IMG/VR virus record: IMGVR_UViG_3300048091_000425
Direction: 5' to 3' (one strand)
Source: a virus
Length of the DNA stretch: 64,000 bases
The translations under genes were made by a program, and so were the position numbers. Under the pieces are notes generated by a model. That model was given only the letters and a program-made list of their open reading frames with translations. It was not told the origin of the DNA and did no database searches. Below are positions 1 through 64,000 of this stretch, in pieces. Numbering within the stretch: position 1 is the stretch's first letter; the number at the start of each line of letters is the position of its first letter.

Positions 1-422
1 CTCAGGCTGTCCTTGTGACCAAACCCGTACAACATTCCCTTGAAATTGACGGATGAGTTTTTGCCGCGCATCAGCAGGTCGAACACTGCGTCGACAAAAC
101 TCGGGTTGATCAGCATTTGATTGAGTATGACCGATACGCCCCAACCCCAATCTGGCTCTTTATTTATGTCGGTGAAGATCATGGGGCTTAATGGTTTGGC
201 TTTCTCTTTGAAGCTTTCAATCAACCCCAAAGGTAGCCCCAGGGCATAGGCGCGTTGAAAAAAGAACGTTACGTCGTCAAAACTTGAGTTTAAATTGGCC
301 AACATCGTCAGCAGTGGAAATGCCTTCTTACGCTCGCGGCGATAGTAGATCTCGAAGATCAGATCTTGGATATGAAGCCCCGTGGTTTCTTCAACCAATG
401 CGCAGAAATCGGCATTTTCCAC
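1..422 (-). CDS. hypothetical protein, 3' end runs off the window
   Basis: Open frame from GTG at 422 (GAGG upstream) to base 1: MENADFCALVEETTGLHIQDLIFEIYYRRERKK...; not in ORF track. Confidence 0.55.
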   Translation of the reverse strand, partial: MENADFCALVEETTGLHIQDLIFEIYYRRERKKAFPLLTMLANLNSSFDDVTFFFQRAYALGLPLGLIESFKEKAKPLSPMIFTDINKEPDWGWGVSVILNQMLINPSFVDAVFDLLMRGKNSSVNFKGMLYGFGHKDSL

Positions 423-578
423 ACTGATGACCTCTAAAGTGCTACCTGACTGGCCGCAGTTTAGAGGAAATGAGCTCTGACAAATAGGTCAAGTACAGGT
501 TGGCCGGCAGCGAATGGCTTGCCACCGCCAGTCAGGATGCTGGTCGAAGGCTGTGAAGCCGACGGTTGGTTTGGGCAC

Positions 579-624
579 AAAAAAAGCTCCTTGCTCTGCT
601 GTTCAGGCATAACAAAGGAGCTTT
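579..624 (-). terminator. probable intrinsic terminator of CNNM gene
   Basis: AAAGCTCCTT(583-592)/AAGGAGCTTT(615-624) inverted repeat followed by T7 on minus strand. Confidence 0.45.
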
Positions 625-659
625 ATTGACAGCCAAAGAAACAATTGAGAAAAATCAGG

Positions 660-1649
660 TCAGTCGAGGAGACCGCTCTGGCCGCTGCCATCGTTATTGG
701 TCAATATGTAGGTGTAGATCTTACGGGCCGAGGCGACTCCCAGTGGACTACCCTCCTCATCAACCACCACAACCAGCGGAATCTTGGTCTCTTTCATCCT
801 TACCATCACGTCGATCAGCTTCTCACCGGCGTCGGCCAAAATGATTTGCCGACAAATGTCAGCGACGTTACCGCCCTTTCCCGATATCAGCCGGCCTGCC
901 AGGTCGTTGTAGAACATGAGCCCGACGAGCTCTTTGTGGTGCGTTACCAGGATTCGCTTGCCGTAGTAGTGCTGAGCCAGCTCGCGGCAGTCCTCCAGCG
1001 TGCTCTCCAAGTGCACCGACGGCAGATCAGCAGGCTCCAGCACATCACTGATGCGGTACTGCTTGATCCTGAACACGTTCTGGAGCATGCCGCGCTCGGA
1101 TTTCCCAAGCAGGCCTTCGGAGTGGTAGTAGTTGATCGTGCTTTTGAGCTCATTCAGGTTCATTTTCCGCTTTTTGTTCAGGCGGAACAGCTTTACCCAG
1201 AACAGGGTCATGAACACCATGGGCATCGCAACGAAATAAATGATCCTGGCCAGCCAGGCGAAATGGGTCAGGATCTTTTCGTAGTGGTTGCTGGCCAGGG
1301 TTTTTGGCAAGGTTCGAGCAAACACCAGGTTGGCGTAGGTCAGCACCAACATGAAAATGGCCACCTGGCTGCCAGACAACGCTTTGTAAGCCATGACCCC
1401 GAGCACCGAGTTGGCGGCCACGCCCTGGAACGTCATAAACACCATCGACGCGGCCATATGCTTGTCGCGTTTCGCGGCGATTCTTTTGAGCCATTTCTTA
1501 GTGCGAGCTTTTAGTGTTGGCTGCTCTATAAGTATGCTCATTTTGATATCATCGGCGATAAGCAACGCCGTATCCACACTGCTAAAAAGTGCGGACAAGG
1601 CGAGAATGCCAATTGATGCCATAACCAGTATGGCGAGTTCCGTTGTCAT
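660..1649 (-). CDS. CNNM (DUF21) + CBS-pair membrane protein, HlyC/CorC family
   Basis: N-terminal TM helices with SALFSSVDTAL, FARTLPKTLA, then CBS-like segments ending VVVVDEEGSPLGV; start at ATG 1649. Confidence 0.85.
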   Translation of the reverse strand: MTTELAILVMASIGILALSALFSSVDTALLIADDIKMSILIEQPTLKARTKKWLKRIAAKRDKHMAASMVFMTFQGVAANSVLGVMAYKALSGSQVAIFMLVLTYANLVFARTLPKTLASNHYEKILTHFAWLARIIYFVAMPMVFMTLFWVKLFRLNKKRKMNLNELKSTINYYHSEGLLGKSERGMLQNVFRIKQYRISDVLEPADLPSVHLESTLEDCRELAQHYYGKRILVTHHKELVGLMFYNDLAGRLISGKGGNVADICRQIILADAGEKLIDVMVRMKETKIPLVVVVDEEGSPLGVASARKIYTYILTNNDGSGQSGLLD

Positions 1650-1700
1650 GTCGTTTGGGTAACTCAGAGAGAAATCGATCAACCTGAGATTCTATGTTAA

Positions 1701-1762
1701 ATGTCAGTTTGATGAAATATGAATTAACTTTTTTGATAACTTCTCAAGTATCAAACTGACAT
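1701..1762. promoter_or_regulatory. 13-bp perfect inverted repeat around 36-bp AT-rich spacer
   Basis: ATGTCAGTTTGAT (1701-1713) / ATCAAACTGACAT (1750-1762). Confidence 0.55.
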
Positions 1763-1769
1763 CAAACAA

Positions 1770-2260
1770 CAAGGCATCTGTCCACATTAAGAGCGGCTGG
1801 CGCTTCGAGATACCAGGATCTTGCTACCCGCGACGAGCGGACAATCTAGATGTCCACATTAACGGAAGGCTGGAGCCCCCGGTTTACGTGGCCTGCAGGG
1901 GTGTGGGAGGGTTCAACAAGGCAGATGTCCACATAAGCAGAGAAACTCAGTCCCTGCCTTCAGCGTGACAAAGCAGCCGATGGCTGCCGAGGTTAAAGGT
2001 TGCAGACCTTGGCAAGCAGCTCCTGGCTGACCGCCTTATTCGCCACCTGTTTCTCGATTTCGCGGTCGTATTCACGCTGGCGCTGGCGAGCTTGCTCAAG
2101 CCGAGCGTGGCCGGCGCTGTCCAGTTCGCGGATCTGAGACAGGTCGATCAGGGCTTTGAGGCTCATGGGGGTCTCTCATGAAACGGCGTGGATGATTCAA
2201 ATTACCACGGTGGATCACACGCAAACAACGTGGATTCGGCACACGGAATCTGTCCACATT
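1770..2260 (+). repeat. iterons downstream of rep (4 copies)
   Basis: GTCCACAT cores at 1780, 1852, 1927, 2252, same family as the upstream array. Confidence 0.8.
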
Positions 2261-2267
2261 TGCCCTA

Positions 2268-3161
2268 TCAGTAGGTCGCTACGGGCTCTGCTCGGCGGCG
2301 CTCAGCAGTCAGCCGGGCAATCACTTCCTGAGTGGATTCACCAGGGCGAGCCGCCGCCATGATTTCCTTCTCGGTGATTGGCCCGCTCTTGCGCTTGCGT
2401 GGGGTCTTCGCCGGCTTTGGCGTCTCATCCTTCTCGGAGATCAAGCTTTCCTGAACCGGGTTCATCGAGAAGTCCGCACGCTCGGCGTAGGAGACCTCAA
2501 TGGCCACGATTTTGCGCCCTTCGCGCTTTGGCTGGAAACCCAGGATCTTGATGTCGGTGAGGTTGTGGATCATCTCCAGCGCCGGCTCAATCACGCGCTT
2601 TCTCAAGTCGGCGTAGAGCGGGTAGGCATCATCGAGGGCCAGACTGAAGCGAATGTCCTCAATGAATATCAACGCCGTTGGACTGCACTTGAACCGGTGC
2701 TTAACGATCAGCTCATACATGCGGAAGGCATGCGGGCTGGAGAGTCGGGCCACCGCGTTGAGGCTGTACTTCGTGAAGTTGCCTTGGAGGTCGACCAGAT
2801 AGGGCAGGATATCCTTTGAGAAACGCAGCATCACCCGCCCTTCCCCGGCGATGTAGTCGGCGGTTTGTATCCAGCGGGTTTTACGCTCCCGGTCATTCAT
2901 GCTGAGCAGGATCTTTCGGTCGAACAGCTGGTCAACAGCTTCCTTCAGGTCAGAGTAGGCGGCCATCAGGCTGATACCACAGGTCTCTGCGAACTCACGG
3001 GCGGTGAAACCATACATCTCATCATCCGAAACCAGGGTGTTGCGGTCACGGTCGATTTTGGCGATGCAGGTGAGAATGATTCGTGTCTCAGCCACCGTCA
3101 GTTTGTAGTTCGCAGTCATCAAATCGTTTGATTTGTAGACCTGAAGGTTTTGCGCGGTCAT
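2268..3161 (-). CDS. repA: plasmid replication initiator, Rep_3 (RepB/RepE) family
   Basis: VYKSNDLMTANYKLTVAETRIIL, RWIQTADY, LQGNFTKY, HAFRMYELI, YADLRKRVIEPAL motifs typical of Rep_3. Confidence 0.93.
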   Translation of the reverse strand: MTAQNLQVYKSNDLMTANYKLTVAETRIILTCIAKIDRDRNTLVSDDEMYGFTAREFAETCGISLMAAYSDLKEAVDQLFDRKILLSMNDRERKTRWIQTADYIAGEGRVMLRFSKDILPYLVDLQGNFTKYSLNAVARLSSPHAFRMYELIVKHRFKCSPTALIFIEDIRFSLALDDAYPLYADLRKRVIEPALEMIHNLTDIKILGFQPKREGRKIVAIEVSYAERADFSMNPVQESLISEKDETPKPAKTPRKRKSGPITEKEIMAAARPGESTQEVIARLTAERRRAEPVATY

Positions 3162-3270
3162 CTGGCCTTGTCCTTAAAGATTGCAGTACGACATTGCGCT
3201 GTAGGTTAGGGACGCATACGGGGAATGCCACCTTTTTCATTCATCGGAATAAACGATCTGACGAATGGCC

Positions 3271-4769
3271 TAGCCATTTGTCCACATTAAGCTTTAGAGC
3301 ATACACGCAACCGTCACCACACACGCCATTTGTCCACATTAAGCGCGTGAGGTGCCGGAGGTGGCTTCAGATATCTTTGAAATATCCATATTTTTCAATT
3401 GGTTAAACAAACCATCTAAAAAGCAGCAACACGGCATCTGTCCACATTAAGTGAAGCCAGCAATCAAACCCCCCTGGAAAATTGCATGCCATCTGACCAC
3501 ATTAAGCTTCAAAACCCACCGTTTTAGTCACGCCATCTGTCCACATTTAGGTTTTTGGCGCGGGATGCGAAAAACACACGGCATCCGTCCACATTTGACC
3601 TTGATCCTGGATGGCCATTCTCTGACCTACAAGTCATTTGTCCACATTAAGGAAGATCTGGGATGCGCTCACCAGCCGTCAGACAAGGAATCTGTCCACA
3701 TAAAGGCCAACGCTCCTGTTCCTGACACGGAATCCGTCCACATTTACCCTCCCAAGACGGTAGGAAAGACACGGCATCCGTCCACATTAAGGTTATTCAG
3801 GCACCGTTGATCGGGTGGCGTGAGCAAAAAACTAAAGAAAACAAAGATTTGGAAGATAAATCTGAGGCAATGCACGTGGATGACACGCTAGCCGTCCACA
3901 TTTGAACGGTTTTTTGACTGTACCGAATGGAATTGGATTTAGGCCGGCCCTTATGACACGCCATCCGTCCACATTAATGAGGTTGCCAGGCTCCTGGGCA
4001 AGGAATCCGTCCACATTTGGCGGAAGAGCCCCGTAATACGGGCACTTCATACAAGTCATCCGTCCACATTAAGGGATTCATCATGGCCAATTGAACACGG
4101 CATCCGTCCACATTAAGGGCTTTTAGGGCTCTTTTTCATTGCCTTTGAGGGGCGGATCCGCTTGGCGACCAGCAAGTCACGGGATCTGTCCACATTTGAG
4201 GGGCAGGACAAGGAATCCGTCCACATTGAAGGGCTTACAGCACCTTTCTCGAGGCCTGGCGCCGCCATTGAACACGGCATCCGTCCACATATCGATGAAC
4301 GGACACGCCATCCGACCACATTTGAAGGCTTTCGACCGATTTCTCCTGGCGCCGGCTGGCGCTGGGCACCTGCTGATCCTCTTGGGAGCACGGCATCCGT
4401 CCACATTTGGGGTTGGAGGCACGGAATCTGTCCACATTTGCGAGCTCAGAGCCCCTTCCCAACCCGCCGTCACCGGCCAAAGCTCCTAGACGCCGTCGAT
4501 TCTCACGCCATCCGTCCACATCAAGCCGACTGGCGAGCATGGCGGTGGAGATTGGACAGGTCAGTCACCCCTGGGGCTATACTGAACCTCAATGAAACAA
4601 GGCATCCGACCACATTTCGCAGGTGCAACAAGGCAGATGTCCATACATAAGCAGTTATCCACAAGGCAGGCGTCCACATCAGTACACGGCAGACGTCCAC
4701 AAAACTCACGGCAGGCGTCCACAGTTCTAAAGCTTCCCGTCCACATCTCTCAAGCCAGTTGTCCATATT
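3271..4769 (+). repeat. large iteron array (~29 direct repeats, consensus ACACGGCATC(C/T)GTCCACATT)
   Basis: Core G at 3280,3332,3440,3495,3539,3587,3640,3694,3736,3780,3894,3967,4009,4062,4106,4188,4219,4283,4314,4399,4430,4514,4608,4639,4672,4695,4717,4739,4761; upstream of rep. Confidence 0.9.
4655..4663 (+). promoter_or_regulatory. DnaA box
   Basis: Perfect TTATCCACA inside the iteron field. Confidence 0.75.
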
Positions 4770-4846
4770 TGGAAGCTGGAGCCCTTATGAACCGTGGTCT
4801 CCAGCCCCGCTAAAGAGAAAAGATTGAAAAAGAAAGAAAACTAAAG
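4655..4846. other. probable oriV core
   Basis: DnaA box, five iterons at 22-23 bp spacing (4672-4761), then A-rich tract 4811-4845. Confidence 0.6.
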
Positions 4847-5428
4847 CGTGCACACCAGCTGTGGTTCATCACTTACCTCGATGGTGCGGACATCCTCCAC
4901 CACGGTATGGAACGGCACCAGCAACCGCCAGGCGTGAAGAAACTCATTCAGCAGCGCCAGATTGCCCGCTTCCCCCGCATCACTGGCCCACACTTTTCCT
5001 TCACCCAGCACACACTCCATGGATTTGCGATCCGCCAAAGCGCCACCTCGTTTGAAGCGCTGCGGCTTCACCCCATTGAACGGTAGCCATTCTTCTCGGC
5101 TCACGTCGATCAGATAAGCCACCTGCTTGATACGAGCGTTGGCCTCCAGGCGTAACTGAGTGGCCTCAGTTATTTTGAAGTCAGCAGCCACTTCAGCCGG
5201 TCGCATGGAGAACAGAGCTGAGAGGTAATCAGCGCCGTCGAGCACCTTCCCCACTTCGGTGACCAGGACATCATGATGCCAAAGACTCAGCGTCACCTCG
5301 GCCATTTGCAGCCAAACCAATTGACGCTCACGCCACACCTTGCCGCTGGGAACTCCGACGGTTTTCTCGTTGGTCACTTTGACAATAGGGTGAGCGGTAA
5401 CTAACGGCGCAGAAAAGAATGACAGCAT
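4841..5428 (-). CDS. hypothetical protein
   Basis: Long ORF, GGAGG RBS before ATG 5428, last gene of a 4-gene minus-strand operon. Confidence 0.75.
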   Translation of the reverse strand: MLSFFSAPLVTAHPIVKVTNEKTVGVPSGKVWRERQLVWLQMAEVTLSLWHHDVLVTEVGKVLDGADYLSALFSMRPAEVAADFKITEATQLRLEANARIKQVAYLIDVSREEWLPFNGVKPQRFKRGGALADRKSMECVLGEGKVWASDAGEAGNLALLNEFLHAWRLLVPFHTVVEDVRTIEVSDEPQLVCTL

Positions 5429-5468
5429 GGGACTTTCCTCCAACTAATGATGAGCAAAATTAGTTAAT

Positions 5469-6455
5469 TTACACAGCGACTGCTTGAACCTTTCCGTTGA
5501 TAAACATGCCGCATGAAGCCTTCACATCGAAACCAACTTTTGGAACTATCCGCAACTTCGTTGGTTGAACTAACTCGCGAAGAATTTGTACGTTTCGCTC
5601 AATTACTTTCTCGCTTGATTCACGGCCATAACGCTCAGACGCCGGGTTGTAACGAACAATGTTGATGTTGACCTTGAGGGCGCGTGCGTTGATCGCACCG
5701 GCCATGGCCACCATGTCCTGCTCACTGTCGTTCTGCCCTTCAATGAACGCGAAGTGCACCTTCGGGATCTTTCCAGAGAAATCCGCCCAGGCTTTGAGCT
5801 TGTCCAGGCCCACTTCGGCAGGCAGTGCTTTACCCAGCCAGCGCCGGCGAAAAGCAGGGTTAACACTGTAGAGTGAGTAGTAAATCTCCGGCAGGATTTC
5901 CGGGAAAATGTCTTGCAGTTCACGGCCTGCCAGGCTGTTTGGAAAGATAGAGGAAATCAAGAACTTGCATGCAAGATCGCGCTCGTTTGCCAGCATTTTC
6001 AGCGAAGATAGCAGCAGTTTGCTGTCAGCGAGAATAAGCGGGTTGTTAAGCGGCTCACCGCGAGCCATGAAGTTGTAGTGCAGCATATTCGCCGTGGCCT
6101 GGCGGTCGTAATGAGCCAGGACGTCCCTCGCCTGGAAAAGGAAATCCTGGAGGGTGGCGTTATCGAGTGCGGTTTCCCCGTTGGCCGTCAGATGGCACAT
6201 CCGGCAGGCCATGTCACAACCTGATTGCGAGGAGAGGTAGGCCAATACTTTGTCATTGTCGCGGCGGACGTAGCGCCTTTCAAAGTATCCGACATTAGGG
6301 GCTTTTTCGACGAAATTAACAGAGTTATCCAAGGTACTTTTAAGTGCAATCAGCTCAGGCATGCATTGAAATCCTATAATAATTCGCGATTTACACCCCG
6401 AGACATCCTCTACTTCGGGGATCTCGCCCGTCTCCAGACGGGTCGAGCGCGGCAT
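5469..6455 (-). CDS. RlmN/Cfr-like radical SAM enzyme (divergent)
   Basis: SSQSGCDMACRMCH (CxxxCxxC), FMARGEP (cf. MGMGEP), IEGQND, NIVRYNP, C-terminal GFDVKASCGMF (cf. GDDIDAACGQL). Confidence 0.85.
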   Translation of the reverse strand: MPRSTRLETGEIPEVEDVSGCKSRIIIGFQCMPELIALKSTLDNSVNFVEKAPNVGYFERRYVRRDNDKVLAYLSSQSGCDMACRMCHLTANGETALDNATLQDFLFQARDVLAHYDRQATANMLHYNFMARGEPLNNPLILADSKLLLSSLKMLANERDLACKFLISSIFPNSLAGRELQDIFPEILPEIYYSLYSVNPAFRRRWLGKALPAEVGLDKLKAWADFSGKIPKVHFAFIEGQNDSEQDMVAMAGAINARALKVNINIVRYNPASERYGRESSEKVIERNVQILRELVQPTKLRIVPKVGFDVKASCGMFINGKVQAVAV

Positions 6456-6476
6456 TATAGGACGTTTTCTGTCAAT

Positions 6477-7325
6477 TCATGCGATATGTTTAGCCGTCGC
6501 TTCGACGGGAACCGGCGTCTGCTCAGCACGTTGTTCAGCCAGCACCACCTTGGGCACGCCGATGTCGCGCAAGGCCTTGGCCAGCCGGGTGTCGAGCTGC
6601 GTTTCGCGCCCCTGCACCACGGCAAAGAACCTGTTCAGCACCTCACTGCGCGAGGCCCAGGCCGGCACAAAGGCGTACGCACCTTCCCATTCAAAGTACG
6701 TGTAGCGCCCTTCGCACCACTCCAGATGCTCTGCCAGCAACTCCTTGAAGCGGATCACGAGCTCTAAACGCCCTTCCCTTGCCATGGCCTGGAGAAATCC
6801 ATTGGCCTGGATCACGTAGTACATGCCTTCGACCGAGCCGCTGGGCATCGGCAGCTTTGGATACAGCATCTTGCCTTGGTGCTGCACCAACTCTGGCAGA
6901 TGTTTCATGATCTCGAAGTACAGTCGTGCCCCGTCGTACTGGAGGACTTTAGCGTTGGCACGGGCCTTATCGAGGTAAGGCCTCGACCAATCCTCAATAA
7001 CTTCCCACCGATTTTTTCCATTCAGGTCACGGTACAGCAGCGTCATGCCGTGGTCAGCCAGCATCAGCTGGTGTTCATGCAAAGGATCCCAGCCCGTTAC
7101 CCGGCTGACCTGCGGCTCGCTGAACGAGGTGTAGCCCACGCAAAAGGCTTCATAGCGCAGGGTGTCCCACCGCTGAGCTTGCTCTTCCGTTGCCCATCCC
7201 TCGACACGGCCATTGCTGGCCTCGAACATTGGATGAATGCCTTTAGGATTGGCGCTTTTCGATTGAAACAGCGCGCCTTCCAGGTCAGTAACCACCAGAT
7301 TGTCAAACAAGCTTCTTCGGTACAT
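6477..7325 (-). CDS. hypothetical protein
   Basis: 282-aa ORF tightly coupled in operon. Confidence 0.75.
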   Translation of the reverse strand: MYRRSLFDNLVVTDLEGALFQSKSANPKGIHPMFEASNGRVEGWATEEQAQRWDTLRYEAFCVGYTSFSEPQVSRVTGWDPLHEHQLMLADHGMTLLYRDLNGKNRWEVIEDWSRPYLDKARANAKVLQYDGARLYFEIMKHLPELVQHQGKMLYPKLPMPSGSVEGMYYVIQANGFLQAMAREGRLELVIRFKELLAEHLEWCEGRYTYFEWEGAYAFVPAWASRSEVLNRFFAVVQGRETQLDTRLAKALRDIGVPKVVLAEQRAEQTPVPVEATAKHIA

Positions 7326-7689
7326 CCAAGTCCCCGTTGCGCATTGGTCGAAGCAATTCTTGAATTACACGGTTGATTTGCGTGGCATATCCACCGGCCT
7401 GACCCACGTTTTCGACCTGCGAACGTAGGTACAGCTCGGTCAATTCTCCCCAGTGTGGCATCAGCACCGCGAAGCCGGGCACCAATTTAGCCACCAGTGG
7501 CAGCAAATTCTGCATCTGCGGGAATGCCTTGAGCAACTCCATGCAGGCAATAAAGCCTTTACCGGTGCTTGGCCCGACAAAATCCCCGCTTCGTGACCCA
7601 AGTGCAATGGCAATGATGGTCATGGCGCTGTCCGGGCGTTTTTCCCTGGCAATCCACACACCTAACCGCTGGAACTCTTCAATGCTCAT
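7303..7689 (-). CDS. hypothetical phage-like protein
   Basis: 128-aa ORF; GFIACMELLKAFP...PHWGEL resembles a small phage protein family. Confidence 0.7.
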   Translation of the reverse strand: MSIEEFQRLGVWIAREKRPDSAMTIIAIALGSRSGDFVGPSTGKGFIACMELLKAFPQMQNLLPLVAKLVPGFAVLMPHWGELTELYLRSQVENVGQAGGYATQINRVIQELLRPMRNGDLDVPKKLV

Positions 7690-7832
7690 CTGACTTTTGG
7701 GCTCAAACCATCAACCGCTTCAAAGCCTTCGAGGATAACCATCATCCGCTGGCGCAGCAATGGGACAGGAGCATCGTTGCGACCGGTTACACTCCCTCCG
7801 GATAATGGTGGTAATCACCAGGACATCGACCG

Positions 7833-8999
7833 ATGAACAAGCCACTCCCGACACTAAGCCCCTACCGCCTTCGCGCCATCACCAATGAGTTCCGTGGACG
7901 CAAGCACTGGGAGGAAGGCTGGCACGGAGGAAAGCCTGACACCTACAACGACAAGGTGGCCGTGCTCGAGGCGATAGAGCCTGCGGTTTTGAACAAACTG
8001 CTGCAGATTTTGCAGCTGCATGTCGGCGGTGAGACCGTCCGCAACCTTGCACACCTGGATAAGCTTCTGGATGTTGTGGCAAAGGAGAATGAAGGCGGTT
8101 TCGAAGCAGGCTTGCCGAAACCTCACTTACGCGTCTACAGCCTGTGCTTCGCCGGCGTGCATTCTCACGTTTATTGGCCCAGGCTGATAACTCTGATCCA
8201 AGGCGCAAGCCAGGAACATGAACAGCAGATTCGTGGGTTTTTCGGCACGGTGATGGACATCGATCTCGACGAGCTACTGAGCAAAGGACAGTTGCCTTTC
8301 GAAATGCCTGAGCAGCTGCGCCATATCCTGCCCCGTCAAGCATTCTCCGGCATTGATTACATTCTCGACCCCCAATCCGGATCCTGGTTACGTGAGGATC
8401 GCTTTTCTTCTACCTACGAGCTTCAGTTTACTTGCGAGGAGTTCGATGACGCTGCAGATCGAAGGCTAAATTGCAAATACACCATTGCTCACGCCGGTAC
8501 GCTTGAGGAGGCGCTTGCGCTGGCCAGCTTGCATCTAAAGAGCATAAATCCCTATTTTTCTTCGATTACAGACATGCGAGAGGCGCAGGAAACCCTGAGT
8601 ACTCCAGTCAGATATGAGATCTTCAGGGGGCCTTTCGAATTGGTCGTGCAGAGCAAGATCACAGAGTGTTTTACCGATGCGGATGAGCACACCCCAGACC
8701 CTGCTCTGAGGAAAATGATTCGTTACGACAACACCTGGAACCGGCGACCTTGCGCCGTCGAAGTTCAAAGGCTCCAGCAACAAAACCAGACACTCCAGGA
8801 GCGATTGAGAGCCTCCATCAAAGCACGCGACACCGAATATAGCTTTCATCACCAAATTGAGGCCAACGAAGACCGTATTAAGCAGTACGACTTCTGTGTG
8901 CCGAACGCGGTGCTTGAGAAAATGATTTTCGACACCGATCAACGCCTGGGCAACATGCACCACCTGGCCAGATATTTTAGCCAAGACCTCGGACTTTAA
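7833..8999 (+). CDS. hypothetical protein
   Basis: 388-aa ORF, AGGA upstream. Confidence 0.75.
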   Translation: MNKPLPTLSPYRLRAITNEFRGRKHWEEGWHGGKPDTYNDKVAVLEAIEPAVLNKLLQILQLHVGGETVRNLAHLDKLLDVVAKENEGGFEAGLPKPHLRVYSLCFAGVHSHVYWPRLITLIQGASQEHEQQIRGFFGTVMDIDLDELLSKGQLPFEMPEQLRHILPRQAFSGIDYILDPQSGSWLREDRFSSTYELQFTCEEFDDAADRRLNCKYTIAHAGTLEEALALASLHLKSINPYFSSITDMREAQETLSTPVRYEIFRGPFELVVQSKITECFTDADEHTPDPALRKMIRYDNTWNRRPCAVEVQRLQQQNQTLQERLRASIKARDTEYSFHHQIEANEDRIKQYDFCVPNAVLEKMIFDTDQRLGNMHHLARYFSQDLGL

Positions 9000-9082
9000 G
9001 CGGTTCGTGCATGATTTCCATCAATTGACATGGTAGTCTGTCAGCCGTTTATTTCAGACCAACCTTTACCGACAGGATCGTC

Positions 9083-9493
9083 ATGACTTCCACTACCGCT
9101 GCCTCCAGAATGAACTGGTTCAACCTGATGAAAAGCAACCTTGAGGTCATCAAGACGCTCTATCCGCTGGCGTTCCCAGCCGAAGGTCAGCCCGTCAAAC
9201 CGCTCAAAAACAAAGTCGCTGATGATCTGGTCGTGGCATTGAAGGACTCGCACCCGGACATTACCCCGGCCCACGTGCAGCATGTGCTGGGTTTCTGGTG
9301 CACCCGCCGCTTCTACCTGAAGAGCTTCAAGGCCGCCACGCACCGCATCGACCTGGCCGGCCAACCTGTGGAAGAGATCAGTGAAGCGTCTCGTGAACAC
9401 GCCATGAACCGTTTGGACGCCAGTGATCAGCAACGAGCCAAGGCCAAAGCCAAGTCTACTGCCACGGCAGCAGCCACTCCGTCCCTTTCCTGA
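9083..9493 (+). CDS. ProQ/FinO-domain RNA chaperone
   Basis: LYPLAF...KPLKNKVADDL...VLGFWCTRRFYLKSFKAATHRIDLAGQP...EHA matches the FinO/ProQ domain. Confidence 0.85.
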   Translation: MTSTTAASRMNWFNLMKSNLEVIKTLYPLAFPAEGQPVKPLKNKVADDLVVALKDSHPDITPAHVQHVLGFWCTRRFYLKSFKAATHRIDLAGQPVEEISEASREHAMNRLDASDQQRAKAKAKSTATAAATPSLS

Positions 9494-9511
9494 CCCACCT
9501 GAAGGCCACCC

Positions 9512-10495
9512 ATGTCATTCGATCACGCCCAGAAGATCAAAGGGCCGGATGGCCTGGAAGCCACAGTGACGCTCTACCGGGTCGACAAGACCACGTATAG
9601 CAGCGCCAGTAACCGCCTGCATTTCGACTGTGTGGGCGGTGATCAGTTCGAAGCCAAGCTATCCAAGGCTCAGCTCAAAAGCCGCTTTGTCGACAAACTC
9701 ATCAGTGCTTTTCGCTTCAACCCGCCATGGCGTGAACACTTCAGGATCTTTACCAAGCCCCATGCGGTCTCTGAACTGCGCTACCAGAATGGCTTGGTCG
9801 GTTCGGTTGACTGCAAACTCAGGTCTTACGTCCAGGCGTTGAACGACCGTGGCTTCCCCACCATGACAAGCTGTGAGGGGGATGCTCACCCAATGGGCCG
9901 GCCACCCTTCATCAAGTTCGTTGGGGCGATGCCAGAGGCACTGGAGACGGTCTGGAACAAACTTGAATGGATCAATCTTGATCGCAGCGTCACACCCTTT
10001 GCGATTCATGGCTTCACTCATGAGTACCGGGCCGTCTTTCTTCTCATACTGGATGACTGGCTGCACGACGACCTTGACGTCACCGCCAAGCGTTATCGCC
10101 TGAATCGGGCCGGCCTTCCGCTCATTCCACCCTTCCCGCCTGTCAATGAAGCAGAGCTGAAAGCCCATCAGAAAGTGGTTGGCAAGCTAGCGCAGCGCAT
10201 CAACAAAAAAGGTGGCAAAGAGTCAACCTTTGATGACCTGGTCAAACTGCGCAGTGGCCGCGACAGCTACACCAACATGAAATTGCCGGCGCTGTTAGAA
10301 GCGCTGGAAGGTGATCCAGAGGTTGTGCACCTGCAACGACTGATCAAGGGTACCCCCGCCCTGCAACGCGCCCTACGCTGGCGCCTGCGCGGCCTGACGC
10401 TCGAGATCATCCTACGCAAGTACGAGGTCGATCAGGTGCTGAGTCGCCATGCAGAACAGAAGAAACACGCTCGCTCCATTACTGCCGATTCCTAA
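9512..10495 (+). CDS. hypothetical protein with ALNxxGxxTxxSCEG motif
   Basis: 327-aa ORF co-transcribed with the ProQ/FinO gene. Confidence 0.75.
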   Translation: MSFDHAQKIKGPDGLEATVTLYRVDKTTYSSASNRLHFDCVGGDQFEAKLSKAQLKSRFVDKLISAFRFNPPWREHFRIFTKPHAVSELRYQNGLVGSVDCKLRSYVQALNDRGFPTMTSCEGDAHPMGRPPFIKFVGAMPEALETVWNKLEWINLDRSVTPFAIHGFTHEYRAVFLLILDDWLHDDLDVTAKRYRLNRAGLPLIPPFPPVNEAELKAHQKVVGKLAQRINKKGGKESTFDDLVKLRSGRDSYTNMKLPALLEALEGDPEVVHLQRLIKGTPALQRALRWRLRGLTLEIILRKYEVDQVLSRHAEQKKHARSITADS

Positions 10496-10500
10496 AACCT

Positions 10501-10968
10501 GTTGTTCGACATTCATTTGCGATTTGACCGGGTTCATGTCTGGCGCAGCACACCTTGATAGATTGGTTGTTCGACATCCATTCACTTTTTGACCGGTTGT
10601 GCAGGGGCCTTGGCCTTACACCGGCGCGTTCCCCCACACCCCACCAGACAGCTGTTGATCTGCTCTGGCTGTTTTGCCAGCCCTTGCCCTGCTCTTTGCT
10701 CGGTTCCGTTTGATGTGTGTTTGCTGCCGTGGATAGTGGCTATCCAGGGTATGTGACCCTGGGCATGGCTTAACGCTCAGAAACTTTGCCAATCAATTGC
10801 CGCACAGCGCAACAGCAGGAATCAAAAGCTTCATACTTTAAAGCAAAAGCCCTCTTCTTAAAGCCTAAAAGCCACCGCAAAAACCAGAGCAAAAGCCAGG
10901 CGGTTTAAGATCAAGAGCGCGGAATACGGCTTAAAGGCAAGATCAAGAGCAACAACCAGATCAACAGC
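10501..10968. repeat. conserved non-coding element, copy 1
   Basis: 31-bp box GTTGTTCGACAT.CATT.....TTTGACCGG twice (10501, 10566), CCCCCACACCCCACCAGACAGCTGTTG, AAAGCC/AAGATCAA runs; 12-bp IR 10651-10662/10957-10968. Confidence 0.7.
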
Positions 10969-11054
10969 ATGATGGTTAAAAGCAAAGGCAACTTGCTTGC
11001 CGGCGCCGGCGCCCGGTACCCTTGCAAGCACCATAATCAGAAGCGAACACCGCC

Positions 11055-11717
11055 ATGTTTTTGCTCTATTCGACCGCGCTGCTGCTCGTCGTCACCGCCC
11101 TCTGCGTGCCTCACCTGGTGCGGCCTTTATTTGCAGCGGTGTACAGCCAGGCGCTGGATAAGGCCTATCTGCTAAAAGCCTATTGGCCTAAAGATCCAGA
11201 GCCTGAGAACTATCATTTAAAACGCCTCAAACAACACCGGAACCGCCTATCCATACGCGCTGACGCCCAGATCTGCAGTATGGGCATCAATGCAGATTTG
11301 TACCGGCCCAACGAGATCTGCGGGCTCCAGGAGGCGCTGCACAAGCTCCAGCACTGTGACGGCGTGGTGTTGTTTGAAAACGGAAGGATGATCTTTCCAG
11401 ACGGCCAGACCTTGGACATTCATTCACTGACAAAGAAAATCCATCACCAACTGGTCAATGCTTACGTTGGGCTGGATGAAGCGGCCTCGATTATCACGGA
11501 CTACGCCGATGACTTGGGCAACGAGGCGCTGGCGGCCAGCACCAACAAGACCCTATACAGTATCAGTGGCCAGACGGCGAAGTATCCACTGGACGGGGTG
11601 ATTGGGCCGCTGGCGCTGCTACTCGGCGTAGATCCGGACAAGAATGACTTAGCCGCCCACGGCGGTGATGCGCTCTGGAGCAGAAACAAAGCTCGGTTGT
11701 TTGGCACCAAAAAATAG
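11055..11717 (+). CDS. hypothetical protein with N-terminal membrane anchor
   Basis: 220-aa ORF, hydrophobic N-terminus. Confidence 0.7.
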   Translation: MFLLYSTALLLVVTALCVPHLVRPLFAAVYSQALDKAYLLKAYWPKDPEPENYHLKRLKQHRNRLSIRADAQICSMGINADLYRPNEICGLQEALHKLQHCDGVVLFENGRMIFPDGQTLDIHSLTKKIHHQLVNAYVGLDEAASIITDYADDLGNEALAASTNKTLYSISGQTAKYPLDGVIGPLALLLGVDPDKNDLAAHGGDALWSRNKARLFGTKK

Positions 11718-11788
11718 CGCTCTGTGCTCTTGAGGCCGTGCGCCGCAGGTGCACTGCCGTCGCTTGCTTTGCCCTCCCCCCAAAAGCT

Positions 11789-12043
11789 TTAAGCCTTGGA
11801 TTCCGCAAGCTCCAAATCTTTCCACTGGGGCTCAAAAATCTTTTCTTCCTTGTATCGCCCCATTTTTGGGAACACCACGGTAGGTTGTTTAACGTGGCCT
11901 GGAAATTCACGCTGGCCACGATACCCGGTGATTTCCCCGACCCGGCCTTTGTATTTCCTGATCTGTTTTTCTCCCCCACGAACAAGGTAGCGCTCAGTGA
12001 ACTGAACCTTCGTGCCTACGGGGAGAGCTTCTGTGACTTCCAT
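11789..12043 (-). CDS. small basic beta-rich hypothetical protein
   Basis: GAGG RBS before ATG 12043 (MEVTEAL...). Confidence 0.65.
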   Translation of the reverse strand: MEVTEALPVGTKVQFTERYLVRGGEKQIRKYKGRVGEITGYRGQREFPGHVKQPTVVFPKMGRYKEEKIFEPQWKDLELAESKA

Positions 12044-12123
12044 GAATGCACCTCTGCGATACGTCCCACCAAGATACATTCCTAGAATCATACGTGCAAG
12101 GGGGTTACACCCCCTCAGCTGGA

Positions 12124-12690
12124 TCAGAACAGGTTGTTCTGTAGCGGCTCTTCACGCTCTGCCTTAAGCGATACCTCAAGCGCTCGCTGAATGCTCTCGG
12201 AGTGTTGCATGTCGGCGAACGGGTTGACCTTCTGACGGATCTGCTCGAAGTGCGCCAGTATCCACGCGGAGTCTTTCGGCTGGACGACACAAGGTTTTCC
12301 GCCGAAATTCTGGACGTAGTAGTGCTCAAGCGGCAGCTTGGACTCTTCAAGGGCCTCCTTCAGCTCAGGATGACTGGCCAGCTTGGCGTCGTTCGCCTGG
12401 CAGATCAGCTCCTGGAAGCGTTCAGGGTGCCACTTCCTGACCGTTGGAAGGTCACGGCCAAGTCTCTTGGCTTCGTACCCATGCGCATGGCGCAGCTCCT
12501 CAGCCTGGCGAGTCAGCCAATACCAGTAACCCTCTACAGAGGCGAACCGGCCATGCTCTACGTGGCAGAAAGGCTTGTGGGCGAAGTGCGACAGATCCTT
12601 GCCCAGGTCGGTCTTGCCCTTGCTGTAGATGTTGAGGTGGGTGACCCCATCCTCCTCAGGCTTGAATTCCTTTTTCTGCGTCATGGCCAC
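12124..12690 (-). CDS. phage-type NADAR-domain protein
   Basis: HLNIYSKGKTDLGKDLSHFAHKPF...GRFASVEGYWYW...GYEAKRLGR resembles NADAR/YbiA LSNF..PF...SVE motifs. Confidence 0.65.
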   Translation of the reverse strand: MAMTQKKEFKPEEDGVTHLNIYSKGKTDLGKDLSHFAHKPFCHVEHGRFASVEGYWYWLTRQAEELRHAHGYEAKRLGRDLPTVRKWHPERFQELICQANDAKLASHPELKEALEESKLPLEHYYVQNFGGKPCVVQPKDSAWILAHFEQIRQKVNPFADMQHSESIQRALEVSLKAEREEPLQNNLF

Positions 12691-12847
12691 GTCCTCTCAT
12701 TACATTCTGCATTTCTTCCAGCATACCAACGCCGTATCAATGGATTAAAGGCTTCATGAACAATATGCATTAATTGTCATTCCTTAAGGATCAATTGTAT
12801 GATGTGGCCGATTTTATCCGTCCTATTGCTATGTAATTGAGGCCTCC

Positions 12848-14035
12848 ATGTTCAAGAAAGCCCTGCTACCCATGCTGATCGTTGCCGCCCTCTCGGGCTG
12901 CTACGACAAAAAAACCACGACCGTTGACGGCTCCAGCCAGGTAACGCTCACCGATTCCCTGGGCAAGATCACCGGCAGCCTGCCTGGCGACCAGCAGATG
13001 CAGTACGTCCAAGACGTCACCCTGCTGAAGAATACCTACCAGCTGGATCAACTGCAGATCGACCTGAACGGCAAGAACGCCCAGGAAATCATGGCTACCG
13101 CGCAACAACTGCGCGACAAGCTGATGCTCGATGAGCAGCAGAAGATCCAGGCTCAACTCCAGGAAGTCGCCGAGCAGTCCAAGCAGCGTGACCTGGCGTC
13201 CCTGCGTGCCGACATCGACACGCTCAAAGCCAAGCGTGATGCCGAGCTGACCAAGCTGCAATTCAAGATCGACAGCGTCGTCTTCGAACATTCGAAAAAC
13301 AGCGTCACCGACGTCAACGACCCGGTCATCAACCTGCTGGTCACCAACAACACCAAGCTCAATGTCTTCGGCGCGTCGCTTGAAGGCGTTCTGACCGTTG
13401 CTGATCAGGCAGAGCCGCTGCACACCGGATTGCTGGATCTGCAACTGGAAAAGATCCTTCTGCCGGGCGAGTCGATCTCGACCTCCATCAAGCCGAGCAT
13501 CATCAGTGACTGGCGTTCGGTCAAAGCCCCTGAAAATGCAGCGCTGGCGCTGACTGTCAAAGACCTGCGTGACGAGAAAGGCGAAAGCCTGGTCGGCGGC
13601 CTGTCCTTTACCAAAGAAGACGGTGATCAGCTGACCGCTATGGCTCAGCAACTGCTGGCGCTGGATCCGACGGCACAGACCGAAGCCGAAGCTCTGATCA
13701 ACCCGGCACAGATCGCGCTGCCGCTGCCTGTGACCGCGCCAGAAGCCTCGTCTGATGCAGAACCGGCCCCAGTGGCCCCAACTGCTCCAGAAGCCGCTCA
13801 GCCGGACGTCAGCAACGCCATGCCCGTTCAATTGATGCCTGAATCGGAAGTCAGCCTGCCGAAAGAAGCTGAAGTGGCCCCGGCCCCAGCTCCTGAAGTA
13901 GCAGCTCCGGTCACCGCTGAACCTGTTGTAGAAGCGCCAGAAGCCACCCCGGCTGATGAAAACGCTCCTGACTTCACCCAGATCCAGGCTCCAACCGAAG
14001 CGCCTACTGCTGAAAACACCCCCGCGTCCAACTGA
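12848..14035 (+). CDS. lipoprotein with coiled coil and Pro/Ala/Glu-rich tail
   Basis: Signal peptide with lipobox LSGC; low-complexity APEA/PAP C-terminus. Confidence 0.85.
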   Translation: MFKKALLPMLIVAALSGCYDKKTTTVDGSSQVTLTDSLGKITGSLPGDQQMQYVQDVTLLKNTYQLDQLQIDLNGKNAQEIMATAQQLRDKLMLDEQQKIQAQLQEVAEQSKQRDLASLRADIDTLKAKRDAELTKLQFKIDSVVFEHSKNSVTDVNDPVINLLVTNNTKLNVFGASLEGVLTVADQAEPLHTGLLDLQLEKILLPGESISTSIKPSIISDWRSVKAPENAALALTVKDLRDEKGESLVGGLSFTKEDGDQLTAMAQQLLALDPTAQTEAEALINPAQIALPLPVTAPEASSDAEPAPVAPTAPEAAQPDVSNAMPVQLMPESEVSLPKEAEVAPAPAPEVAAPVTAEPVVEAPEATPADENAPDFTQIQAPTEAPTAENTPASN

Positions 14036-14085
14036 TCCCTCCACTCAGTCGACAAGCGTCTAGTCCGGCGCTTGTTACTGAAGAC

Positions 14086-14116
14086 AAAAAGGCCGCATTC
14101 AGATGCGGCCTTTTTT
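14086..14116. terminator. bidirectional intrinsic terminator
   Basis: AAAAAGGCCGCAT-TCAG-ATGCGGCCTTTTTT between convergent genes. Confidence 0.85.
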
Positions 14117-14134
14117 CGTCCTGCAATTGTGCGA

Positions 14135-14698
14135 TCAGGCGGTTAGGCGTTCCTGGTGGAGAAGCCTGGATTTGCCAACCACTGCTTTCCACACGACCCG
14201 CCAGAACAGCAACTCCTCGTCAGTCACCTTGTAGACCTGGCTCTGCTCGACCACATCCATCAGGTTTTCCAGGATGAGGTAGGTTTTGAGCGCTTCTACA
14301 TCCAGGGTCGCGCTGTAAAAGCTGCACATATCCAGGCCAGCGGCGAGGTCATCACTGCTCATCACGCCCTTAGTGTGAAGGTCGCGCATGCCCAGTTCGG
14401 CCCGCTCAAAGAAGATTTCAGGATCTAGCTCTTGCGTGCCAAGGCTGGACTGGCAACGTGCGGCGACCAGCGCCCAGGACTTGCTGGACAGAAAACCCGG
14501 CACATCTGCACCCAGCTCGTCTGCCGAAAAGAACACCTGACGGACACCCTCGGGCTGACTGACAACCAACAGCAGACCATCGCTGTCCAGTTGATACAGC
14601 AACCTGAGTTCCTGGGACGGCAGGCGCGGGTCGATCAGCTTGATCCGAAAAGCTTTGGATAAGGACTGGCGACTGGTGTACGAAACGGAGCTGGACAT
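14135..14698 (-). CDS. hypothetical protein
   Basis: 187-aa ORF in minus-strand operon. Confidence 0.7.
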   Translation of the reverse strand: MSSSVSYTSRQSLSKAFRIKLIDPRLPSQELRLLYQLDSDGLLLVVSQPEGVRQVFFSADELGADVPGFLSSKSWALVAARCQSSLGTQELDPEIFFERAELGMRDLHTKGVMSSDDLAAGLDMCSFYSATLDVEALKTYLILENLMDVVEQSQVYKVTDEELLFWRVVWKAVVGKSRLLHQERLTA

Positions 14699-14737
14699 AA
14701 GGCTTCCCGCAAAACTTGGTCAATATTCCTTTTTTGT

Positions 14738-15571
14738 TTAAAGGCCTAAGCCCTGTTCTGGATATTGCCAACTTCCTGGCTTCTTTCCAAGGCCCTTGCG
14801 CTCGACGGTCAGCTGCGCCTCCTTCATCAACTCATTGCCCATCTGCTCATGCAAGGCCAGCAACAGCTCATTCTGGTGATTTTCATGCAGGCTGGACAGC
14901 AGATCCACGGCAAGAGCCACCTTACGGCTATGTGGCGCTTGGGCATACCGCGTCATGACGTCGAACACGCCGGTGAGGCTGGACGCCGAGGTGAGTTTGG
15001 CCCCAAAAAAACGCAGATCTCTGTCCGCCGCAACACTGGTGGGGTTATTGAGCGGCAGCTGTGCCCCTTCCCGGCTAAGATAAAGCGCAGAAAAGGCTGC
15101 AATGAGGCCAGGGGTTGATTGGCTGTGGTACATCGTCAGTAGCTGACCCACCGTGAACTGCTTGCCAAAGACCTGCTCGGCCCTGATCAAGCTGTCGAAT
15201 TCAAAGCTGACCTCGCTTGAATAAATGAACATAAATTGACCAATCAATTTAAGGCCCAGGTTGCCGAACTCAAGACCCATGGCTTGTGTGCACACCGAAC
15301 TGCCCTGGAATGACTTTGCAAGGCACAGAAAGGCATAGGGCTCTAAATGATCCACCATGTCAGCACACACAGGCTTGCGCATTAGCTCATCCTCCAGCAC
15401 CGGGCTCACATAGTACCGATGAGCAAAGGCCGGCGAGCGCTCAATGCCTGGCCGCGTCATCAACGCTTCAAGCGATTCCATTGCCAGCTCAGCATTACCC
15501 TGCCGGAGGTGCAAGCGGTAGGCGTTGAATAAATCTTCGGCTTCCGAGGATCCAACAAAGCTTTGCATCAT
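14738..15571 (-). CDS. hypothetical protein
   Basis: 277-aa ORF. Confidence 0.7.
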   Translation of the reverse strand: MMQSFVGSSEAEDLFNAYRLHLRQGNAELAMESLEALMTRPGIERSPAFAHRYYVSPVLEDELMRKPVCADMVDHLEPYAFLCLAKSFQGSSVCTQAMGLEFGNLGLKLIGQFMFIYSSEVSFEFDSLIRAEQVFGKQFTVGQLLTMYHSQSTPGLIAAFSALYLSREGAQLPLNNPTSVAADRDLRFFGAKLTSASSLTGVFDVMTRYAQAPHSRKVALAVDLLSSLHENHQNELLLALHEQMGNELMKEAQLTVERKGLGKKPGSWQYPEQGLGL

Positions 15572-15592
15572 AGAAGACTGAACCTGGGCGAT

Positions 15593-15775
15593 TTATAAGT
15601 GGTTGGCAAGCCAGACACCGGCGAACGGTGCGACAGTGATAACGAGTAGGCAGAGCGACTGGACGATGAGCATTCGATGAAAGCTGCGGCGTAACAGGAC
15701 AGAAGTGCCGGCAATGGTTGCATGCAAACCCGCTTTGGTCTGCTGATACTCTGGGTCATCCAGCAAATTAGACAT
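15593..15775 (-). CDS. small membrane protein
   Basis: GAGGA RBS before ATG 15775; hydrophobic C-terminal helix. Confidence 0.6.
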   Translation of the reverse strand: MSNLLDDPEYQQTKAGLHATIAGTSVLLRRSFHRMLIVQSLCLLVITVAPFAGVWLANHL

Positions 15776-15880
15776 AAAATCCTCGTAAAAAACCCCAGCA
15801 TAAGCTGGGGCTTGGAGCAAAAGAACGCGTCTGGCGCGTCCGAGGAGGATAATCCAATCCCCCTCGAGACACCATCACTC

Positions 15881-18466
15881 TTAGACGTCATCCATAACGA
15901 CGTGCTTGCCCCACTTGTCGGTCGGCGGGGTTTGATGTGGGCAGGTAATCCACAACACCTCCTGTGGCACTCCCAATGGAGCTTTCTCCGGCACGGTGAT
16001 CGCACCGTCGGTGAACACGCAGATCAGGTTACCTCTCGGCGCTCGCTCCATCATCATCTCTTTCCAGACCATGTCAAAGGCAGGTCGCAAGTCAGAACCG
16101 CCCTGACCAGTGATGACGAACTGCCTCTTGTTGATCTGTTCCATGGCCTGTTTGGTGTTCAGCCTGGACGTAACCCCGGTATCGCACTGGATCACCACGA
16201 TTTCCATGCTCTGGTCGACAGCCATCCGCTCAATCAGACCCATGGAGCGACGCAGGCTGTTCAGATCCTTGCCGGTCATCATCGAGCCGCTGACGTCCTG
16301 AATCACGTACATGGTCGCCGTGTTCTTGATCAACCCAGGGCGGATCATGTGGTTTTCAAAGAACGTGTTGCGCTTGTTGGCCTTGGAGTACGACCGCTTG
16401 ATTTCACGACCGTATTTACCCAGGAAGCGACGCATCCGCGCTGTAAAGGACAACGGCGGGTGCAAGATCCCATCGATCTGCGTCTTGAGCCAGTTCGGCA
16501 GCGAGCCCATCCCCTGCCCACCGGCTTGCAAGTCCTCTTGAATAGCCCGGTTCAGCGTCTGGCGCTTACGCTCCGCCGTCTCCGCAGGTGTTTCTTGCGC
16601 AAACGGGTTGCCCGGCAAGTGGTCGCAGTTGATGTTGATGTCGCCTTCCAGGTCGTTCTGACCCAGTTCTTTGATCGCGTCCTCATAAGCCTGATCCATG
16701 CTTTGATCGTCGATCATGTCTTTACCAGAGGCCATGCGCCGGTCAACGCCGTTCATGCCGCCGTCTTGACCCGTCAGCGAGTTGGTCAGCTCTTCATTGA
16801 GGTCGTTCAGCGCCTCTTCAACGTCGCGACGAGCTTGCTTCTCGGAAATCGGTTGACCGTCATACGGCATATTTGGGTCGTACGGGGTTTCCCCCTGCCC
16901 CTGAGAACCAGCACCAGGCTCACCTTGACCCAGCTCACCCTCGCCAGGTTGGCCTTGACCGGGTTGACCAGCACCAGGCGTTCCACCCTGCCCCGGCATG
17001 CCGTCATGGGATTGATCCGAAGACGGCTCACCGTCCATCGAAGGCTCGCCAGGCTGACCGCCTTCTTGACCAGGCATTGGCTCCCCACCGCCCATATCAT
17101 CCGTTTTCTGGCCAGGCTGATCACCGGGTTGGCCGTCAGTCGGCTGACCGTCGTTGTTCAGTGATGGCTCACCGTCTTGACCCGGTGCGCCGTTTTCACC
17201 CGGCACTTCCTGACCGTCTGGGCCTTCTTTCCCTTCACCAGGCTTACCAGGCTCGCCGTCACCAGGCTCATTGCCGTCTTCTTGCGGGCCGTCACCCTCA
17301 TTACCAGGCGAAGGTTGCTGATCACCAGGTGCGTCGTCGCCGTCAGGCGAGCTCTCGCCAGGCTCATCTTTCCCAGGCTCTTCTACGCCGTTCTCAGGCG
17401 CTTTGGTGACCTTGTCGACGTAGTCTTCAGCGATATCAGCCAAATCCTGCTCGAGCTCTTCCAGATGCTTCTCGCGGGTAGCTTCGGTCGGAATCTTGTC
17501 GTATTCATCGGAAATGCGCTGTGTTTCTTTCTGCATGAAGTCCTGAATGGCCTTTTCCAGGCCCTTCTTCAGGTTTTCTTTGGCTTCCTCATGCGGATTT
17601 TTAGGCGCATTGGCTGGGGTAGGCTCAGGCTCTGGTGGAGGTGGCGGCGCTACAGGTTCCTCTTCAGGATCTTGAGGTGCCACAGGATTGTCTTTCCAGT
17701 TGATCCCGGCGAGGTCGGACAGAACGTCATCGAGCTCTTTGCCCTCTTGAATCACGGCATCACTGGCCGTTTTTTTCTTATTGGTGGCGTCCTTGTTGGC
17801 CTCGCTGACCTTCTCCCAAGCTTTGGTCAGAGATTCACGAGCTTCTTTGTTGATCGCCCTGTCGCGATCCCAGGCGGCCTTCTTGACGGGATCGGACATC
17901 GCTTCCATGTATTGCTGCTTCAGCGCTGCCGCTTTTTCCGAAACAGCCTTCATGTGAATGGCGTAGATTTCTTCAGCCGAGTGGTTTTTGTACTTGGCAT
18001 CCCACAGGGTGTTGGCCGGCAACTTGATTTTGAAGTGAACAACCTTCCCGTCTTTTTTGGTAAAGGACAGGGTGCTCAGCGACGTCTTGATGATGTCGTT
18101 GATGACGAAGTCGTGGGCGATGTTGGCCATGCGCAGGCGCAGACCCTTGAAGCGATCCCAGAAGTCCAGGCCAACGTGCAAGGCTTCATGCAGCAAGCAA
18201 CCAATGATCTCGCCTGGATCGAGCTTACCCATGAAGTCAGGGTTGTAGACAATGCAGCCCCTGCCATCGACACCGATAGTTGGCACTGATTTGGAGGGCC
18301 CGGCCAGCCATAATTCAGAGGCCAAGACACCGAAAAATGGACTGTGCGTACGCAGCTCAAGAAGCAACAGCTTGATCCGCTGGTGCAGTTCCTGATCCAT
18401 CTCCTCCATTACAGGCTTGATCACCTTAGGTGTCGCTAATCCCATGCCCATTGCAAACTCCAACAA
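15881..18466 (-). CDS. DUF2201-type metallopeptidase + vWA domain protein with long acidic Gly/Pro/Gln insertion
   Basis: PTIGVDG, LLHEALH (HExxH), NIAHDFVIN; C-terminal DVSGSM (MIDAS DxSxS), GQGGSDLRPAF, FTDG. Confidence 0.88.
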   Translation of the reverse strand: MLEFAMGMGLATPKVIKPVMEEMDQELHQRIKLLLLELRTHSPFFGVLASELWLAGPSKSVPTIGVDGRGCIVYNPDFMGKLDPGEIIGCLLHEALHVGLDFWDRFKGLRLRMANIAHDFVINDIIKTSLSTLSFTKKDGKVVHFKIKLPANTLWDAKYKNHSAEEIYAIHMKAVSEKAAALKQQYMEAMSDPVKKAAWDRDRAINKEARESLTKAWEKVSEANKDATNKKKTASDAVIQEGKELDDVLSDLAGINWKDNPVAPQDPEEEPVAPPPPPEPEPTPANAPKNPHEEAKENLKKGLEKAIQDFMQKETQRISDEYDKIPTEATREKHLEELEQDLADIAEDYVDKVTKAPENGVEEPGKDEPGESSPDGDDAPGDQQPSPGNEGDGPQEDGNEPGDGEPGKPGEGKEGPDGQEVPGENGAPGQDGEPSLNNDGQPTDGQPGDQPGQKTDDMGGGEPMPGQEGGQPGEPSMDGEPSSDQSHDGMPGQGGTPGAGQPGQGQPGEGELGQGEPGAGSQGQGETPYDPNMPYDGQPISEKQARRDVEEALNDLNEELTNSLTGQDGGMNGVDRRMASGKDMIDDQSMDQAYEDAIKELGQNDLEGDININCDHLPGNPFAQETPAETAERKRQTLNRAIQEDLQAGGQGMGSLPNWLKTQIDGILHPPLSFTARMRRFLGKYGREIKRSYSKANKRNTFFENHMIRPGLIKNTATMYVIQDVSGSMMTGKDLNSLRRSMGLIERMAVDQSMEIVVIQCDTGVTSRLNTKQAMEQINKRQFVITGQGGSDLRPAFDMVWKEMMMERAPRGNLICVFTDGAITVPEKAPLGVPQEVLWITCPHQTPPTDKWGKHVVMDDV

Positions 18467-18573
18467 CTAAAACCTCATTACTTTGATTTTGGCATGGGAG
18501 ACTTCGCCGGCACCACAGGCAATTGTGCAAAATTGCCAGGGCTTGTCCCCTGCCGCCACCGCGTAGGCAAGAC

Positions 18574-19000
18574 GCTCCACTCACCCAGTTGATGCGTCAT
18601 GTTGTTCGACATCCATTCATGATTTGACCGGCTGGGTGAGGTATCGGAGCACTTTCCACCGACGCCGTCGTCCGACACCCTGTGGCCCCCCGCACCCCAC
18701 TAGACAGCTGTTGTTCTTGATGTTGAGCCAGCTTTTAAAATATTGATGGTCTAACTCTAAAAATCTCAATGGCCTACCACCCCTAAAATGGGATGGCTCC
18801 ACTTCAAGCCTCAAATGCCTTTGTCATGGCCATGCGGGCCGTGACCAGTCAGCGCCCTGGCCTTCTATCGGGCCGACCTCACCGACCAAAGCCAAAGAGC
18901 TTGATGGCAGAAATCAAGGTCAAAAGCCTGGCGATTAAAAGCCAAAGCCTCTTCTGACAAGATCAAAAGCTCCTCGCCTAAAAGCCAAAGCCTTTTCTAG
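18574..19000. repeat. conserved non-coding element, copy 2
   Basis: Same 31-bp box (18601), CCCCCGCACCCCACTAGACAGCTGTTG, AAAGCC/AAGATCAA runs in the same order as copy 1. Confidence 0.7.
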
Positions 19001-19008
19001 CGACTAAC

Positions 19009-19033
19009 AAAAAGGCCCCTTTCGGGGCCTCTT
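19009..19033. terminator. intrinsic terminator after AAA gene
   Basis: AAAAAGGCCCC-TTTC-GGGGCCTCTT. Confidence 0.7.
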
Positions 19034-19047
19034 GAAGCGTGAGGGTT

Positions 19048-20301
19048 TTACTTCTCAAGCATCGTGCTGACGTCTTTGATCGCTTTCATGACTGCCGGGA
19101 AGTCAGCGTTTTTCAACACCGGATCGGATTCATCGAAGCCGTAGCCGATTCCTGCCAACAGGCCTACCAGCGTTTCGTCCTTGTGATTGGCCTTCTGCGC
19201 CAAGAATCGGGTGCAGAACACGCCCATTTCGCGGTCTTCAACCATCAGTTCAGCAACCACCTTGCAGAACTTGATCAGCAACTCGGTCTTTTGCGCGTTC
19301 ACTTTCGCAGTGAACTTGTAACCGGACTCCTCGTTGATTTTGTCGTTCAGGAGCAGAGCGTGCTGACGCAAGGCCTGGGCAACTGCGTAAACACAGCCTT
19401 TGGCGTTTCGTTTTTCTTCAGGCAGTGCTCCCCACATCTTTGGGTTGTCCATCAGCTGGGCTGAGGTTGGATAACCCATCATGGTGATGGCGTAGGTAGT
19501 GAAAGCCGTTGAGGTCTTTTCACCGACCAAGGACTGAACGTAAGTCGCCGAACTTGGGAACAGCATGGATGGCTTGAAGTGGCCGATACCATCCCACTTG
19601 CGCATCGAGCTTACACCGAGGGTCGTCCACAAGCGTGGCGAAGGGCCGCAGTTGTTTTCGTCGAAGCACTTGATGTTCAGCTTTTCATCGCCACGGCTCG
19701 GGGCGAAAAATTCAGGGTTTGCTTCCAGGAAGCCTGCGAACAGCGGATCGAGCATACGGTTGCAAGGCAGATCCAGCCAATATTTGAAGTTGGCCTTGTA
19801 CTCGATCACGTGGCAACGACCGGTCAGTGCCGCACTCCATGGGATGGCGTATGCGCCGTCGGCGGTACCGTTACCCGTCAGGGCGATCAGAACGTTTTTA
19901 CCCAGTTTGTGCTCACCGATCCGACCGAACTGTACCAGCTCGAGGATGGCGTTCTGTACGCTTTGGTCAGCCGCCGTCACGTCGTCGAGCAGCAGAATGC
20001 CGTGGCCGTCGCCGATGTTTTGTTCCAGCAGCGGCAACAGAACGCTTTCGGTGATGGCTTGGTTAACGACCCAAACGCCACGCTCACCTTCTTTTTCGCC
20101 AGGAATGAGTTCCGGGATTGGGTAGGTACCCATGTCCTCTTTGGACTTGCCGGCTACGGCCAGACGAGCGAATGCGTCACCTGGACGGCGCATCGCCATG
20201 ATGGCGTGGGTTTTACCGATACCTGGGCCACCGGTCAAAATCACGCCGAAGTAGCGGTCGACCTCTTCCTGCCTCGCAACCATGTCATATTCAATAAACA
20301 T
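19048..20301 (-). CDS. MoxR-like AAA+ ATPase
   Basis: Walker A GGPGIGKT, Walker B ILLLDD, sensor-1 LTGN, ALTGR arginine finger, PSPRLW sensor-2. Confidence 0.88.
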   Translation of the reverse strand: MFIEYDMVARQEEVDRYFGVILTGGPGIGKTHAIMAMRRPGDAFARLAVAGKSKEDMGTYPIPELIPGEKEGERGVWVVNQAITESVLLPLLEQNIGDGHGILLLDDVTAADQSVQNAILELVQFGRIGEHKLGKNVLIALTGNGTADGAYAIPWSAALTGRCHVIEYKANFKYWLDLPCNRMLDPLFAGFLEANPEFFAPSRGDEKLNIKCFDENNCGPSPRLWTTLGVSSMRKWDGIGHFKPSMLFPSSATYVQSLVGEKTSTAFTTYAITMMGYPTSAQLMDNPKMWGALPEEKRNAKGCVYAVAQALRQHALLLNDKINEESGYKFTAKVNAQKTELLIKFCKVVAELMVEDREMGVFCTRFLAQKANHKDETLVGLLAGIGYGFDESDPVLKNADFPAVMKAIKDVSTMLEK

Positions 20302-20457
20302 GTCTTACCTCATCCACTGCGTTCTGCCTGCTGCGTTTTGACAGCAAAAAAGCACTCATGCATTTAACATATCAATGGAGAAACACCTGGCGCACGCGTT
20401 TCTGCGAAAATTTGCAGGATTCTATGCTGGCTCAGCAGGGAAAGCACGCAAAAGCAC

Positions 20458-20554
20458 AGCAAGCCGCGCTCTGCGCCGAAAAGAGTCACAAGCAAGCCGC
20501 GCCCTGCGCTGGAGTAGATCAAGATCAAGGGCAACAGCAAGCCGCGCCTCGCGC
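20458..20554 (+). repeat. three 19-bp direct repeats upstream of AAA gene
   Basis: AGCAAGCCGCGCYYYGCGC at 20458, 20491, 20536. Confidence 0.7.
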
Positions 20555-20576
20555 CGGATTTGGAGGTAACCCGCCT

Positions 20577-21038
20577 TCAGATCGCGGGAGGGGATTTGGA
20601 TTTTTGCATCATCGCAGCACGAGCAGCCTGGATGATCTTATTTCGACGGGTAAAGGTAAATTCGTCGAGGATCTCGAAGCGGATTTCGGTAAATTTGGCA
20701 ATTTTCTCGTGATAGAAGTCCCAAGGATCAATCCAGCAGATGTTGAAGGTCATGTGACCATCTGGTGTTTGAGGAACTTCCAGGCGCGTGATCAGCCCCT
20801 GTGGACGATAGGTTACGCGGTCATTATGGCGCCCAATAAGCTCGGTCTTCAGCTTGTCATGAAAGCCCAACCGCAGTTGCTGAACCGGCACACCCAAGCG
20901 AGCGGACTCCAACTGCATGAAGCGACTGATTCTCCACACTTGATGATCAGCCCAGCTGATGGCGTTTTCATCGGACGCGTAAAGCGCTTCATGATGCAGT
21001 GTCTTTTTTGACATGAGTTCCAAACCCGCCATATCCAT
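20577..21038 (-). CDS. hypothetical protein
   Basis: 153-aa ORF with protein-like composition; preferred over antisense ORF 20358-21011. Confidence 0.6.
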   Translation of the reverse strand: MDMAGLELMSKKTLHHEALYASDENAISWADHQVWRISRFMQLESARLGVPVQQLRLGFHDKLKTELIGRHNDRVTYRPQGLITRLEVPQTPDGHMTFNICWIDPWDFYHEKIAKFTEIRFEILDEFTFTRRNKIIQAARAAMMQKSKSPPAI

Positions 21039-21177
21039 ATTTCCCGATTATGGCCATAAGCTGTCATACCGTCAAATCCATGGCAAAACACCTTATCCTC
21101 AATTATTGGAGGGACTTATCGGTTTTCATCCGAGTTGAATCAGCAGAGTGTTTCGTCTATTTTTGATCAATTGACAA

Positions 21178-21591
21178 ATGGTGAGGCGAATCACTATGCA
21201 ATTGACGCTATCGCTTGTTGATGTCAATCCTGGGCAATTGGCCGATATGTTTGAGGGTAAAATTGCCCAGCGGCTGATCAACCACCTGTATGTGGAATGT
21301 GCCCTGGATAAAGATGGCATCAGCCGGGTCTTACCGCTGTTGAGACGAGCCTTCGTCAGTTGCGCGAAAGCAGTGACGTGTGAAGCCAAGCTTGCGCCGT
21401 ATACGGTGCAAGCTGACGGTAAAATCGCAGAGGTATCTGCTGCTGATCAGCAGGCCACCCAGGAGCTGGTCAATGAGATGGCGCTGCTGACTGCTCAGGT
21501 ACTTGATGAAAACCGTCTCGAACTCTTACTGAGCTTGGCCACGGTCATGGCGGAGCAGGACGAGAAATGGGTAAAACGCACCCGGCACTGA
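21178..21591 (+). CDS. hypothetical helical protein
   Basis: 137-aa ORF. Confidence 0.6.
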   Translation: MVRRITMQLTLSLVDVNPGQLADMFEGKIAQRLINHLYVECALDKDGISRVLPLLRRAFVSCAKAVTCEAKLAPYTVQADGKIAEVSAADQQATQELVNEMALLTAQVLDENRLELLLSLATVMAEQDEKWVKRTRH

Positions 21592-21695
21592 AACCAGGTC
21601 AATTGTCGTAGCCCTAACGGGAGAAAACGATTTCCTCCAGGCATGGGTGCCTGCCACCGGGGAGTGCTGCTCTCCGATGCCGCCCCTGCCCGCCT

Positions 21696-21947
21696 CTATC
21701 GCGTGCTGTTGTTGTGTGGCCTCATGATCGCGCTCTGAAGAAACGCCTCACGAAAAATCTCGTTTTTCTCCCGAGCCTCCAGCTCAGCTATGGGTGGACT
21801 GACCATCAAGCGGTAACCCTCCCCTGGGTAGGCCGCCTCGAACTCGCTCACGCTGGCCCTGGCCTTGTCCAGGCTCTCACAGAAAGCCGTGATGACGTGC
21901 TGCTTGAGCGTCAGGTTGACGACTGTTACCACGATGGTCTTATCCAT
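21696..21947 (-). CDS. hypothetical protein
   Basis: 83-aa ORF in minus-strand array. Confidence 0.65.
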   Translation of the reverse strand: MDKTIVVTVVNLTLKQHVITAFCESLDKARASVSEFEAAYPGEGYRLMVSPPIAELEAREKNEIFREAFLQSAIMRPHNNSTR

Positions 21948-22004
21948 GACACTGATCCTTTGAAAATGAGGGCCCCGTGAAGGGCCCCAAGCAGCTTATG
22001 AACC

Positions 22005-22601
22005 TTATTTCAGAACAATGCGGCCCTGGTGGTCGACGGTGCCGATCACTTCATCGATGATGATGAAATAGGCCGGGTCATCCTTATCAGCCTCGTCTGG
22101 GTCATAGTCCAGATCAGGAAACTGGCTTGCGAAAAACAACCGTTGGGCCTCACCACTATCAGCGGCAATCACAACTTCGGCGGCATCATCGTCATCGCCA
22201 TGCTCGCGACCAGAGATCAGGAACGCAGTCAGGCCCGCATCAGGATGCACTACGGACGGTGTCGACAAGTTCAGCGTGCGGTACAGCGCTTTCATCTGGT
22301 CTGCACCGGCCACCTCGCATTCAGCAGCAAGATCCACTACCGGGGCCACCTGTTCAACGAAGTGCAGGAGGGCCTGATAGCGCTCGGCCAAAGATGGATC
22401 GACGGCTACAGGCTTCAGCTGATCCTTGAGCGCAGCCAGCACAGCCTGGGGCTCAAAACCTCGTTTGACTTCCAGCTCAGTGACCATGGCGTCAATCAAC
22501 CAATAGGCAGAATTCGCGGTTGCCTTAACGTTGACGGCTAACAGCGGGCTTTGGCCCAGGTCACCGAGGTTGCTAATCACGTCTTTGATTTTCATGTCCA
22601 C
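22005..22601 (-). CDS. hypothetical protein
   Basis: 198-aa ORF directly downstream of the motif-A promoter at 22641. Confidence 0.75.
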   Translation of the reverse strand: MDMKIKDVISNLGDLGQSPLLAVNVKATANSAYWLIDAMVTELEVKRGFEPQAVLAALKDQLKPVAVDPSLAERYQALLHFVEQVAPVVDLAAECEVAGADQMKALYRTLNLSTPSVVHPDAGLTAFLISGREHGDDDDAAEVVIAADSGEAQRLFFASQFPDLDYDPDEADKDDPAYFIIIDEVIGTVDHQGRIVLK

Positions 22602-22640
22602 ATCCGCGTTGGGTTGTATGACCGGGTGAGCCCCAGTTCG

Positions 22641-22676
22641 TGTTTAGAGTATAGTATCAATAAGCCATAATGACAA
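22641..22676 (-). promoter_or_regulatory. sigma70 promoter with motif-A palindrome
   Basis: TTGTCA-17-TATACT on minus strand; TGTTTAGAGTATAGTATCAATA 22641-22662. Confidence 0.8.
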
Positions 22677-22751
22677 TATATGTAATACGTTAAATTACCG
22701 ATAAGTCTGAAATTCCCGAAGAAAAGGGCCTATCACGGCCCTTCTCTTCAC

Positions 22752-23027
22752 TCAGGCAGCCTGATCCAGGCCGTACAACTGAGCATGGGCGGTATGCCAG
22801 TCAGGCGGGAGGTTGGCCACTTCGCCCTGGGCCCACTCCATCACGGCCTGCTCAGCGCCCAGCGCGTACATCGGCACCACATGGTCATAGCGGGCTGCAG
22901 CCACTTTTAGGATGCCGTCGGCGTACAGGCAACTGATGACCAGCTCAATGTCCTCAGGCCTGCCGTAGGTGACCACAGCGCTCCAGGCACTGGCGTCAGG
23001 CTGGGTAGTGATGGATTTGATCCGCAT
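22752..23027 (-). CDS. hypothetical protein
   Basis: 91-aa ORF, AGGAG RBS. Confidence 0.7.
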   Translation of the reverse strand: MRIKSITTQPDASAWSAVVTYGRPEDIELVISCLYADGILKVAAARYDHVVPMYALGAEQAVMEWAQGEVANLPPDWHTAHAQLYGLDQAA

Positions 23028-23041
23028 AGCGATGGCTCCTG

Positions 23042-23962
23042 TCAGACCTGCTCGTCCGGGACACCCAGCGTCGAAGCCCGTGCGACTTCGAGCAATGCCA
23101 AGGCCCGTTCTTTTGCTGCCAAAAAATGCTCCGATTCGCAGCCATCAATGTCAAAGATGCTAAGGGCTTGAAGTTCAGCCAAGACCGAGAAGGCAGCGTC
23201 TCGGCTGGCGAGCAGTTCAAGCACGTCGGGTTCGCTGTAAACGCGTTCCTGCCGATCCTGGGGGCCTGAACTCCAGTGGGTTGCGTAATCCCAAAAGCCA
23301 CGACCGTCCTTCCAACGCCAAGCAGCGACGCGCATTCCGCGCAGCATTTCACCTGACCACGGAGCCTGAACACGAACAAGACCGGCTGGAGATCCGGCTG
23401 GCGCTGGGGCCAAGGTCAAACTCTCGACTGGCAGGTCAATCAGAACAGGATTGCTGATCGCTTCCTGCGTGGCCTTGGCTGCACCAAACCAGCCACCGCC
23501 ACGCCATGCGTTATCGCACATCTCGTACTTTTCCACGGTCACAGAGTCGTCGATATTCACTTTCGCCCAAAAGACCTTGCCATCAATCAGTACGGCAGCC
23601 TCAGCGCCGACGCTTGCGTCGTAAATGCGCAATGCCTTGCCTGGGTTCCGCTCAAGAATCCGGCGATAGCTGCTAATCGCGGTTTGGTGGGTCAGTGGCA
23701 GGTCAATCAGGATCGGGGTTTCGATAGCTTTCTTGGTCGCCTCATGCTCACCGAACCAGCCGCAGCCGATCCAGCCATGACCGTCCATTTCTGGCATATC
23801 GGCCAGTTCAATGGAGCCAAGTTCGCTTTCCTGACCCCAGCGCAACGTGTCACCGTCCAGAACGACTATCACCTTACTGGCATCATACAGGCGCAAAGCC
23901 TTGCCTGGGTTTTGTGACAGGATTTGGCGATAGGTTTCTTTGACCGACTGGTAGGTGAGCAT
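23042..23962 (-). CDS. hypothetical protein with internally duplicated domain
   Basis: Two copies of YRxILxxNPGKALRxYDAS...GWFG...AIxxPxLIDLP; GGAG RBS before ATG 23962. Confidence 0.8.
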   Translation of the reverse strand: MLTYQSVKETYRQILSQNPGKALRLYDASKVIVVLDGDTLRWGQESELGSIELADMPEMDGHGWIGCGWFGEHEATKKAIETPILIDLPLTHQTAISSYRRILERNPGKALRIYDASVGAEAAVLIDGKVFWAKVNIDDSVTVEKYEMCDNAWRGGGWFGAAKATQEAISNPVLIDLPVESLTLAPAPAGSPAGLVRVQAPWSGEMLRGMRVAAWRWKDGRGFWDYATHWSSGPQDRQERVYSEPDVLELLASRDAAFSVLAELQALSIFDIDGCESEHFLAAKERALALLEVARASTLGVPDEQV

Positions 23963-24000
23963 GGCGTTCTCCGGTGTGCGCGATGACTGAGGCAGTCCCA

Positions 24001-24096
24001 ACGAATGTGGTAAATTGCCTTCGTGTTACGACTATAGTGCAAACACACATGCAGCGCTAGACGCTGGGCGAAATAAATTTATCCCTAGCGTCATAC
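24001..24096 (-). promoter_or_regulatory. promoter cassette: motif A + motif B
   Basis: TGTTACGACTATAGTGCAAACA at 24024; AAATAAATTTATCCCTAGCGTCATAC at 24071; gap-free alignment to 26165-26260. Confidence 0.8.
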
Positions 24097-24119
24097 TCAT
24101 ATTGATGCGTCAGGTCGAG

Positions 24120-24887
24120 TTAAGCGACCAGCTCCACCAGGGGGATGCGGCTCATGTGCATCGTGTAGCCGGTGAGCTTTTCCAACGCAACGTACTTATC
24201 AAACAGCTCCGGTCGCAGCTTACGGCCATTCTTCAGGTCGCGCTTGTTGGCCATGATGCAGAACACGCAGCTCAGGCGGTCATTGCCTTCTGCATAGGCG
24301 TAGTGCGGTTTCTGCCCTGCCTGCTCGATGATGCCAAAGACCTCAGGGGACGACAGGTCGTGAATCGGCAGCCACTCATACCATGTGTTGACGCTGTTGG
24401 AGTCGCGCTCATTGAGTCGAAACGGGGCACGTTTAGCCCGGCCTGGGGATTCCTGGGCACGCAGGCCGAGGCAGTTTACGATCACCTTGTAACCGTTGGC
24501 CTTTGCATACCGGCGCACCTCACGCTGGATCGGCCCGCGCTTGAGGTCACTGGTGCATTGACGGGTGGAGGCCGACGGCCAGCTTGGCACTTCCGGGCGA
24601 CTCTCGAACCGGCGTTCAACCATTTCCAGCAAGGTTTTGGTTGCGTGGGCCACGATGAACGGCAAGCCGGCTGCTGCTGCCTGGTCGCGAGCCAGCTCCA
24701 TGGCGCCTGGCCATTCCATTTCACCCAGGGACGCATGGACGACGATCATCTGCGCCGCTGGAACGCGCTCCAGCAGCCGAACCAGCATGGCCTGGGAGTC
24801 CTTGCCCCCTGAGTGGTTGCCCACAAAAAGAGCCCCTGCTGCTATCAGGCTATCGATCTGGTCTTCAAGGGTAGGCATGGTATTCAT
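24120..24887 (-). CDS. PAPS reductase-family (CysH/DndC-like) protein
   Basis: PP-loop NHSGGKDS, RQCTSDLKRGP, LGLRAQESPGRA, WLPIHD, RLSCVFC. Confidence 0.88.
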   Translation of the reverse strand: MNTMPTLEDQIDSLIAAGALFVGNHSGGKDSQAMLVRLLERVPAAQMIVVHASLGEMEWPGAMELARDQAAAAGLPFIVAHATKTLLEMVERRFESRPEVPSWPSASTRQCTSDLKRGPIQREVRRYAKANGYKVIVNCLGLRAQESPGRAKRAPFRLNERDSNSVNTWYEWLPIHDLSSPEVFGIIEQAGQKPHYAYAEGNDRLSCVFCIMANKRDLKNGRKLRPELFDKYVALEKLTGYTMHMSRIPLVELVA

Positions 24888-24951
24888 GAATTATGATCCT
24901 GGCGATGTTCAGTACCGGCTCAGCCCCAATTAAGGGGCTTGTGGCTGGCGC

Positions 24952-25212
24952 TTAAAGGTGGGGGACGTCGTCAGGAACGTTGGAGTCGCGGAATCGGCAT
25001 TTCTCACCGGTGTCCGTCACACCGAGAATCAAACCGGCCTCCTCCCCAACTTCGTCATGGTGTCCGGTGACCTTGACCCAGTCCAATGAATGCCCGCGCT
25101 GCACAAACACTTGGGTGCCCACCGGGTACATCTTGCGCACTGCAGCGATCAGGGCTTTCTGAGCTTCCTTGACATTTTCCGTGGCTTTTTCAACGCTGCT
25201 TTTCATCTTCAT
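24952..25212 (-). CDS. hypothetical protein
   Basis: MKMKSSVEK... start at ATG 25212. Confidence 0.65.
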   Translation of the reverse strand: MKMKSSVEKATENVKEAQKALIAAVRKMYPVGTQVFVQRGHSLDWVKVTGHHDEVGEEAGLILGVTDTGEKCRFRDSNVPDDVPHL

Positions 25213-25280
25213 GTCCCGTGATTTGCTTGGTCTACTACTGACAATGCCCCAGTAAAGGGGCTTGAGCTGGGCGGGGTTGG

Positions 25281-25436
25281 TTAGCGGCTCAGTTCGCCGC
25301 GAATCGCCCACCAGCCTGAATCTGTGTGTTCGACTTGTGCGTCGGCGTAACCAAGCATATTGAGAGCTTTCACATAAGCATCTGCATCAGACTTCAGCGG
25401 GAACCATTCGCGAGGTTTCTTTCCAATAGTTTTCAT
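25281..25436 (-). CDS. small hypothetical protein
   Basis: GGAG RBS, MKTIGKKPREWF..., 51 aa. Confidence 0.6.
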   Translation of the reverse strand: MKTIGKKPREWFPLKSDADAYVKALNMLGYADAQVEHTDSGWWAIRGELSR

Positions 25437-25509
25437 ATCGTCTTGCTCCGATGTGGGCGTGCCTTTACTGACAAAGCCCCAATGAAGGGGCTTGTGGCTG
25501 GCGTGGCGC

Positions 25510-25656
25510 TTACCCGCGATTGACGTTGGCCCACTTCCAGCCGCGTTGCCATTCTGTATTTTTTCGGCTATCGAAGTGTTCACCACCCCGGCAGTCCTGA
25601 AAACCTGCCTGGAACGAGTAGCACTGCTCAATAAGGTAGATTTGACGTTCGCACAT
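25510..25656 (-). CDS. 48-aa Rmf-like microprotein
   Basis: GAGGAG RBS; MCERQIYLIEQCYSFQAGFQDCRGGEHFDSRKNTEWQRGWKWANVNRG; below ORF-track cutoff. Confidence 0.65.
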   Translation of the reverse strand: MCERQIYLIEQCYSFQAGFQDCRGGEHFDSRKNTEWQRGWKWANVNRG

Positions 25657-25690
25657 GGTGAGGCTCCTCGTTGATGGTCTGCCGATCCCG

Positions 25691-26092
25691 TCAGTAGTTG
25701 TAGGACAGTCTCACGATTACAGAGAACTCCCGAGGTTTAGTTCGGTGAGCGTCGGCGTAGTAGCTTGCACAGCCACAGCAGTCGTATTCATGACCACAGC
25801 CACCACCGGACAGCGACTCCTCAATGGCCCGATTCATCCACTTGGTGAAGCTCGGTCGGCCATTACTGACTACACGACGGTAGGTGGCTTTGGCGGCTTC
25901 CAGCTCAGCAGGAGTCAGCACGACCAGCCGTGCGGTTGAGCCGCCATCCGACGCTTCTTCGTCACTCGGCGCAGCCACCACGTAGGACTTGGAAGTACGG
26001 GCGTTGCACACCTGCTCCCAATTGTCCAAATGGGCATAGCCTTGGACGTAGCGAGAGGTCAGTCGGCTTTCGATGCTGATGGCTGTTTTCAT
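25691..26092 (-). CDS. hypothetical protein with CGHEYDCCGC motif
   Basis: 133-aa ORF, first gene after cassette at 26165. Confidence 0.75.
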   Translation of the reverse strand: MKTAISIESRLTSRYVQGYAHLDNWEQVCNARTSKSYVVAAPSDEEASDGGSTARLVVLTPAELEAAKATYRRVVSNGRPSFTKWMNRAIEESLSGGGCGHEYDCCGCASYYADAHRTKPREFSVIVRLSYNY

Positions 26093-26164
26093 GCTTATGC
26101 ACTCTTTTAGTCTGATCTGGTACTGGCAAGGCCTTTGCGGCTTGCTCAGTTGGCAACCCCGAAA

Positions 26165-26260
26165 ACGAATGGGGTAAATTGCCGCCGTGTTATGACTATA
26201 GTCAAAACAAACGCCCAGCGCTAGTGGCCAGGCGAAATAAATTAACCTTTAGAGTTATAC
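26165..26260 (-). promoter_or_regulatory. promoter cassette: motif A + motif B
   Basis: TGTTATGACTATAGTCAAAACA at 26188; AAATAAATTAACCTTTAGAGTTATAC at 26235. Confidence 0.8.
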
Positions 26261-26293
26261 GCCGACCAGCGAAAGACCTCAGAAATAGGGCAA

Positions 26294-26551
26294 TCAACCT
26301 TCAGCGCTATTGTTCACCTGGCGCAGCATTGCGACACCCCAGGAGAAACCGTGCTCATGGGCTGTCACTACCGCGTCCCGAAGCTCCTGACCGGTAGAAA
26401 TCCTGCAGAAGCTGACACGCACAATTTTTACATCGTTACGCATGAGTGCTAGACATGCCCGTAGATCGATCCTATCAATCGTGTAGCCCAGCGCCCTGGC
26501 TTGCTCGGTGACGACTTCGCGCTTCTGCTTGGCTGTTAGATCAGTGAGCAT
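26294..26551 (-). CDS. hypothetical protein
   Basis: GGAG RBS before ATG 26551. Confidence 0.65.
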   Translation of the reverse strand: MLTDLTAKQKREVVTEQARALGYTIDRIDLRACLALMRNDVKIVRVSFCRISTGQELRDAVVTAHEHGFSWGVAMLRQVNNSAEG

Positions 26552-26572
26552 GCTGTTCTCCACCGAGTTGGG

Positions 26573-26773
26573 TTAGAAAGTACGGTTGACCAGCTCGCCA
26601 GTCGCCTGGTTACGAAACGAAATGTCGGAGCGCAGAGGTTCAGTGGTCTGATGCTCGGAAACAACCGCGACGACGCCAGATTCGGTAAACATCACCGCGT
26701 AATGCGCAACATGGCTCGGCAGGTTTGCGCGAGTATTGCCGGCCATGTCGATGTAAACGTCAAAATTGAACAT
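26573..26773 (-). CDS. small hypothetical protein
   Basis: AGGAG RBS, 66 aa. Confidence 0.65.
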   Translation of the reverse strand: MFNFDVYIDMAGNTRANLPSHVAHYAVMFTESGVVAVVSEHQTTEPLRSDISFRNQATGELVNRTF

Positions 26774-26857
26774 TTGCCCTACTCCTGCCGTTGGTGTGCC
26801 TTTACTGAAAATGCCCCAGTGAAGGGGCTTAGTCGGCGGGTATGAGCCAATCAGGGC

Positions 26858-27124
26858 TTATTCTTCGTCCAACCACTCCTCTTCCCCGACCTCATAGCCA
26901 AGGATTTCATTGGCGTGGTCGCGATCCAGGGAAAAGAACACATCGAGCATGCCGGTCACGTCGGGCTCGCTCAGCCTGACCTCAATCACGCCTTTTGCCA
27001 GCAAATCTGCCTGCATGGTCTCGGCCTCAGCTTGGTCTTGGGCTCGCCACCAAATATGACCAACGTTGATCGGTGCTTGGCCGGCTTGGGAAGTGGTGGT
27101 GGCTGCTTTGGATTCTTGGCTCAT
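26858..27124 (-). CDS. acidic hypothetical protein
   Basis: AGGA RBS before ATG 27124 (MSQESK...). Confidence 0.65.
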   Translation of the reverse strand: MSQESKAATTTSQAGQAPINVGHIWWRAQDQAEAETMQADLLAKGVIEVRLSEPDVTGMLDVFFSLDRDHANEILGYEVGEEEWLDEE

Positions 27125-27201
27125 GAGGCGTTCCTTCCTGTAATCGATGAGAGGTTCGAAGGTGATGACGCTGGTGGTCATCACCCGTTGCTGAATCAGC
27201 C

Positions 27202-27642
27202 TTACCAGCCGCGCAGGCCGTGGCTGCGCATCAGAACCGACGTGGAGGTGCGCAGCGGCTCGCGCATGTAGTCCAGCAGGCTTTCAGCGTCTGCATCAAT
27301 GACCTCGTCCAACATTTCCTCAGAAGTTTTGCCGTAATGGTCGGCGATGTTCTTGAGTATCGCCGCCCTGGTTTCATCGTCGACGGCGGTCAGAAACTCT
27401 TTGTTGCGCAGGGCATTGGCCGGAACGGCAGTGAACGTGAAACCTTCAGCAGGACGGCCATCAGCACCTTTGCACTCACGTTGCGCTTTGACGGCAGCGT
27501 CGTCAGCTTCTTCTTTGGACGCAAACACCATGGCCATCTTGACCGAACCCATGCAGGCGGTGCCCCACTGGTCGCACCAGGCGTGGAGGTAATCTTGATT
27601 CTGGCCTTTCGAGCCGTAGGTGCGTTTGATTACGTAAGCCAT
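27202..27642 (-). CDS. hypothetical protein
   Basis: GGAG RBS before ATG 27642, just downstream of motif A at 27665. Confidence 0.72.
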   Translation of the reverse strand: MAYVIKRTYGSKGQNQDYLHAWCDQWGTACMGSVKMAMVFASKEEADDAAVKAQRECKGADGRPAEGFTFTAVPANALRNKEFLTAVDDETRAAILKNIADHYGKTSEEMLDEVIDADAESLLDYMREPLRTSTSVLMRSHGLRGW

Positions 27643-27664
27643 GTGTCCGTCTCCACTCATTTTG

Positions 27665-27737
27665 TGTTTAGAGTATAGTGGCAATACATGGGTAATACCA
27701 GCGCCCCAGAGAAATAAATTAATCTCTAGGGTGATAC
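27665..27737 (-). promoter_or_regulatory. promoter cassette: motif A + motif B
   Basis: TGTTTAGAGTATAGTGGCAATA at 27665; AAATAAATTAATCTCTAGGGTGATAC at 27712. Confidence 0.8.
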
Positions 27738-27791
27738 TGGAATTTGGGCTACTTTAGCCCCAGTTGAGGGGCTTGCATGAGTCTTGCTCGC

Positions 27792-28031
27792 TCACGCGTC
27801 CCTTTCGGCTTCCTTGGCCAATTCTTCGGCCTCCCCTTTCGCCATGTCCACCATCAACTTCTTGATGAAGCCTTTGACCTCAACCAGGGTGCCGTCAAAG
27901 CGGCGATCACCCTCAGGGAACGTGATCAGCCACTCAGTGCCGGTCTGGCGTGTGGCCTCATAGATATCGCCTGCGCCGTTTTTCATCTGGAACGTGTCAG
28001 CAGGTTTCTTGGCTGTCTTTTTATTTGGCAT
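27792..28031 (-). CDS. small hypothetical protein
   Basis: 79-aa ORF, GGAG RBS. Confidence 0.68.
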   Translation of the reverse strand: MPNKKTAKKPADTFQMKNGAGDIYEATRQTGTEWLITFPEGDRRFDGTLVEVKGFIKKLMVDMAKGEAEELAKEAERDA

Positions 28032-28052
28032 TACGGATGCTCCACGGCGTGA

Positions 28053-28676
28053 TTAAAGCTCAGAAAACTGGATAGTCTTGAAGGCCTTGAAGTGTGATCT
28101 GATCTTTTCCTTGGCCTCCCTGGGGCTAGAAGCTTTGAAAGACCAACCCATGAAGGTGCAGTCGAAATACGGACGACCCGTCGGGCTATCCTGAACCCAT
28201 TGACCACTGCCATAGCCATGCATGCCGTTGATGGTAAACGCGAGGCTGTCGTAGGCCGGGCAGTCGCAGTCATCGTTACTGCAGCGGCATTGGGAAATAC
28301 CACGCACGGCAATGACGTCCTTGACCTTGCCGGGCTGAGAGACGACAGCTTGATCAGGATCCTCCACCGCTTCCTTGATTTTCAGATAAATACCATGTGA
28401 CCCACACGATTTTTTGACCAATTGCTGGTATGGATGGCCCCACTGAAGCGTGATTAGTGCTCTTTTGTGGCCGTCTTTAACCATGCGCAAAAGGGGCACG
28501 GTGCTGTTTTTGAGCTGTTCGATGAATACCTTATAGTTGGTTTCCTCTTCCGAACTAAGCCCAAACAACACATCACCAGGAACCCATCCCGACGTCGCCA
28601 AACGCTGAAGTAGCAATTCGAGATTTGCGATGTCTTGCCGGGTTGCTGTCGTTGCCGTCGTTTCTGGAGTGGTCAT
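28053..28676 (-). CDS. hypothetical protein
   Basis: 207-aa ORF, first gene after cassette at 28719. Confidence 0.72.
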   Translation of the reverse strand: MTTPETTATTATRQDIANLELLLQRLATSGWVPGDVLFGLSSEEETNYKVFIEQLKNSTVPLLRMVKDGHKRALITLQWGHPYQQLVKKSCGSHGIYLKIKEAVEDPDQAVVSQPGKVKDVIAVRGISQCRCSNDDCDCPAYDSLAFTINGMHGYGSGQWVQDSPTGRPYFDCTFMGWSFKASSPREAKEKIRSHFKAFKTIQFSEL

Positions 28677-28718
28677 ATCAAGGCTCTACCATTGTGGTTG
28701 AATTGCCGCTTCATTTCG

Positions 28719-28790
28719 TGTTTTGACTATAGTCTAAACATAAATCGAATGCTATACTCCGCTCAAATAAATTAATCTCTAGGGTAATAC
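28719..28790. promoter_or_regulatory. promoter cassette: motif A + motif B, divergent junction
   Basis: TGTTTTGACTATAGTCTAAACA at 28719; AAATAAATTAATCTCTAGGGTAATAC at 28765. Confidence 0.8.
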
Positions 28791-28793
28791 GTA

Positions 28794-29477
28794 ATGACCG
28801 AGATCAATTCAGCAGAGAACGACTTCAAGGCCGAGTACGATGCTGCGTGCTCCCCTGCCGATCCAATGTGCCAGACGCCGACTTTTGAGCAATTCCGCCA
28901 GGTCATCAAAGATAAGCTTGAAGAAGAAGGCGAGCATGAAGGCCGTGTACTGCTGCTCGGCTTTGGCGACTTCGACGAGTTCTTTACCTGGCTTGATACC
29001 TTGAACGCCTATGAGGCTCGGGATACGGATGACGTGACCAGCTACCGGGCAGGGCTCGAAGCGATTTACAAGTCACTGGTCGCTGAGTACAAGGCCGTGA
29101 AGGCCTGCCCATTCTGCGGCGACTGTGACTCGAACCTGTCCAACAACGGCATCGAGAGTAATTTCGTGGTTTGTGACTGTGGTGCAGAAGGCCCTCCCGG
29201 CACCGATGACATTCAAGCAGTCATTGAATGGAACCGACGGGCTCAACTCTCAACAGGTGGGATCGTCGGCTATCAAGTGCAGACCCCGGCTGGCGATCAG
29301 TGGGCAGGTCGACCGGAAAATATCATCCTTAGCCAAGCGACGGCGATCAAGGATCTGCGCACGGCTCGAAAAGGCCAAGGGAAGTGGCTCATGGTCGCGG
29401 TGCTGGAAGGCGACGTCGAAAATCCTTCTTTCGAGGATTGGCCCGAATGGCTCATGGGAACGAGAAACGAAGGCTGA
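28794..29477 (+). CDS. protein with Lar-like (restriction alleviation) zinc finger
   Basis: KACPFCGD...VVCDCGAEGP...AVIEWNRRA. Confidence 0.72.
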   Translation: MTEINSAENDFKAEYDAACSPADPMCQTPTFEQFRQVIKDKLEEEGEHEGRVLLLGFGDFDEFFTWLDTLNAYEARDTDDVTSYRAGLEAIYKSLVAEYKAVKACPFCGDCDSNLSNNGIESNFVVCDCGAEGPPGTDDIQAVIEWNRRAQLSTGGIVGYQVQTPAGDQWAGRPENIILSQATAIKDLRTARKGQGKWLMVAVLEGDVENPSFEDWPEWLMGTRNEG

Positions 29478-29538
29478 AGGCCGTCAGAAGCCTTGACCCA
29501 AACAAAAAACCTCTGACTTAAGCTGGGAGCAAAAAGAC

Positions 29539-29727
29539 ATGAGCGCACTGATCAGCACACAAGGTGGCCGTTATCTCAAAGCAGAAGCTGAGCGTATGGC
29601 CGGCGAACTTCAGATGGGCGACAGCGATTGGACGTACTCCGCTGTTCCCGCGCCTGGAAACTGCGGCTTGTTCTGCATTGAAGTGCGTGAACGCGATGGT
29701 GCATTGGTCGGGCGGTTCGGCCAGTAA
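29539..29727 (+). CDS. small hypothetical protein
   Basis: GGAG RBS, 62 aa, followed by terminator 29749-29773. Confidence 0.65.
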   Translation: MSALISTQGGRYLKAEAERMAGELQMGDSDWTYSAVPAPGNCGLFCIEVRERDGALVGRFGQ

Positions 29728-29879
29728 GAGGTTTCTTCGACGCATAACAGCCCCGGCAACTGCCGGGGTTTTTCGTTTATGACCACCGGAATGATTATTT
29801 GAGGCGCGTCCAAATGAGATGCTTGCGGAGATGGGAATGACTCTCATAAAGTGAGGCCTCACCCATTGGAGACACCCAC

Positions 29880-30314
29880 ATGAACGACTGGAAAGCATCA
29901 CTGCAGGAAGCCCTGGAATCCGCTCATAGCGTTGCATTCACCTTTGCCGCGTCAATGGATGACTACAAGCGTTTCGACGGGGCTATCGAGATCTTGGGGG
30001 CCCTGATCGAGGGTGACGATGATATTGATGAAGAGGCCCTGCCGTACCTGCGTGTACGCAGCTCATCCGGGGAGGTTTTCCTCGCAGAGCCAGATGAACT
30101 TCGAAGCAACGACCTGGCGTCCTTGACCCGCTTGATTGAGGCAGTAGCTCGACCCTTCGCTCTCGCGAGAGAGGTCGGATATGCAAGCCCTGGCGATCTG
30201 ATGAATTACGGAACCGAACAAGAACGATCAGCCTTACTTTCCGGCATTCAGACCCAGAGAAGACCAAGTTTTTGGCCCTCGTCGATCTTAGACCTGGCTA
30301 AACGTTGTGTTTGA
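29880..30314 (+). CDS. hypothetical protein, tandem paralogue 1
   Basis: MNDWKA...EALPY..V....GEVF.A..DEL shared with next gene. Confidence 0.78.
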   Translation: MNDWKASLQEALESAHSVAFTFAASMDDYKRFDGAIEILGALIEGDDDIDEEALPYLRVRSSSGEVFLAEPDELRSNDLASLTRLIEAVARPFALAREVGYASPGDLMNYGTEQERSALLSGIQTQRRPSFWPSSILDLAKRCV

Positions 30315-30345
30315 CCCGTTCAACTCAACCATTGGAGACGCCCTC

Positions 30346-30726
30346 ATGAACGATTGGAAAGCCCCACTGCTGAACGCCCTTGAAGCCGCTCAGACGCTTG
30401 AGATTCGCTTTAACTCAGTCATGGACTGCACCAGGCACTTAAACGGCCCTGTGACGCTGCTGGGCGCCGTGATCGAGCGCAACGAGGACTATGACGATGA
30501 AGCCCTTCCCTATTTCTTCGTCAAGGCTGCTGATGGCGAAGTGTTCCAGGCTGGAGAGGATGAGCTGCAGGTAATCCATGAGGCTGATCAGCCAACCTTA
30601 AACAACCTTATTCAAGTGGTGGCCATGCCGTTTGCGCATGCCCGAGACGCTGGCTGGTTGAGCCCCGGCCACCTAATGGACGAAGGTTCAGACGAACAAA
30701 AGGCCAGTTTCCTGGCCTCTCTTTGA
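30346..30726 (+). CDS. hypothetical protein, tandem paralogue 2
   Basis: Same leader ACCATTGGAGAC and MNDWKA start as 29880. Confidence 0.78.
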   Translation: MNDWKAPLLNALEAAQTLEIRFNSVMDCTRHLNGPVTLLGAVIERNEDYDDEALPYFFVKAADGEVFQAGEDELQVIHEADQPTLNNLIQVVAMPFAHARDAGWLSPGHLMDEGSDEQKASFLASL

Positions 30727-30770
30727 CGCTTGATCAATGGTTGGAGCTGGCCATGGGGCCGGCCCCACCG

Positions 30771-31172
30771 TCAGGCTGTCTGGCTGGCGGGTGCGCGACC
30801 CAGGTTGATCACTACAGCCAGTATCCAGATGCTGGCGATCACCGTCAGGCTGGTCAGGTGCATGAAGCTCAAGACCAGAGCAGCGAGCTGGCCAGCCAGG
30901 ATAACGCTGGCAAAGGCGACGGCGTGAGCATGCCCCTTGAACTTCAGAAAAAGCAGCAGGCCGACAACGTCGAGGACGCCCATGATTGCCCCGCTGAACA
31001 CACCGAGGAACGGGTAGGCGCTGAAGGTGCCCAGCAGGCAATCCATCAGAAACACCACGACGACCAGCAGCGACAGGCCCTGGCGCGGATATTCGGCCAA
31101 GGATTTGTGGTCAAAACGGAACAGCAAGGTGTTCCAGGCATGGCGGGCAGTCAACAGAATAAATGGGTGCAC
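30771..31172 (-). CDS. integral membrane protein
   Basis: About four hydrophobic helices. Confidence 0.7.
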   Translation of the reverse strand: MHPFILLTARHAWNTLLFRFDHKSLAEYPRQGLSLLVVVVFLMDCLLGTFSAYPFLGVFSGAIMGVLDVVGLLLFLKFKGHAHAVAFASVILAGQLAALVLSFMHLTSLTVIASIWILAVVINLGRAPASQTA

Positions 31173-31175
31173 GGG

Positions 31176-31571
31176 TTACGCTCCGGTGGGTCTAGGGGTT
31201 GGTTTGGCCAGTTCTTCGGCGATTTCAAGATCGATTTGGCGCAGGGCTGCCGCAGCACTCTGCTCAAGGTTGTAGCGTGTCTGGCGCAGGGCATCGAGCC
31301 GAGACGAATACAAAGCGCATGCACCCTGCGTATCAGGCCTTAGCGGCCTGGTGTTACCTTCGCTGAACGTTCCATGGTGTACGCGGTTGGTCACAGCCTT
31401 CATGGGGCGATTCCAGTTGACCGACGCGTTTCCTTGCTTGAACCCATAGAGGTTGTTGCTGGTTTCCAGATTCAGCGGTCTTACATCTGGTGCGATAGCA
31501 CCGGTGTGCTGCAAAGCCAGCTGGATTTCCAGCTGCTCCACGTATTCTTTTTCCGCTTTGCTCATCGCCAT
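31176..31571 (-). CDS. phage-like hypothetical protein, tandem paralogue
   Basis: MSKxExxYVxQLE..LALxHT...DALR..RY.LEQ.AAAALR.IDLEI shared with 31562-31969. Confidence 0.75.
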   Translation of the reverse strand: MAMSKAEKEYVEQLEIQLALQHTGAIAPDVRPLNLETSNNLYGFKQGNASVNWNRPMKAVTNRVHHGTFSEGNTRPLRPDTQGACALYSSRLDALRQTRYNLEQSAAAALRQIDLEIAEELAKPTPRPTGA

Positions 31572-31969
31572 TGGGGTAGCTCCACATGACAAGGATCGGT
31601 TGGGTTCTCATCTTCCTTGAGAATTTCCAGATCAATGGCTCGCAAGGCGGCAGCGGCCTGCTGCTCCAGCTCGTAACGCATGTGTCGCAAGGCGTCCCGA
31701 CGAGTCGAGTGCAGCCGAATGCCCTTTTGAGAAGACACCCTTGGAGGCTTCTCACTGCCAATGCCACTCGATCCGTGACCTGACCTCGTGGTGACCGCCC
31801 TGTTTGGACGAAACCATTCAACGCGCACATGCCCACGGGAAAAGCCGAACGTTTCCTTGTCGCCGACGGTTTCAGGGTCAATATCGTGATCGACCGGCGC
31901 CGTGTGCCTCAGGGCCAACCGGGCTTCTAGCTGGTCGACGTAGTCACGTTCCTTTTTGCTCATCGGCAT
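31562..31969 (-). CDS. phage-like hypothetical protein, tandem paralogue
   Basis: See 31176; GTGGAG RBS. Confidence 0.75.
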   Translation of the reverse strand: MPMSKKERDYVDQLEARLALRHTAPVDHDIDPETVGDKETFGFSRGHVRVEWFRPNRAVTTRSGHGSSGIGSEKPPRVSSQKGIRLHSTRRDALRHMRYELEQQAAAALRAIDLEILKEDENPTDPCHVELPQWR

Positions 31970-32382
31970 TTCTTGGACTCCACCTGACAATAACGAATCA
32001 ACGCTGATATGGAACCACACCCCCGCTCGATGGATAGAGCGATGCGGTGATAACCATCAACAATCTTAAGCTCACCGGCAGCATCCATGAACAGGATGAT
32101 GGGAGCTATATCCTGGGGAGGCATTGAACGCAGGCTGCCCAGGCGCTCATTCCATTCTTCCGGTGTTTCACGCTTCCCCGGAGAAGGCTTTTCCCATTGG
32201 ATCGGGACACAGGCAGAAAACCACATCGGCTCGCCTTCAAAATCCTCCGGCTCAAGAATGTCCTCGACATTCTCACAGACAGCCTCTACAGCCTCCCATG
32301 TGTTTTCAATCAGCCGGGCCGATTGAAGCCAATGATGCTGGGGCAGCACAGCGAGGACAGTCGCATTCAAGCCGGTAGTCAT
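31960..32382 (-). CDS. small ParB/sulfiredoxin-like domain protein
   Basis: PIILF...LKIVDGYHRIALS motif. Confidence 0.65.
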   Translation of the reverse strand: MTTGLNATVLAVLPQHHWLQSARLIENTWEAVEAVCENVEDILEPEDFEGEPMWFSACVPIQWEKPSPGKRETPEEWNERLGSLRSMPPQDIAPIILFMDAAGELKIVDGYHRIALSIERGCGSISALIRYCQVESKKCR

Positions 32383-32433
32383 CTTTAGCCTTCACGCATA
32401 AACCAGATGGCGTCAATATATAGCAAATTACCA

Positions 32434-32655
32434 TCAAGCGGCAATGCGGCGCTTTCGAGAATTGACAATAATTTTCCCTTCGACACGCACCTGGCGTGAC
32501 TTCAGGCCCTTACGGATCTCGCGCAGGTTATGGGTGTTGAAGTACAGCGGATGCTTCGCATGGGCGATCTGAGCAACCGCGAGCGGTAGATTGCCGCTGC
32601 TGAACTTCAGATCGACAGAAACCAAGGTCATAACGGGGATAGCCAACGGCAGCAT
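32434..32655 (-). CDS. small basic hypothetical protein
   Basis: 73-aa ORF, weak RBS. Confidence 0.4.
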   Translation of the reverse strand: MLPLAIPVMTLVSVDLKFSSGNLPLAVAQIAHAKHPLYFNTHNLREIRKGLKSRQVRVEGKIIVNSRKRRIAA

Positions 32656-32678
32656 GGGGTTTGCTCACAAAATAAAGG

Positions 32679-32712
32679 CAAAAAAAGACCCCGCCAGATG
32701 ACTGGCGGGGTT
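32679..32712 (-). terminator. terminator of tRNA operon
   Basis: CCCCGCCAG-TCAT-CTGGCGGGG then T-run on minus strand. Confidence 0.8.
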
Positions 32713-32771
32713 GTAGAAAAGTTACATCAGGGAAATACATCAGAGCGTGCAGCAAAATCGGTACAGAAAAC

Positions 32772-32848
32772 TGGTGTTAGGAGCGAGATTCGAACTCGCG
32801 GCCTGTCGCTTAGGAGGCAACCGCTCTATCCAGCTGAGCTATCCCAAC
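32772..32848 (-). tRNA. tRNA-Arg(CCT)
   Basis: 77-nt cloverleaf GTTGGGA..TCCTAAC-A-CCA, anticodon loop CT-CCT-AA, GTTCGAATC T-loop. Confidence 0.93.
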
Positions 32849-32861
32849 GTGTATCAGAATT

Positions 32862-32935
<74 letters not shown>

Positions 32936-33046
32936 AAGTCCTGAAACCGGCGAACCAGCCCCAGGGTACGACAGCACCCCCACCACAGAGACAGCTAGCG
33001 TGCTTTGTGCAGACACCCTACGGACGTCCACGAAACCGGTGTTGCT

Positions 33047-33112
33047 GTATTCGTGAATCTCAGAAGTGGATTTGAACCCCCATTCTGCCCCGCCACTGAG
33101 ACTCACGAATAC
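33047..33112 (-). ncRNA. anticodon-less tRNA-like element in the tRNA operon spacer
   Basis: 17-bp stem enclosing AGTGG D-loop-like and GGTTCAAATCC T-loop-like motifs. Confidence 0.45.
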
Positions 33113-33143
33113 ACACTGTTTACGGTCAGTGAATCGTGTTTCT

Positions 33144-33220
33144 TGGCGCACCCGGCTGGACTCGAACCAGCGACCATCCGCTTAGAAGGCGGATGCTCTA
33201 TCCAGCTGAGCTACGGGCAC
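33144..33220 (-). tRNA. tRNA-Arg(TCT)
   Basis: 77-nt cloverleaf, anticodon loop CT-TCT-AA, GGTTCGAGTCC, CCA end. Confidence 0.95.
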
Positions 33221-33269
33221 GTATCTCAAAACTCGCCAGCGAGGTGGTTTATGTCTCGCTGTGGTTTCC

Positions 33270-33298
33270 AATCTACGCCGCTGTTGCCAAGGTGTCAA
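33270..33298 (-). promoter_or_regulatory. sigma70 promoter of tRNA operon
   Basis: TTGACA-17-TAGATT on minus strand. Confidence 0.75.
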
Positions 33299-33326
33299 TA
33301 CTTACCAAATGAAAATCAGCGAGGTC

Positions 33327-33527
33327 TCACGGCTTCATCACACGCGACAGCTTACGAAGGCGCAGCACAGACTCCATCTGCGCCTCATCGAGCGCCTTGA
33401 CTGGCTTTTTCATGTTCTGCAAATCCTGGGCGCAGAGATTCACGTCGCGAGTCTCAATATAGTTGGCCCACATGCTCAGCGCTTGGGCGATCAATTCGTT
33501 GTCCGTCATTTGATTCAAGTGGCTCAT
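33327..33527 (-). CDS. small hypothetical protein
   Basis: GGAG RBS before ATG 33527. Confidence 0.65.
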   Translation of the reverse strand: MSHLNQMTDNELIAQALSMWANYIETRDVNLCAQDLQNMKKPVKALDEAQMESVLRLRKLSRVMKP

Positions 33528-33694
33528 ATGTTTCTCCAATGGTGGTTGCAATGATTCTGACAAGCTTAGCTGGGTTATTCACCCAGAGGAACGAATCTCC
33601 CCTTCGGTGTTCACTCCCTGCTGATCACCCGCAAGCTGCTTTATTCAGGCAAAAAGGATCCCAAAAATAATGTCAATTTACTACCATTATCATG

Positions 33695-33716
33695 TGTTTG
33701 AGGTATACTCATAACA
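33695..33716 (+). promoter_or_regulatory. motif-A palindrome
   Basis: TGTTTGAGGTATACTCATAACA upstream of 33742 operon. Confidence 0.75.
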
Positions 33717-33741
33717 CCCCACCAAGATAGGTTCAACCATC

Positions 33742-34230
33742 ATGTCGAGCACCCTCTTTCCGACCCTGCATATGGCCAAGAAGGTTGGCTTTGCTGTCAC
33801 CCGAAAGCATGACCATGAAGGCGGTTCCACCGACACCATCAAGCTCGCTGGCAAGAAAGTAGGAACCGTCTACCACCTGCCCTACGGTGCTGGTGAAGAT
33901 TTTCATATCCCCGCTGATATCATCGCCGATGTGGCCAAAGGATTTGTGGAGCAGGGTTTTAAGAACAGTCACCCTGAGTTGTTCCCAAAACCAACCAATG
34001 AGTTGTGGCTGCTGAGCATCTGCTACGCCGTACTCAACGAAACCGTTGACCTGAAAAAGATCAAGCGAAAAGCCAAAACGAATATTATGTTTGTTGAGAA
34101 AGGTGCCGAGTTTGGCAATTACATTGAAGTCACGGCACCTTTCACCCCAGAAATGAAGGCGAAAGTGATCAGACAGAGTCCTCCTGACAGCATTGCCTAC
34201 TTCATCAACGAAGATATCGCCGAGCTATGA
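33742..34230 (+). CDS. hypothetical protein
   Basis: 162-aa ORF. Confidence 0.72.
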   Translation: MSSTLFPTLHMAKKVGFAVTRKHDHEGGSTDTIKLAGKKVGTVYHLPYGAGEDFHIPADIIADVAKGFVEQGFKNSHPELFPKPTNELWLLSICYAVLNETVDLKKIKRKAKTNIMFVEKGAEFGNYIEVTAPFTPEMKAKVIRQSPPDSIAYFINEDIAEL

Positions 34231-34646
34231 GAGATAAAACCGTGAATGCGTTCATCAACCCCGCCGAGGCAGAAGACCGCAATGTCCTCTGCGGAGGTTG
34301 CGGTGGAGCCGTGAAAGGACACTGGTCTAAGTGTCCTCATTGCGATACTAAATTCCATGCTAACAAATGGGGCTACGCCCGCCTGTGCAAGAACCCCAAT
34401 TGCATTCGTACTGAGAGTGCCGGGCATCCCCACGGCTTGTGCAAGCATCACTACCAGCTGCGCAAGTACCGGCAGACGCAGTCAGCGCTCCAGGCCAATT
34501 GCAGCTGTGGCGGAAAAGTAAGCTTTGGCCACAGTGACTGCTCTCGCTGCCGCTCTCTCAAGGAGAAGAGAGAAGAATCGCAACACCGCTGTCAATGCCA
34601 ATGTGGTGGCCTCGGATGCCAGTCGATAAAGGAGCAGGATCAATGA
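34227..34646 (+). CDS. Cys-rich multi-zinc-ribbon protein
   Basis: Several CxxC pairs; ATGA overlap with previous gene. Confidence 0.68.
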   Translation: MRDKTVNAFINPAEAEDRNVLCGGCGGAVKGHWSKCPHCDTKFHANKWGYARLCKNPNCIRTESAGHPHGLCKHHYQLRKYRQTQSALQANCSCGGKVSFGHSDCSRCRSLKEKREESQHRCQCQCGGLGCQSIKEQDQ

Positions 34647-34831
34647 CCAAGCTGCACATGTGGAGCCGTCTCGGCATGCTGGGAAAAATCGTTGTCCGCT
34701 GTGGTCGCAAGGTGAAAGCGACTGAGTTCACCGACCAGGCCTCAAAGGTGACGTGCCAGGCCTGCCTGAATGCCATGGCCAAGGCGCCCAGCTTCAAGGA
34801 TCGTCTGAATCAAGGGAGCGCCCAATCGTGA
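34643..34831 (+). CDS. small zinc-finger protein
   Basis: VRCG...VTCQAC; AGGAG RBS. Confidence 0.6.
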   Translation: MTKLHMWSRLGMLGKIVVRCGRKVKATEFTDQASKVTCQACLNAMAKAPSFKDRLNQGSAQS

Positions 34832-35115
34832 GCCGTGAACCTGAGATCGCCACCCCGTACACCCACCCCGACCATGAAACAATTGGCCGCATCTTCAAAT
34901 TTTGGGATGGTCACCGGTATTACTGCGATTCCTGGGAGGAAAATCTAGGTTTCTGGATGACCCGTGTGGACGCACCGCCTGAAAATCGTGCCGATAAAAT
35001 GGGCGAGTTCCGCAAAAACGTGTCGGAGCGGGCTATTGGTCGAACGTTCCATCGTGACTACACAGCCAGCGGTGAGCGCGAAGGCCTGGAATTTGTAAAA
35101 CAAAACGCCCCGTAA
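34828..35115 (+). CDS. hypothetical protein
   Basis: GTGA overlap, GGGAG RBS; ends at bidirectional terminator 35102-35128. Confidence 0.62.
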   Translation: MSREPEIATPYTHPDHETIGRIFKFWDGHRYYCDSWEENLGFWMTRVDAPPENRADKMGEFRKNVSERAIGRTFHRDYTASGEREGLEFVKQNAP

Positions 35116-35141
35116 AGGGGCGTTTTTTATAGTCGGTACAG

Positions 35142-35471
35142 TCAGAAGCCCGTCACCTTATCAATGGCTATTTTAATCGCCTCCACCTCGCTCTCCGCCA
35201 TGCGCCTGGTCAATCGGGTGAAGTAGCCGGTCACGATCAGCAACAGCCCGATGAGCCCAATGAGGAGAATGGCGCCGCCCAGACCACTCATGAATGAGAT
35301 CAGGCCGCCCATGGCCAGGATAAAAGCCCCCAGATTCATAACCATTTCAGCCACCTTGTACAGGCTGATACGGAAATTCAATACCTCCAGGCGCTCCTGT
35401 TCCGAAGTGGTGTCGACGTGGACACTGCCGGCCATGCTCGCCCTTCCCTTTGCACTCAGGTTTGTGGTCAT
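35142..35471 (-). CDS. two-helix membrane protein
   Basis: Two hydrophobic segments. Confidence 0.68.
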   Translation of the reverse strand: MTTNLSAKGRASMAGSVHVDTTSEQERLEVLNFRISLYKVAEMVMNLGAFILAMGGLISFMSGLGGAILLIGLIGLLLIVTGYFTRLTRRMAESEVEAIKIAIDKVTGF

Positions 35472-35477
35472 TTTGCT

Positions 35478-35720
35478 TCAGTTCTCCGGGTGATCGATGG
35501 GCCCGGCCCATTCGATGATCCACGACGAATCAGGTAGCGCTTGTGCAGCCGCCCGTGTGTGCTCGTCGTCTACGGCATTGATGCCGTCTTGCTTTTTGTC
35601 TCGCCAGTGCCTGGGCCATTCGCCACAGTAAGGCAGCTCGATGACTCTCACCCCACCGCGTTGACGCTGGAAGTAAAAGCCTGGAATGGTGGGCACCTCA
35701 TCGGTGTAAAGCAAACCCAT
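35478..35720 (-). CDS. small phage-like hypothetical protein
   Basis: DEVPTIPGFY...WAGPI motif. Confidence 0.65.
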   Translation of the reverse strand: MGLLYTDEVPTIPGFYFQRQRGGVRVIELPYCGEWPRHWRDKKQDGINAVDDEHTRAAAQALPDSSWIIEWAGPIDHPEN

Positions 35721-35731
35721 GGCGACACCCT

Positions 35732-35947
35732 CTACAGGATAATGAGTTCTTTGTTTTGGCCCGTGATCGGGTCGTGAATCAGGATCTGTTTACCACCTTG
35801 AAGCTCTTTGCGCAGGCGGTGCTGTAGGGCCACGGTTTGACGCAAGACTTCGGTTTTGGTGACTCCGCTGTCATCAGCCATTTCAATCATCAGTGTCATG
35901 GTGTCTTGCGGCAACTTCACCGTCAGCTTGTGCTTCTCCATCGGCAT
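35732..35947 (-). CDS. ribbon-helix-helix (CopG-like) DNA-binding protein
   Basis: KLTVKLP..T...M..MA..SGVTKTEVLRQ.V. Confidence 0.75.
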   Translation of the reverse strand: MPMEKHKLTVKLPQDTMTLMIEMADDSGVTKTEVLRQTVALQHRLRKELQGGKQILIHDPITGQNKELIIL

Positions 35948-36127
35948 TCCCCAATTTGTCATTACATGCGATTCGTTTGCATATGATGGTACGGCTTTGT
36001 GCCGTACACAAGCATATTCGAAAGAAAATAGTAAATTGCCATACCGTCCGAAGCGGGCAACAAAAAAAGCCCGCACTCGGCGGGCTTTTTTACAGAATGT
36101 CCTTGAAAATCAAGAACTTAGTGATGT

Positions 36128-36304
36128 TCACTGACAAGCTTCACAATTTGGCTCCAAAATGGAGCACGCCTTAGGCATTTCCTGACCCTGGACGTCGCCG
36201 AGGAAGTCGTCGGTGGCACTATCTTCCGTATCCCAATCCATCAGCGGCTTGGCTTGGACTGCCTGGGCTTGTGCGGTTTCAGCGGGTTTGTTGGTGTTGC
36301 TCAT
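36128..36304 (-). CDS. 58-aa protein ending in a ribonucleotide-reductase-like tail (PKACSILEPNCEACQ)
   Basis: GGAG RBS; acidic linker then C-terminal CxxCQ. Confidence 0.72.
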   Translation of the reverse strand: MSNTNKPAETAQAQAVQAKPLMDWDTEDSATDDFLGDVQGQEMPKACSILEPNCEACQ

Positions 36305-36457
36305 GGGTTTTCTCCGAATGCGGATCAATTGATAGAGTCATCATAGAGAGTGCAGAAGCCTGAGAGCAAGTGGCCGTTCTGTAGCTCATGGTGTCAATTT
36401 AGCATCTTTTTTCTCCAACGCCCCTGAATCCGACTGATGGCATATTGAAGTCGAATT

Positions 36458-36479
36458 TATTTGCGGTATACTCGCAACA
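36458..36479 (+). promoter_or_regulatory. motif-A palindrome on promoter
   Basis: TATTTGCGGTATACTCGCAACA; TTGAAG-16-TATACT. Confidence 0.7.
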
Positions 36480-36497
36480 TACCGATTGGAGACCCCC

Positions 36498-36734
36498 ATG
36501 CACGCACTTCAGAAGTCCACGTCCACCCTCGCTTCCAAGCCGACCATGTCTGCGCCAATGCGGATGCAGCCGACCTATCCGGCCCTCGTCAAACAGCCTT
36601 CGGCCAGCCTGGAAACCCCGGTTGATAACCACCTGACCCGCGCTGACTTCCAGAATTTCCTCTCCGCGATTCAAGTTGGCCGCGTAGCACGTCAGCAGCG
36701 CATCGTAAAAAAGCTTTCTGACATGCATTTCTAA
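36498..36734 (+). CDS. small hypothetical protein
   Basis: ATTGGAGAC leader as at 29880/30346. Confidence 0.6.
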   Translation: MHALQKSTSTLASKPTMSAPMRMQPTYPALVKQPSASLETPVDNHLTRADFQNFLSAIQVGRVARQQRIVKKLSDMHF

Positions 36735-36744
36735 GAGGCATGCC

Positions 36745-36876
36745 ATGAAGCGTTTTACTTTTTTCACCATCAGTCAGCCGATCCTGATCTTCGCCTCTGA
36801 TCTGAATCATGCGTGGGAAAAGTTCACGCAAAGTGGTTATCACGCCTCAGAATGTCTGGCTACGAAGAGCAACTAA
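36745..36876 (+). CDS. 43-aa microprotein
   Basis: GAGG RBS; MKRFTFFTISQPILIFASDLNHAWEKFTQSGYHASECLATKSN. Confidence 0.5.
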   Translation: MKRFTFFTISQPILIFASDLNHAWEKFTQSGYHASECLATKSN

Positions 36877-36987
36877 GACCTGCGGCACCGAAGTCACTCG
36901 ATGACGGTGCCGAATAAACTAACTGTATTGCCAGCAACAATTGTTGTTATATTTCCACTCCCCAACTCAACTGCAAGGTGTTTGCGA

Positions 36988-37899
36988 ATGAAGCGTTCCG
37001 TTCTGTTTCTGACAACGGCGTCCATGCTGCTGGCCGCGTGCGACAACTCCACCCCTCCGCCTAAACCTGTGGCCGACATATCGACCACCATGGAGTCTGA
37101 GGAACCGGCTATTCAAAGCCAGGAAGTCAGTCAGCTTCGAGCGGAAAACGACGACCTGCGCAATGAACTGGCAAAACTCCAGGCCATCGACCCGACTGTC
37201 AAAGACGCGTACTACGGTGTCGATGAAAAAGGCGAGCGTGTGCTTAACGTCGTTCGCGAAGAAACCAACGGCGCCAGTGCCTCATCGCTTAGCAGTACAG
37301 TATGGCCGTTGCTCGGCGGCATGGCCGCTGGTGCGGTAATTGCCAAGATGGCCTCCAGTGGTGGCGTCTCCAATTACGCTTCTTACAACCCTCCAGCCCG
37401 CGCCCAATCTTTCTACAGCCGTGATGACGAGCGTGCCGAACGCAATCGTGCCTACGACAGCTACCGCAATCGCTATCAGAACCAGGCGCAGCCCAAGCAG
37501 GCGTACAACAGCTACACGAACGACCGTAGCAGCTACAACAACGACCGCAACAGCTTCAACCAGCCAAAACCTGCCGCCGTGGTTCAGCGCACTGTGAATG
37601 TGGCGTCACCGTCGACCGCAGTCGCTTCCGATCAGCAGAAGATTTCGCAGTATTACGCGCCGACCCGCCAGGCAGCGCCTTCCGGCAATGACTACAGTCG
37701 CCAGAACGCGACGACCAGTTATCAGCCGGCGAAGATCAGCACCCGTATCGAACCTGTTTACAAAGCCGCCCCGGCGCCTGCGTACAAGGCCCCGGCCTAC
37801 CAGGCTCCGAAGACCCAGGCTTACCAAGCTCCGAAAGCCCAGCCCTACAAGGCCCCGGCCTTCAAGACGTCTTCGAGCAGCGGGAGCCGTCGCCGATGA
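36988..37899 (+). CDS. YgiB/DUF1190-like lipoprotein with repetitive tail
   Basis: Lipobox LAAC; WPLLGGMAAGAVI; Y(K/Q)AP repeats; Ser/Arg C-terminus; overlaps GspS-like gene. Confidence 0.75.
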   Translation: MKRSVLFLTTASMLLAACDNSTPPPKPVADISTTMESEEPAIQSQEVSQLRAENDDLRNELAKLQAIDPTVKDAYYGVDEKGERVLNVVREETNGASASSLSSTVWPLLGGMAAGAVIAKMASSGGVSNYASYNPPARAQSFYSRDDERAERNRAYDSYRNRYQNQAQPKQAYNSYTNDRSSYNNDRNSFNQPKPAAVVQRTVNVASPSTAVASDQQKISQYYAPTRQAAPSGNDYSRQNATTSYQPAKISTRIEPVYKAAPAPAYKAPAYQAPKTQAYQAPKAQPYKAPAFKTSSSSGSRRR

Positions 37900-39209
37900 T
37901 CAAGCAAGACCACCGTGTCCGGTTTGACCTGAATCAGCTTGTCGGTGACAAGCTGCCCACCGTTAAGCAGATCATCGATATCAGCGCCCTGCAGGGGCAG
38001 TACGCGTTCCAGTTGAACAATCAGGACGCGCTGCCCTTCTACTCGATTCCGCAACACGCGGTCGAACAGGTGCAGGCGCAGGCCAACGACGCCTATCAGA
38101 TGATGATCGAAGCGCTGGATCAGCTGTTTTACAAGCCCTGGGACATTTGCGAGTACTTCGACAGCCCGCTGATCCGTGAGCATGGCCGGTACTTCATCCA
38201 CTATGCTCACCACACCTTCAAGTCCCGTGGGATGATCGGCCAATCCCTCAGCGGTCGTTTCGACATGGGGTTTGACCCGGACACCGACCGTGTCACCGGT
38301 ATCTACGAGTTCAACGGCGCCGTCACCGGCCTGCTGTTCGAGTCGACCAGTCTGCAGAACGATCTGGTGCAGCAAGTAACCGGTTCAAACCAGGCTCAGT
38401 TAAACGATTGGTCTCAATTGACAACGAATGCACTGGCCGCTTACAACCTGCAGCATGGGCGTCGCGTGGCCGTGGTCGCTAACCTGGCTTACCCGGAAGA
38501 TCTCACCAATGCCGAGCTTGTCTCTCAGTTGTTCGGCGCACACGCGGAAACGCACCTGCGCGATCTGTCTCAAGGCCCCTACTTTGAGCTGATGAACCCG
38601 ACCAAGCCCTGGATGTTGACCGTCGAGAACGAGCACGGTACGCAAGAATTGCCGTTGGACGTCATCTACCTTGACCTCCCATGGGATGAGATCGTCGAAG
38701 CCAGCCCTGAAGCTTTCCAGCAATGGAAGTCCTGGGCGGACAACGTGGCGTTCATCGAGCCGGCCTGGCGTTGGTTCATGTCCCACAAGGGCCTGATGGC
38801 CTACGTGACCCACTTGCTGGAAACCGATGAGGATTACCGGCGCCGCTGGCTGCATGTGCCGATGATCCCTACCCGCCTGACCCCGAATCATTTCCTGAGG
38901 CACGGCCTGCCGTTTGTGTCCAAACCCGCCCAGGGCTATGGATCTCAGAATATCGAGTTCTATGAGGCCAGCAGTCTGATGCATAGAACCGAGGGTGATT
39001 TGCGCGACATGCCGCAGGTGCACCAGGCGTATTGCCCGGCTGGATCCTTAGAGCCCGGCACGGTCTTTACCCTGGGTGTGTGGATGGCTTCCGGGTATCG
39101 AGGCCAAACCACCGATCACCCAGCCTATGCGTCGGCCCTGTGCATTCGCGAGTTCGACGAAAGCCTGGATCGCGACAGCGGACGGTGCCTGCCGCACATG
39201 ATCCGATAA
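37896..39209 (+). CDS. glutathionylspermidine synthase-like ATP-grasp ligase (YgiC-like)
   Basis: SLSGRFD, IYEFN, IEPAW, SHKGLM, VSKP, HQAY, GVWM, CIRE motifs. Confidence 0.85.
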   Translation: MIKQDHRVRFDLNQLVGDKLPTVKQIIDISALQGQYAFQLNNQDALPFYSIPQHAVEQVQAQANDAYQMMIEALDQLFYKPWDICEYFDSPLIREHGRYFIHYAHHTFKSRGMIGQSLSGRFDMGFDPDTDRVTGIYEFNGAVTGLLFESTSLQNDLVQQVTGSNQAQLNDWSQLTTNALAAYNLQHGRRVAVVANLAYPEDLTNAELVSQLFGAHAETHLRDLSQGPYFELMNPTKPWMLTVENEHGTQELPLDVIYLDLPWDEIVEASPEAFQQWKSWADNVAFIEPAWRWFMSHKGLMAYVTHLLETDEDYRRRWLHVPMIPTRLTPNHFLRHGLPFVSKPAQGYGSQNIEFYEASSLMHRTEGDLRDMPQVHQAYCPAGSLEPGTVFTLGVWMASGYRGQTTDHPAYASALCIREFDESLDRDSGRCLPHMIR

Positions 39210-39290
39210 ATAGCCCTTCGGGATGGTCGATCTCTCCCTTCATCAAGAGGGGTGACCATCCCACTGGTATCGGCGCTGACCGAAGACACA

Positions 39291-39316
39291 AAAATGCCCG
39301 GCTTGCCGGGCATCTT
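39291..39316. terminator. intrinsic terminator
   Basis: AAAATGCCCGG-CTTG-CCGGGCATCTT. Confidence 0.65.
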
Positions 39317-39335
39317 GTTTACTGAGAGCGGGAGA

Positions 39336-39614
39336 TCAGTCGCCGCGTCTGAAGTCGAGGTGGCTCACGTCAACGAAGGTTGGATTGGCGATCACCTTGG
39401 CCGCGTCTTCGTCATCTTGCCAGCTACGCGGATCCAGACTGCCAATGTATACGTAATCGCGACCGTCTTCAGTCAATGTCAAGGTAATTACCTCATCCTT
39501 ATCGAGATCGAGAGCGACGATTTCATTGCCGTAGAGCTTTAGGCCCTTGCCTAGGTTGTCCCTCAGCAGGCTTGAATAGGCACCGTACATTTCTTTGAAC
39601 GAAATACTGACCAT
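39336..39614 (-). CDS. hypothetical protein
   Basis: 92-aa ORF. Confidence 0.65.
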   Translation of the reverse strand: MVSISFKEMYGAYSSLLRDNLGKGLKLYGNEIVALDLDKDEVITLTLTEDGRDYVYIGSLDPRSWQDDEDAAKVIANPTFVDVSHLDFRRGD

Positions 39615-39630
39615 GCTGGAAACCTCTTTC

Positions 39631-39984
39631 TTAGTTGATGAGCCACAAAATTTGGTCGTAGACGCGGCCCGACTTTGTCACTAGAGCCACAACCACCAGA
39701 CCGATAACCGACAGGCTAAAGGACAGGACAGACAGGAGGGTCTTGAGACGCGGGGTGTTCTTGAAATTGATGTTCGACAGGTCGCACCAGATCTGCAACG
39801 TGAAGTAGGAGACCACGATCAGCGTGTTACCGAAGGCGCTGCTCACAGGGTCGTTCTCTAGATAGCCAGCCAGGAGCATGAACGCAGCCGCCCCGGCAAT
39901 CAGCAGGGCTGTTTTACGCAAAGGCGCACAGGTCACCTTGCTGAACTCAAAGTATTCGCCGCTTTCAGTGGCCTTGTTAGTCAT
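39631..39984 (-). CDS. three-helix membrane protein
   Basis: Hydrophobic segments. Confidence 0.68.
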   Translation of the reverse strand: MTNKATESGEYFEFSKVTCAPLRKTALLIAGAAAFMLLAGYLENDPVSSAFGNTLIVVSYFTLQIWCDLSNINFKNTPRLKTLLSVLSFSLSVIGLVVVALVTKSGRVYDQILWLIN

Positions 39985-40039
39985 GAGGTTCGCCCTTTTG
40001 CAGGTGACTTAATGTAGGAGAATTGTATAACGCTAGGGG

Positions 40040-40075
40040 TTTACACGCAAGTTTATTATGACTATAGTGACAACA
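40040..40075 (+). promoter_or_regulatory. sigma70 promoter with motif A
   Basis: TTTACA-17-TATAGT; TATTATGACTATAGTGACAACA 40054-40075. Confidence 0.8.
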
Positions 40076-40095
40076 TTCCAACGAGGAACACGCTC

Positions 40096-40635
40096 ATGCC
40101 GACTGACAACAGAATCTTCACCTACACCGAGAAAGAACGTGCGCACTACAGCACCTTGAACTTTATCGACAGTGGTCGAACCTACGTTTTGGCTGTCGGT
40201 GTGGACTCTCAAGAATCCATTTCGGCATTGGTTCCACAAATCCAGGCCGTCTATGACGACAGCAGCCGCGCTCCTGATGGTCAGTTCACCGTTCGCCAGA
40301 TGGGTGAGTCGGCTGTCTGCGTTGTCTTCACCCGTAACTGTGCTGCCGATGCGGACGCTATCGGCATTTGCTCAAGTCAGTTGAAGCCGAGCAGCGCCGC
40401 CCGGCAACTGGCCCGCGAGTTCGCGCCGGTCGACGGGGATGCTCCTTTTATCGCCTCCCTTCATGCTGCACTGGTCGCTTTTGCTGACAAACACATGAGC
40501 GAAAAAGAAATCAACAATCGCCTTGAGGAACTGGAAATGTCCCTCAACGGCGATGAAACCGACGATGACACCCGTTCTGATGTTTTGGACGAGATCGCTG
40601 AGCTTGAATCGCGTCTCCCTGACTCTCAGGCCTAA
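40096..40635 (+). CDS. hypothetical protein
   Basis: GAGGA RBS, 179 aa. Confidence 0.75.
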   Translation: MPTDNRIFTYTEKERAHYSTLNFIDSGRTYVLAVGVDSQESISALVPQIQAVYDDSSRAPDGQFTVRQMGESAVCVVFTRNCAADADAIGICSSQLKPSSAARQLAREFAPVDGDAPFIASLHAALVAFADKHMSEKEINNRLEELEMSLNGDETDDDTRSDVLDEIAELESRLPDSQA

Positions 40636-40646
40636 GGAGCAACACC

Positions 40647-41030
40647 ATGTGTAAAGAACTCAGCACCGCCTGCAAAGCCTGCCCTTGGCGCGTTGACAGC
40701 CCACGCGGCTGGTTGGGCGCGAGCAGCCCTGTGGAATTCCTGCAGCAAAGCAAGGCTGAGTTGCGCATGCCCTGCCACTTGCACGTCGACTATGAGCAGG
40801 ATGACTGGCAGGAACAGGCTGACCAGGCCCCGCAGTGCGCCGGTCGTGCAATCCACATGGCCAACCGCTGCAAAGTTCCGATGAACCCTGAATTGATCAA
40901 GGCAAAGGCGGATCGCGCTGCCGTGTTCAGCAACCCTCAGGATTTCATCGACCATCACAGCATTGGTGCCGAAAAGCCGGTCATCATGATTGTCATGGGC
41001 CAGGTTTCTGTCATCGGGAGCAAGTCATGA
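40647..41030 (+). CDS. Cys/His-rich phage-type protein
   Basis: CKACPWR, MPCH, QCAG, NRCK; AAGGAG RBS. Confidence 0.75.
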   Translation: MCKELSTACKACPWRVDSPRGWLGASSPVEFLQQSKAELRMPCHLHVDYEQDDWQEQADQAPQCAGRAIHMANRCKVPMNPELIKAKADRAAVFSNPQDFIDHHSIGAEKPVIMIVMGQVSVIGSKS

Positions 41031-41404
41031 GCCAACAGAGCGAGCTGATGCGCACGGGCGTTCGCTACGTCATCACGTTTAACAACGCGGCGAGCCACCT
41101 ACGGTATCGGGAGTCCGACAAGGAATCTGGCCCCTTCGACTACTACCGCATTGGCGGTCACCAGGGCGATTCTGTGACTTTCATCCTCAACCACCGCGTT
41201 ATGGTCGTTGAGGCTGATATGCATGCCGACGTGCGGTTGAATGTCACCTTCGATGCCGCCCGCTCGGGTCTGTTCCGAGACTTCTGCAAAGCCCACCTGG
41301 CCGCCATCGAGCTGGAGGGCGGGAAGGCCTTCATGCGTTTCTACGACAATGAATGGTCGCCGAAGGCTTCTTTCGAAGTGCCCATGCAGCTCGTCCGCAA
41401 ATAA
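41027..41404 (+). CDS. hypothetical protein
   Basis: ATGA-coupled ORF. Confidence 0.7.
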   Translation: MSQQSELMRTGVRYVITFNNAASHLRYRESDKESGPFDYYRIGGHQGDSVTFILNHRVMVVEADMHADVRLNVTFDAARSGLFRDFCKAHLAAIELEGGKAFMRFYDNEWSPKASFEVPMQLVRK

Positions 41405-41415
41405 TAAGGAAATCG

Positions 41416-41616
41416 ATGATGGCAACCACCGCAGCGGCCTACGCAACACAACAGGGCATTTCGATCAGCACCGCTCGAAAGCGCCTGACTGAAATGGTTG
41501 AGGCTGGCCTGGCTACCGTTTCGTACAACGTCATCATCGGCCAGGGTTCCCGCAAGCGTGGGGCTCGAAGCCACATGGTCTCGATCCGAGGCAACCTGTA
41601 CAACATCAGTCAATAG
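41416..41616 (+). CDS. small winged-HTH-like protein
   Basis: YATQQGISISTARKRLTEMVEAGLA. Confidence 0.62.
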   Translation: MMATTAAAYATQQGISISTARKRLTEMVEAGLATVSYNVIIGQGSRKRGARSHMVSIRGNLYNISQ

Positions 41617-41627
41617 GATCGACTTGT

Positions 41628-41876
41628 ATGGAACTTTGGTGGAAACAATACACCCGTTGGCGGGCCCGGAATTTCATTGGGCTCAACCGGGATTACGGCG
41701 ATGGCTACCTGTACCGCATCGAGTACCACGATGGCCGGCACTGGCGGACGGATTGTCCACAAAGCCTGCGGTTTGGCAACAAAGAGGCCGCCGAGGCCTA
41801 CATCCGCAAACGCGGTTTCGAGCCGGAACCGTACAACGAAAGCGAAAAAACCGTGAGGTGGTGGCGTGAGCGCTAA
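41628..41876 (+). CDS. hypothetical protein
   Basis: 82-aa ORF in operon. Confidence 0.62.
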   Translation: MELWWKQYTRWRARNFIGLNRDYGDGYLYRIEYHDGRHWRTDCPQSLRFGNKEAAEAYIRKRGFEPEPYNESEKTVRWWRER

Positions 41877-42324
41877 TATTTCGACTGAATTGCCAGATCC
41901 TGCGAAGCTGATCATTACCCCGGCTATGTGCGAAGCCGGCGACCTGGCCGCAGGAAACCTTATCACCGCAGGCGTGGCCGAAACCATGAATGGCCTTGGC
42001 GGAAGCATGAAGAAGGACGAAGCCCCGCCAGAAATCAGCCAGTACTTTGGCCGGACGGAGTCCAGCGTTGTGCTGATGTTCATGGCCATGGACGCTGTCG
42101 CACCGGAACCCTTTGCACAACCCGTGTCAGAAGGCATGGAAAAGGCCGGTTCAGACATGCTGGCCTTGATGTTCGACGTAACCATGTTGCGTCATATGCG
42201 AAAGAACGACCCTGAATTCGATCTGGCCGACTTGACGAAGGATGAACTGGCCCTGCTTGATGACCCCAATCCTCCGGTTTACTTGATGTACCAGGCGATG
42301 ATCCAACACGCCAAGGCAAACTAA
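41866..42324 (+). CDS. hypothetical protein
   Basis: GAGG RBS, GTG start. Confidence 0.68.
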   Translation: MSANISTELPDPAKLIITPAMCEAGDLAAGNLITAGVAETMNGLGGSMKKDEAPPEISQYFGRTESSVVLMFMAMDAVAPEPFAQPVSEGMEKAGSDMLALMFDVTMLRHMRKNDPEFDLADLTKDELALLDDPNPPVYLMYQAMIQHAKAN

Positions 42325-42332
42325 CTTTCGAG

Positions 42333-42662
42333 GTGGCCATGACAGCTCTCAGCAACCCCCAGCGCCGTAACCTGGCCATGGCGATCATCCGCTACCGCTC
42401 CCGCGTCGGCGGGCTCGGCATGCTGGTCAACAACAAATGGTGCGCGATCATTAAGCGCTCGCCCGAGCTGAAGGCTCTTATCAAGAAAAAGCTGGTGGTT
42501 CAGGTGCGCCGCGAGGCTCTGGGCCGCAAGCGTGAGACCTATCTGGTGCCAGCCGACGGCATCACGTTGGAAACCGCGCCGGGTTGCCCGGAGTGCGGCA
42601 GGCCCCTCACCCACTTCCGTGCACTGATGAGCGACAGCGGCAGCGTCTGCTATCACCAATAA
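42333..42662 (+). CDS. basic protein with C-terminal CPEC zinc ribbon
   Basis: 109-aa ORF. Confidence 0.65.
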   Translation: MAMTALSNPQRRNLAMAIIRYRSRVGGLGMLVNNKWCAIIKRSPELKALIKKKLVVQVRREALGRKRETYLVPADGITLETAPGCPECGRPLTHFRALMSDSGSVCYHQ

Positions 42663-42690
42663 TCCACCCATAACACCCAAGGGACTGAAA

Positions 42691-43482
42691 ATGCCTCAAA
42701 ACAAGAATTTCGTTGAACGCAGCGTGGGTGCTGACCAAGAATTGCCGTTCGAGACGCTGAAGTTCAACGACATGCGCAATGCCGACGGCAGTCAAGGTGA
42801 TTGGTTTACCCACATCCTGCTCAGTTACACACCTAAACTTGAATTAGACCAGTTGACCGACGACCCAGGATTTAACCCTGAGAGGATGCAGGTCACTATT
42901 CACGTCAACGATGTTCGCATCACCCACGCGACATTCGAGGCGATGATTTCTGAATTCAGCGGCAGGATGCTGCTGCAGCGGGTTCAACGTGCCCGCCTGG
43001 ACAGCTTTGAAGACGCGGTAAAAATCAAAGCCGAGCAATTGCTGCGTGACTCCATTGGAGCGCTGCAGGACAACGCGTACAAGCTGGTGGAGAACCTGGG
43101 GCACCTCGCCGATCAAAGCAGCACGATTATCGAAAACGTCTGGAATGCACCGTACATGCATCACATCGACGCCAAAATGAAGCGCGCAGGCCTGAACGCC
43201 ATTGAACACTTCGGCCCGCTCGATCCCAATGACGTTCAACGGATACAGCTAGCCGAAAGGGTTTATCGCGCCATGATGACCGCTCGGCCAAAGTACCCGG
43301 TCAACTCTATGAAGGTCACACTCCCCGCCGTTTTGCCCCTAGAGTCGGTAACTGGCAGCCCCCAGGCTGACCTGATCGCCCAAGGCCGTCAGCAGATGCT
43401 GGACGAGGTTATGGCCGCGCTGGACGCCCAGGGTATTTTGTTTCACCGCGAGCCGCGTCAGCCCGAGGAAAACCAGAGCTGA
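42691..43482 (+). CDS. hypothetical protein
   Basis: 263-aa ORF. Confidence 0.75.
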   Translation: MPQNKNFVERSVGADQELPFETLKFNDMRNADGSQGDWFTHILLSYTPKLELDQLTDDPGFNPERMQVTIHVNDVRITHATFEAMISEFSGRMLLQRVQRARLDSFEDAVKIKAEQLLRDSIGALQDNAYKLVENLGHLADQSSTIIENVWNAPYMHHIDAKMKRAGLNAIEHFGPLDPNDVQRIQLAERVYRAMMTARPKYPVNSMKVTLPAVLPLESVTGSPQADLIAQGRQQMLDEVMAALDAQGILFHREPRQPEENQS

Positions 43483-43511
43483 TAATTTGATGTCAATTCA
43501 TCATAATTGTT

Positions 43512-43547
43512 TTGACCCTCCGGCATGTTATGACTATACTCACAACA
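43512..43547 (+). promoter_or_regulatory. sigma70 promoter with motif A
   Basis: TTGACC-17-TATACT; TGTTATGACTATACTCACAACA 43526-43547. Confidence 0.82.
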
Positions 43548-43584
43548 TCAGCCGGGGTGGTCAGTTCCACCCCTTTAGCCAGAG

Positions 43585-43875
43585 GTGGTCATCATGAGTC
43601 AATTGCATACCCAGTCCCCAAAACGCTTTGTTGCACTGGCCGATGCCATGGCGGTTAAGCATTACGGGTTGGACGCAAACGAGTTCAACGTTGACGAAGA
43701 AACCGCCCTGCAGCACATTCAGGATGGCCTGAGTGTGATCGACGTTCTGAACGCTGCTGCAGACGCTTTTGACCTCGACCGATTGGACATTGATAGCTTT
43801 GTCCCTTCTAAACGCCCGCTAACCGAAGAAGATCTGAATACGGCTGATGCAGAACTGGCAGCCGATATCCAATAA
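43585..43875 (+). CDS. acidic hypothetical protein
   Basis: 96-aa ORF. Confidence 0.68.
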   Translation: MVIMSQLHTQSPKRFVALADAMAVKHYGLDANEFNVDEETALQHIQDGLSVIDVLNAAADAFDLDRLDIDSFVPSKRPLTEEDLNTADAELAADIQ

Positions 43876-43915
43876 GCCGCATGGCTAACCCATAAACTCA
43901 CTTTCAGGAACTGTC

Positions 43916-44293
43916 ATGCGCAAACGTACCCTTAAACAGACCAGCGCCTATCGCAACGGTGCCCTCACGATCCTGCGAAATGCCGGTGCACAGATCAACG
44001 AGAGCGGGCATAAGATGTACACCGTGGAAACCACGCTCGGGACGCTGGAAATCTCGGTTTGGAACGCCTCCATCATGTGCATGTTTGACGATGTGGCCCG
44101 CGCCAAAGAGCATTTCGGCTCGTCTCCCCACGGTAAACTTAACCCGCACTCTGGCAAGTGGAACTGGATGGGCGGCATGACGCACGAAGGCGACATGATC
44201 GACCTCGGCGACTTCTCCAATGCTTTAGAGCGAATTCTGCCTGAATCGCGCACGCCAAACCCTACCCTGCCGCTTGCACCCTACGCAGCCTGA
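43916..44293 (+). CDS. hypothetical protein
   Basis: AGGA RBS; LNPHSGKWNW motif. Confidence 0.72.
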   Translation: MRKRTLKQTSAYRNGALTILRNAGAQINESGHKMYTVETTLGTLEISVWNASIMCMFDDVARAKEHFGSSPHGKLNPHSGKWNWMGGMTHEGDMIDLGDFSNALERILPESRTPNPTLPLAPYAA

Positions 44294-44304
44294 AGGAGAT
44301 CGAC

Positions 44305-44775
44305 ATGAGCACCTACCGCCCAAAACGCGCCTCCGCTCGCTGGATGGAAGACGCACCCGCTTATGTGCTGAGCATTCACGATTCCGGCGAAAAGGTTAAT
44401 GACCGGTACACCGTCTGTTTCGGCTGGCCACTGTGGGAAGAGCGCATGGGCCGCACCGTGCCGTACCTGGGCTTCAATGAAAACCCAACGTCCCCGAACA
44501 TGGGTGTCAGCCAGTTCGGTGAGTGCGATGCCCACCGCCAAGGCCTGGGTAAGAAAATCCGCTGGAATGATCTTCCTGTGGAGCTGCGCAAACACGTGAA
44601 AACCCGAGTTGAAGGCAGTCCTGATGGGGTCATCGTGGCCAAGTTACAGCGAGACACCTCTCTGTGCTGGGTCTTGAAGTCAGAAAGCGGCCAAGTCACT
44701 TATGGAACCAGGTTCAAGACAAAAGCCGAGGCCAATCAGTACGCCCAAGAGCATTTGATCGTAGTCACCAGTTAA
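44305..44775 (+). CDS. phage-like hypothetical protein
   Basis: AAGGAG RBS; HDSG..DRYTV..LGKKIRWNDLP. Confidence 0.75.
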   Translation: MSTYRPKRASARWMEDAPAYVLSIHDSGEKVNDRYTVCFGWPLWEERMGRTVPYLGFNENPTSPNMGVSQFGECDAHRQGLGKKIRWNDLPVELRKHVKTRVEGSPDGVIVAKLQRDTSLCWVLKSESGQVTYGTRFKTKAEANQYAQEHLIVVTS

Positions 44776-44805
44776 GCAAAAAAATCTGTCAATTGATTGT
44801 ATATG

Positions 44806-44840
44806 TTGCTTCAGTTGGTGTTTAGAGTATACTCGCAACA
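44806..44840 (+). promoter_or_regulatory. promoter with motif A
   Basis: TTGCTT-16-TATACT; TGTTTAGAGTATACTCGCAACA 44819-44840. Confidence 0.78.
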
Positions 44841-44868
44841 CACAACTGAAGTAGCAGGAATTGACACC

Positions 44869-45099
44869 ATGCGTAGACGTGTAACCCTCGCCCAGGCTGG
44901 GTACGAGCTGGTCAAATCTCTTGGCGAAGGCCGTCATATTATCACCCAGGGTGGGAATTCCCACGAAGAATGGGTTGAGAAACTGGACGGTGGTCGTACC
45001 ATCGGCAACCTGTCCATGGACGGTAAGCCCCTGACCTTCATCCAGAGCTTTTGCAAGCCTGACTGCTGCTGCAACTTCTGCGTAGGACACATCGGATGA
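44869..45099 (+). CDS. small protein with C-terminal Cys cluster
   Basis: AGGA RBS; FCKPDCCCNFC. Confidence 0.62.
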   Translation: MRRRVTLAQAGYELVKSLGEGRHIITQGGNSHEEWVEKLDGGRTIGNLSMDGKPLTFIQSFCKPDCCCNFCVGHIG

Positions 45100-45503
45100 G
45101 CCATATGCCTTTGCCTTTTACGTTCAATCAAGACGCCGCCACCGAGCATCAGGGCCCGCTCAATACCAAGATTGAGTACACCTATCACTGCGCTCGCAAC
45201 TTTGGGACGGAAGGCACCATCGTCGTCGCCGGACAAGCCTCTCCTGAGGCCCTGCAAGTCATCGCGACCAAGCTTTACGAACGGGAATGCTTTCTACCCA
45301 AGCAAGTCGGCATTGATAGCCTGACCCCGGACGAAGACAGCGACGAATACGTCGCCGAGCTGGATCATCCGCTGCACAAATTTGAAGTGTTCAGCTTGAC
45401 CGAGGAAGCACCCACCGTGCTCCTCACGTTTGAACAACTCTTTGAAACTTTCCAGGGCATCAACAGCGATTTCGACTGGAATTTCCAGAAGTTCGGCCTT
45501 TAA
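45096..45503 (+). CDS. acidic hypothetical protein
   Basis: ATGA-coupled ORF. Confidence 0.7.
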   Translation: MSHMPLPFTFNQDAATEHQGPLNTKIEYTYHCARNFGTEGTIVVAGQASPEALQVIATKLYERECFLPKQVGIDSLTPDEDSDEYVAELDHPLHKFEVFSLTEEAPTVLLTFEQLFETFQGINSDFDWNFQKFGL

Positions 45504-45530
45504 TTCACGCGATAAAATGGAGCTGTACCG

Positions 45531-46034
45531 ATGCGCCAATCTGATAACGAACTCAAACGCTTCAAGGTCGACGTGTTCCTCACTGTTCGCGTAGCGGTCA
45601 ATGAGATCGTCGCGAAAGGCCCGGTGCAGGCCGCACAGATCGCCAATCAGCTGGACTTCAGCGCTGCCGTGGGCCGCGTAGGCTACTCCGCCTGGTTGAA
45701 CGAGGGTGTCGGGCAACGGTTTGAAACCGGTGACGTGGATATTCAGGAGCTGGACGCCCTTTATTACGGCATCTACCCGGTTGCTGACGAAGAAGACGGC
45801 ACGGATGACCGCGTACTGGCCCTGCACGGTGATTTCAGCACGGTAAAGCCCGACGAAAACCCAGCTGACAGGCATTACGACCTGCTTAGCCAGTTGATTC
45901 AAGCCCTGGACAAAAGCGGCGAAGGCGACTTCCGCCTGGGTCGTGAACATCTTCCCCTGCTGATCGAGGCCGCGAAGGCCACGAATCAACCGCGACCATT
46001 CGACCCCCAGTGGGACGCACACCTTCCCTTCTGA
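45531..46034 (+). CDS. acidic hypothetical protein
   Basis: GGAG RBS, 167 aa. Confidence 0.72.
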   Translation: MRQSDNELKRFKVDVFLTVRVAVNEIVAKGPVQAAQIANQLDFSAAVGRVGYSAWLNEGVGQRFETGDVDIQELDALYYGIYPVADEEDGTDDRVLALHGDFSTVKPDENPADRHYDLLSQLIQALDKSGEGDFRLGREHLPLLIEAAKATNQPRPFDPQWDAHLPF

Positions 46035-46136
46035 AACGAAGGTTGTAAATTGCCGCACTACCCGGTCGGCCACCCATTTTAAAGCCAGGCCCGTGACCAA
46101 TTCGGGCCTGGTCTCCATTTTTAAGGACAAAACACC

Positions 46137-46799
46137 ATGAAAAACACCCCCACCGCACTGCAAGGCGCTCTGGCGTTCGACATTCTGACCCGCCTGGTCA
46201 AAGCCATGACCTGGGACAACAGCCAAGGCGACACGGAAATCCATCTGGAAAACGCGGCCATCATCAATGAAGCCTTCGCCCTGTGTGGCGATCAGCCTAT
46301 GTGTGTTGATCCAAAATACCTGGGCGACATGGAAACCATCTACGGCTTCCCACGGGATACAGGCTCGTTCGATCCTATGAACTCGAATGACCACTACGCC
46401 GAACGCGTAGAAGCTGGGCTACGCGAGCAGTTCCATGCCCTGCGCAAGCGTATCGCCGAGGATCGCCTGGCTCAGGAGAGCCCCAAGCTGGCCGAGGTTT
46501 ACGTAAACGTTGAGACCACGGTGCCCCGCAGCCGCCTGAACTGTGAAGACTTGCAGATCGCCGGCACCTACAAAGTCATGGTGCCCGGCGACTTTGAAGC
46601 AGCCAAGCAGGCAGCGATTGCCCTCGCCGTATTCCACGACAAGGTTGGGCTCAAAGACCCAGCGCACTTCAACCTGCAGGTCATTCAGGTGATGGAGGCT
46701 GATCCGGCCTACTCTCAGCAAGTGCTGTCGTCTCTGGGCGAATACAAGGGCGCCTTCAGCTTTCACCCAAGCTTGGAGCCGGTCGCTCGAAAGGCGTGA
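46137..46799 (+). CDS. hypothetical protein
   Basis: AAGGA RBS, 220 aa. Confidence 0.75.
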   Translation: MKNTPTALQGALAFDILTRLVKAMTWDNSQGDTEIHLENAAIINEAFALCGDQPMCVDPKYLGDMETIYGFPRDTGSFDPMNSNDHYAERVEAGLREQFHALRKRIAEDRLAQESPKLAEVYVNVETTVPRSRLNCEDLQIAGTYKVMVPGDFEAAKQAAIALAVFHDKVGLKDPAHFNLQVIQVMEADPAYSQQVLSSLGEYKGAFSFHPSLEPVARKA

Positions 46800-46836
46800 A
46801 TTAATTGAAATGTTTACTCCAAACGATAAACAACAA

Positions 46837-46864
46837 TTGACAAGTTAATCTCTAGGAGTAAACT
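46837..46864 (+). promoter_or_regulatory. promoter of ParB-like gene with motif-B variant in spacer
   Basis: TTGACA-16-TAAACT enclosing TTAATCTCTAGGAGTAAAC. Confidence 0.68.
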
Positions 46865-46896
46865 TACCCCTACACCCACCATGTAGGAAGCCGCAA

Positions 46897-48015
46897 ATGT
46901 CCGCCACCGAACAGAAGACCGCCACCGAGCCAAAGACCTACGGTCTTGAGGCCCTTCTGGCCAGCGCCGGGGCCTTGAAACCGGTCACCGAGGAAACCGT
47001 GAATGGCCTGGAGCAATTCACCAAAATCTTCAACCATGGCAGCGTCAAAGCCAGTATGGCCGGGGTCAAAAGCCGTGACCTGTGGCAGGTAGACCCGCTT
47101 ACTGTGAAGTTCCTTGAGGACTTCAACACCCGCCTGGATACGCCAGATCTTGAGGCTCACATCGAAGCCTTGACCGTGTCGATCATCGAGAACGGCTTCT
47201 ACATCGACCAGCCTGTGACCATCATGGTGATCAGGGAGGTGGTTGACGGTGTAGAGGTGGACGTCAAGTACATCACCGGTGGCCATTGCCGTACCAAGGC
47301 CAGCTTGCGTGCCATTTCCCGTGGTGCACCGCTGAAGACCATTCCAGCAGTGACCGAAGACCGTGCGACCACGATTGAAGAGCTGATCGTGAAGCTGCAC
47401 CAGAGCAACACTGGTAAGCCGTTCACCCCATACGAAGTGGGCCTGAACTGCAAACGTCTGCTGCGCTTCAATTGGGATATCCCAATGATCGCCAAGAAAA
47501 TGAACTTGAGCGTTCCGTACACCACCAACTTGATCATGCTGGTGAGCAGCCCGTTCGAGATCCGCAACGCAGTGATCTTCAACAAGATCACGGCCACCCT
47601 GGCTATCGAATTGCTGCACAAATTCGGCCCCGAGAAGGCTGTCGCAGAACTGGCAGGAATGCTGTTCCGCGCTGCAAAAGAGGGCAAAACCCGCGTCACT
47701 GGCAAGCACGGCAAAGGCGCCCAGCTGAAGAAGGCCGTGACCAAGCATGGTGGCGACCTCTACGAGGCTGCCAAGAAAATCACCTCCGACCCTCAGTTCA
47801 AACAACTGAGCGCAGAGAACCAGACCCTGCTGCAGGACTTGATGGCCAAGCTCAAGGCAGCCGAAGCCGCAGACAAGGAAAACTCGGATGACTTCATCGA
47901 TGGTGAGTCGACCCAAGTAGCCTTCATCGAAGGTCAAGCGACCCGCGTAGACGAGCCGCTGCTGATCGAAGGTCAATCGACCCGTGTGGACGAGCCGGAA
48001 CAGGCCGTAGCCTGA
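46897..48015 (+). CDS. ParB-like protein (ParB N-domain + HTH), phage/accessory type
   Basis: FNTR...IEALTVSIIENGF..QPVTI...ITGGHCRTKA, SNTGKPFTPYE, HTH IAKKMNLSVPY. Confidence 0.8.
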   Translation: MSATEQKTATEPKTYGLEALLASAGALKPVTEETVNGLEQFTKIFNHGSVKASMAGVKSRDLWQVDPLTVKFLEDFNTRLDTPDLEAHIEALTVSIIENGFYIDQPVTIMVIREVVDGVEVDVKYITGGHCRTKASLRAISRGAPLKTIPAVTEDRATTIEELIVKLHQSNTGKPFTPYEVGLNCKRLLRFNWDIPMIAKKMNLSVPYTTNLIMLVSSPFEIRNAVIFNKITATLAIELLHKFGPEKAVAELAGMLFRAAKEGKTRVTGKHGKGAQLKKAVTKHGGDLYEAAKKITSDPQFKQLSAENQTLLQDLMAKLKAAEAADKENSDDFIDGESTQVAFIEGQATRVDEPLLIEGQSTRVDEPEQAVA

Positions 48016-48085
48016 TCACCGACGATCCCGCTGCCAGTGAAAACCGGCAGCGGGGCTTCCCTCCTCCGCCCGAGCCTGAATCCCC

Positions 48086-48454
48086 ATGGTCAATGACCTT
48101 AACAACCCGGCTCCCGGCACGCTGACTGAAGAAGTGTTCAGCATGCTGATCGAGGATGCTGACATTACCAGCGAAGGGGCGATCAAAGCCCTACGCGCCC
48201 ATTTTGTTCAAGGTCTTTGCGCGAAAACCTCGTACAGCCAGCACGGCGTAAGCCGTAGTTACTTTTCGCAAAGCCTCAAGCGAATGAACAAGCGAATCGC
48301 CCGAGAGGCCAGGATGATAGCCCTGTGCGCTCCTGAGCGGGCCCAGCAAGCCAATGTCGCGAAATTGCTGACTCAGAGCCAGGCTATCGCGAGTGACCTC
48401 CATAACGCGCTCACAACTGCCGTTGCCACCACAGCCGGAGAACTTCAGTCATGA
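48086..48454 (+). CDS. PapB/FocB-like transcriptional regulator
   Basis: PGTLTEEVFSMLI...SEGAIKALRAHFVQG...HGVSRSYFSQSLKRM aligns to PapB. Confidence 0.72.
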   Translation: MVNDLNNPAPGTLTEEVFSMLIEDADITSEGAIKALRAHFVQGLCAKTSYSQHGVSRSYFSQSLKRMNKRIAREARMIALCAPERAQQANVAKLLTQSQAIASDLHNALTTAVATTAGELQS

Positions 48455-48921
48455 ACAATACCAAAGCCATCACTCCCGAGCGTGTTGCCCATATCCGTGC
48501 GCAAACGGACATGGGGTGCAAGGTTGACCCCAAATGCACGCGTGAGCTTTTGCAGGAAATCGAACGGCTGACCGCGCTGCTCCCAAAATCCGACGCCCGC
48601 CCCAATGTCGGCAGTGGGAAGGTCGAACCCGAGACGTGGCATGGCGACATGCCTGGGCCAGGCGCGAATAGTGGCCTGCTCATGACCGTCGAGGATCACA
48701 ATTTGGTGACCGCCGATCTTAAGATCAACGCGGATCGCTACAGAAAGCTCCAAAACTGGATGGCTTCCAACGTCAAAGAGGGCTGGCAGGAAGTGGAACG
48801 CATGGGCGCCATCTGCGCCAATATGTCGTTAGAAGACATGGATCACTATCTTGACGGCCTGCCAGAGTGCAATGTCGGCCTGTGCGAAACTTCCACCGCG
48901 TCGCAGCCGGAGACACTGTAA
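48451..48921 (+). CDS. phage-like hypothetical protein
   Basis: ATGA-coupled ORF. Confidence 0.7.
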   Translation: MNNTKAITPERVAHIRAQTDMGCKVDPKCTRELLQEIERLTALLPKSDARPNVGSGKVEPETWHGDMPGPGANSGLLMTVEDHNLVTADLKINADRYRKLQNWMASNVKEGWQEVERMGAICANMSLEDMDHYLDGLPECNVGLCETSTASQPETL

Positions 48922-49442
48922 TGGGCCGCAAAATACAGATCAGCGAGGAACTGGCCGAAGCGATCATCCGGGAACTTGAACGTGGCGCAGGCCCCGGCCC
49001 CAAGAATCGAGCCCAGGAGCTGCAAGCCGTTCTCGATGCCCCCGTGGTCAAACGCAAGCCTGATGCCTGGCAGCGCATGTCTCAAATGGACGGCGGACGT
49101 TGGTGGCCGCTACAGGAGGATGACGTCGAAGAAGCGATCAGCAAAGGCTGGACAGTCCGCGAGCTATTCACCGACCCCAAGCCTCCTGTTGAGCTGGCTG
49201 TTTGGAACGGCGCAATGCCTGAATCGAATGGCAAGTCTAACTTTACGATAATGCTTCACCGCAAAGAAGATCACTTCTCTGAAGGCATCACCTATGAGCG
49301 ATCCGAGTACCCCGACCGTATACGGTATGAAGCTGACCGTCTTCGCTACCTGATCGGCGAACTCGACGAAGATCCCTGCATCACCCAGTACGACGGCAAC
49401 AAGCACAGCGGGTACAAGCCATTAGCCGGCGACGAGAGCTGA
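48921..49442 (+). CDS. phage-like hypothetical protein
   Basis: TAATG coupling; WNGAMPESNGK...SEYPDRIRYEAD motif. Confidence 0.72.
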   Translation: MGRKIQISEELAEAIIRELERGAGPGPKNRAQELQAVLDAPVVKRKPDAWQRMSQMDGGRWWPLQEDDVEEAISKGWTVRELFTDPKPPVELAVWNGAMPESNGKSNFTIMLHRKEDHFSEGITYERSEYPDRIRYEADRLRYLIGELDEDPCITQYDGNKHSGYKPLAGDES

Positions 49443-49445
49443 TCA

Positions 49446-50153
49446 ATGAAAAAGGCGACAAAACTGAAAAAGGAATGCCTGGCACTCGGCGCACCGCTGA
49501 GCGACAAGGGACTTGATGACCTCAGCGTCCGCCTGACCAAGACATTCGGCACGGAAACCTATTCAGCCGGAGTGGTCAGCCTGTTCATCGTCCAGGCCCT
49601 GCGTCATCACTACGGGCTGGATCTTGAGTTTACCGAGCACCGGGCGATCATGTTCGAGAACTACGTATACAACAGCATTGCCAGCTATTGGGAATGCTGT
49701 GAACCGGATGTGCAAGACCAGTTAAACAGCAAGACGGATCACGGTTTTCTGACCCTAAGCGAAGATGAGCAGTTCGCCCTGCTACGCCGCCTTGATGGCC
49801 ACACCGTCACCGGTCGTGCTGAGCACTGGGAATACGTCGGCACACAGTTATCGGAAGAAGCCGCCCAACTGTTTGTCAGCCGCAAGCAGCATGACTACCC
49901 CAGCGGCCTGCGCTACGTGGCTCAGATGCAAACCCATAGCCCTGAGCTGGCCAGCGTCCTCAGCGGTCTCAAGTCCGGCCAACTGGCCGTTACCCCAGAT
50001 CGCGACGGCAAGCCCTACCTGACCCCGGTTAAGAGCCAGCAGCTCATCAGGCGGATACACAAGACGCTCGATGGCAATGAGTGGGACAGCGACACCGTCT
50101 CAGACGTGGCCCGCCACCTCACCCGCGTCGGGTATGTCATTCGCGACGTCTGA
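49446..50153 (+). CDS. phage-like hypothetical protein
   Basis: 235 aa; RKQHDYPSGLR motif. Confidence 0.75.
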   Translation: MKKATKLKKECLALGAPLSDKGLDDLSVRLTKTFGTETYSAGVVSLFIVQALRHHYGLDLEFTEHRAIMFENYVYNSIASYWECCEPDVQDQLNSKTDHGFLTLSEDEQFALLRRLDGHTVTGRAEHWEYVGTQLSEEAAQLFVSRKQHDYPSGLRYVAQMQTHSPELASVLSGLKSGQLAVTPDRDGKPYLTPVKSQQLIRRIHKTLDGNEWDSDTVSDVARHLTRVGYVIRDV

Positions 50154-50339
50154 TCCCCAGGCGCCAAAGCCCACCGAGGCAGAGGTCAGAGAGAAGTCGC
50201 CCCTTCCAGGCGCAGCCTGGCCTCAGCTTTGCCCAAAACAAAGCCCGTCATACTCTAGGCATTCAATGTTATTGCTAGTATACTGGCAATACAGCGCTTG
50301 TGTTTGAGAGCAACCCTCCCCCACCAAAGAGCACGCGAC

Positions 50340-50864
50340 ATGACAAAACAAAAGCCGAGCTTCCATGACCGCACCTCAGGCGAGAACCTGGCACGTTCAC
50401 CCCACAACGCTCGGGATGATCACCGCATCCGCACCGAAGACGCTGACGGGACGGTAACGCTCTCCGGCACCGCGTATGACGCAGCTCAGGCCAGTTATGC
50501 TGCGCTGTTGGCCGACCGCGACAACCTGCTATCGCTGCTCAGGACAGCCAAGGCCAGTCGTTTCGATTTCATGGCCAATGACCCGCTGCAGCGCAACATC
50601 GATGCCGCCCTGGCTCAGGAGCGAAGCAACATGTTGCTTCGGGACTTCGTCGACGGCCAGGCTATCGCAGAGACTACCCCTGACGTCGAGAGCGACGCTG
50701 ATGACGATTGGATCATGAACCCTTGCCATCAGGGGCACCGTGACGTCGGTGCCGGCATGGGGATCGCCATGTGCAACATCTGCAAAGAGAAGATCTGCCG
50801 CGAGACCACGGCAGAAGCGTACACCGAGTGGAACCGCACTCACCCCGAGGCGAAGGTCGCCTAA
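50340..50864 (+). CDS. protein with C-terminal Lar-like zinc ribbon
   Basis: NPCHQGH...MCNICKE...AYTEWNR. Confidence 0.65.
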   Translation: MTKQKPSFHDRTSGENLARSPHNARDDHRIRTEDADGTVTLSGTAYDAAQASYAALLADRDNLLSLLRTAKASRFDFMANDPLQRNIDAALAQERSNMLLRDFVDGQAIAETTPDVESDADDDWIMNPCHQGHRDVGAGMGIAMCNICKEKICRETTAEAYTEWNRTHPEAKVA

Positions 50865-51143
50865 GACACCTCACTTTTCTGCGCGGCGGCCTGGGCGGTC
50901 TGGGCCGCTTTCGCGTCGCTGCGGCCACCGCCTTTAGCCAGCTCCCGCTCGGATGTCACTTGGTTCCCGTTTTGGTGGTGTGTTCAAGAGCTCAGCCCTG
51001 GCTTTGCCAGGAAGTGTCGATCCTCTCCATATCCCCTGCCAGGAGGCTCCACCAGGTGGCCAAATGTTAGTTTTTAGCGTCAATTGATGGTAAAAAGCCA
51101 GCTTTGAGCCTATAATTGAATTTCTTCAAAAGGAGCTAAAGGC

Positions 51144-51368
51144 ATGAAAATCCTCAAGAAAGTGGTTCTCTGGGTCATGGCCGCTATCGGTTTGCTGCTC
51201 GCCCTTGCCGGCGCTTTGATCGGCTATTACATGATTCACCCAGCACCCCTGCTCAGCACGTTGGCGACCTTGCTGCTGGTCATCGGCCTGGTGAGCTTCG
51301 CCCTGGCTTTTGCCGAGGTTAAATTCGACAACCCAGGCGCTGGGATGCCGACACCCGAACGTGGCTGA
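51144..51368 (+). CDS. small two-helix membrane protein
   Basis: AAGGAG RBS, hydrophobic. Confidence 0.7.
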   Translation: MKILKKVVLWVMAAIGLLLALAGALIGYYMIHPAPLLSTLATLLLVIGLVSFALAFAEVKFDNPGAGMPTPERG

Positions 51369-51433
51369 AAGCCAGGCCTGGCCTGCATTTGGTGGCAATA
51401 GACATAACCAAAATAGTTAACATTTCATGGAAG

Positions 51434-51455
51434 TGTTATGACTATAGTGGTAATA
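51434..51455 (+). promoter_or_regulatory. motif-A palindrome
   Basis: TGTTATGACTATAGTGGTAATA. Confidence 0.75.
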
Positions 51456-51503
51456 TGCTATCAAGCGGTGAGGCCCCTCACCTGTCATTTATTGGGATAT
51501 GTC

Positions 51504-52070
51504 ATGACAATTCTTGCCGATTTCTGGACAACCAACCTCCCTGATGTTGCAGGCGCATATTTTGCCCGTCCTGTGGGTGAAACCCAGGCCTTTGCCGTGG
51601 AAGTCGCTGAGACCCCCGATGGACTGATGGTCAACTTCAATGGCTCCCCGTCTGCCCGCGATTTTGAGGACGGCTGGCTGTATGTCGTTGAGATGGATAG
51701 CGCGGAATTTGAATGGCAAGGCCCTTTGTCACCAGCTGGTGACATGACTGCCGAGCTGGAAGCCGTCCAGGCGATTACCGCATCAATCGCTTCCGGCCAA
51801 TGCTGGACAGCAGAGCATGGCGACTCCGAAGCTGCTGGCCCGATCTCATCGGCGCTGGAAGAGGCCGCAGGTCGGTTCAACGAGGAGAGCGAGGAGAACC
51901 TCAAGCTCCTGATCAAGACGGCCAGCCAGCTCCTGGCCCTGCGTGGCGCTGTTGCTGCTCTACAGGCTGCCAATCCAGGCCTCAACGGGCAGGAATGGGA
52001 TGATCTTCAGGTCTCCATGAGCAGAAGCGATTCAGCCACAGCGCTTGCTGAGACAATTCTCAACAAATAA
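51504..52070 (+). CDS. acidic hypothetical protein
   Basis: ATG 51504 downstream of motif A. Confidence 0.7.
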   Translation: MTILADFWTTNLPDVAGAYFARPVGETQAFAVEVAETPDGLMVNFNGSPSARDFEDGWLYVVEMDSAEFEWQGPLSPAGDMTAELEAVQAITASIASGQCWTAEHGDSEAAGPISSALEEAAGRFNEESEENLKLLIKTASQLLALRGAVAALQAANPGLNGQEWDDLQVSMSRSDSATALAETILNK

Positions 52071-52150
52071 CTCAGCCAGCTGTTGAGCAGCAGGTGAATA
52101 GCCCTGCTGCTACAGGCTTTTTTGTCGGAAACGTGGCATTTTGCTTGTAA

Positions 52151-52172
52151 TGTTTAGAGTATAGTAATAACA
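52151..52172 (+). promoter_or_regulatory. motif-A palindrome
   Basis: TGTTTAGAGTATAGTAATAACA. Confidence 0.75.
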
Positions 52173-52238
52173 TACTCTTAACGAACAAGCAGCCTCGGTA
52201 ACTCGCCCAGGCTCTCGCCCTTGCCATGAGGTGCCACC

Positions 52239-52517
52239 ATGACCAAATTCGAAATCGCAACGAACCTGGCGTTCTTCCTTCTGGAGAAGACCGGCTCTGT
52301 GTGCGGTACCTGGCGTGGTCGCCTGCTGGCCAAAGAACAACGCGAGCTGTTCGGCGTGTTCCTGGGCAAAGGCCGCCTGATCATCGACGGCGCGACCGAG
52401 AGCGTGCAGCACTACGTCAAGGTCTGCTTTGGCCTGGACTACGACATCACGTTCGAAGGCGGCCTGGACAAGATCGCCGCGTACTGCCCGGCTACCGCGC
52501 CGCGAAAACTGACCTAA
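52239..52517 (+). CDS. hypothetical protein
   Basis: GAGG RBS, 92 aa. Confidence 0.7.
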   Translation: MTKFEIATNLAFFLLEKTGSVCGTWRGRLLAKEQRELFGVFLGKGRLIIDGATESVQHYVKVCFGLDYDITFEGGLDKIAAYCPATAPRKLT

Positions 52518-52552
52518 CCCACGCAACCACCGATTTCAGTAGGATCCGCTTC

Positions 52553-52735
52553 ATGATCAAGATTCGTTACCTCCTCGGCGCTGTTGTTGCGCTGGCCAGC
52601 TTGCATACTGTCGCCATGCGCGTTGCCAACGCTCATGACCAGACGGCTGAAATGGAGGCGTATTGTACGCAAACGTCCAACAAGCAGATTCACTTGAACC
52701 CAGTCTGCGCGAACAGCGCTGGCGGCCACCACTGA
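52553..52735 (+). CDS. small secreted or membrane protein
   Basis: AGGA RBS, signal-like N-terminus. Confidence 0.55.
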   Translation: MIKIRYLLGAVVALASLHTVAMRVANAHDQTAEMEAYCTQTSNKQIHLNPVCANSAGGHH

Positions 52736-52751
52736 ACCAGGATGCCCTGCA

Positions 52752-52985
52752 ATGGCTGATAAAGACCCGATGCACGACCTGGTCACTGCCTACCTGACGG
52801 CTCAAGGAAAAATTGACGCCGGGATAACAGTTGATCAAATCCTCCCCCGGCCAATGAATGGCGCTTGGGATGTGAAGCTGGATCTTGGCGGATACGAATC
52901 GGCCTACGTAAGTATCTACAACAGCGAGCTACTGGCCTGGCTCTGGTCGCATGTTGCGACCCTGATACCTAATATCAAGCAGTAA
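52752..52985 (+). CDS. small hypothetical protein
   Basis: 77 aa; similar in style to 53934-54194. Confidence 0.65.
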   Translation: MADKDPMHDLVTAYLTAQGKIDAGITVDQILPRPMNGAWDVKLDLGGYESAYVSIYNSELLAWLWSHVATLIPNIKQ

Positions 52986-53017
52986 AACCAATCACACACC
53001 GTAGAGGGCTTCACGCC

Positions 53018-53365
53018 ATGGACACAACTCGCGAACAACAGTTGGAAAACGACCTTGATGCTGACTTCTCTGTTTCAGTTGAAGGGTTCAGGGCAGGCGC
53101 TGATCGGAAGCGCCTGTGCATCCGTCGTGGCAGCCATACCGAATCGGTAGTCATGTCCGATGCCGAGGCCCAGGCGGTGATGATGAGCCTGATGAGCGCG
53201 TTCCCTGGCGCCCTCAGTGAGCTGCTCGAGGCGGCCCGACCGCTGGCTGATTTGCTGTTTGACCACCACCCAGCCGGCGAGATGGTTGCCCTTCAGGTCG
53301 ACGCGGGTGATGTCACCAGGCTGAAGAATGCCGTCGGCGCAATTGACGAGGCGTTGCACGTTTAA
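53018..53365 (+). CDS. hypothetical protein
   Basis: 115-aa ORF. Confidence 0.68.
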   Translation: MDTTREQQLENDLDADFSVSVEGFRAGADRKRLCIRRGSHTESVVMSDAEAQAVMMSLMSAFPGALSELLEAARPLADLLFDHHPAGEMVALQVDAGDVTRLKNAVGAIDEALHV

Positions 53366-53431
53366 AAGCATTTTCCAAGCGACGGATTTCCCTCGAACGA
53401 CCCTCAGGCGCCTGGTGGGTCGTTTTTCTTG

Positions 53432-53457
53432 TTGATAATTAATCTCTGGCGTAATAC
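53432..53457 (+). promoter_or_regulatory. motif-B variant upstream of 53520 operon
   Basis: TTGATAATTAATCTCTGGCGTAATAC; TAAACT -10 at 53470. Confidence 0.6.
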
Positions 53458-53519
53458 AGAAGTTACGAGTAAACTACCAACATACAGCAACCCGCTTCCG
53501 CAGACAGGTAGGACTCAGC

Positions 53520-53918
53520 ATGGCGCTTAAAGTGTTTTCAGGACTGGTCAAGGTGATGGGCATTCAACGACCTACCATCGTGGCAGCCACCACCCAAAAG
53601 CGCGCCTCGGAACTCTTAGGCGTCTCCATCCGGATCATGTGCGATTACTGGGAAGTCAGTGAAGACCCGACCGAGATCGCGATGGCCACTGCCCAGCCCG
53701 AAACGGTGTTCCGGTCGTCGAAGATCCTGGCCAAGGACTTTCAGCCGGTGGTGAGCCCGATCAACACCAACAGCACCTTCTACAGCGATGGCTGGATGGA
53801 TGCTCGCCAGGGTAAGCCTGCCTCGGTTCCATCTGGCGTGCATGGAAACGAGTACATGGCCGGTTTCACCGCTGCCGGCATGGCGGCAGATGAACAACTC
53901 AATCAAGCCATCCAATAA
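53520..53918 (+). CDS. hypothetical protein with C-terminal Rmf-like motif
   Basis: FYSDGWMDARQGKP...EYMAGF. Confidence 0.7.
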   Translation: MALKVFSGLVKVMGIQRPTIVAATTQKRASELLGVSIRIMCDYWEVSEDPTEIAMATAQPETVFRSSKILAKDFQPVVSPINTNSTFYSDGWMDARQGKPASVPSGVHGNEYMAGFTAAGMAADEQLNQAIQ

Positions 53919-53933
53919 CCTGCGGAGCACCGT

Positions 53934-54194
53934 ATGAACCAGGCCGAACTCCATCAACCTGTCGACTCCTTTGGTGCTTTGCTGGTTGCCTTCCTCAAGG
54001 CGAACCGACTGCATCTCGACGGGATGGAACCACCCTCCTCGGTGACTTACTCGCGCAATGTTGACCTCGACTGCTGGGCAGTTGCGTTCCGCGACAGCTG
54101 CGATGAACCGGTGAGCGTCCAAATTGATCATGAAGATCTCTTGGGTTGGGTATGGTTGAAACTGGGCAATCTTCTCAGCCCAAGCGGGTACTGA
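53934..54194 (+). CDS. small hypothetical protein
   Basis: GGAG RBS. Confidence 0.66.
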   Translation: MNQAELHQPVDSFGALLVAFLKANRLHLDGMEPPSSVTYSRNVDLDCWAVAFRDSCDEPVSVQIDHEDLLGWVWLKLGNLLSPSGY

Positions 54195-54197
54195 GTC

Positions 54198-54521
54198 ATG
54201 GCCCAGAAGACACCAATGCCTGAGTTCTTTTATGAGCTCCAGCTCTCGGACAACCGCACAGCGGTCTGGATTCATGCCTCTGACGGCTCGACCGTGGGTC
54301 GATTTGGCCGCCAGGGCATCGATCTGCACAACACGGTGTCCGAACAAATGAAAGGCGCTTCCGAGTGCCGGCTGTGCACTCACGGCCAGCCTGGTGTCGA
54401 GGAGTGGAACTTGTTCCGGGAAAAAGCACTTGAATGGTGGGGAGTAAATGTCCCTGCCGACGCCTTTGATGAAAGTTTATTTAAGCCAGCTGCTTGTCAG
54501 GAGGAACTGACTCATGAGTAA
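54198..54521 (+). CDS. hypothetical protein
   Basis: DGSTVGRFG...IDLH...CRLCTH motif. Confidence 0.7.
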   Translation: MAQKTPMPEFFYELQLSDNRTAVWIHASDGSTVGRFGRQGIDLHNTVSEQMKGASECRLCTHGQPGVEEWNLFREKALEWWGVNVPADAFDESLFKPAACQEELTHE

Positions 54522-54717
54522 TACTGAGAAAAAGCCGGATTGCGACAAGCACGGCGTCAAACAGTTCTGCAATAACAAGGACGTAAAAACTGTTCAACTG
54601 CGCAGCCAGGTGACGGGCGGTAGCAACCGGAACGAATATAATGGCGAGGTGTTGAACATGTGCGCCGAGTGTCGCAAATGCAACACTGGCGGTTTCAAAA
54701 TCGTCAAGAAAAACTGA
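54514..54717 (+). CDS. small zinc-ribbon protein
   Basis: GAGGA RBS; CDKH, FC, CAEC. Confidence 0.62.
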   Translation: MSNTEKKPDCDKHGVKQFCNNKDVKTVQLRSQVTGGSNRNEYNGEVLNMCAECRKCNTGGFKIVKKN

Positions 54718-54759
54718 CCAGCCGCATATCGAAAAACACTTCACAACGGGAGTGAATTT

Positions 54760-55065
54760 ATGATCGACAAATTTATGTACGGCGACACTACTGTCAATGT
54801 TGCTGGTAGCTTGTATTGCGAGGTGACACTCGGCAAAAAACAAAAAACGATCCTGCAGCACACCTTCATGGCCGCCGAACCCGCCGATGAAGTGACTGTC
54901 AGTCTTAAACTACCGACGAAAGCTTCCCTGGCTGAACTTCGGATGATGGCCGCCGAGTTAGTTCGTGCCGCTGACATCATTGAAGCTGAAATCAGCAATC
55001 CCACGAAAGAGCGATTGAATACCCAGCACCTTGACTCTGGTGAAACCAAGGTCATCGAACGTTAA
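54760..55065 (+). CDS. hypothetical protein
   Basis: GGGAG RBS. Confidence 0.65.
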   Translation: MIDKFMYGDTTVNVAGSLYCEVTLGKKQKTILQHTFMAAEPADEVTVSLKLPTKASLAELRMMAAELVRAADIIEAEISNPTKERLNTQHLDSGETKVIER

Positions 55066-55161
55066 AATGCCTCAGCGCCTGGTCAATGCTTAAACAGCTT
55101 GCTCCGGGGTTTGCGCTCAAATAAAGTCTTCTCCCCGTCGTTACGCTCAAAGGTGACAAGG

Positions 55162-55347
55162 ATGAATCAACCGCAGATACACCCCGAACTCGATCTCAAC
55201 CCACCACCCACGGCTGAAGAGCGGCTTGCTCACCTGGAGCAGGTTGAGCATCACATGCATAAAATCCAGGCACTGTGTATCAAACACGGTTTTGCCTATG
55301 ACTCCACCCTGCTCGAGTTCCTCGAGTCTCGCCTGGCCGGCCAGTAA
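55162..55347 (+). CDS. small hypothetical protein
   Basis: ATG 55162, 61 aa. Confidence 0.55.
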   Translation: MNQPQIHPELDLNPPPTAEERLAHLEQVEHHMHKIQALCIKHGFAYDSTLLEFLESRLAGQ

Positions 55348-55357
55348 GGGTGTTGGT

Positions 55358-55612
55358 ATGAAGATCAAACACGACCAGGTGGACGAGATGTACGGGCGCA
55401 TGAGTGAGGCCTGTGACATCGAGCGGGCCATTGAATCGGGGCAGATCACCAGTCTCAGCGGCGTATTGGCGTTCGTTCAGGCCCGATCCCTGGCAATCAG
55501 TGAGGCCCTGTCGAGCCAGGGTTTCATTGGTGGTCGGCATGCCCAGAGCCTTCAGCAAGACCTGATACAAGCTCAGCGTGAGGCCGGCGAGCCTGATGTA
55601 GTGCTGCACTAA
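55358..55612 (+). CDS. small hypothetical protein
   Basis: ATG 55358; ends before bidirectional terminator 55634-55660. Confidence 0.62.
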   Translation: MKIKHDQVDEMYGRMSEACDIERAIESGQITSLSGVLAFVQARSLAISEALSSQGFIGGRHAQSLQQDLIQAQREAGEPDVVLH

Positions 55613-55678
55613 ATCACTGGATACCCGAACACACAAAAGGCCTCTGTTGAGGCCTTTGTTGTTTCTGCTAGTACCTGG

Positions 55679-56149
55679 TCAGGCCGCTTGAGTGTCCAGC
55701 CAGGCTGTTGAGGCACTGCGCATTTCTGTATAGACGCGCACCAGGCTCAAATCCAGCAGGTAAGTTTCCTCCGCCTGGTCTTTACCGAGTAGAGCCGTGA
55801 ATCCGGTCGCGTCTGCTTGGGCCGAGCCCACGGCATGGCATTCTATCAGATCATCCAGATCAGTCAGCCAGTACGTCATGCAGGCTCGAAGCGCCTGGAT
55901 GCCACTCAAGCCATCGGCTTCGGTCAGCACCTGCCGTTTGTATTGCTCCCCAAGACCCCGCATCCCTTGCAGCTTACCCAGCAGTCGTGCAGTGGCATGT
56001 CGCAGGGGAAGCTCGGTGCAGCCCTGCTGGACGATTACAGCGCACTGATCGGCGACCTTGGCGAAGTGCTGTTGCAGCAGAGTCTTTATGAAGCTTTCAG
56101 CCCGCAGGAGGTGTTCGCAGCAGCCTTGCACCGGGTTAGTTACATCCAT
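55679..56149 (-). CDS. hypothetical helical protein
   Basis: GAGGA RBS before ATG 56149. Confidence 0.65.
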   Translation of the reverse strand: MDVTNPVQGCCEHLLRAESFIKTLLQQHFAKVADQCAVIVQQGCTELPLRHATARLLGKLQGMRGLGEQYKRQVLTEADGLSGIQALRACMTYWLTDLDDLIECHAVGSAQADATGFTALLGKDQAEETYLLDLSLVRVYTEMRSASTAWLDTQAA

Positions 56150-56270
56150 GCTTAATTCCTCATCGATCAATGCGGACAGTGCTCAATTTCAGCCTACCAT
56201 AGCCTTTTATAACCCAGACAGACTGCAAGTAACCAGCTCGGGTACCCAACATTTTGAACCCATAAGAAAC

Positions 56271-56299
56271 AAAAAAGGCCCCTTCAAGGGGCCTTTTTT
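56271..56299. terminator. terminator after mvaT-like gene
   Basis: AAAAAAGGCCCC-TTCAA-GGGGCCTTTTTT. Confidence 0.85.
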
Positions 56300-56308
56300 A
56301 AACCTGGC

Positions 56309-56674
56309 TTACTTACGCAGCCAGCTTTCAACAGTGTCAGAGCCGTGCTTGGCTTTCCACTCTTTCAGGGTTTTTTGATTGCCACCCTTGGTTTCAACAA
56401 GTTCACCAGTGTGCGGGTTCTGGTAAACCTTGATTTCGCGAGCGCGGCGGGTTTTCGTTTGAGTGCCGGCAACGGCAGTGATGTTGGTGTCGAAATCAGG
56501 GTAGATCAGCAAAGCGCCCTTGCGCAGAGAGAGGCCTTTAGAAGCAACGAAATCCTGCAGTTCTTTCTGCAGTTCGAGTTCCGGCGCAACATGCGGCTTA
56601 AGGTCAGCCAATTTCTTTTGCAGCTCAAGAATCGCTGCTTCGGTCGATCTGTATTCGTTAATCTTGTTGCTCAT
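56309..56674 (-). CDS. MvaT/H-NS-family nucleoid-associated xenogeneic silencer
   Basis: KINEYR...RRAREIKVYQNPHTGELVETKGGNQKTLKEWKAKHGSDTVESW. Confidence 0.93.
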   Translation of the reverse strand: MSNKINEYRSTEAAILELQKKLADLKPHVAPELELQKELQDFVASKGLSLRKGALLIYPDFDTNITAVAGTQTKTRRAREIKVYQNPHTGELVETKGGNQKTLKEWKAKHGSDTVESWLRK

Positions 56675-56733
56675 TTTGTCGTCCTCGACAGTGCGTTGGT
56701 TAGGGTGACTTTAGTGCCCCTTTGGTGGGGAGG

Positions 56734-56762
56734 AATATATTTAAGAATTGATTTAGTGTCAA
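56734..56762 (-). promoter_or_regulatory. sigma70 promoter of mvaT-like gene
   Basis: TTGACA-17-TATATT. Confidence 0.8.
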
Positions 56763-56811
56763 TTCTTTTTGGCATTAAAAGGCTATTTATTCTGTTTGTT
56801 TTCTTGAGATC

Positions 56812-57087
56812 AAAAAAAAGAGCCCTATAGAGGGCTCCTGATGACTACATAGTCATGGTCGGGCCAATAACCAGCCCCAATGATCTGTCCCAACGCTATT
56901 TAGGACAAAACTGCAGTGGTCGATAACAACCACCATTAATCAAAACCCCCGCTGGCAGCGTACCCAGCGTTACAGAGGCATTACCAGGGCTTCGTCGAAA
57001 CGAACTCGGACATGGGACACTTCTAGCGTCACAGTGTCCTAACCCCCTGGCGAACCAAGACTTTCTTGGCTCAGTGGTGAGGTGCCT
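56812..57087 (-). ncRNA. candidate stand-alone structured ncRNA (~275 nt)
   Basis: Promoter TTGCTA-17-TATACT (57120-57092), at least 8 hairpins, intrinsic terminator 56812-56837, no RBS-linked ORF. Confidence 0.65.
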
Positions 57088-57143
57088 TTGCAGTATAAGT
57101 ACCCTCAGGAGACCTAGCAACCACTAAATCAATTAAATTGCCA

Positions 57144-57518
57144 TCATGCCGAAACAATACCCAGGGCATGCACTGCATCTTTCAGTGCTTCCCGCTTACT
57201 GCCGCTTCGAAACTCTGCCCCTCGCTTAAATGCGAGGCTGTACCAACCCACATCGACCACGCCGGTGCGTGGATCTGTCGAACTATCAAACCTCAGTCCA
57301 GCCCGCTGAACCCTGGCCTGTTCATCCGTGGTCAGATCGATGCCCTGACCCAACACGGCAAACGCATCATCAGCCGCCTGGGCGAAGGAATCGAATCGCT
57401 CCTTAGAAGCCAGCCCTGTTGAGGAGCTGTACCAGCACCACTTGCCGGGTGTCGCCTCACGAAAGATCATTTCGACACGGGCTGTGGTAATGCCCGGATG
57501 GACAGCCTTACCCGTCAT
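57144..57518 (-). CDS. hypothetical protein
   Basis: ATGA-coupled ORF, 124 aa. Confidence 0.68.
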   Translation of the reverse strand: MTGKAVHPGITTARVEMIFREATPGKWCWYSSSTGLASKERFDSFAQAADDAFAVLGQGIDLTTDEQARVQRAGLRFDSSTDPRTGVVDVGWYSLAFKRGAEFRSGSKREALKDAVHALGIVSA

Positions 57519-57823
57519 GCCGAAGCCTGCTCGCCGGCTTCACCAGCCAAAGCTTGCCGGTAGAACGGATCCTGCATCAGCTCCAGGATCTCCCCTGCCG
57601 CTGTATTCAAGATATCGAGGGACACCGACACCGAAGACGGGCTTGCACCGTGCATCCTGCACGCCTCAGCCTGCGACACCCCATTCACAAGGTGTTCACG
57701 CATCGCTGGGATGGTGTACTTGCTCCGGATGTCAGTGTGATTTTTAACCAAACGGTCGAAATGCGAGGCGCTCACCTCACCCGGTACGAGCAGCACGGGT
57801 ACATCTTTCATTGGCTTTGGCAT
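57515..57823 (-). CDS. PapB/FocB-like transcriptional regulator, second paralogue
   Basis: LLVPGEVSASHFDRLV...IRSKYTIPAMREHLVNGVSQAEACRMHG. Confidence 0.75.
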   Translation of the reverse strand: MPKPMKDVPVLLVPGEVSASHFDRLVKNHTDIRSKYTIPAMREHLVNGVSQAEACRMHGASPSSVSVSLDILNTAAGEILELMQDPFYRQALAGEAGEQASA

Positions 57824-57839
57824 GTCGGTCTCCCAGGGC

Positions 57840-58070
57840 TTAGGACTGTTGTTTTTCCAGAGCCTGCGCATACAGGCTCAATTCGTCAGCAATCTTACGC
57901 AGATCGCCACGTTGAATGGTTTTCGGCAGGTTCAGGGAGATCGTCCCCTCTTCCCCATTCTTCTTGACGAGGGTATGGAGGATGCGTGCGTCACCCTGAC
58001 CTTCGAATGTCATGTTAGATACCAAGGCGCCGGCCAGGGTATCGGACTTTACAGGAATCAATTCAAGCAT
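57840..58070 (-). CDS. small hypothetical protein
   Basis: 76-aa ORF. Confidence 0.65.
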   Translation of the reverse strand: MLELIPVKSDTLAGALVSNMTFEGQGDARILHTLVKKNGEEGTISLNLPKTIQRGDLRKIADELSLYAQALEKQQS

Positions 58071-58206
58071 GATTTCGTTCCAAAGCAGTGTTAATCAATT
58101 GACGTAGCATACGAATTTAAAACGAGGCGTCCAGGCTTTACTGTCGCCTTTGGAAGTGTCGGTTATACCGCGCTTCTGAGCTTATCTTCGAGCTCGTAAA
58201 CCAGCA

Positions 58207-58389
58207 TCATTTCTTCCTTGGATCCTCAGCCGGCAACGGCTTGGCCACCCCACGCAACAGGGAATGCTTGGCACCGCAGTTGCAGGTGTGGAACAGCTTT
58301 TCGTCCCACTTGGCATACACGTACATCGGTAGGGTGTGAACCGCCCGGCAGCGAGTGCAGGTGTACGAGTCCGGTAATTCTTTGCCCAC
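58207..58389 (-). CDS. small zinc-ribbon protein
   Basis: CTRC...CNCG; GGAGG RBS. Confidence 0.65.
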   Translation of the reverse strand: MGKELPDSYTCTRCRAVHTLPMYVYAKWDEKLFHTCNCGAKHSLLRGVAKPLPAEDPRKK

Positions 58390-58743
58390 TTAAGCCACCT
58401 CCTTATGAAACCGCAGGGAAGCCTCAATGCTGTGCTCCAGGCTGCTGATTCTGGCACCTGTTGCACACCGGCTGACGACCCATTGAGCGAGATCCACCAG
58501 GTAGGCATAGGCTTCAACAAACGCCGAGGCTGCCGGGATGTCGTCAACAGAAGGATCGCGATGCGGCTGATGATCGAATGTTACCGAAGGTCTGGCCGTC
58601 GGATACGCCCGATCACTGCGCACGTGCATAACCACCGCGTCATCGAGATACCCTACCGGGCTACAACGCACCTGGAGCGAATCCTGGTACTCATCGGCAG
58701 AGCCGATGACCTTAAACGTCGCGCTCGACGGAGGGATCAACAT
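58390..58743 (-). CDS. hypothetical protein
   Basis: ATG 58743 downstream of motif A at 58768. Confidence 0.62.
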   Translation of the reverse strand: MLIPPSSATFKVIGSADEYQDSLQVRCSPVGYLDDAVVMHVRSDRAYPTARPSVTFDHQPHRDPSVDDIPAASAFVEAYAYLVDLAQWVVSRCATGARISSLEHSIEASLRFHKEVA

Positions 58744-58767
58744 GGCGGCACATCCAGTGGCTTTCAA

Positions 58768-58789
58768 TATTCTGAGTATAGTCTAAACA
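58768..58789 (-). promoter_or_regulatory. motif-A palindrome
   Basis: TATTCTGAGTATAGTCTAAACA. Confidence 0.72.
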
Positions 58790-58855
58790 CGCTGACAATA
58801 CATATAAAAAAAGGCCTTTTGAATGCAAAAGGCCTGGTCGCTATTCAGTGCCAGG

Positions 58856-59260
58856 TTAACCGACTTGACTGGTGCCCTCTTCCCCTGGCGCCTGGGGCCC
58901 ATGGGACTGGTGGCTCTCGCCGATCTTGTTCACCTTGCGGTGATCCTCGACTACGATCACCACACGGTGCTGTGGTGTGCCGTTGCTGTCCTTCCATCCC
59001 CGTACGGCGAGTTGACCCCTGAGATGAAGGATGTCGCCCGGACGGTAATACTCAGCCTTCTCAGCAGCGTTGTCGTGCAATTCGATCATCAAGCGCTCAC
59101 GGTGCGCTTCCCGCTTGTCGTCATAGAAGGTCTTGCCAAAGGATCCAGCCGACACCTGCAGGGTGCGCAGGTTGGTACGATGAGGGAAGGTTTTCGATTC
59201 ACCGACCATCACGCCGGTGATCGTGGCTTCATTTACGCTCAGATTGTCAATATAGTCCAT
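58856..59260 (-). CDS. divergent SSB-like OB-fold protein without acidic tail
   Basis: NEATITG...PGDILHLRGQLAVRGWKDSNGTPQHRVVIVVE. Confidence 0.72.
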   Translation of the reverse strand: MDYIDNLSVNEATITGVMVGESKTFPHRTNLRTLQVSAGSFGKTFYDDKREAHRERLMIELHDNAAEKAEYYRPGDILHLRGQLAVRGWKDSNGTPQHRVVIVVEDHRKVNKIGESHQSHGPQAPGEEGTSQVG

Positions 59261-59354
59261 TTAAGCTAACTCGATCTCTAAGTAAGGCATCTTCAGTGAC
59301 ACGGCAGCCTGCTGCGCAGGAGTCTCGACTCCTCTCCCACGCAATGGCCAACTC

Positions 59355-59507
59355 TCAACCCTGTTTCGTTGCCACCAGTTCTGCCAGGCATTGCAAGAAC
59401 ACCTGCTGAGCGTGGGCCCCTTTGAGGGATTGGGCAATACTCGTACGTTTCGCGAAATCGCTGTTCAGCCATTCCTGGGCCAAAGGGCGGGCTTGTTTCA
59501 GATTCAT
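59355..59507 (-). CDS. 50-aa microprotein
   Basis: AGGAG RBS; MNLKQARPLAQEWLNSDFAKRTSIAQSLKGAHAQQVFLQCLAELVATKQG. Confidence 0.6.
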   Translation of the reverse strand: MNLKQARPLAQEWLNSDFAKRTSIAQSLKGAHAQQVFLQCLAELVATKQG

Positions 59508-59578
59508 GTAAAACTCCTGGAATGCAAAAAGGGAGCCCTAGGGCTCCCTTTTCGGTGTATCGCCTGCAGAGGTGCGGA

Positions 59579-59944
59579 TTATGCCGCTTTATCCTTTGCT
59601 TTGCCAGTTGGCTTCATGTTTTCCACAACGAATGGCTTGTTGCGGAATTTGATGGCACCGTGTTCTTTGTGGTTGCCGTCACGATCCTTGCTGGTCTGGT
59701 AGGTACCTTCCACGATGTAGTGACGACCTTTTTCCATCTTGGCCGCGATCTCGGCACCTTTGCCGGCCTCGACGTAGCGCACGCAGTTGTGGAAATCGGC
59801 ATCGAGGTCTTCGTAATTGCCGGTTTCGGGGTTCTTGCGCTGCTTGTTGATGACGATGGTGAAGTTCACCGCATCTTGTTTGTCGCTTACCTTGTTGGAG
59901 GTTGCGTCTGCAGCGATGTTGCCCATCAGAGTGCCAAAAGCCAT
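59579..59944 (-). CDS. single-stranded DNA-binding protein without acidic tail
   Basis: TLMGNIAAD...VNFTIVIN...DFHNCV...KGRHYIVEGTYQT. Confidence 0.8.
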   Translation of the reverse strand: MAFGTLMGNIAADATSNKVSDKQDAVNFTIVINKQRKNPETGNYEDLDADFHNCVRYVEAGKGAEIAAKMEKGRHYIVEGTYQTSKDRDGNHKEHGAIKFRNKPFVVENMKPTGKAKDKAA

Positions 59945-60001
59945 GATTGTATCCTCGTTCGCGTTGGGAGGTGGTCAGGTCTCTTCCCGACTCACAATTA
60001 C

Positions 60002-60030
60002 AGTATAGACAGGCTATACCGAGATATCAA
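60002..60030 (-). promoter_or_regulatory. ssb promoter with GTATAG-N5-CTATAC operator (motif C)
   Basis: TTGATA-17-TATACT; inverted repeat 60003-60019. Confidence 0.78.
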
Positions 60031-60300
60031 CAACAAATACCAATAATTGACACTTTTTTTCGACTTTTTCACTCACCTGGTTCCCGGTAAAACGCTGATC
60101 AGTAAAGACCTGAGCCAATCGTCTTATCCGCTCCCTGGGAGTGGCTACCTTGCCATAAAGAAACGACACTATCTGTCATTTCAAACGAAGCCGATTTCCG
60201 CGCATTACATCAATATTCTATGCTCTAGAAAACAAAAAGCCCTGATAATCAGGGCTTTAGGTCATCTTGTATGGCTCTCAAATGAGAACCATTCTCAGAT

Positions 60301-60816
60301 CTAGAACGGGATATCGTCATCAAAGCTGTCAAAATCAGGAGCCGGTGCGTTGTTCAGCTGGTCAGCTGCTTGCTGAACACGGTCGTCGTGTTGAGCACCG
60401 CCAGTGGCCTGCTGAGTGCCCTGGGACTGGTTAGTCGCCGGTGCCTGATTGGTCGCCTGAGACTGGCTGTTTGCCGGTGCCTGATTGGCTGCTGGAGCGG
60501 TCTGGCCGGTGCTGTTCAGGAACACCGAACGGTTGCCACGGCACGAAACCATGATGCCTTCGATCATCACACCGTTGTAGAAGTTTGGCTTCAGCTTCAC
60601 GATGTCACCGGAGACGGTAACGCTCTTGCCCTTGGTGAAGTGCTGGCAACGATTGTCGAACTCGCCAGACTTCACGTACAGAGCTACCGGGTAGGTTTCT
60701 GGGTTCATGCCGGTGTTGTCGATGACAACCAGCGAAACCTTGTCACCTTTATCGGTCTTGGTGATGGTTGCGTCTTTGGCCAGGTTGCCGACGACTTTGA
60801 TGGTTGCTAAGTACAT
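60301..60816 (-). CDS. ssb: single-stranded DNA-binding protein with canonical tail
   Basis: KVVGNLAKD, KGKSVTVSG, Q/N/A linker, C-terminal DFDSFDDDIPF. Confidence 0.88.
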   Translation of the reverse strand: MYLATIKVVGNLAKDATITKTDKGDKVSLVVIDNTGMNPETYPVALYVKSGEFDNRCQHFTKGKSVTVSGDIVKLKPNFYNGVMIEGIMVSCRGNRSVFLNSTGQTAPAANQAPANSQSQATNQAPATNQSQGTQQATGGAQHDDRVQQAADQLNNAPAPDFDSFDDDIPF

Positions 60817-60879
60817 GTTTGAATCCTCATTTCGCGTTGGGATTAAGCTGCTGATTCGTTGTCATCAGCTCACATTCAC

Positions 60880-60908
60880 AGTATAGGTAGGCTATACCGA
60901 CGCGTCAA
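60880..60908 (-). promoter_or_regulatory. ssb promoter with motif C
   Basis: TTGACG-17-TATACT; inverted repeat 60881-60897. Confidence 0.78.
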
Positions 60909-60969
60909 TACATATCTAATGTTTTTTCCAAAAAAAATAAGGGCCCGAAGGCCCTTTTTACCCTGGGCC

Positions 60970-61635
60970 TTAGCCTGGGGTGTTTTCGGTGGTTTTTTCT
61001 TTCTCGCGGATCTCGAAGCCGAGGTCGCGCAGGGCCGCATGGCCCTTCTGGATGAAGAAGTTGTGCCACTCACCCAGTTCTTTGCGCTTGGTCTTCAGAT
61101 CGGTGTTCAGAGCGTTGTACTCAGGCGAGTCCTTACCCACCTTGCCCATCTTGAAGTAGATCACCTCGCACTCTTTCGCCTGGGCGTCGGAGTAGATCTT
61201 GGTGCTGACCAGGGTGTAGGCCGTTGGCACTACCTTGTCGCCGTCTTTCTTGTCGTTCTTCACGTTGAGCGTGGCGACCTGGCCGTAGACCAGTTTGCCC
61301 GGCTCATCTTTGAACGTCTGGTAGACGTATTCCAGTGCCGCCTGGTCAACGCTTTCAACCGGCTTGCCTTTGGCGTCGAGGTACTGGCCGTCTTTCTCAC
61401 GTGGTCGGGTCAGGAAGTTGCCTTCAGCATCTACCTGGCGCAACGGAGCGCGGATGGTCATGAAAGGGGTCGAACCGCCCGTCACGACGTCCAGGAAGCC
61501 GAAGCGACTGATCTGGCGAACGCCTTCAACCATCTCGGTGAGTTGGACGGTGTACTTGCCGTCGTCCTTACCCTTGACGTCGATGTACCAGCCGTTGCCC
61601 TTGGTAACCTGAGAAATATCGAAATCTTTGGACAT
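60970..61635 (-). CDS. hypothetical Lys/Asp-rich protein, codon usage suggests high expression
   Basis: GAGG RBS before ATG 61635; strong C/G-ending codon bias. Confidence 0.8.
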   Translation of the reverse strand: MSKDFDISQVTKGNGWYIDVKGKDDGKYTVQLTEMVEGVRQISRFGFLDVVTGGSTPFMTIRAPLRQVDAEGNFLTRPREKDGQYLDAKGKPVESVDQAALEYVYQTFKDEPGKLVYGQVATLNVKNDKKDGDKVVPTAYTLVSTKIYSDAQAKECEVIYFKMGKVGKDSPEYNALNTDLKTKRKELGEWHNFFIQKGHAALRDLGFEIREKEKTTENTPG

Positions 61636-61914
61636 GCTGACAAAACCCTCTGTATTTGTTGTCAATTTATAGTTATAAATGCTGCGCTACACCAAAGTCA
61701 CCTACTTCTTTTAAAATTGTGACAGTGTTTTCACTTTCTGGCAAAAACGGGCTTTGACAAGTCTGGTCATTTTGAGTTCCGACCCTTCAGAAATTTTGTT
61801 GACCCTGTGTAACGGCTTCGGTATATTTTGTAGCGGCATTTTAATGGCGTCATTGAAAATAAAAATAGATTTTAGCAAGAGACGTGCTGAAACCACTCAG
61901 GATGAAATGGAAAG

Positions 61915-62616
61915 ATGGCCCAGCAAGAAATCATGAAACAGGTCAAGAAGACCCTAGCTCCGATCAATGAGGCCCTCTCCAAGCTGGATGAATCAGCAGA
62001 AGCCATCAATGGTGCAAGCGATCTCTTGGTAGCCCGCTCCGCCGCTTTGAACAACGTAATCGGCCCGCGTTATGTCTCGCTTCAGCGTGATGGAGACCTG
62101 TATCACACGGTGCAGACCCGCGAGCAGCTGGCCAACAGCCTGATTTACACGTTCGACTCCCTGTCGATCCTCGAAGCTGGAGCAACCACCCGCGAAGCAG
62201 CTGCCCTGCACGTTGCCGGCAACGTGAAGCTGATCGACAGCGTGATCAAGCCCCTGGATGAAGAAGACCCGATCAGCTGCAACGATCTGGTGGCCAGAGG
62301 GCACATTGATGAAGCGGTACAGCTCCTGGCAGCAGGCCTCAAGGCAGCCGCCCAGGAAGGTGATGATATCTTTACGGTGCTAGCCGAAAAAATGATCAAC
62401 ACCGTGAAGCTGAATCAGGAAAACACCACCATAAACTCGCGTATGAACGACATCGCGACCATGCTCAGCAACAGTAAAGCCATGCTCGAGGCCGAAAAAG
62501 CCTCCAACGCGCCGGTCAGAACCGTATGCCTGGGTGACAAGGTCGTTCACCTGGTCTTCCCAGCGCGTCGTATGCCACAGGGTGAACCATTGACCAGCAT
62601 GGTTAGCGGCGAGTAA
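61915..62616 (+). CDS. hypothetical coiled-coil protein
   Basis: 233-aa ORF followed by terminator-like hairpin at ~62650-62680. Confidence 0.75.
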   Translation: MAQQEIMKQVKKTLAPINEALSKLDESAEAINGASDLLVARSAALNNVIGPRYVSLQRDGDLYHTVQTREQLANSLIYTFDSLSILEAGATTREAAALHVAGNVKLIDSVIKPLDEEDPISCNDLVARGHIDEAVQLLAAGLKAAAQEGDDIFTVLAEKMINTVKLNQENTTINSRMNDIATMLSNSKAMLEAEKASNAPVRTVCLGDKVVHLVFPARRMPQGEPLTSMVSGE

Positions 62617-63375
62617 CTCACGTCCTGCTGCTGTATTGAAGAATTTAGCCCGGAAGGCCACCCCTTCTGGGCTTTTTCGTTTTGCGCTTGGTTTTCGCAC
62701 CAGATTTCACTGCAGGCCTTGGTGGCCAGCTGTCAGCGAGACGATGGTGTTCGCCGGCGATGATCCGATCCTGTACAACAGCCTCGCCAAACAGCCCTGC
62801 GGGGCCCGCCACGGCCAGGATCTTCGTGATCCTATCCACGCCATGGATCCAATGACCATTCATCCCTGGTTACCACCCACATCCGCTCTACCAAACCGTT
62901 CAGGCAGTCATCCTGCGGGTGGCCGAAAAAGTGTCGGGTTGGTTACAAACATCTTCCTCGCGTCACGGCGACACGAAATATTTGACGTCAAATATCTGTG
63001 ATCCGAAGAAAATAGATGAAGGCAGCCTTCAGAGTGAAGAGAGAACATCGGATTTCCTCCAGGCGCCTTCTTCGCCTGGCTCAATATCAAGGGTTTCTTG
63101 GCTGACGGGGTTAAAGTTGAGGCCTTAATTGACACTTTAAAGCAGAGTGCCACTACCGGATTCATTGGGTGAAACTGGGGTTTTGATGGCTCAGGCAGGG
63201 AGTGCACGTGGGATGCACATCAGTCACGCGACCTCAGGCCTTGGAATCCGAAAAACCGACCAGCCAAGCGCTGAAGAAATGAAAGCTTGCCAAGCTCGAG
63301 ATAGGGCTTAGCGCTAATTGACAATTATTATCAATAAACCTGTACAAGAAATTTGATTCTGTACAATTTATTCGT

Positions 63376-63612
63376 TCAGTTGAAGACGACCTGTGACACC
63401 AGTTGAGCCTCTTGCTGCTCCAGGGCGCCAATCATGGCGGTTGCAGTTTGATCCCAAAAAGCATGAGCAGGATCGTCTTTGGCCGCCCGGTACTCCGGGA
63501 ATTGTCCGACCACGCACAGGGCAGCTTGGGCGCTGAGGCAGGAGACCTCTCCCATGAGATTGAAGAGGGTTGAGCGCCGGGCTTCCACCGGCATCGCGGA
63601 TTGTTGATGCAT
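63376..63612 (-). CDS. small hypothetical protein
   Basis: GGAGG RBS before ATG 63612. Confidence 0.6.
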   Translation of the reverse strand: MHQQSAMPVEARRSTLFNLMGEVSCLSAQAALCVVGQFPEYRAAKDDPAHAFWDQTATAMIGALEQQEAQLVSQVVFN

Positions 63613-63637
63613 TGCAAAGCCCTCCATGGGTGCAGCC

Positions 63638-64000
63638 TTAAACGTTTCTTTTGGCCCGTCGAGCAAGCATGAACTGACGTTCCGATTCGATCTGGACAAC
63701 CAGCGCTTTGCGCATTTCGCCTTTTACTTCCATGACGAGATCGTCAACAAAGTCTGGGTTTTTGCAGGCTTCAGGGTGCTGACTGTCGTAGACCGATATT
63801 TCCTGACCACGGCAAAAAAGACGGATTGCGCCGTTGTTTTTGTCCATCTCCACGGTCGCCGTCGAACCTTTGTAGGTGAAGGCATCCGTACGATCCTCGT
63901 AACCTGGCACGGCACTGCCCCAGCCCAAGGTGCAGAGCAGGTCTACGAGTACCGCGTTGTTCACCGAGGGCCTGGTTTGGCCTGTTTGTCTACCGTTCAT
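63638..64000 (-). CDS. hypothetical protein (start may lie beyond window)
   Basis: 120-aa ORF starting at last base. Confidence 0.65.
   Translation of the reverse strand: MNGRQTGQTRPSVNNAVLVDLLCTLGWGSAVPGYEDRTDAFTYKGSTATVEMDKNNGAIRLFCRGQEISVYDSQHPEACKNPDFVDDLVMEVKGEMRKALVVQIESERQFMLARRAKRNV

Follow-up and report, generated by a model that had tools for sequence, protein, structure and literature searches.

A conserved 22-bp palindrome centred on the -10 box, a probable repressor operator of one gene block on a Pseudomonas megaplasmid

The 64,000-nucleotide stretch of DNA analysed here (the window) belongs to a Pseudomonas megaplasmid of about 1 Mb and contains a block of about 36 kb, starting about 19 kb from the Rep3 origin in the window, whose promoters carry a 22-bp palindrome, TRTT-N3-RSTATAST-N3-AAYA (motif A). 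Motif A probably serves as the operator for a dimeric repressor encoded on the plasmid, most likely the KorA-like protein PapB1 (48086–48454), a reading to which we assign a probability of roughly 0.6. Binding of a protein at motif A, repression by this binding and the identity of the binder are what we infer from the comparisons described below. Roughly 80 genes, mostly small and without assigned function, lie under motif A promoters, and the only defence-related family match among them is a Lar-like domain (28794–29477). Hundreds of unassigned genes sit on plasmids of about 1 Mb, and next to nothing has been learnt of how the host is spared the cost of expressing them. One operator common to 15 promoters would mark these genes as a co-regulated block, and the three candidate regulators named here tie megaplasmid control to the KorA/KorB logic of small broad-host-range plasmids. 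If this is true, loss of one repressor would switch on the whole block, which would aid the assignment of functions, possibly including restriction alleviation.

The window contains 14 exact copies of motif A, against none expected from 100 dinucleotide-preserving shuffles; a tolerance of two mismatches adds a single site, at 53461, bringing the total to 15. All copies are intergenic on the gene map after strand correction, and each precedes a same-direction array, 18–95 bp ahead of the start of its first gene. The original prediction had listed 13 intergenic sites heading gene arrays, all of which are exact matches so placed; the site at 50270 had been missed. The gene-ward central hexamer is TATAGT or TATACT in all 14 exact sites. 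With at least four of six matches and a spacing of 16–18 bp from this hexamer required, a recognisable -35 element is present in only 5 of 19 oriented promoters: 22641 (minus strand), 36458, 40054, 43526 and 50270 (all plus strand). Of the five sites previously credited with a -35 element, 22641, 36458, 40054 and 43526 retain it and 44819, with three of six matches, does not. Four sites lie between divergent genes, and ten promoters are one-directional. The upstream arm, which falls in the promoter spacer at -21 to -18, is present in all ten of the latter, and sigma-70 has no sequence requirement at this position. The commonest arm, GTTTAG, is identical to the KorA half-site.

Syntenic orthologues of all 15 sites are found in pPL1 (1,168,067 bp). 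Between the window and pPL1 the specified bases of motif A are 95% identical, compared to 67% for the N positions and 68% for the flanks. In a more distant lineage, whose proteins are only 40–70% identical, motif A still occupies syntenic intergenic positions. Judged from these alignments, purifying selection acts on the outer arms as well as on the symmetric centre, and the spacers and flanks drift. Across the dyad, the specified positions are complementary in 197 of 224 cases and the N3 positions in 25 of 84, as expected by chance; the non-complementary N3 bases point to a site for a dimeric protein rather than a hairpin. This conservation, together with retention of the upstream arm at one-directional promoters, supports the proposal made in the original prediction that motif A is a repressor-operator type of element, more than a sign of shared promoter ancestry. 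A likeness of the motif centre to T7/SP6-type promoter cores was dropped in view of its two-fold symmetry and the lack of RNA polymerase family matches in the block.

Motif A had been described as plasmid-wide, but its distribution is regional, covering about 36 kb of about 1.1 Mb. In pPL1, 14 sites with at most one mismatch all lie within 66.3–102.9 kb, and in the nearest genome (a 7.6-Mb assembly) 11 exact sites all lie within 34 kb of one contig. Among 400 other genomes of the same genus, only two single chance matches were detected. This confinement to one block, combined with near-absence from the 400 genomes, makes recognition by a host factor, which would have no chromosomal sites, unlikely. 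A search of wider genome contigs with a stricter motif revealed no new clusters among the matches listed, which were isolated chance hits from unrelated taxa; viral contigs searched with the wHTH, PapB2 and RHH proteins one at a time yielded no matches. The plasmid pBASL58, of the pMPPla107 family, lacks motif A and both PapB paralogues, a distribution that fits PapB1 as the binder; it was rejected as a relative, its DNA similarity being only marginal.

Leftward operons are headed by exact sites on the minus strand. The site at 22641–22662 precedes the operon 22595–21696, with a -35 element TTGTCA at 17 bp, and has an orthologous site in pPL1. The sites at 24024–24045, 26188–26209 and 27665–27686 head the operons 23962–22752, 26092–24120 (including a PAPS-reductase-like gene) and 27642–26294, with copies of a second motif, motif B, at 24071 (upstream of the site), 26235 and 27712, respectively. 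Motif B is CTAG-centred and occurs in promoter spacers of the window and at 214–255 kb in pPL1; a third one, motif C, is found at ssb promoters. The cassettes 24001–24096 and 26165–26260 show a visible kinship that reaches beyond motif A. The site at 58768–58789 heads the operon 58743–57144, which includes the gene for PapB2. The exact site at 28719–28740, with a fully symmetric centre, separates divergent genes starting at 28676 (minus strand) and 28794 (plus strand, Lar-like).

The other exact sites head rightward arrays. That at 33695–33716 precedes the operon from 33742 and has TATACC as its reverse-direction hexamer, and that at 36458–36479 heads the operon 36498–39209, including a glutathionylspermidine-synthase-like gene. 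The site at 40054–40075, located between divergent genes, heads 40096–43482 with the arrangement TTTACA-17-TATAGT; this operon encodes a 107-aa winged-helix candidate. The site at 43526–43547 (TTGACC-17-TATACT) heads the operon 43594–44775, and that at 44819–44840 heads the plus-strand array 44869–50153, which includes the ParB-like gene and PapB1. Operons from 50340, at 51504–52070 and at 52239–53365 are headed by 50270–50291, 51434–51455 and 52151–52172, respectively. The degenerate copy at 53461–53482 (plus strand, centre TAAACT) lies directly downstream of a motif-B-type promoter and heads the operon from 53520. Minus-strand ORFs at 45294–46766 were rejected, as a codon-position substitution test identified the real genes of 45.1–46.8 kb as plus-strand ORFs; those at 53616–54329 were likewise rejected, and the strand assignment of 53.5–54.5 kb rests on the gene calls of a related contig.

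The best candidate repressor, PapB1 (48086–48454, plus strand), is a 122-aa HTH protein of the PapB/FocB family with a KorA-like DNA-binding domain. It matches Pfam PapB with an E-value of 8e-14, no other Pfam family being listed for it, and two window proteins, with 51.9 and 47.9 bits, exceed the curated PF03333 cut-off of 29.4. No Pfam KORA match is listed for PapB1 or PapB2 at E-values up to 0.05. In profile searches against the PDB, ArdK was matched with an E-value of 0.02 and KorA with about 1, the sequence matches of PapB1 to KorA being weak. The AF2 model of PapB1 (pLDDT 84) has FocB as its closest solved structure (rmsd 1.2 Å) and aligns to 5clv, 5cm3 and 2w7n over 60–62 residues with rmsd 2.0–2.3 Å, 24–25% identity and a probability of 1.0. 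It superposes on operator-bound KorA with an rmsd of about 2.1 Å, indicating the tri-helical HTH fold of KorA. The recognition helix is nearly invariant across the motif A lineages, and in the profile alignment PapB1 has Arg, Ser-Gln and Arg at KorA positions R48, S52-Q53 and R57; base contacts of KorA are made by R48 and Q53 (PMC2665229).

The PapB1 gene directly follows a gene for a 372-aa ParB-like protein (46897–48015, plus strand), a possible co-regulator, and both are located downstream of the site at 44819. Bound at motif A, the candidate repressor would keep RNA polymerase from the -10 box and start site, so that the roughly 80 genes would be co-repressed and jointly released once the repressor is scarce. 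The position of the PapB1 gene downstream of 44819 would then provide negative feedback. The ParB-like–PapB1 pair has its own motif-B-type promoter at about 46.83–46.86 kb, and feedback via motif A therefore requires read-through. Perfect palindromes inside the ParB-like gene, at 50622 and at 51727 were considered as parS-like sites and rejected, as they are not conserved in relatives.

KorA (TrfB) of the IncP-1 plasmids RK2/RP4 is a plasmid-encoded global repressor, a small HTH dimer acting at OA operators on the -10 boxes of several promoters, seven in RK2 (PMC2665229, PMC4889941, PMC9723621). It binds an inverted repeat, and family members tolerate varied arm spacings (PMC9723621). Motif A resembles its operator as an inverted repeat on the -10 box, centred on TATAST at 14 sites and sharing the GTTTAG arm, and the order of the ParB-like and PapB1 genes recalls korA and korB, a ParB-family gene, in one IncP operon. 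Unlike the KorA operator, motif A is 22 bp long, with arms 8 bp further apart, a distance which a putative PapB1 dimer would have to span, and its conserved centre is itself the -10 box. In motif A, the variable N3 stands where Gln53 of KorA reads its operator, and reading by PapB1 therefore cannot equal that by KorA. PapB1 also differs from KorA in scoring as Pfam PapB, with KORA not listed, and in its modelled C-terminus of two long helices (57–81 and 83–121) instead of the compact C-terminal domain by which KorA dimerises and also contacts KorB; the 15 motif A sites are concentrated in one 36-kb megaplasmid block, over unassigned small genes rather than those of replication, partition or transfer.

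ArdK of the IncW plasmid R388 and the IncN plasmid pKM101 is a KorA-family repressor of several early-entry operons, namely ardC, ssb, orf7, orf12 and orf14 (PMC9723621). It offers a similar case of co-repression of several operons by a KorA-family protein and gives PapB2 its best sequence match in the PDB, whereas its site consists of direct repeats next to the -35 element rather than an inverted repeat on the -10 box. The comparison with IncP KorA and IncN/IncW ArdK drawn in the original prediction is apt, as two PapB/KorA-fold HTH proteins are encoded inside the block. The system had been called undescribed, which holds for the operator itself, but the regulator family and the logic of an inverted repeat on the -10 box are known from KorA (PMC9723621, PMC2665229). 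PapB1 and PapB2 both belong to the Pfam family of PapB and FocB, and FocB is the closest structure to the PapB1 model, but the block genes scanned against Pfam and PHROG gave no match to a fimbrial family. PapB and FocB themselves bind AT-rich repeats of fimbrial switch regions and are not known to recognise a 22-bp palindrome over a -10 box. The LexA/SOS box is likewise a palindromic operator overlapping the promoters of many genes; however, motif A differs from CTGT-N8-ACAG in sequence and spacing, as already recognised, and has no chromosomal copies.

The operator reading could be right with another binder, which we consider possible but less probable than binding by PapB1: PapB2, the 107-aa protein, the ParB-like protein or a factor from another part of the megaplasmid. 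PapB2 (57515–57823, minus strand), a 102-aa paralogue of PapB1 matching Pfam PapB (E 1e-12) and HTH_28, is encoded in the operon headed by 58768 and has a first HTH helix invariant across lineages, but in its recognition helix the positions of the KorA contacts are occupied by Pro, Val and Ile, with no Arg, Gln or Lys. The 107-aa basic protein with a CxxC tail (42339–42662, plus strand), encoded in the operon that 40054 heads, ranks with the best-conserved proteins of the block: its identity is 95% in pPL1 and, in the distant lineage, 79% against 40–70% for most other proteins; it is absent from pBASL58 and models as a winged helix, but its structural matches are weak (best E 0.07). The TGTT/AACA arms also recall chromosomal parS, a point in favour of another binder; against the ParB-like protein, a ParB-like homologue is present in pBASL58, where motif A is lacking. 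Since every candidate gene is linked to the motif block, co-occurrence in three or four related lineages cannot tell them apart. Of the four kinds of regulator suggested previously, the PapB-like and ParB-like proteins remain candidates, and the RHH protein (35732–35941) and the 66-aa wHTH protein (41416–41616) were dropped, as the syntenic block of pPL1, where every site is kept, encodes no orthologue of either.

Readings with no dedicated repressor fare worse. A symmetric bidirectional sigma-70 core, with two overlapping -10 hexamers and two preferred start regions, would account for the TATAST that ASTATAST provides on both strands, for arms placing CA or TA at about +1 in either direction and for the four sites between divergent genes. 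It is unlikely, since at the ten one-directional sites neither the upstream arm nor the symmetric A of position 8 has been lost, the TT/AA invariance across lineages far exceeds that of normal start regions, and promoters of the host chromosome itself lack motif A. We regard as very unlikely an element-encoded activator or sigma-like factor that recognises motif A and switches the promoters on. The rarity of -35 elements (5 of 19), which counts against the repressor model and implies that some sites may need an activator, would fit such a factor, and distant relatives with a ParB-like–PapB-like pair carry a different, non-palindromic recurrent upstream motif resembling a promoter element. Also in its favour, the KorA/ArdK DNA-binding domain resembles sigma region 4 (PMC9723621). 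However, steric repression classically acts from a site centred on the -10 box and the start point, no sigma factor is known to use a promoter element of two-fold symmetry, and family searches of the block genes revealed no sigma-like protein. Duplication of one promoter cassette is suggested by 24001–24096 and 26165–26260, which are related outside motif A too, but flanks and N3 spacers are at background divergence with the 16 specified positions held. Hairpin, cruciform or single-strand promoter structures were rejected, as N3 is not self-complementary and the stem comprises only 4+3 bp; shared ancestry by duplication and a DNA or RNA hairpin are, taken together, hardly credible.

Extending the preferred reading of motif A as a PapB1 operator, one may speculate, with considerable doubt, that the megaplasmid is split into separately switched gene blocks by the KorA/KorB-like pair of PapB1 and the ParB-like protein, plus PapB2, each with its own operator family (motifs A, B and C). 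Motif A would then control a programme of about 80 genes dedicated to establishment or counter-defence, and the conserved ParB-like–PapB-like module, which in distant giant elements comes with promoter motifs particular to each lineage, could serve very large plasmids in general as a control device. As for transfer functions, neither an oriT nor a relaxase was located, no VirB4 match was found in pPL1, and a coupling-protein-like ORF is present in pPL1.

Motif A, the 22-bp palindrome TRTT-N3-RSTATAST-N3-AAYA, was found at 14 exact sites by a pattern search of the whole window. These include all 13 copies listed in the original prediction and one additional site, 50270. Twelve of the 14 match the pattern on both strands, being fully palindromic at the specified positions. 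No match occurred in 100 dinucleotide-preserving shuffles of the window, and a tolerance of two mismatches adds a single site in the window, at 53461. The proposed location of the copies between genes, at the heads of gene arrays, holds for every site on a strand-corrected gene map, with 18–95 bp separating the motif from the first gene of the same-direction array. Four sites (28719, 33695, 36458, and 40054) lie between divergent genes. Two stretches of this map, 45.1–46.8 kb and 53.5–54.5 kb, were re-stranded after gene calling. In the former (window 45096–46799), minus-strand ORFs 45294–46394 and 46419–46766 were discarded as spurious because third-position substitutions relative to the related plasmid pPL1 cluster in plus-strand frames; in the latter (window 53520–54521), minus-strand ORF 53616–54329 was discarded because the genes of a related contig are called on the plus-strand equivalent.

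The window encodes a Rep3-type initiator (2268–3161, minus strand; Rep3_N, E 4e-38), and its nearest complete relative is pPL1 of Pseudomonas silesiensis (1,168,067 bp), with synteny at 72–85% nucleotide identity. The first 20 kb are 99% identical to a contig of the nearest genome, and a contig of 1,059,468 bp encodes a close homologue of one window protein. A ProQ/FinO-family protein (9083–9493, plus strand; E 4e-22) is encoded near the initiator. All 15 window sites have a pPL1 counterpart at a syntenic intergenic position. Across these 15 pairs, identity is 95% at the 16 specified positions, as against 67% at the six N positions and 68% at the ten flanking bases on each side, and the TT at positions 3–4 and the AA at positions 19–20 are unchanged in every pair. 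A lineage at 78% identity and a more distant one known from metagenome contigs, with proteins 40–70% identical, keep the gene order and carry motif A at matching intergenic spots, the distant lineage with one perfect copy.

The original prediction described a plasmid-wide regulon, which is contradicted by the regional clustering of the sites in pPL1 and in the nearest genome. All 14 pPL1 matches (at most one mismatch) fall within 66.3–102.9 kb, while the reversed pattern used as a control gave no match in pPL1; in the nearest genome, 11 of 11 exact sites are located inside 34 kb. A search of 400 further genomes of the genus returned two isolated matches only, and motif A is absent from pBASL58, a plasmid of the pMPPla107 family. 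As judged by these sequence comparisons, motif A is a real, strongly selected element specific to a block of about 36 kb.

The symmetry of motif A could in principle reflect a hairpin or cruciform, a promoter element or a protein-binding site. Complementarity across the dyad was observed at 197 of 224 specified positions and at only 25 of 84 N3 positions, the latter being the chance level. A hairpin or cruciform requires pairing of the spacers and was rejected on this ground, whereas a two-fold symmetric protein needs no such pairing and fits the non-pairing N3. In the direction of the gene, the central hexamer is TATAGT or TATACT at each of the 14 exact sites. If this hexamer is taken as the -10 box, the downstream arm covers approximately -3 to +1 and the upstream arm -21 to -18, within the promoter spacer. 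None of the ten one-directional promoters has lost the upstream arm or the symmetric A of position 8, and sigma-70 recognition fails to explain either of them. A -35 box with at least four matches is present at only 5 of the 19 oriented promoters, in agreement with a separate consensus scan. A protein seated on the -10 box represents the classic geometry of steric repression. The symmetry, the placement on the -10 box and the retained upstream arm therefore point to a predicted dimeric DNA-binding protein that would sit on the -10 box, and we infer both its binding at motif A and the repression exerted by it.

Family scans of 84 ORFs of the block, with follow-up scans, revealed few candidate DNA-binding proteins: PapB1 (48086–48454) and its paralogue PapB2 (57515–57823), both of the PapB family, an MvaT-like silencer (56309–56674), a ParB-like protein (46897–48015; PHROG 1033, E 9e-40), and two weakly supported candidates, an RHH protein (35732–35941, minus strand) and a 66-aa wHTH protein (41416–41616, plus strand). 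The last two are poor candidates because the syntenic motif-A block of pPL1 contains no orthologue of them; both appear to have been inserted into motif-A operons in this lineage specifically. A basic, unannotated protein of 107 aa (42339–42662) ranks among the best-conserved proteins of the block, sharing 95% identity with its pPL1 counterpart and 79% with that of the distant lineage; it is predicted to form a winged helix followed by a CxxC tail, with weak structural matches. The best matches of PapB2 among solved structures are ArdK of R388 and FocB, a fimbrial regulator. The motif-less pBASL58 lacks PapB1, PapB2 and the 107-aa protein and carries a ParB-like homologue (30% identity).

The structural model of PapB1 (mean pLDDT 84) matches FocB best, at 1.2 Å rmsd, and the complex of the IncP global repressor KorA with its operator at about 2.1 Å (probability 1.0), with ArdK matched next. 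A profile of both PapB paralogues aligns with KorA residues 6–61; in this alignment, the positions of KorA R48, S52-Q53 and R57 are occupied by Arg, Ser-Gln and Arg in PapB1 and by Pro, Ser-Val and Ile in PapB2. In KorA, R48 and Q53 contact the bases, and specific binding is lost or reduced when they are mutated (PMC2665229). The recognition helix of PapB1 is almost invariant in all motif-A lineages, even where overall identity is 49%, and differs in distant PapB-like homologues, whose elements lack motif A. These data are consistent with PapB1 being the repressor of the motif-A promoters. The case falls short of proof because every candidate regulator gene is physically linked to the block, and we infer the identity of the regulator; from the sequence and the model, the most likely reader of motif A is a KorA-like repressor of the PapB family.

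The consensus operator of KorA is a 12-bp palindrome at seven promoters (PMC4889941, PMC2665229), and operators of the KorA family comprise direct or inverted repeats, with varied arm spacings tolerated (PMC9723621). Among the outer arms of motif A, the sequence seen most often is GTTTAG, the KorA half-site. Motif A differs in having arms 8 bp further apart and a conserved centre, and the bases read by Gln53 of KorA correspond to its variable N3. ArdK represses five establishment promoters through direct repeats at the -35 box (PMC9723621), in contrast to the location of motif A on the -10 box. The presence of motif A on the -10 box of 15 promoters represents a variant within a known type of plasmid regulon. 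That the block may be switched on after plasmid transfer is a reasonable analogy. pPL1 is typed as non-mobilizable in PLSDB; no VirB4 match was found in it, and it contains a coupling-protein-like ORF of 861 aa.

The PapB1 gene directly follows that of the ParB-like protein, an arrangement that recalls korA and korB in one IncP operon, and the pair is found again in distant elements, at 35% and 29% identity. This module is located downstream of motif-A site 44819 and has its own promoter, with a CTAG-centred motif B in the spacer. A ParB-like–PapB-like pair together with small-gene arrays was observed in the distant elements L131 (a 302-kb contig of GCA_045446855.1) and L139 (a Logan contig of 256 kb). 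Their PapB-like recognition helix differs from that of PapB1, and their recurrent upstream motif, TGAGCA...GATGACAC, is not palindromic and precedes at least eight genes.

The named products under motif-A promoters include a Lar-like domain, PAPS-reductase-like and glutathionylspermidine-synthase-like proteins and a weak CbtA-like match, the rest being mostly unknown; matches to PHROG families of unknown function were obtained for many small ORFs in the block. The PAPS-reductase-like gene (24120–24887, minus strand) shares 77% DNA identity with genes of the Pseudomonas putida phages Dolphis and Jeremy and 80% identity with a gene carried by a P. atacamensis plasmid. The block also contains three tRNA genes of the plasmid, Arg-CCT, Gly-TCC and Arg-TCT (32772–33220, minus strand), with a near-consensus minus-strand promoter (33298–33270) upstream of them.

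Motif B, a CTAG-centred quasi-palindrome after an AT-rich run, occurs at 24071–24091, 26235–26255, 27712–27732, and 28765–28785, with variants at about 46835–46860 and 53436–53460. Four leftward motif-A sites each have a copy approximately 45 bp upstream, and motif B also fills the promoter spacer beside the degenerate site 53461. Since its pPL1 copies cluster mainly at 214–255 kb, motif B looks like a second, separate regulon. GC-rich hairpins (24052–24066 and 26212–26234, minus strand) are present between motifs B and A; because the motif-A arm supplies a T-rich tail, these predicted structures may terminate the upstream operon at the next promoter. Just outside the block, three SSB-like genes have their own promoters. 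Motif C, GTATAG-N5-CTATAC (60003–60019 and 60881–60897), overlaps the -10 box of two near-consensus minus-strand promoters upstream of SSB-like genes and has a half-site similar to the motif-A core.

Follow-up and report, generated by a model that had tools for sequence, protein, structure and literature searches.

The observations set out below make it highly likely that the 64,000-nucleotide stretch of DNA analyzed here (the window) carries, on its minus strand, a genuine gene for a structured noncoding RNA (ncRNA). The gene lies in the 469-bp gap that separates a gene for a 124-aa protein (57144-57518) from a gene for an MvaT-family xenogeneic silencer (56309-56674). Based on sequence comparison, it very probably represents a previously undescribed family of plasmid small RNAs (sRNAs), so far confined to Pseudomonas megaplasmids of ~1 Mb. 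How would such an RNA work? We posit a mechanism in which the predicted ~275-nt transcript, made from its own promoter, acts in trans as a chaperone-assisted riboregulator. In this model, the unpaired, invariant 5' tail, ACCUCACCAC, is a candidate seed that would pair with target mRNAs at GAGG-type ribosome-binding sites; stability, and a surface to which host Hfq or the ProQ/FinO protein of the plasmid could bind, would come from the stable hairpins and the U8-tailed terminator; and transcription of the RNA would probably be coupled to that of mvaT through a 13-bp candidate site found in both promoters. The trans-acting base-pairing mechanism is a tentative proposal, somewhat short of an even chance; the statement as a whole, which joins a new family of ~275-nt ncRNA genes to a trans-acting, chaperone-assisted mechanism, comes close to an even chance without reaching it.

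Locus and control signals

Homologues were found in four other lineages only. These are a 1.06-Mb plasmid of P. serbica IT-P366 (95% identity by blastn), the group of the 1.17-Mb P. silesiensis plasmid pPL1 (~80% identity by blastn, and the sole PLSDB record matched), and two metagenome lineages, L003 and L007, which were obtained, along with several pPL1-like variants, from contigs in metagenome and read-archive assemblies that encode the 124-aa protein. The named hosts are all ~1-Mb Pseudomonas plasmids. Gene order is the same at every locus (ssb genes, small genes, the PapB-like gene, the 124-aa gene, the gap, mvaT, and a gene for a protein of 150-163 aa), and this synteny is maintained in 18 of 18 loci. 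Within the gap, reading along the minus strand, the RNA promoter is followed by ~275 densely paired nucleotides, the terminator, an A/T-rich spacer, the mvaT promoter, and the mvaT leader. The elements of the locus, and one distant gene to which we return below, are as follows.

57515-57871, minus strand: gene for a PapB-like regulator, in the same operon as the 124-aa gene
57144-57518, minus strand: gene for the 124-aa protein, last gene of the operon and directly upstream of the RNA gene in every locus
57122-57134, minus strand: 13-bp motif AATTGATTTAGTG, abutting the -35 box of the RNA promoter; candidate shared operator
57120-57092, minus strand: sigma70-like promoter of the RNA gene, TTGCTA-17-TATACT, conserved across lineages
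56839-56818, then T8 (element to 56812), minus strand: intrinsic terminator, conserved in all lineages
56762-56734, minus strand: separate promoter of mvaT, TTGACA-17-TATATT, conserved in all lineages
56758-56746, inverted relative to the first copy: second copy of the 13-bp motif, inside the spacer of the mvaT promoter
56309-56674, minus strand: MvaT-family xenogeneic silencer gene (PF22055, E = 6.7e-23), directly downstream of the RNA gene in every locus
9083-9493, plus strand: plasmid-borne ProQ/FinO-domain protein gene (PF04352, 78.7 bits), a candidate partner by context only

The preliminary description of this DNA had proposed the RNA promoter, a strong terminator after it, and a separate promoter for mvaT, and promoter and terminator scans recovered all three at the positions listed. 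The terminator has a G+C-rich stem of 9-10 bp, a loop of 4 nt, and a U8 tract, and the mvaT promoter matches the consensus at 11 of 12 positions. With this conserved terminator and this near-consensus promoter lying between the structure and mvaT, the region does not have the layout of an mvaT riboswitch or leader. The degree of conservation is informative as well. Between the window and L003, L007, and pPL1, the 52 bp that carry the RNA promoter are 94-100% identical and form the most conserved stretch of the locus; the corresponding values are 80-100% for the terminator, 60-81% for the RNA body, where the differences are concentrated in co-varying stems, and 48-67% for the four-fold sites of the flanking genes.

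These values bear on the possibility that the region acts only in cis, as the 3' end of the PapB-like/124-aa operon, where it would stabilize the mRNA and insulate the mvaT promoter, the internal promoter being incidental. Such a reading fits the fixed position of the region between the 124-aa gene and mvaT. It also fits a terminator scan that found none between the 124-aa gene and the RNA gene, so that read-through transcripts of the operon should end at the RNA-gene terminator. However, the promoter that would have to be incidental is the very stretch that the locus conserves best, and a single terminator hairpin would be enough for insulation, which leaves eight more hairpins and the 5' tail unexplained. 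We consider a purely cis-acting element distinctly unlikely.

A further link between the RNA gene and mvaT is suggested by the 13-bp motif. Its two copies form a perfect 13-bp inverted repeat, CACTAAATCAATT, that flanks the RNA gene; when up to two mismatches are allowed, the 64-kb window holds three matches, versus 0.8 expected, the third being a weaker copy (two mismatches) at 55607-55619. Both of the flanking copies are kept in all lineages with zero to one change, and the changes are independent of each other. That the copies change singly and independently is the behavior of a protein site, not of pairing, and suggests that one factor controls both the RNA promoter and the mvaT promoter through this candidate operator. 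A different role for the intergenic sequence was considered and rejected: as an anti-terminator would, the spacer of a promoter can pair with the terminator's 5' arm, and this complementarity is not kept in pPL1.

Less can be said of the upstream neighbor. The 124-aa protein matched no Pfam family, and only five clusters of it exist among 5.8 billion proteins, all of them from the RNA-gene locus; its AlphaFold model, built on a shallow alignment, is unusable (pLDDT 43). The strand opposite the RNA gene has no gene and no conserved open reading frame (ORF). The idea that the locus belongs to a plasmid leading region was dropped, as a crude ORF map showed mixed gene orientation.

Fold, covariation, and coding capacity

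The RNA is predicted to fold more stably than shuffled sequence. For the 276 nt delimited in the preliminary description (56812-57087), the minimum free energy (MFE) is -109.7 kcal/mol (z = -3.88), and none of 200 dinucleotide shuffles was as stable. The antisense strand folds at -88.7 kcal/mol, 21 kcal/mol worse than the sense strand, a gap that fits the many G-U pairs that had been noticed in the preliminary description. The architecture comprises eight hairpins, two enclosing helices, and the strong intrinsic terminator, in the 5'-to-3' order tail, H1, P2 (enclosing H2 and H3), P4 (enclosing H4), H5, H6, H7, H8, and terminator. All eight hairpins had been named beforehand, and all are present, at the positions given for them, in the MFE fold, and again in the independent folds of the homologues. 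The parts of the RNA are listed here, with the share of alignment cells that are paired where it was counted.

57087-57073, minus strand: 5' tail, unpaired; start predicted at ~57085-57087 from the -10 box
57072-57052, minus strand: hairpin H1, 9 bp, with a small A-rich loop; 93.7% of cells paired
57050-56984, minus strand: helix P2, CCAGGG/CCCUGG, enclosing a UUAGG junction, H2, and H3; 97.9% paired, kept in all lineages
57039-57008, minus strand: hairpin H2; sequence varies by lineage, hairpin in every independent fold
57004-56991, minus strand: hairpin H3, with a UUCG loop; two pairs changed on both sides
57087-57083 with 56980-56976, minus strand: helix P1, AGGCA/UGCCU, overlapping bases of P4; loses two of five pairs in L007
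56979-56975 with 56949-56945, minus strand: helix P4, GCCUC/GGGGU, enclosing H4; 97.1% paired, kept in five of five lineages
56969-56950, minus strand: hairpin H4; 95.7% paired, two pairs switching on both sides between G-C and A-U
56944-56935, minus strand: A/U-rich linker preceding H5
56934-56915, minus strand: hairpin H5, 8 bp; 100% of cells paired, four pairs with one-sided changes
56909-56884, minus strand: hairpin H6, with an invariant GCGUU in its loop; hairpin in every lineage
56877-56861, minus strand: hairpin H7; 100% paired, two both-sided changes (G-C to A-U and C-G to U-A)
56856-56841, minus strand: hairpin H8, extended in the pPL1 lineage by an insertion

The preliminary description had closed the 5' domain by two helices, and only one of them stands without qualification. 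CCAGGG/CCCUGG (57050/56984) is the P2 found in all lineages. AGGCA/UGCCU (57087/56976) does exist as P1, but it competes with GCCUC/GGGGU and is the helix that is eroded in L007. Since they use overlapping bases, P1 and P4 are mutually exclusive, and they may be alternative pairings of the same RNA.

The same series of helices emerges when each of the five lineages is folded on its own. RNAalifold gives 84 pairs, 17 of which have changes on both sides. When seven sequences are aligned over the 5' domain, standard pairs occupy 96% of cells, versus 32-52% when the partners are slid, and four pairs change on both sides. Taken helix by helix, pairing across the lineages is 93-100%, with compensatory and G-U-preserving changes. 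The exception is H6, for which the counted pairing is 77% only, the alignment register being imperfect there: MAFFT sets H2 and H6 one column out of register, which lowers the count. Nearly all of the stem sequence of H2 and H6 differs between lineages; the H6 stem appears as GUCC/GGAC, GACC/GGUC, or ACUC/GAGU. Variation elsewhere follows the same pattern. Four sequences close the H3 loop with U-A and three with C-G, and another H3 pair is U-A or G-C; where the pairs of H1 vary, four in all, G-U or A-U alternatives are the only replacements. One-sided changes are mostly transitions, of the kind that preserve G-U pairing on the RNA strand only. A collection of homologues with a covariation analysis had been proposed as a check on the preliminary description, and its outcome is favorable within bounds: with five lineages only, the covariation could not attain R-scape-type significance and several pair changes are single events, so we describe the structural conservation as not statistically decisive, yet consistent in every helix.

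Could the fold serve the DNA and not an RNA? The region would then be a site of single-strand initiation, or a promoter of the Frpo kind that works on single-stranded DNA upon plasmid entry into a recipient. Refolded with DNA parameters, it also folds well (z = -5.0), and there are three ssb genes in the region. But an Frpo-type element would be one long imperfect hairpin that builds the -35 and -10 boxes, and what we find is many short hairpins, with the promoter bases outside the stems. An ordinary duplex sigma70 promoter precedes the structure, and a canonical U-tract terminator follows it and would stop transcription before mvaT. The pairing, moreover, depends on many conserved G-U pairs, and one-sided changes keep the wobble. 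A DNA-level element is therefore very improbable in our judgment.

Each individual sequence does allow ORFs of 15-68 codons to be drawn. Compared across the five lineages, however, these ORFs have no common start, frame, or peptide, and their frames are broken by indels. The earlier claim that no ORF is linked to a ribosome-binding site is borne out to the extent that no start or frame is conserved, and a type I toxin mRNA of the hok kind, for which one would expect a short hydrophobic ORF that is conserved and an antisense RNA overlapping it, does not fit such ORFs. The same comparison weighs against the view that the region has no function, being made up of chance or decaying intergenic hairpins or, in a variant of this view, being an mRNA for a small protein or a type I toxin. 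The small number of lineages, like the ORFs, would suit that view, but pairing has stayed at 93-100% despite divergence near the levels of four-fold sites, and the promoter and terminator are conserved. We find a lack of function scarcely credible.

Two observations concern the finer structure. The pPL1 lineage carries an insertion of ~80 nt in H8 (L001:1846-1935, and at the same place in L009-L018), itself a long hairpin with a GGAGGG...CCCUCC core; the RNA of this lineage would therefore be ~355 nt long, and the position evidently tolerates expansion. In addition, the H4 loop ACGCU (56957-56961) is complementary to the H6 loop AGCGU (56890-56894). In the pPL1 lineage the two loops read UCGCG and CGCGU, with one compensatory change from U-A to G-C, and a tertiary loop-loop contact between H4 and H6 is possible on the strength of this single event.

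Known RNA families and working models

Is the RNA a member of a known family? At gathering thresholds, Rfam 15 identified three tRNAs elsewhere in the window and nothing at the RNA gene. A permissive Rfam search of 56600-57300 returned terminator-like matches only, with E values of ~0.1 or worse; the best, to Atu_C8 (21.8 bits versus a threshold of 50), covered the terminator end only. The Rfam comparison was a second check that had been proposed, and like the earlier exclusion of tmRNA, 6S RNA, and SRP RNA, which our analysis supports, it speaks for an RNA outside the catalogued families.

Comparison with individual systems is instructive. RsmY and RsmZ, the CsrB-type sponges of RsmA/CsrA, are likewise multi-hairpin Pseudomonas RNAs with a promoter and terminator of their own. 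The megaplasmid RNA differs in having no loop-exposed GGA motifs and no Rfam match. Members of that group carry several GGA motifs in loops or single strands; here there are three, all in stem strands (H2, H6, and the terminator), as had been claimed in arguing that the RNA is not RsmY/Z-like, and they are not conserved, the terminator GGA reading GGG in pPL1. Plasmids encode clients of FinO-domain proteins, namely FinP with FinO on F-like plasmids, RepX-type RNAs, and Inc antisense RNAs (PMC8136791, PMC8053102, PMC9977716). The megaplasmid RNA resembles these clients in being plasmid borne and highly structured, in its G+C-rich terminator hairpin with a U tail, and in the presence of a FinO/ProQ protein on the same replicon. 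However, FinP is ~80 nt long with two stem-loops and is encoded antisense to the leader of its target, and the megaplasmid RNA is ~275 nt long with ten helices and has nothing encoded opposite it, so a FinP-like antisense RNA was rejected.

Hfq-dependent trans-acting sRNAs with 5' seeds are a third point of reference, a class that includes sRNAs transcribed from a promoter inside an operon, at its 3' end. The likeness here lies in a promoter right after a stop codon, an invariant unpaired 5' end, a rho-independent terminator with a long U tail, and a single gene copy; the tail expected of such sRNAs, at least six U residues after the terminator, is present as U8 behind the 9-10-bp stem in all lineages. 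In contrast, typical members are much smaller than the megaplasmid RNA and have far less structure. In Escherichia coli, the sRNA DsrA regulates hns, an H-NS-family gene, and the locus described here likewise associates an sRNA with a nucleoid-silencer gene; the link on the megaplasmid is one of adjacency and a shared promoter motif only, with no similarity in sequence or structure.

Judged by these comparisons, the RNA falls outside the families described so far: it is antisense to no gene, FinP reaches a third of its size, none of its GGA motifs is exposed, and Rfam gives no match. The preliminary description had likewise called it an undescribed plasmid RNA, and this claim holds up well, given the covarying structure in five lineages, the conserved promoter and terminator, the lack of a conserved ORF, and the ~1-Mb Pseudomonas plasmids that serve as hosts. 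In its working, we infer that it is most like the plasmid-borne FinO-domain clients or the Hfq-type seed sRNAs.

We favor a base-pairing role because of the 5' tail. The 10 nt of ACCUCACCAC (57083-57074) are invariant (alignment columns 9-18) and are unpaired in the consensus and in the individual folds; they resemble an anti-Shine-Dalgarno sequence and are complementary to GAGG-type ribosome-binding sites. Seeds are classically recognized by just such a single-stranded, invariant 5' end, and we judge that the tail points to a base-pairing role, which the preliminary description had not put forward, at least as strongly as to a protein partner. Similarly, a terminator with a U tail is the usual binding module for Hfq or ProQ. 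Hfq is encoded on the chromosome only. The ProQ/FinO gene has orthologues on pPL1 and on the P. serbica plasmid, ~47-49 kb from the RNA gene, and in the P. serbica genome the plasmid copy is the sole PF04352 match, such that the chromosome appears to lack one. A gene of this kind on the plasmid makes the idea of a ProQ partner, as put forward in the preliminary description, a reasonable if putative one.

Several results count against the base-pairing mechanism. Sequences complementary to the 5' tail show no enrichment in the 64-kb window, nor do they in the related plasmid and the host genome when set against a reversed-pattern control, and a search for a conserved target site of the tail found none; a 12/13 match on pPL1 was discarded, as it is not conserved in the window. 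RNAduplex energies between the RNA and the mvaT leader were no better than those of shuffles. The H6 loop can also be matched to the mvaT leader over 7 bp (CCAACGC); this match is at about chance level, is absent from plasmid pBASL58, and was likewise set aside. The AGGCA portion of the tail, furthermore, could be sequestered in the alternative helix P1. Finally, ten conserved helices go far beyond what a seed sRNA needs, and this excess of conserved structure favors a protein-binding or tertiary-structure role.

Is the fold itself, then, the functional part? If the RNA were a sponge, decoy, or scaffold, its multi-helix fold would be a surface that titrates or organizes ProQ/FinO, MvaT, or the 124-aa protein. 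Besides the number of helices under covariation, the conserved UUAGG junction, the loop motifs and possible H4-H6 loop contact, the plasmid's own ProQ/FinO gene, and the tight linkage of the RNA gene to mvaT and the 124-aa gene are consistent with protein binding. Against it, there is no repeated motif of the sponge type, the three GGA motifs being paired and variable; MvaT is a DNA binder, for which we know of no RNA ligand; and the model of the 124-aa protein is unusable. On balance, protein binding as the main function is a rival to be taken seriously, although it strikes us as rather unlikely. A bolder version, which we think quite unlikely, is that the RNA is a large tertiary-structured molecule and a dedicated ligand of the plasmid ProQ/FinO or of another plasmid protein, and that together with the co-regulated MvaT it reprograms gene expression in a new Pseudomonas host upon entry of the giant plasmid. 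Features of such a molecule would include the multi-branched 5' domain, the alternative pairing of P1 and P4, and the H4-H6 loop-loop contact. If true, this would be a module of plasmid-host cross-talk of a kind not yet described.

Why does the RNA matter? Megaplasmids of ~1 Mb place large regulatory burdens on their hosts and carry "stealth" proteins of the H-NS/MvaT type. To our knowledge, the regulatory RNAs that such megaplasmids encode are almost unexplored. The RNA described here is conserved, unusually large and structured, linked to mvaT, and probably shares a control site with it, and the replicon brings a ProQ/FinO chaperone of its own. It offers a concrete entry point to RNA-based cross-talk between plasmid and host in Pseudomonas and would add a family to RNA databases. 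Its distribution across five lineages limits this significance, but its size and structural complexity leave room for more novel function than that of a plasmid-encoded regulatory sRNA.

Distribution and similar loci

The RNA appears to be both rare and single. A blastn search of 401 Pseudomonadaceae genomes recovered no more than the one related plasmid, as did a covariance model of the 5' domain run on 151 Pseudomonas genomes, and blastn against phage records gave no match. An exact-pattern scan of genome contigs identified the P. serbica plasmid only; two exact-pattern matches in metagenomes (L020 and L021) lie within a coding region and were put down to chance. The gene is present in one copy per plasmid, according to an unfiltered covariance model run on the window and the model run on the P. 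serbica genome and pPL1.

The region upstream of mvaT on other plasmids was also inspected. The 5'-domain covariance model gave nothing significant upstream of six other plasmid mvaT genes. On pQBR103 (L025:957-1491), 0.5 kb without annotated genes precedes mvaT, and on a P. rhodesiae plasmid (L029:270-1491) the corresponding interval is 1.2 kb; a simple scan found no promoter-plus-terminator pair in either. A similar layout does occur upstream of mvaT on pBASL58, an unrelated 904-kb plasmid of Pseudomonas sp. Leaf58 (NZ_CP032678.1; L028:1221-1442). There, a promoter (TTGACG-17-TATACT) is followed by a 126-nt unit of four hairpins (MFE, -47 kcal/mol; z = -4.9), a terminator, and then the mvaT promoter. 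The unit is half the size of the RNA in the window, and its covariance-model score (5.6 bits, E of ~1.2) is not significant. It nonetheless shares with that RNA its layout, a promoter ending in TATACT, and a loop, CGCGUUG, that resembles the loop of H6, and it may be analogous rather than homologous.
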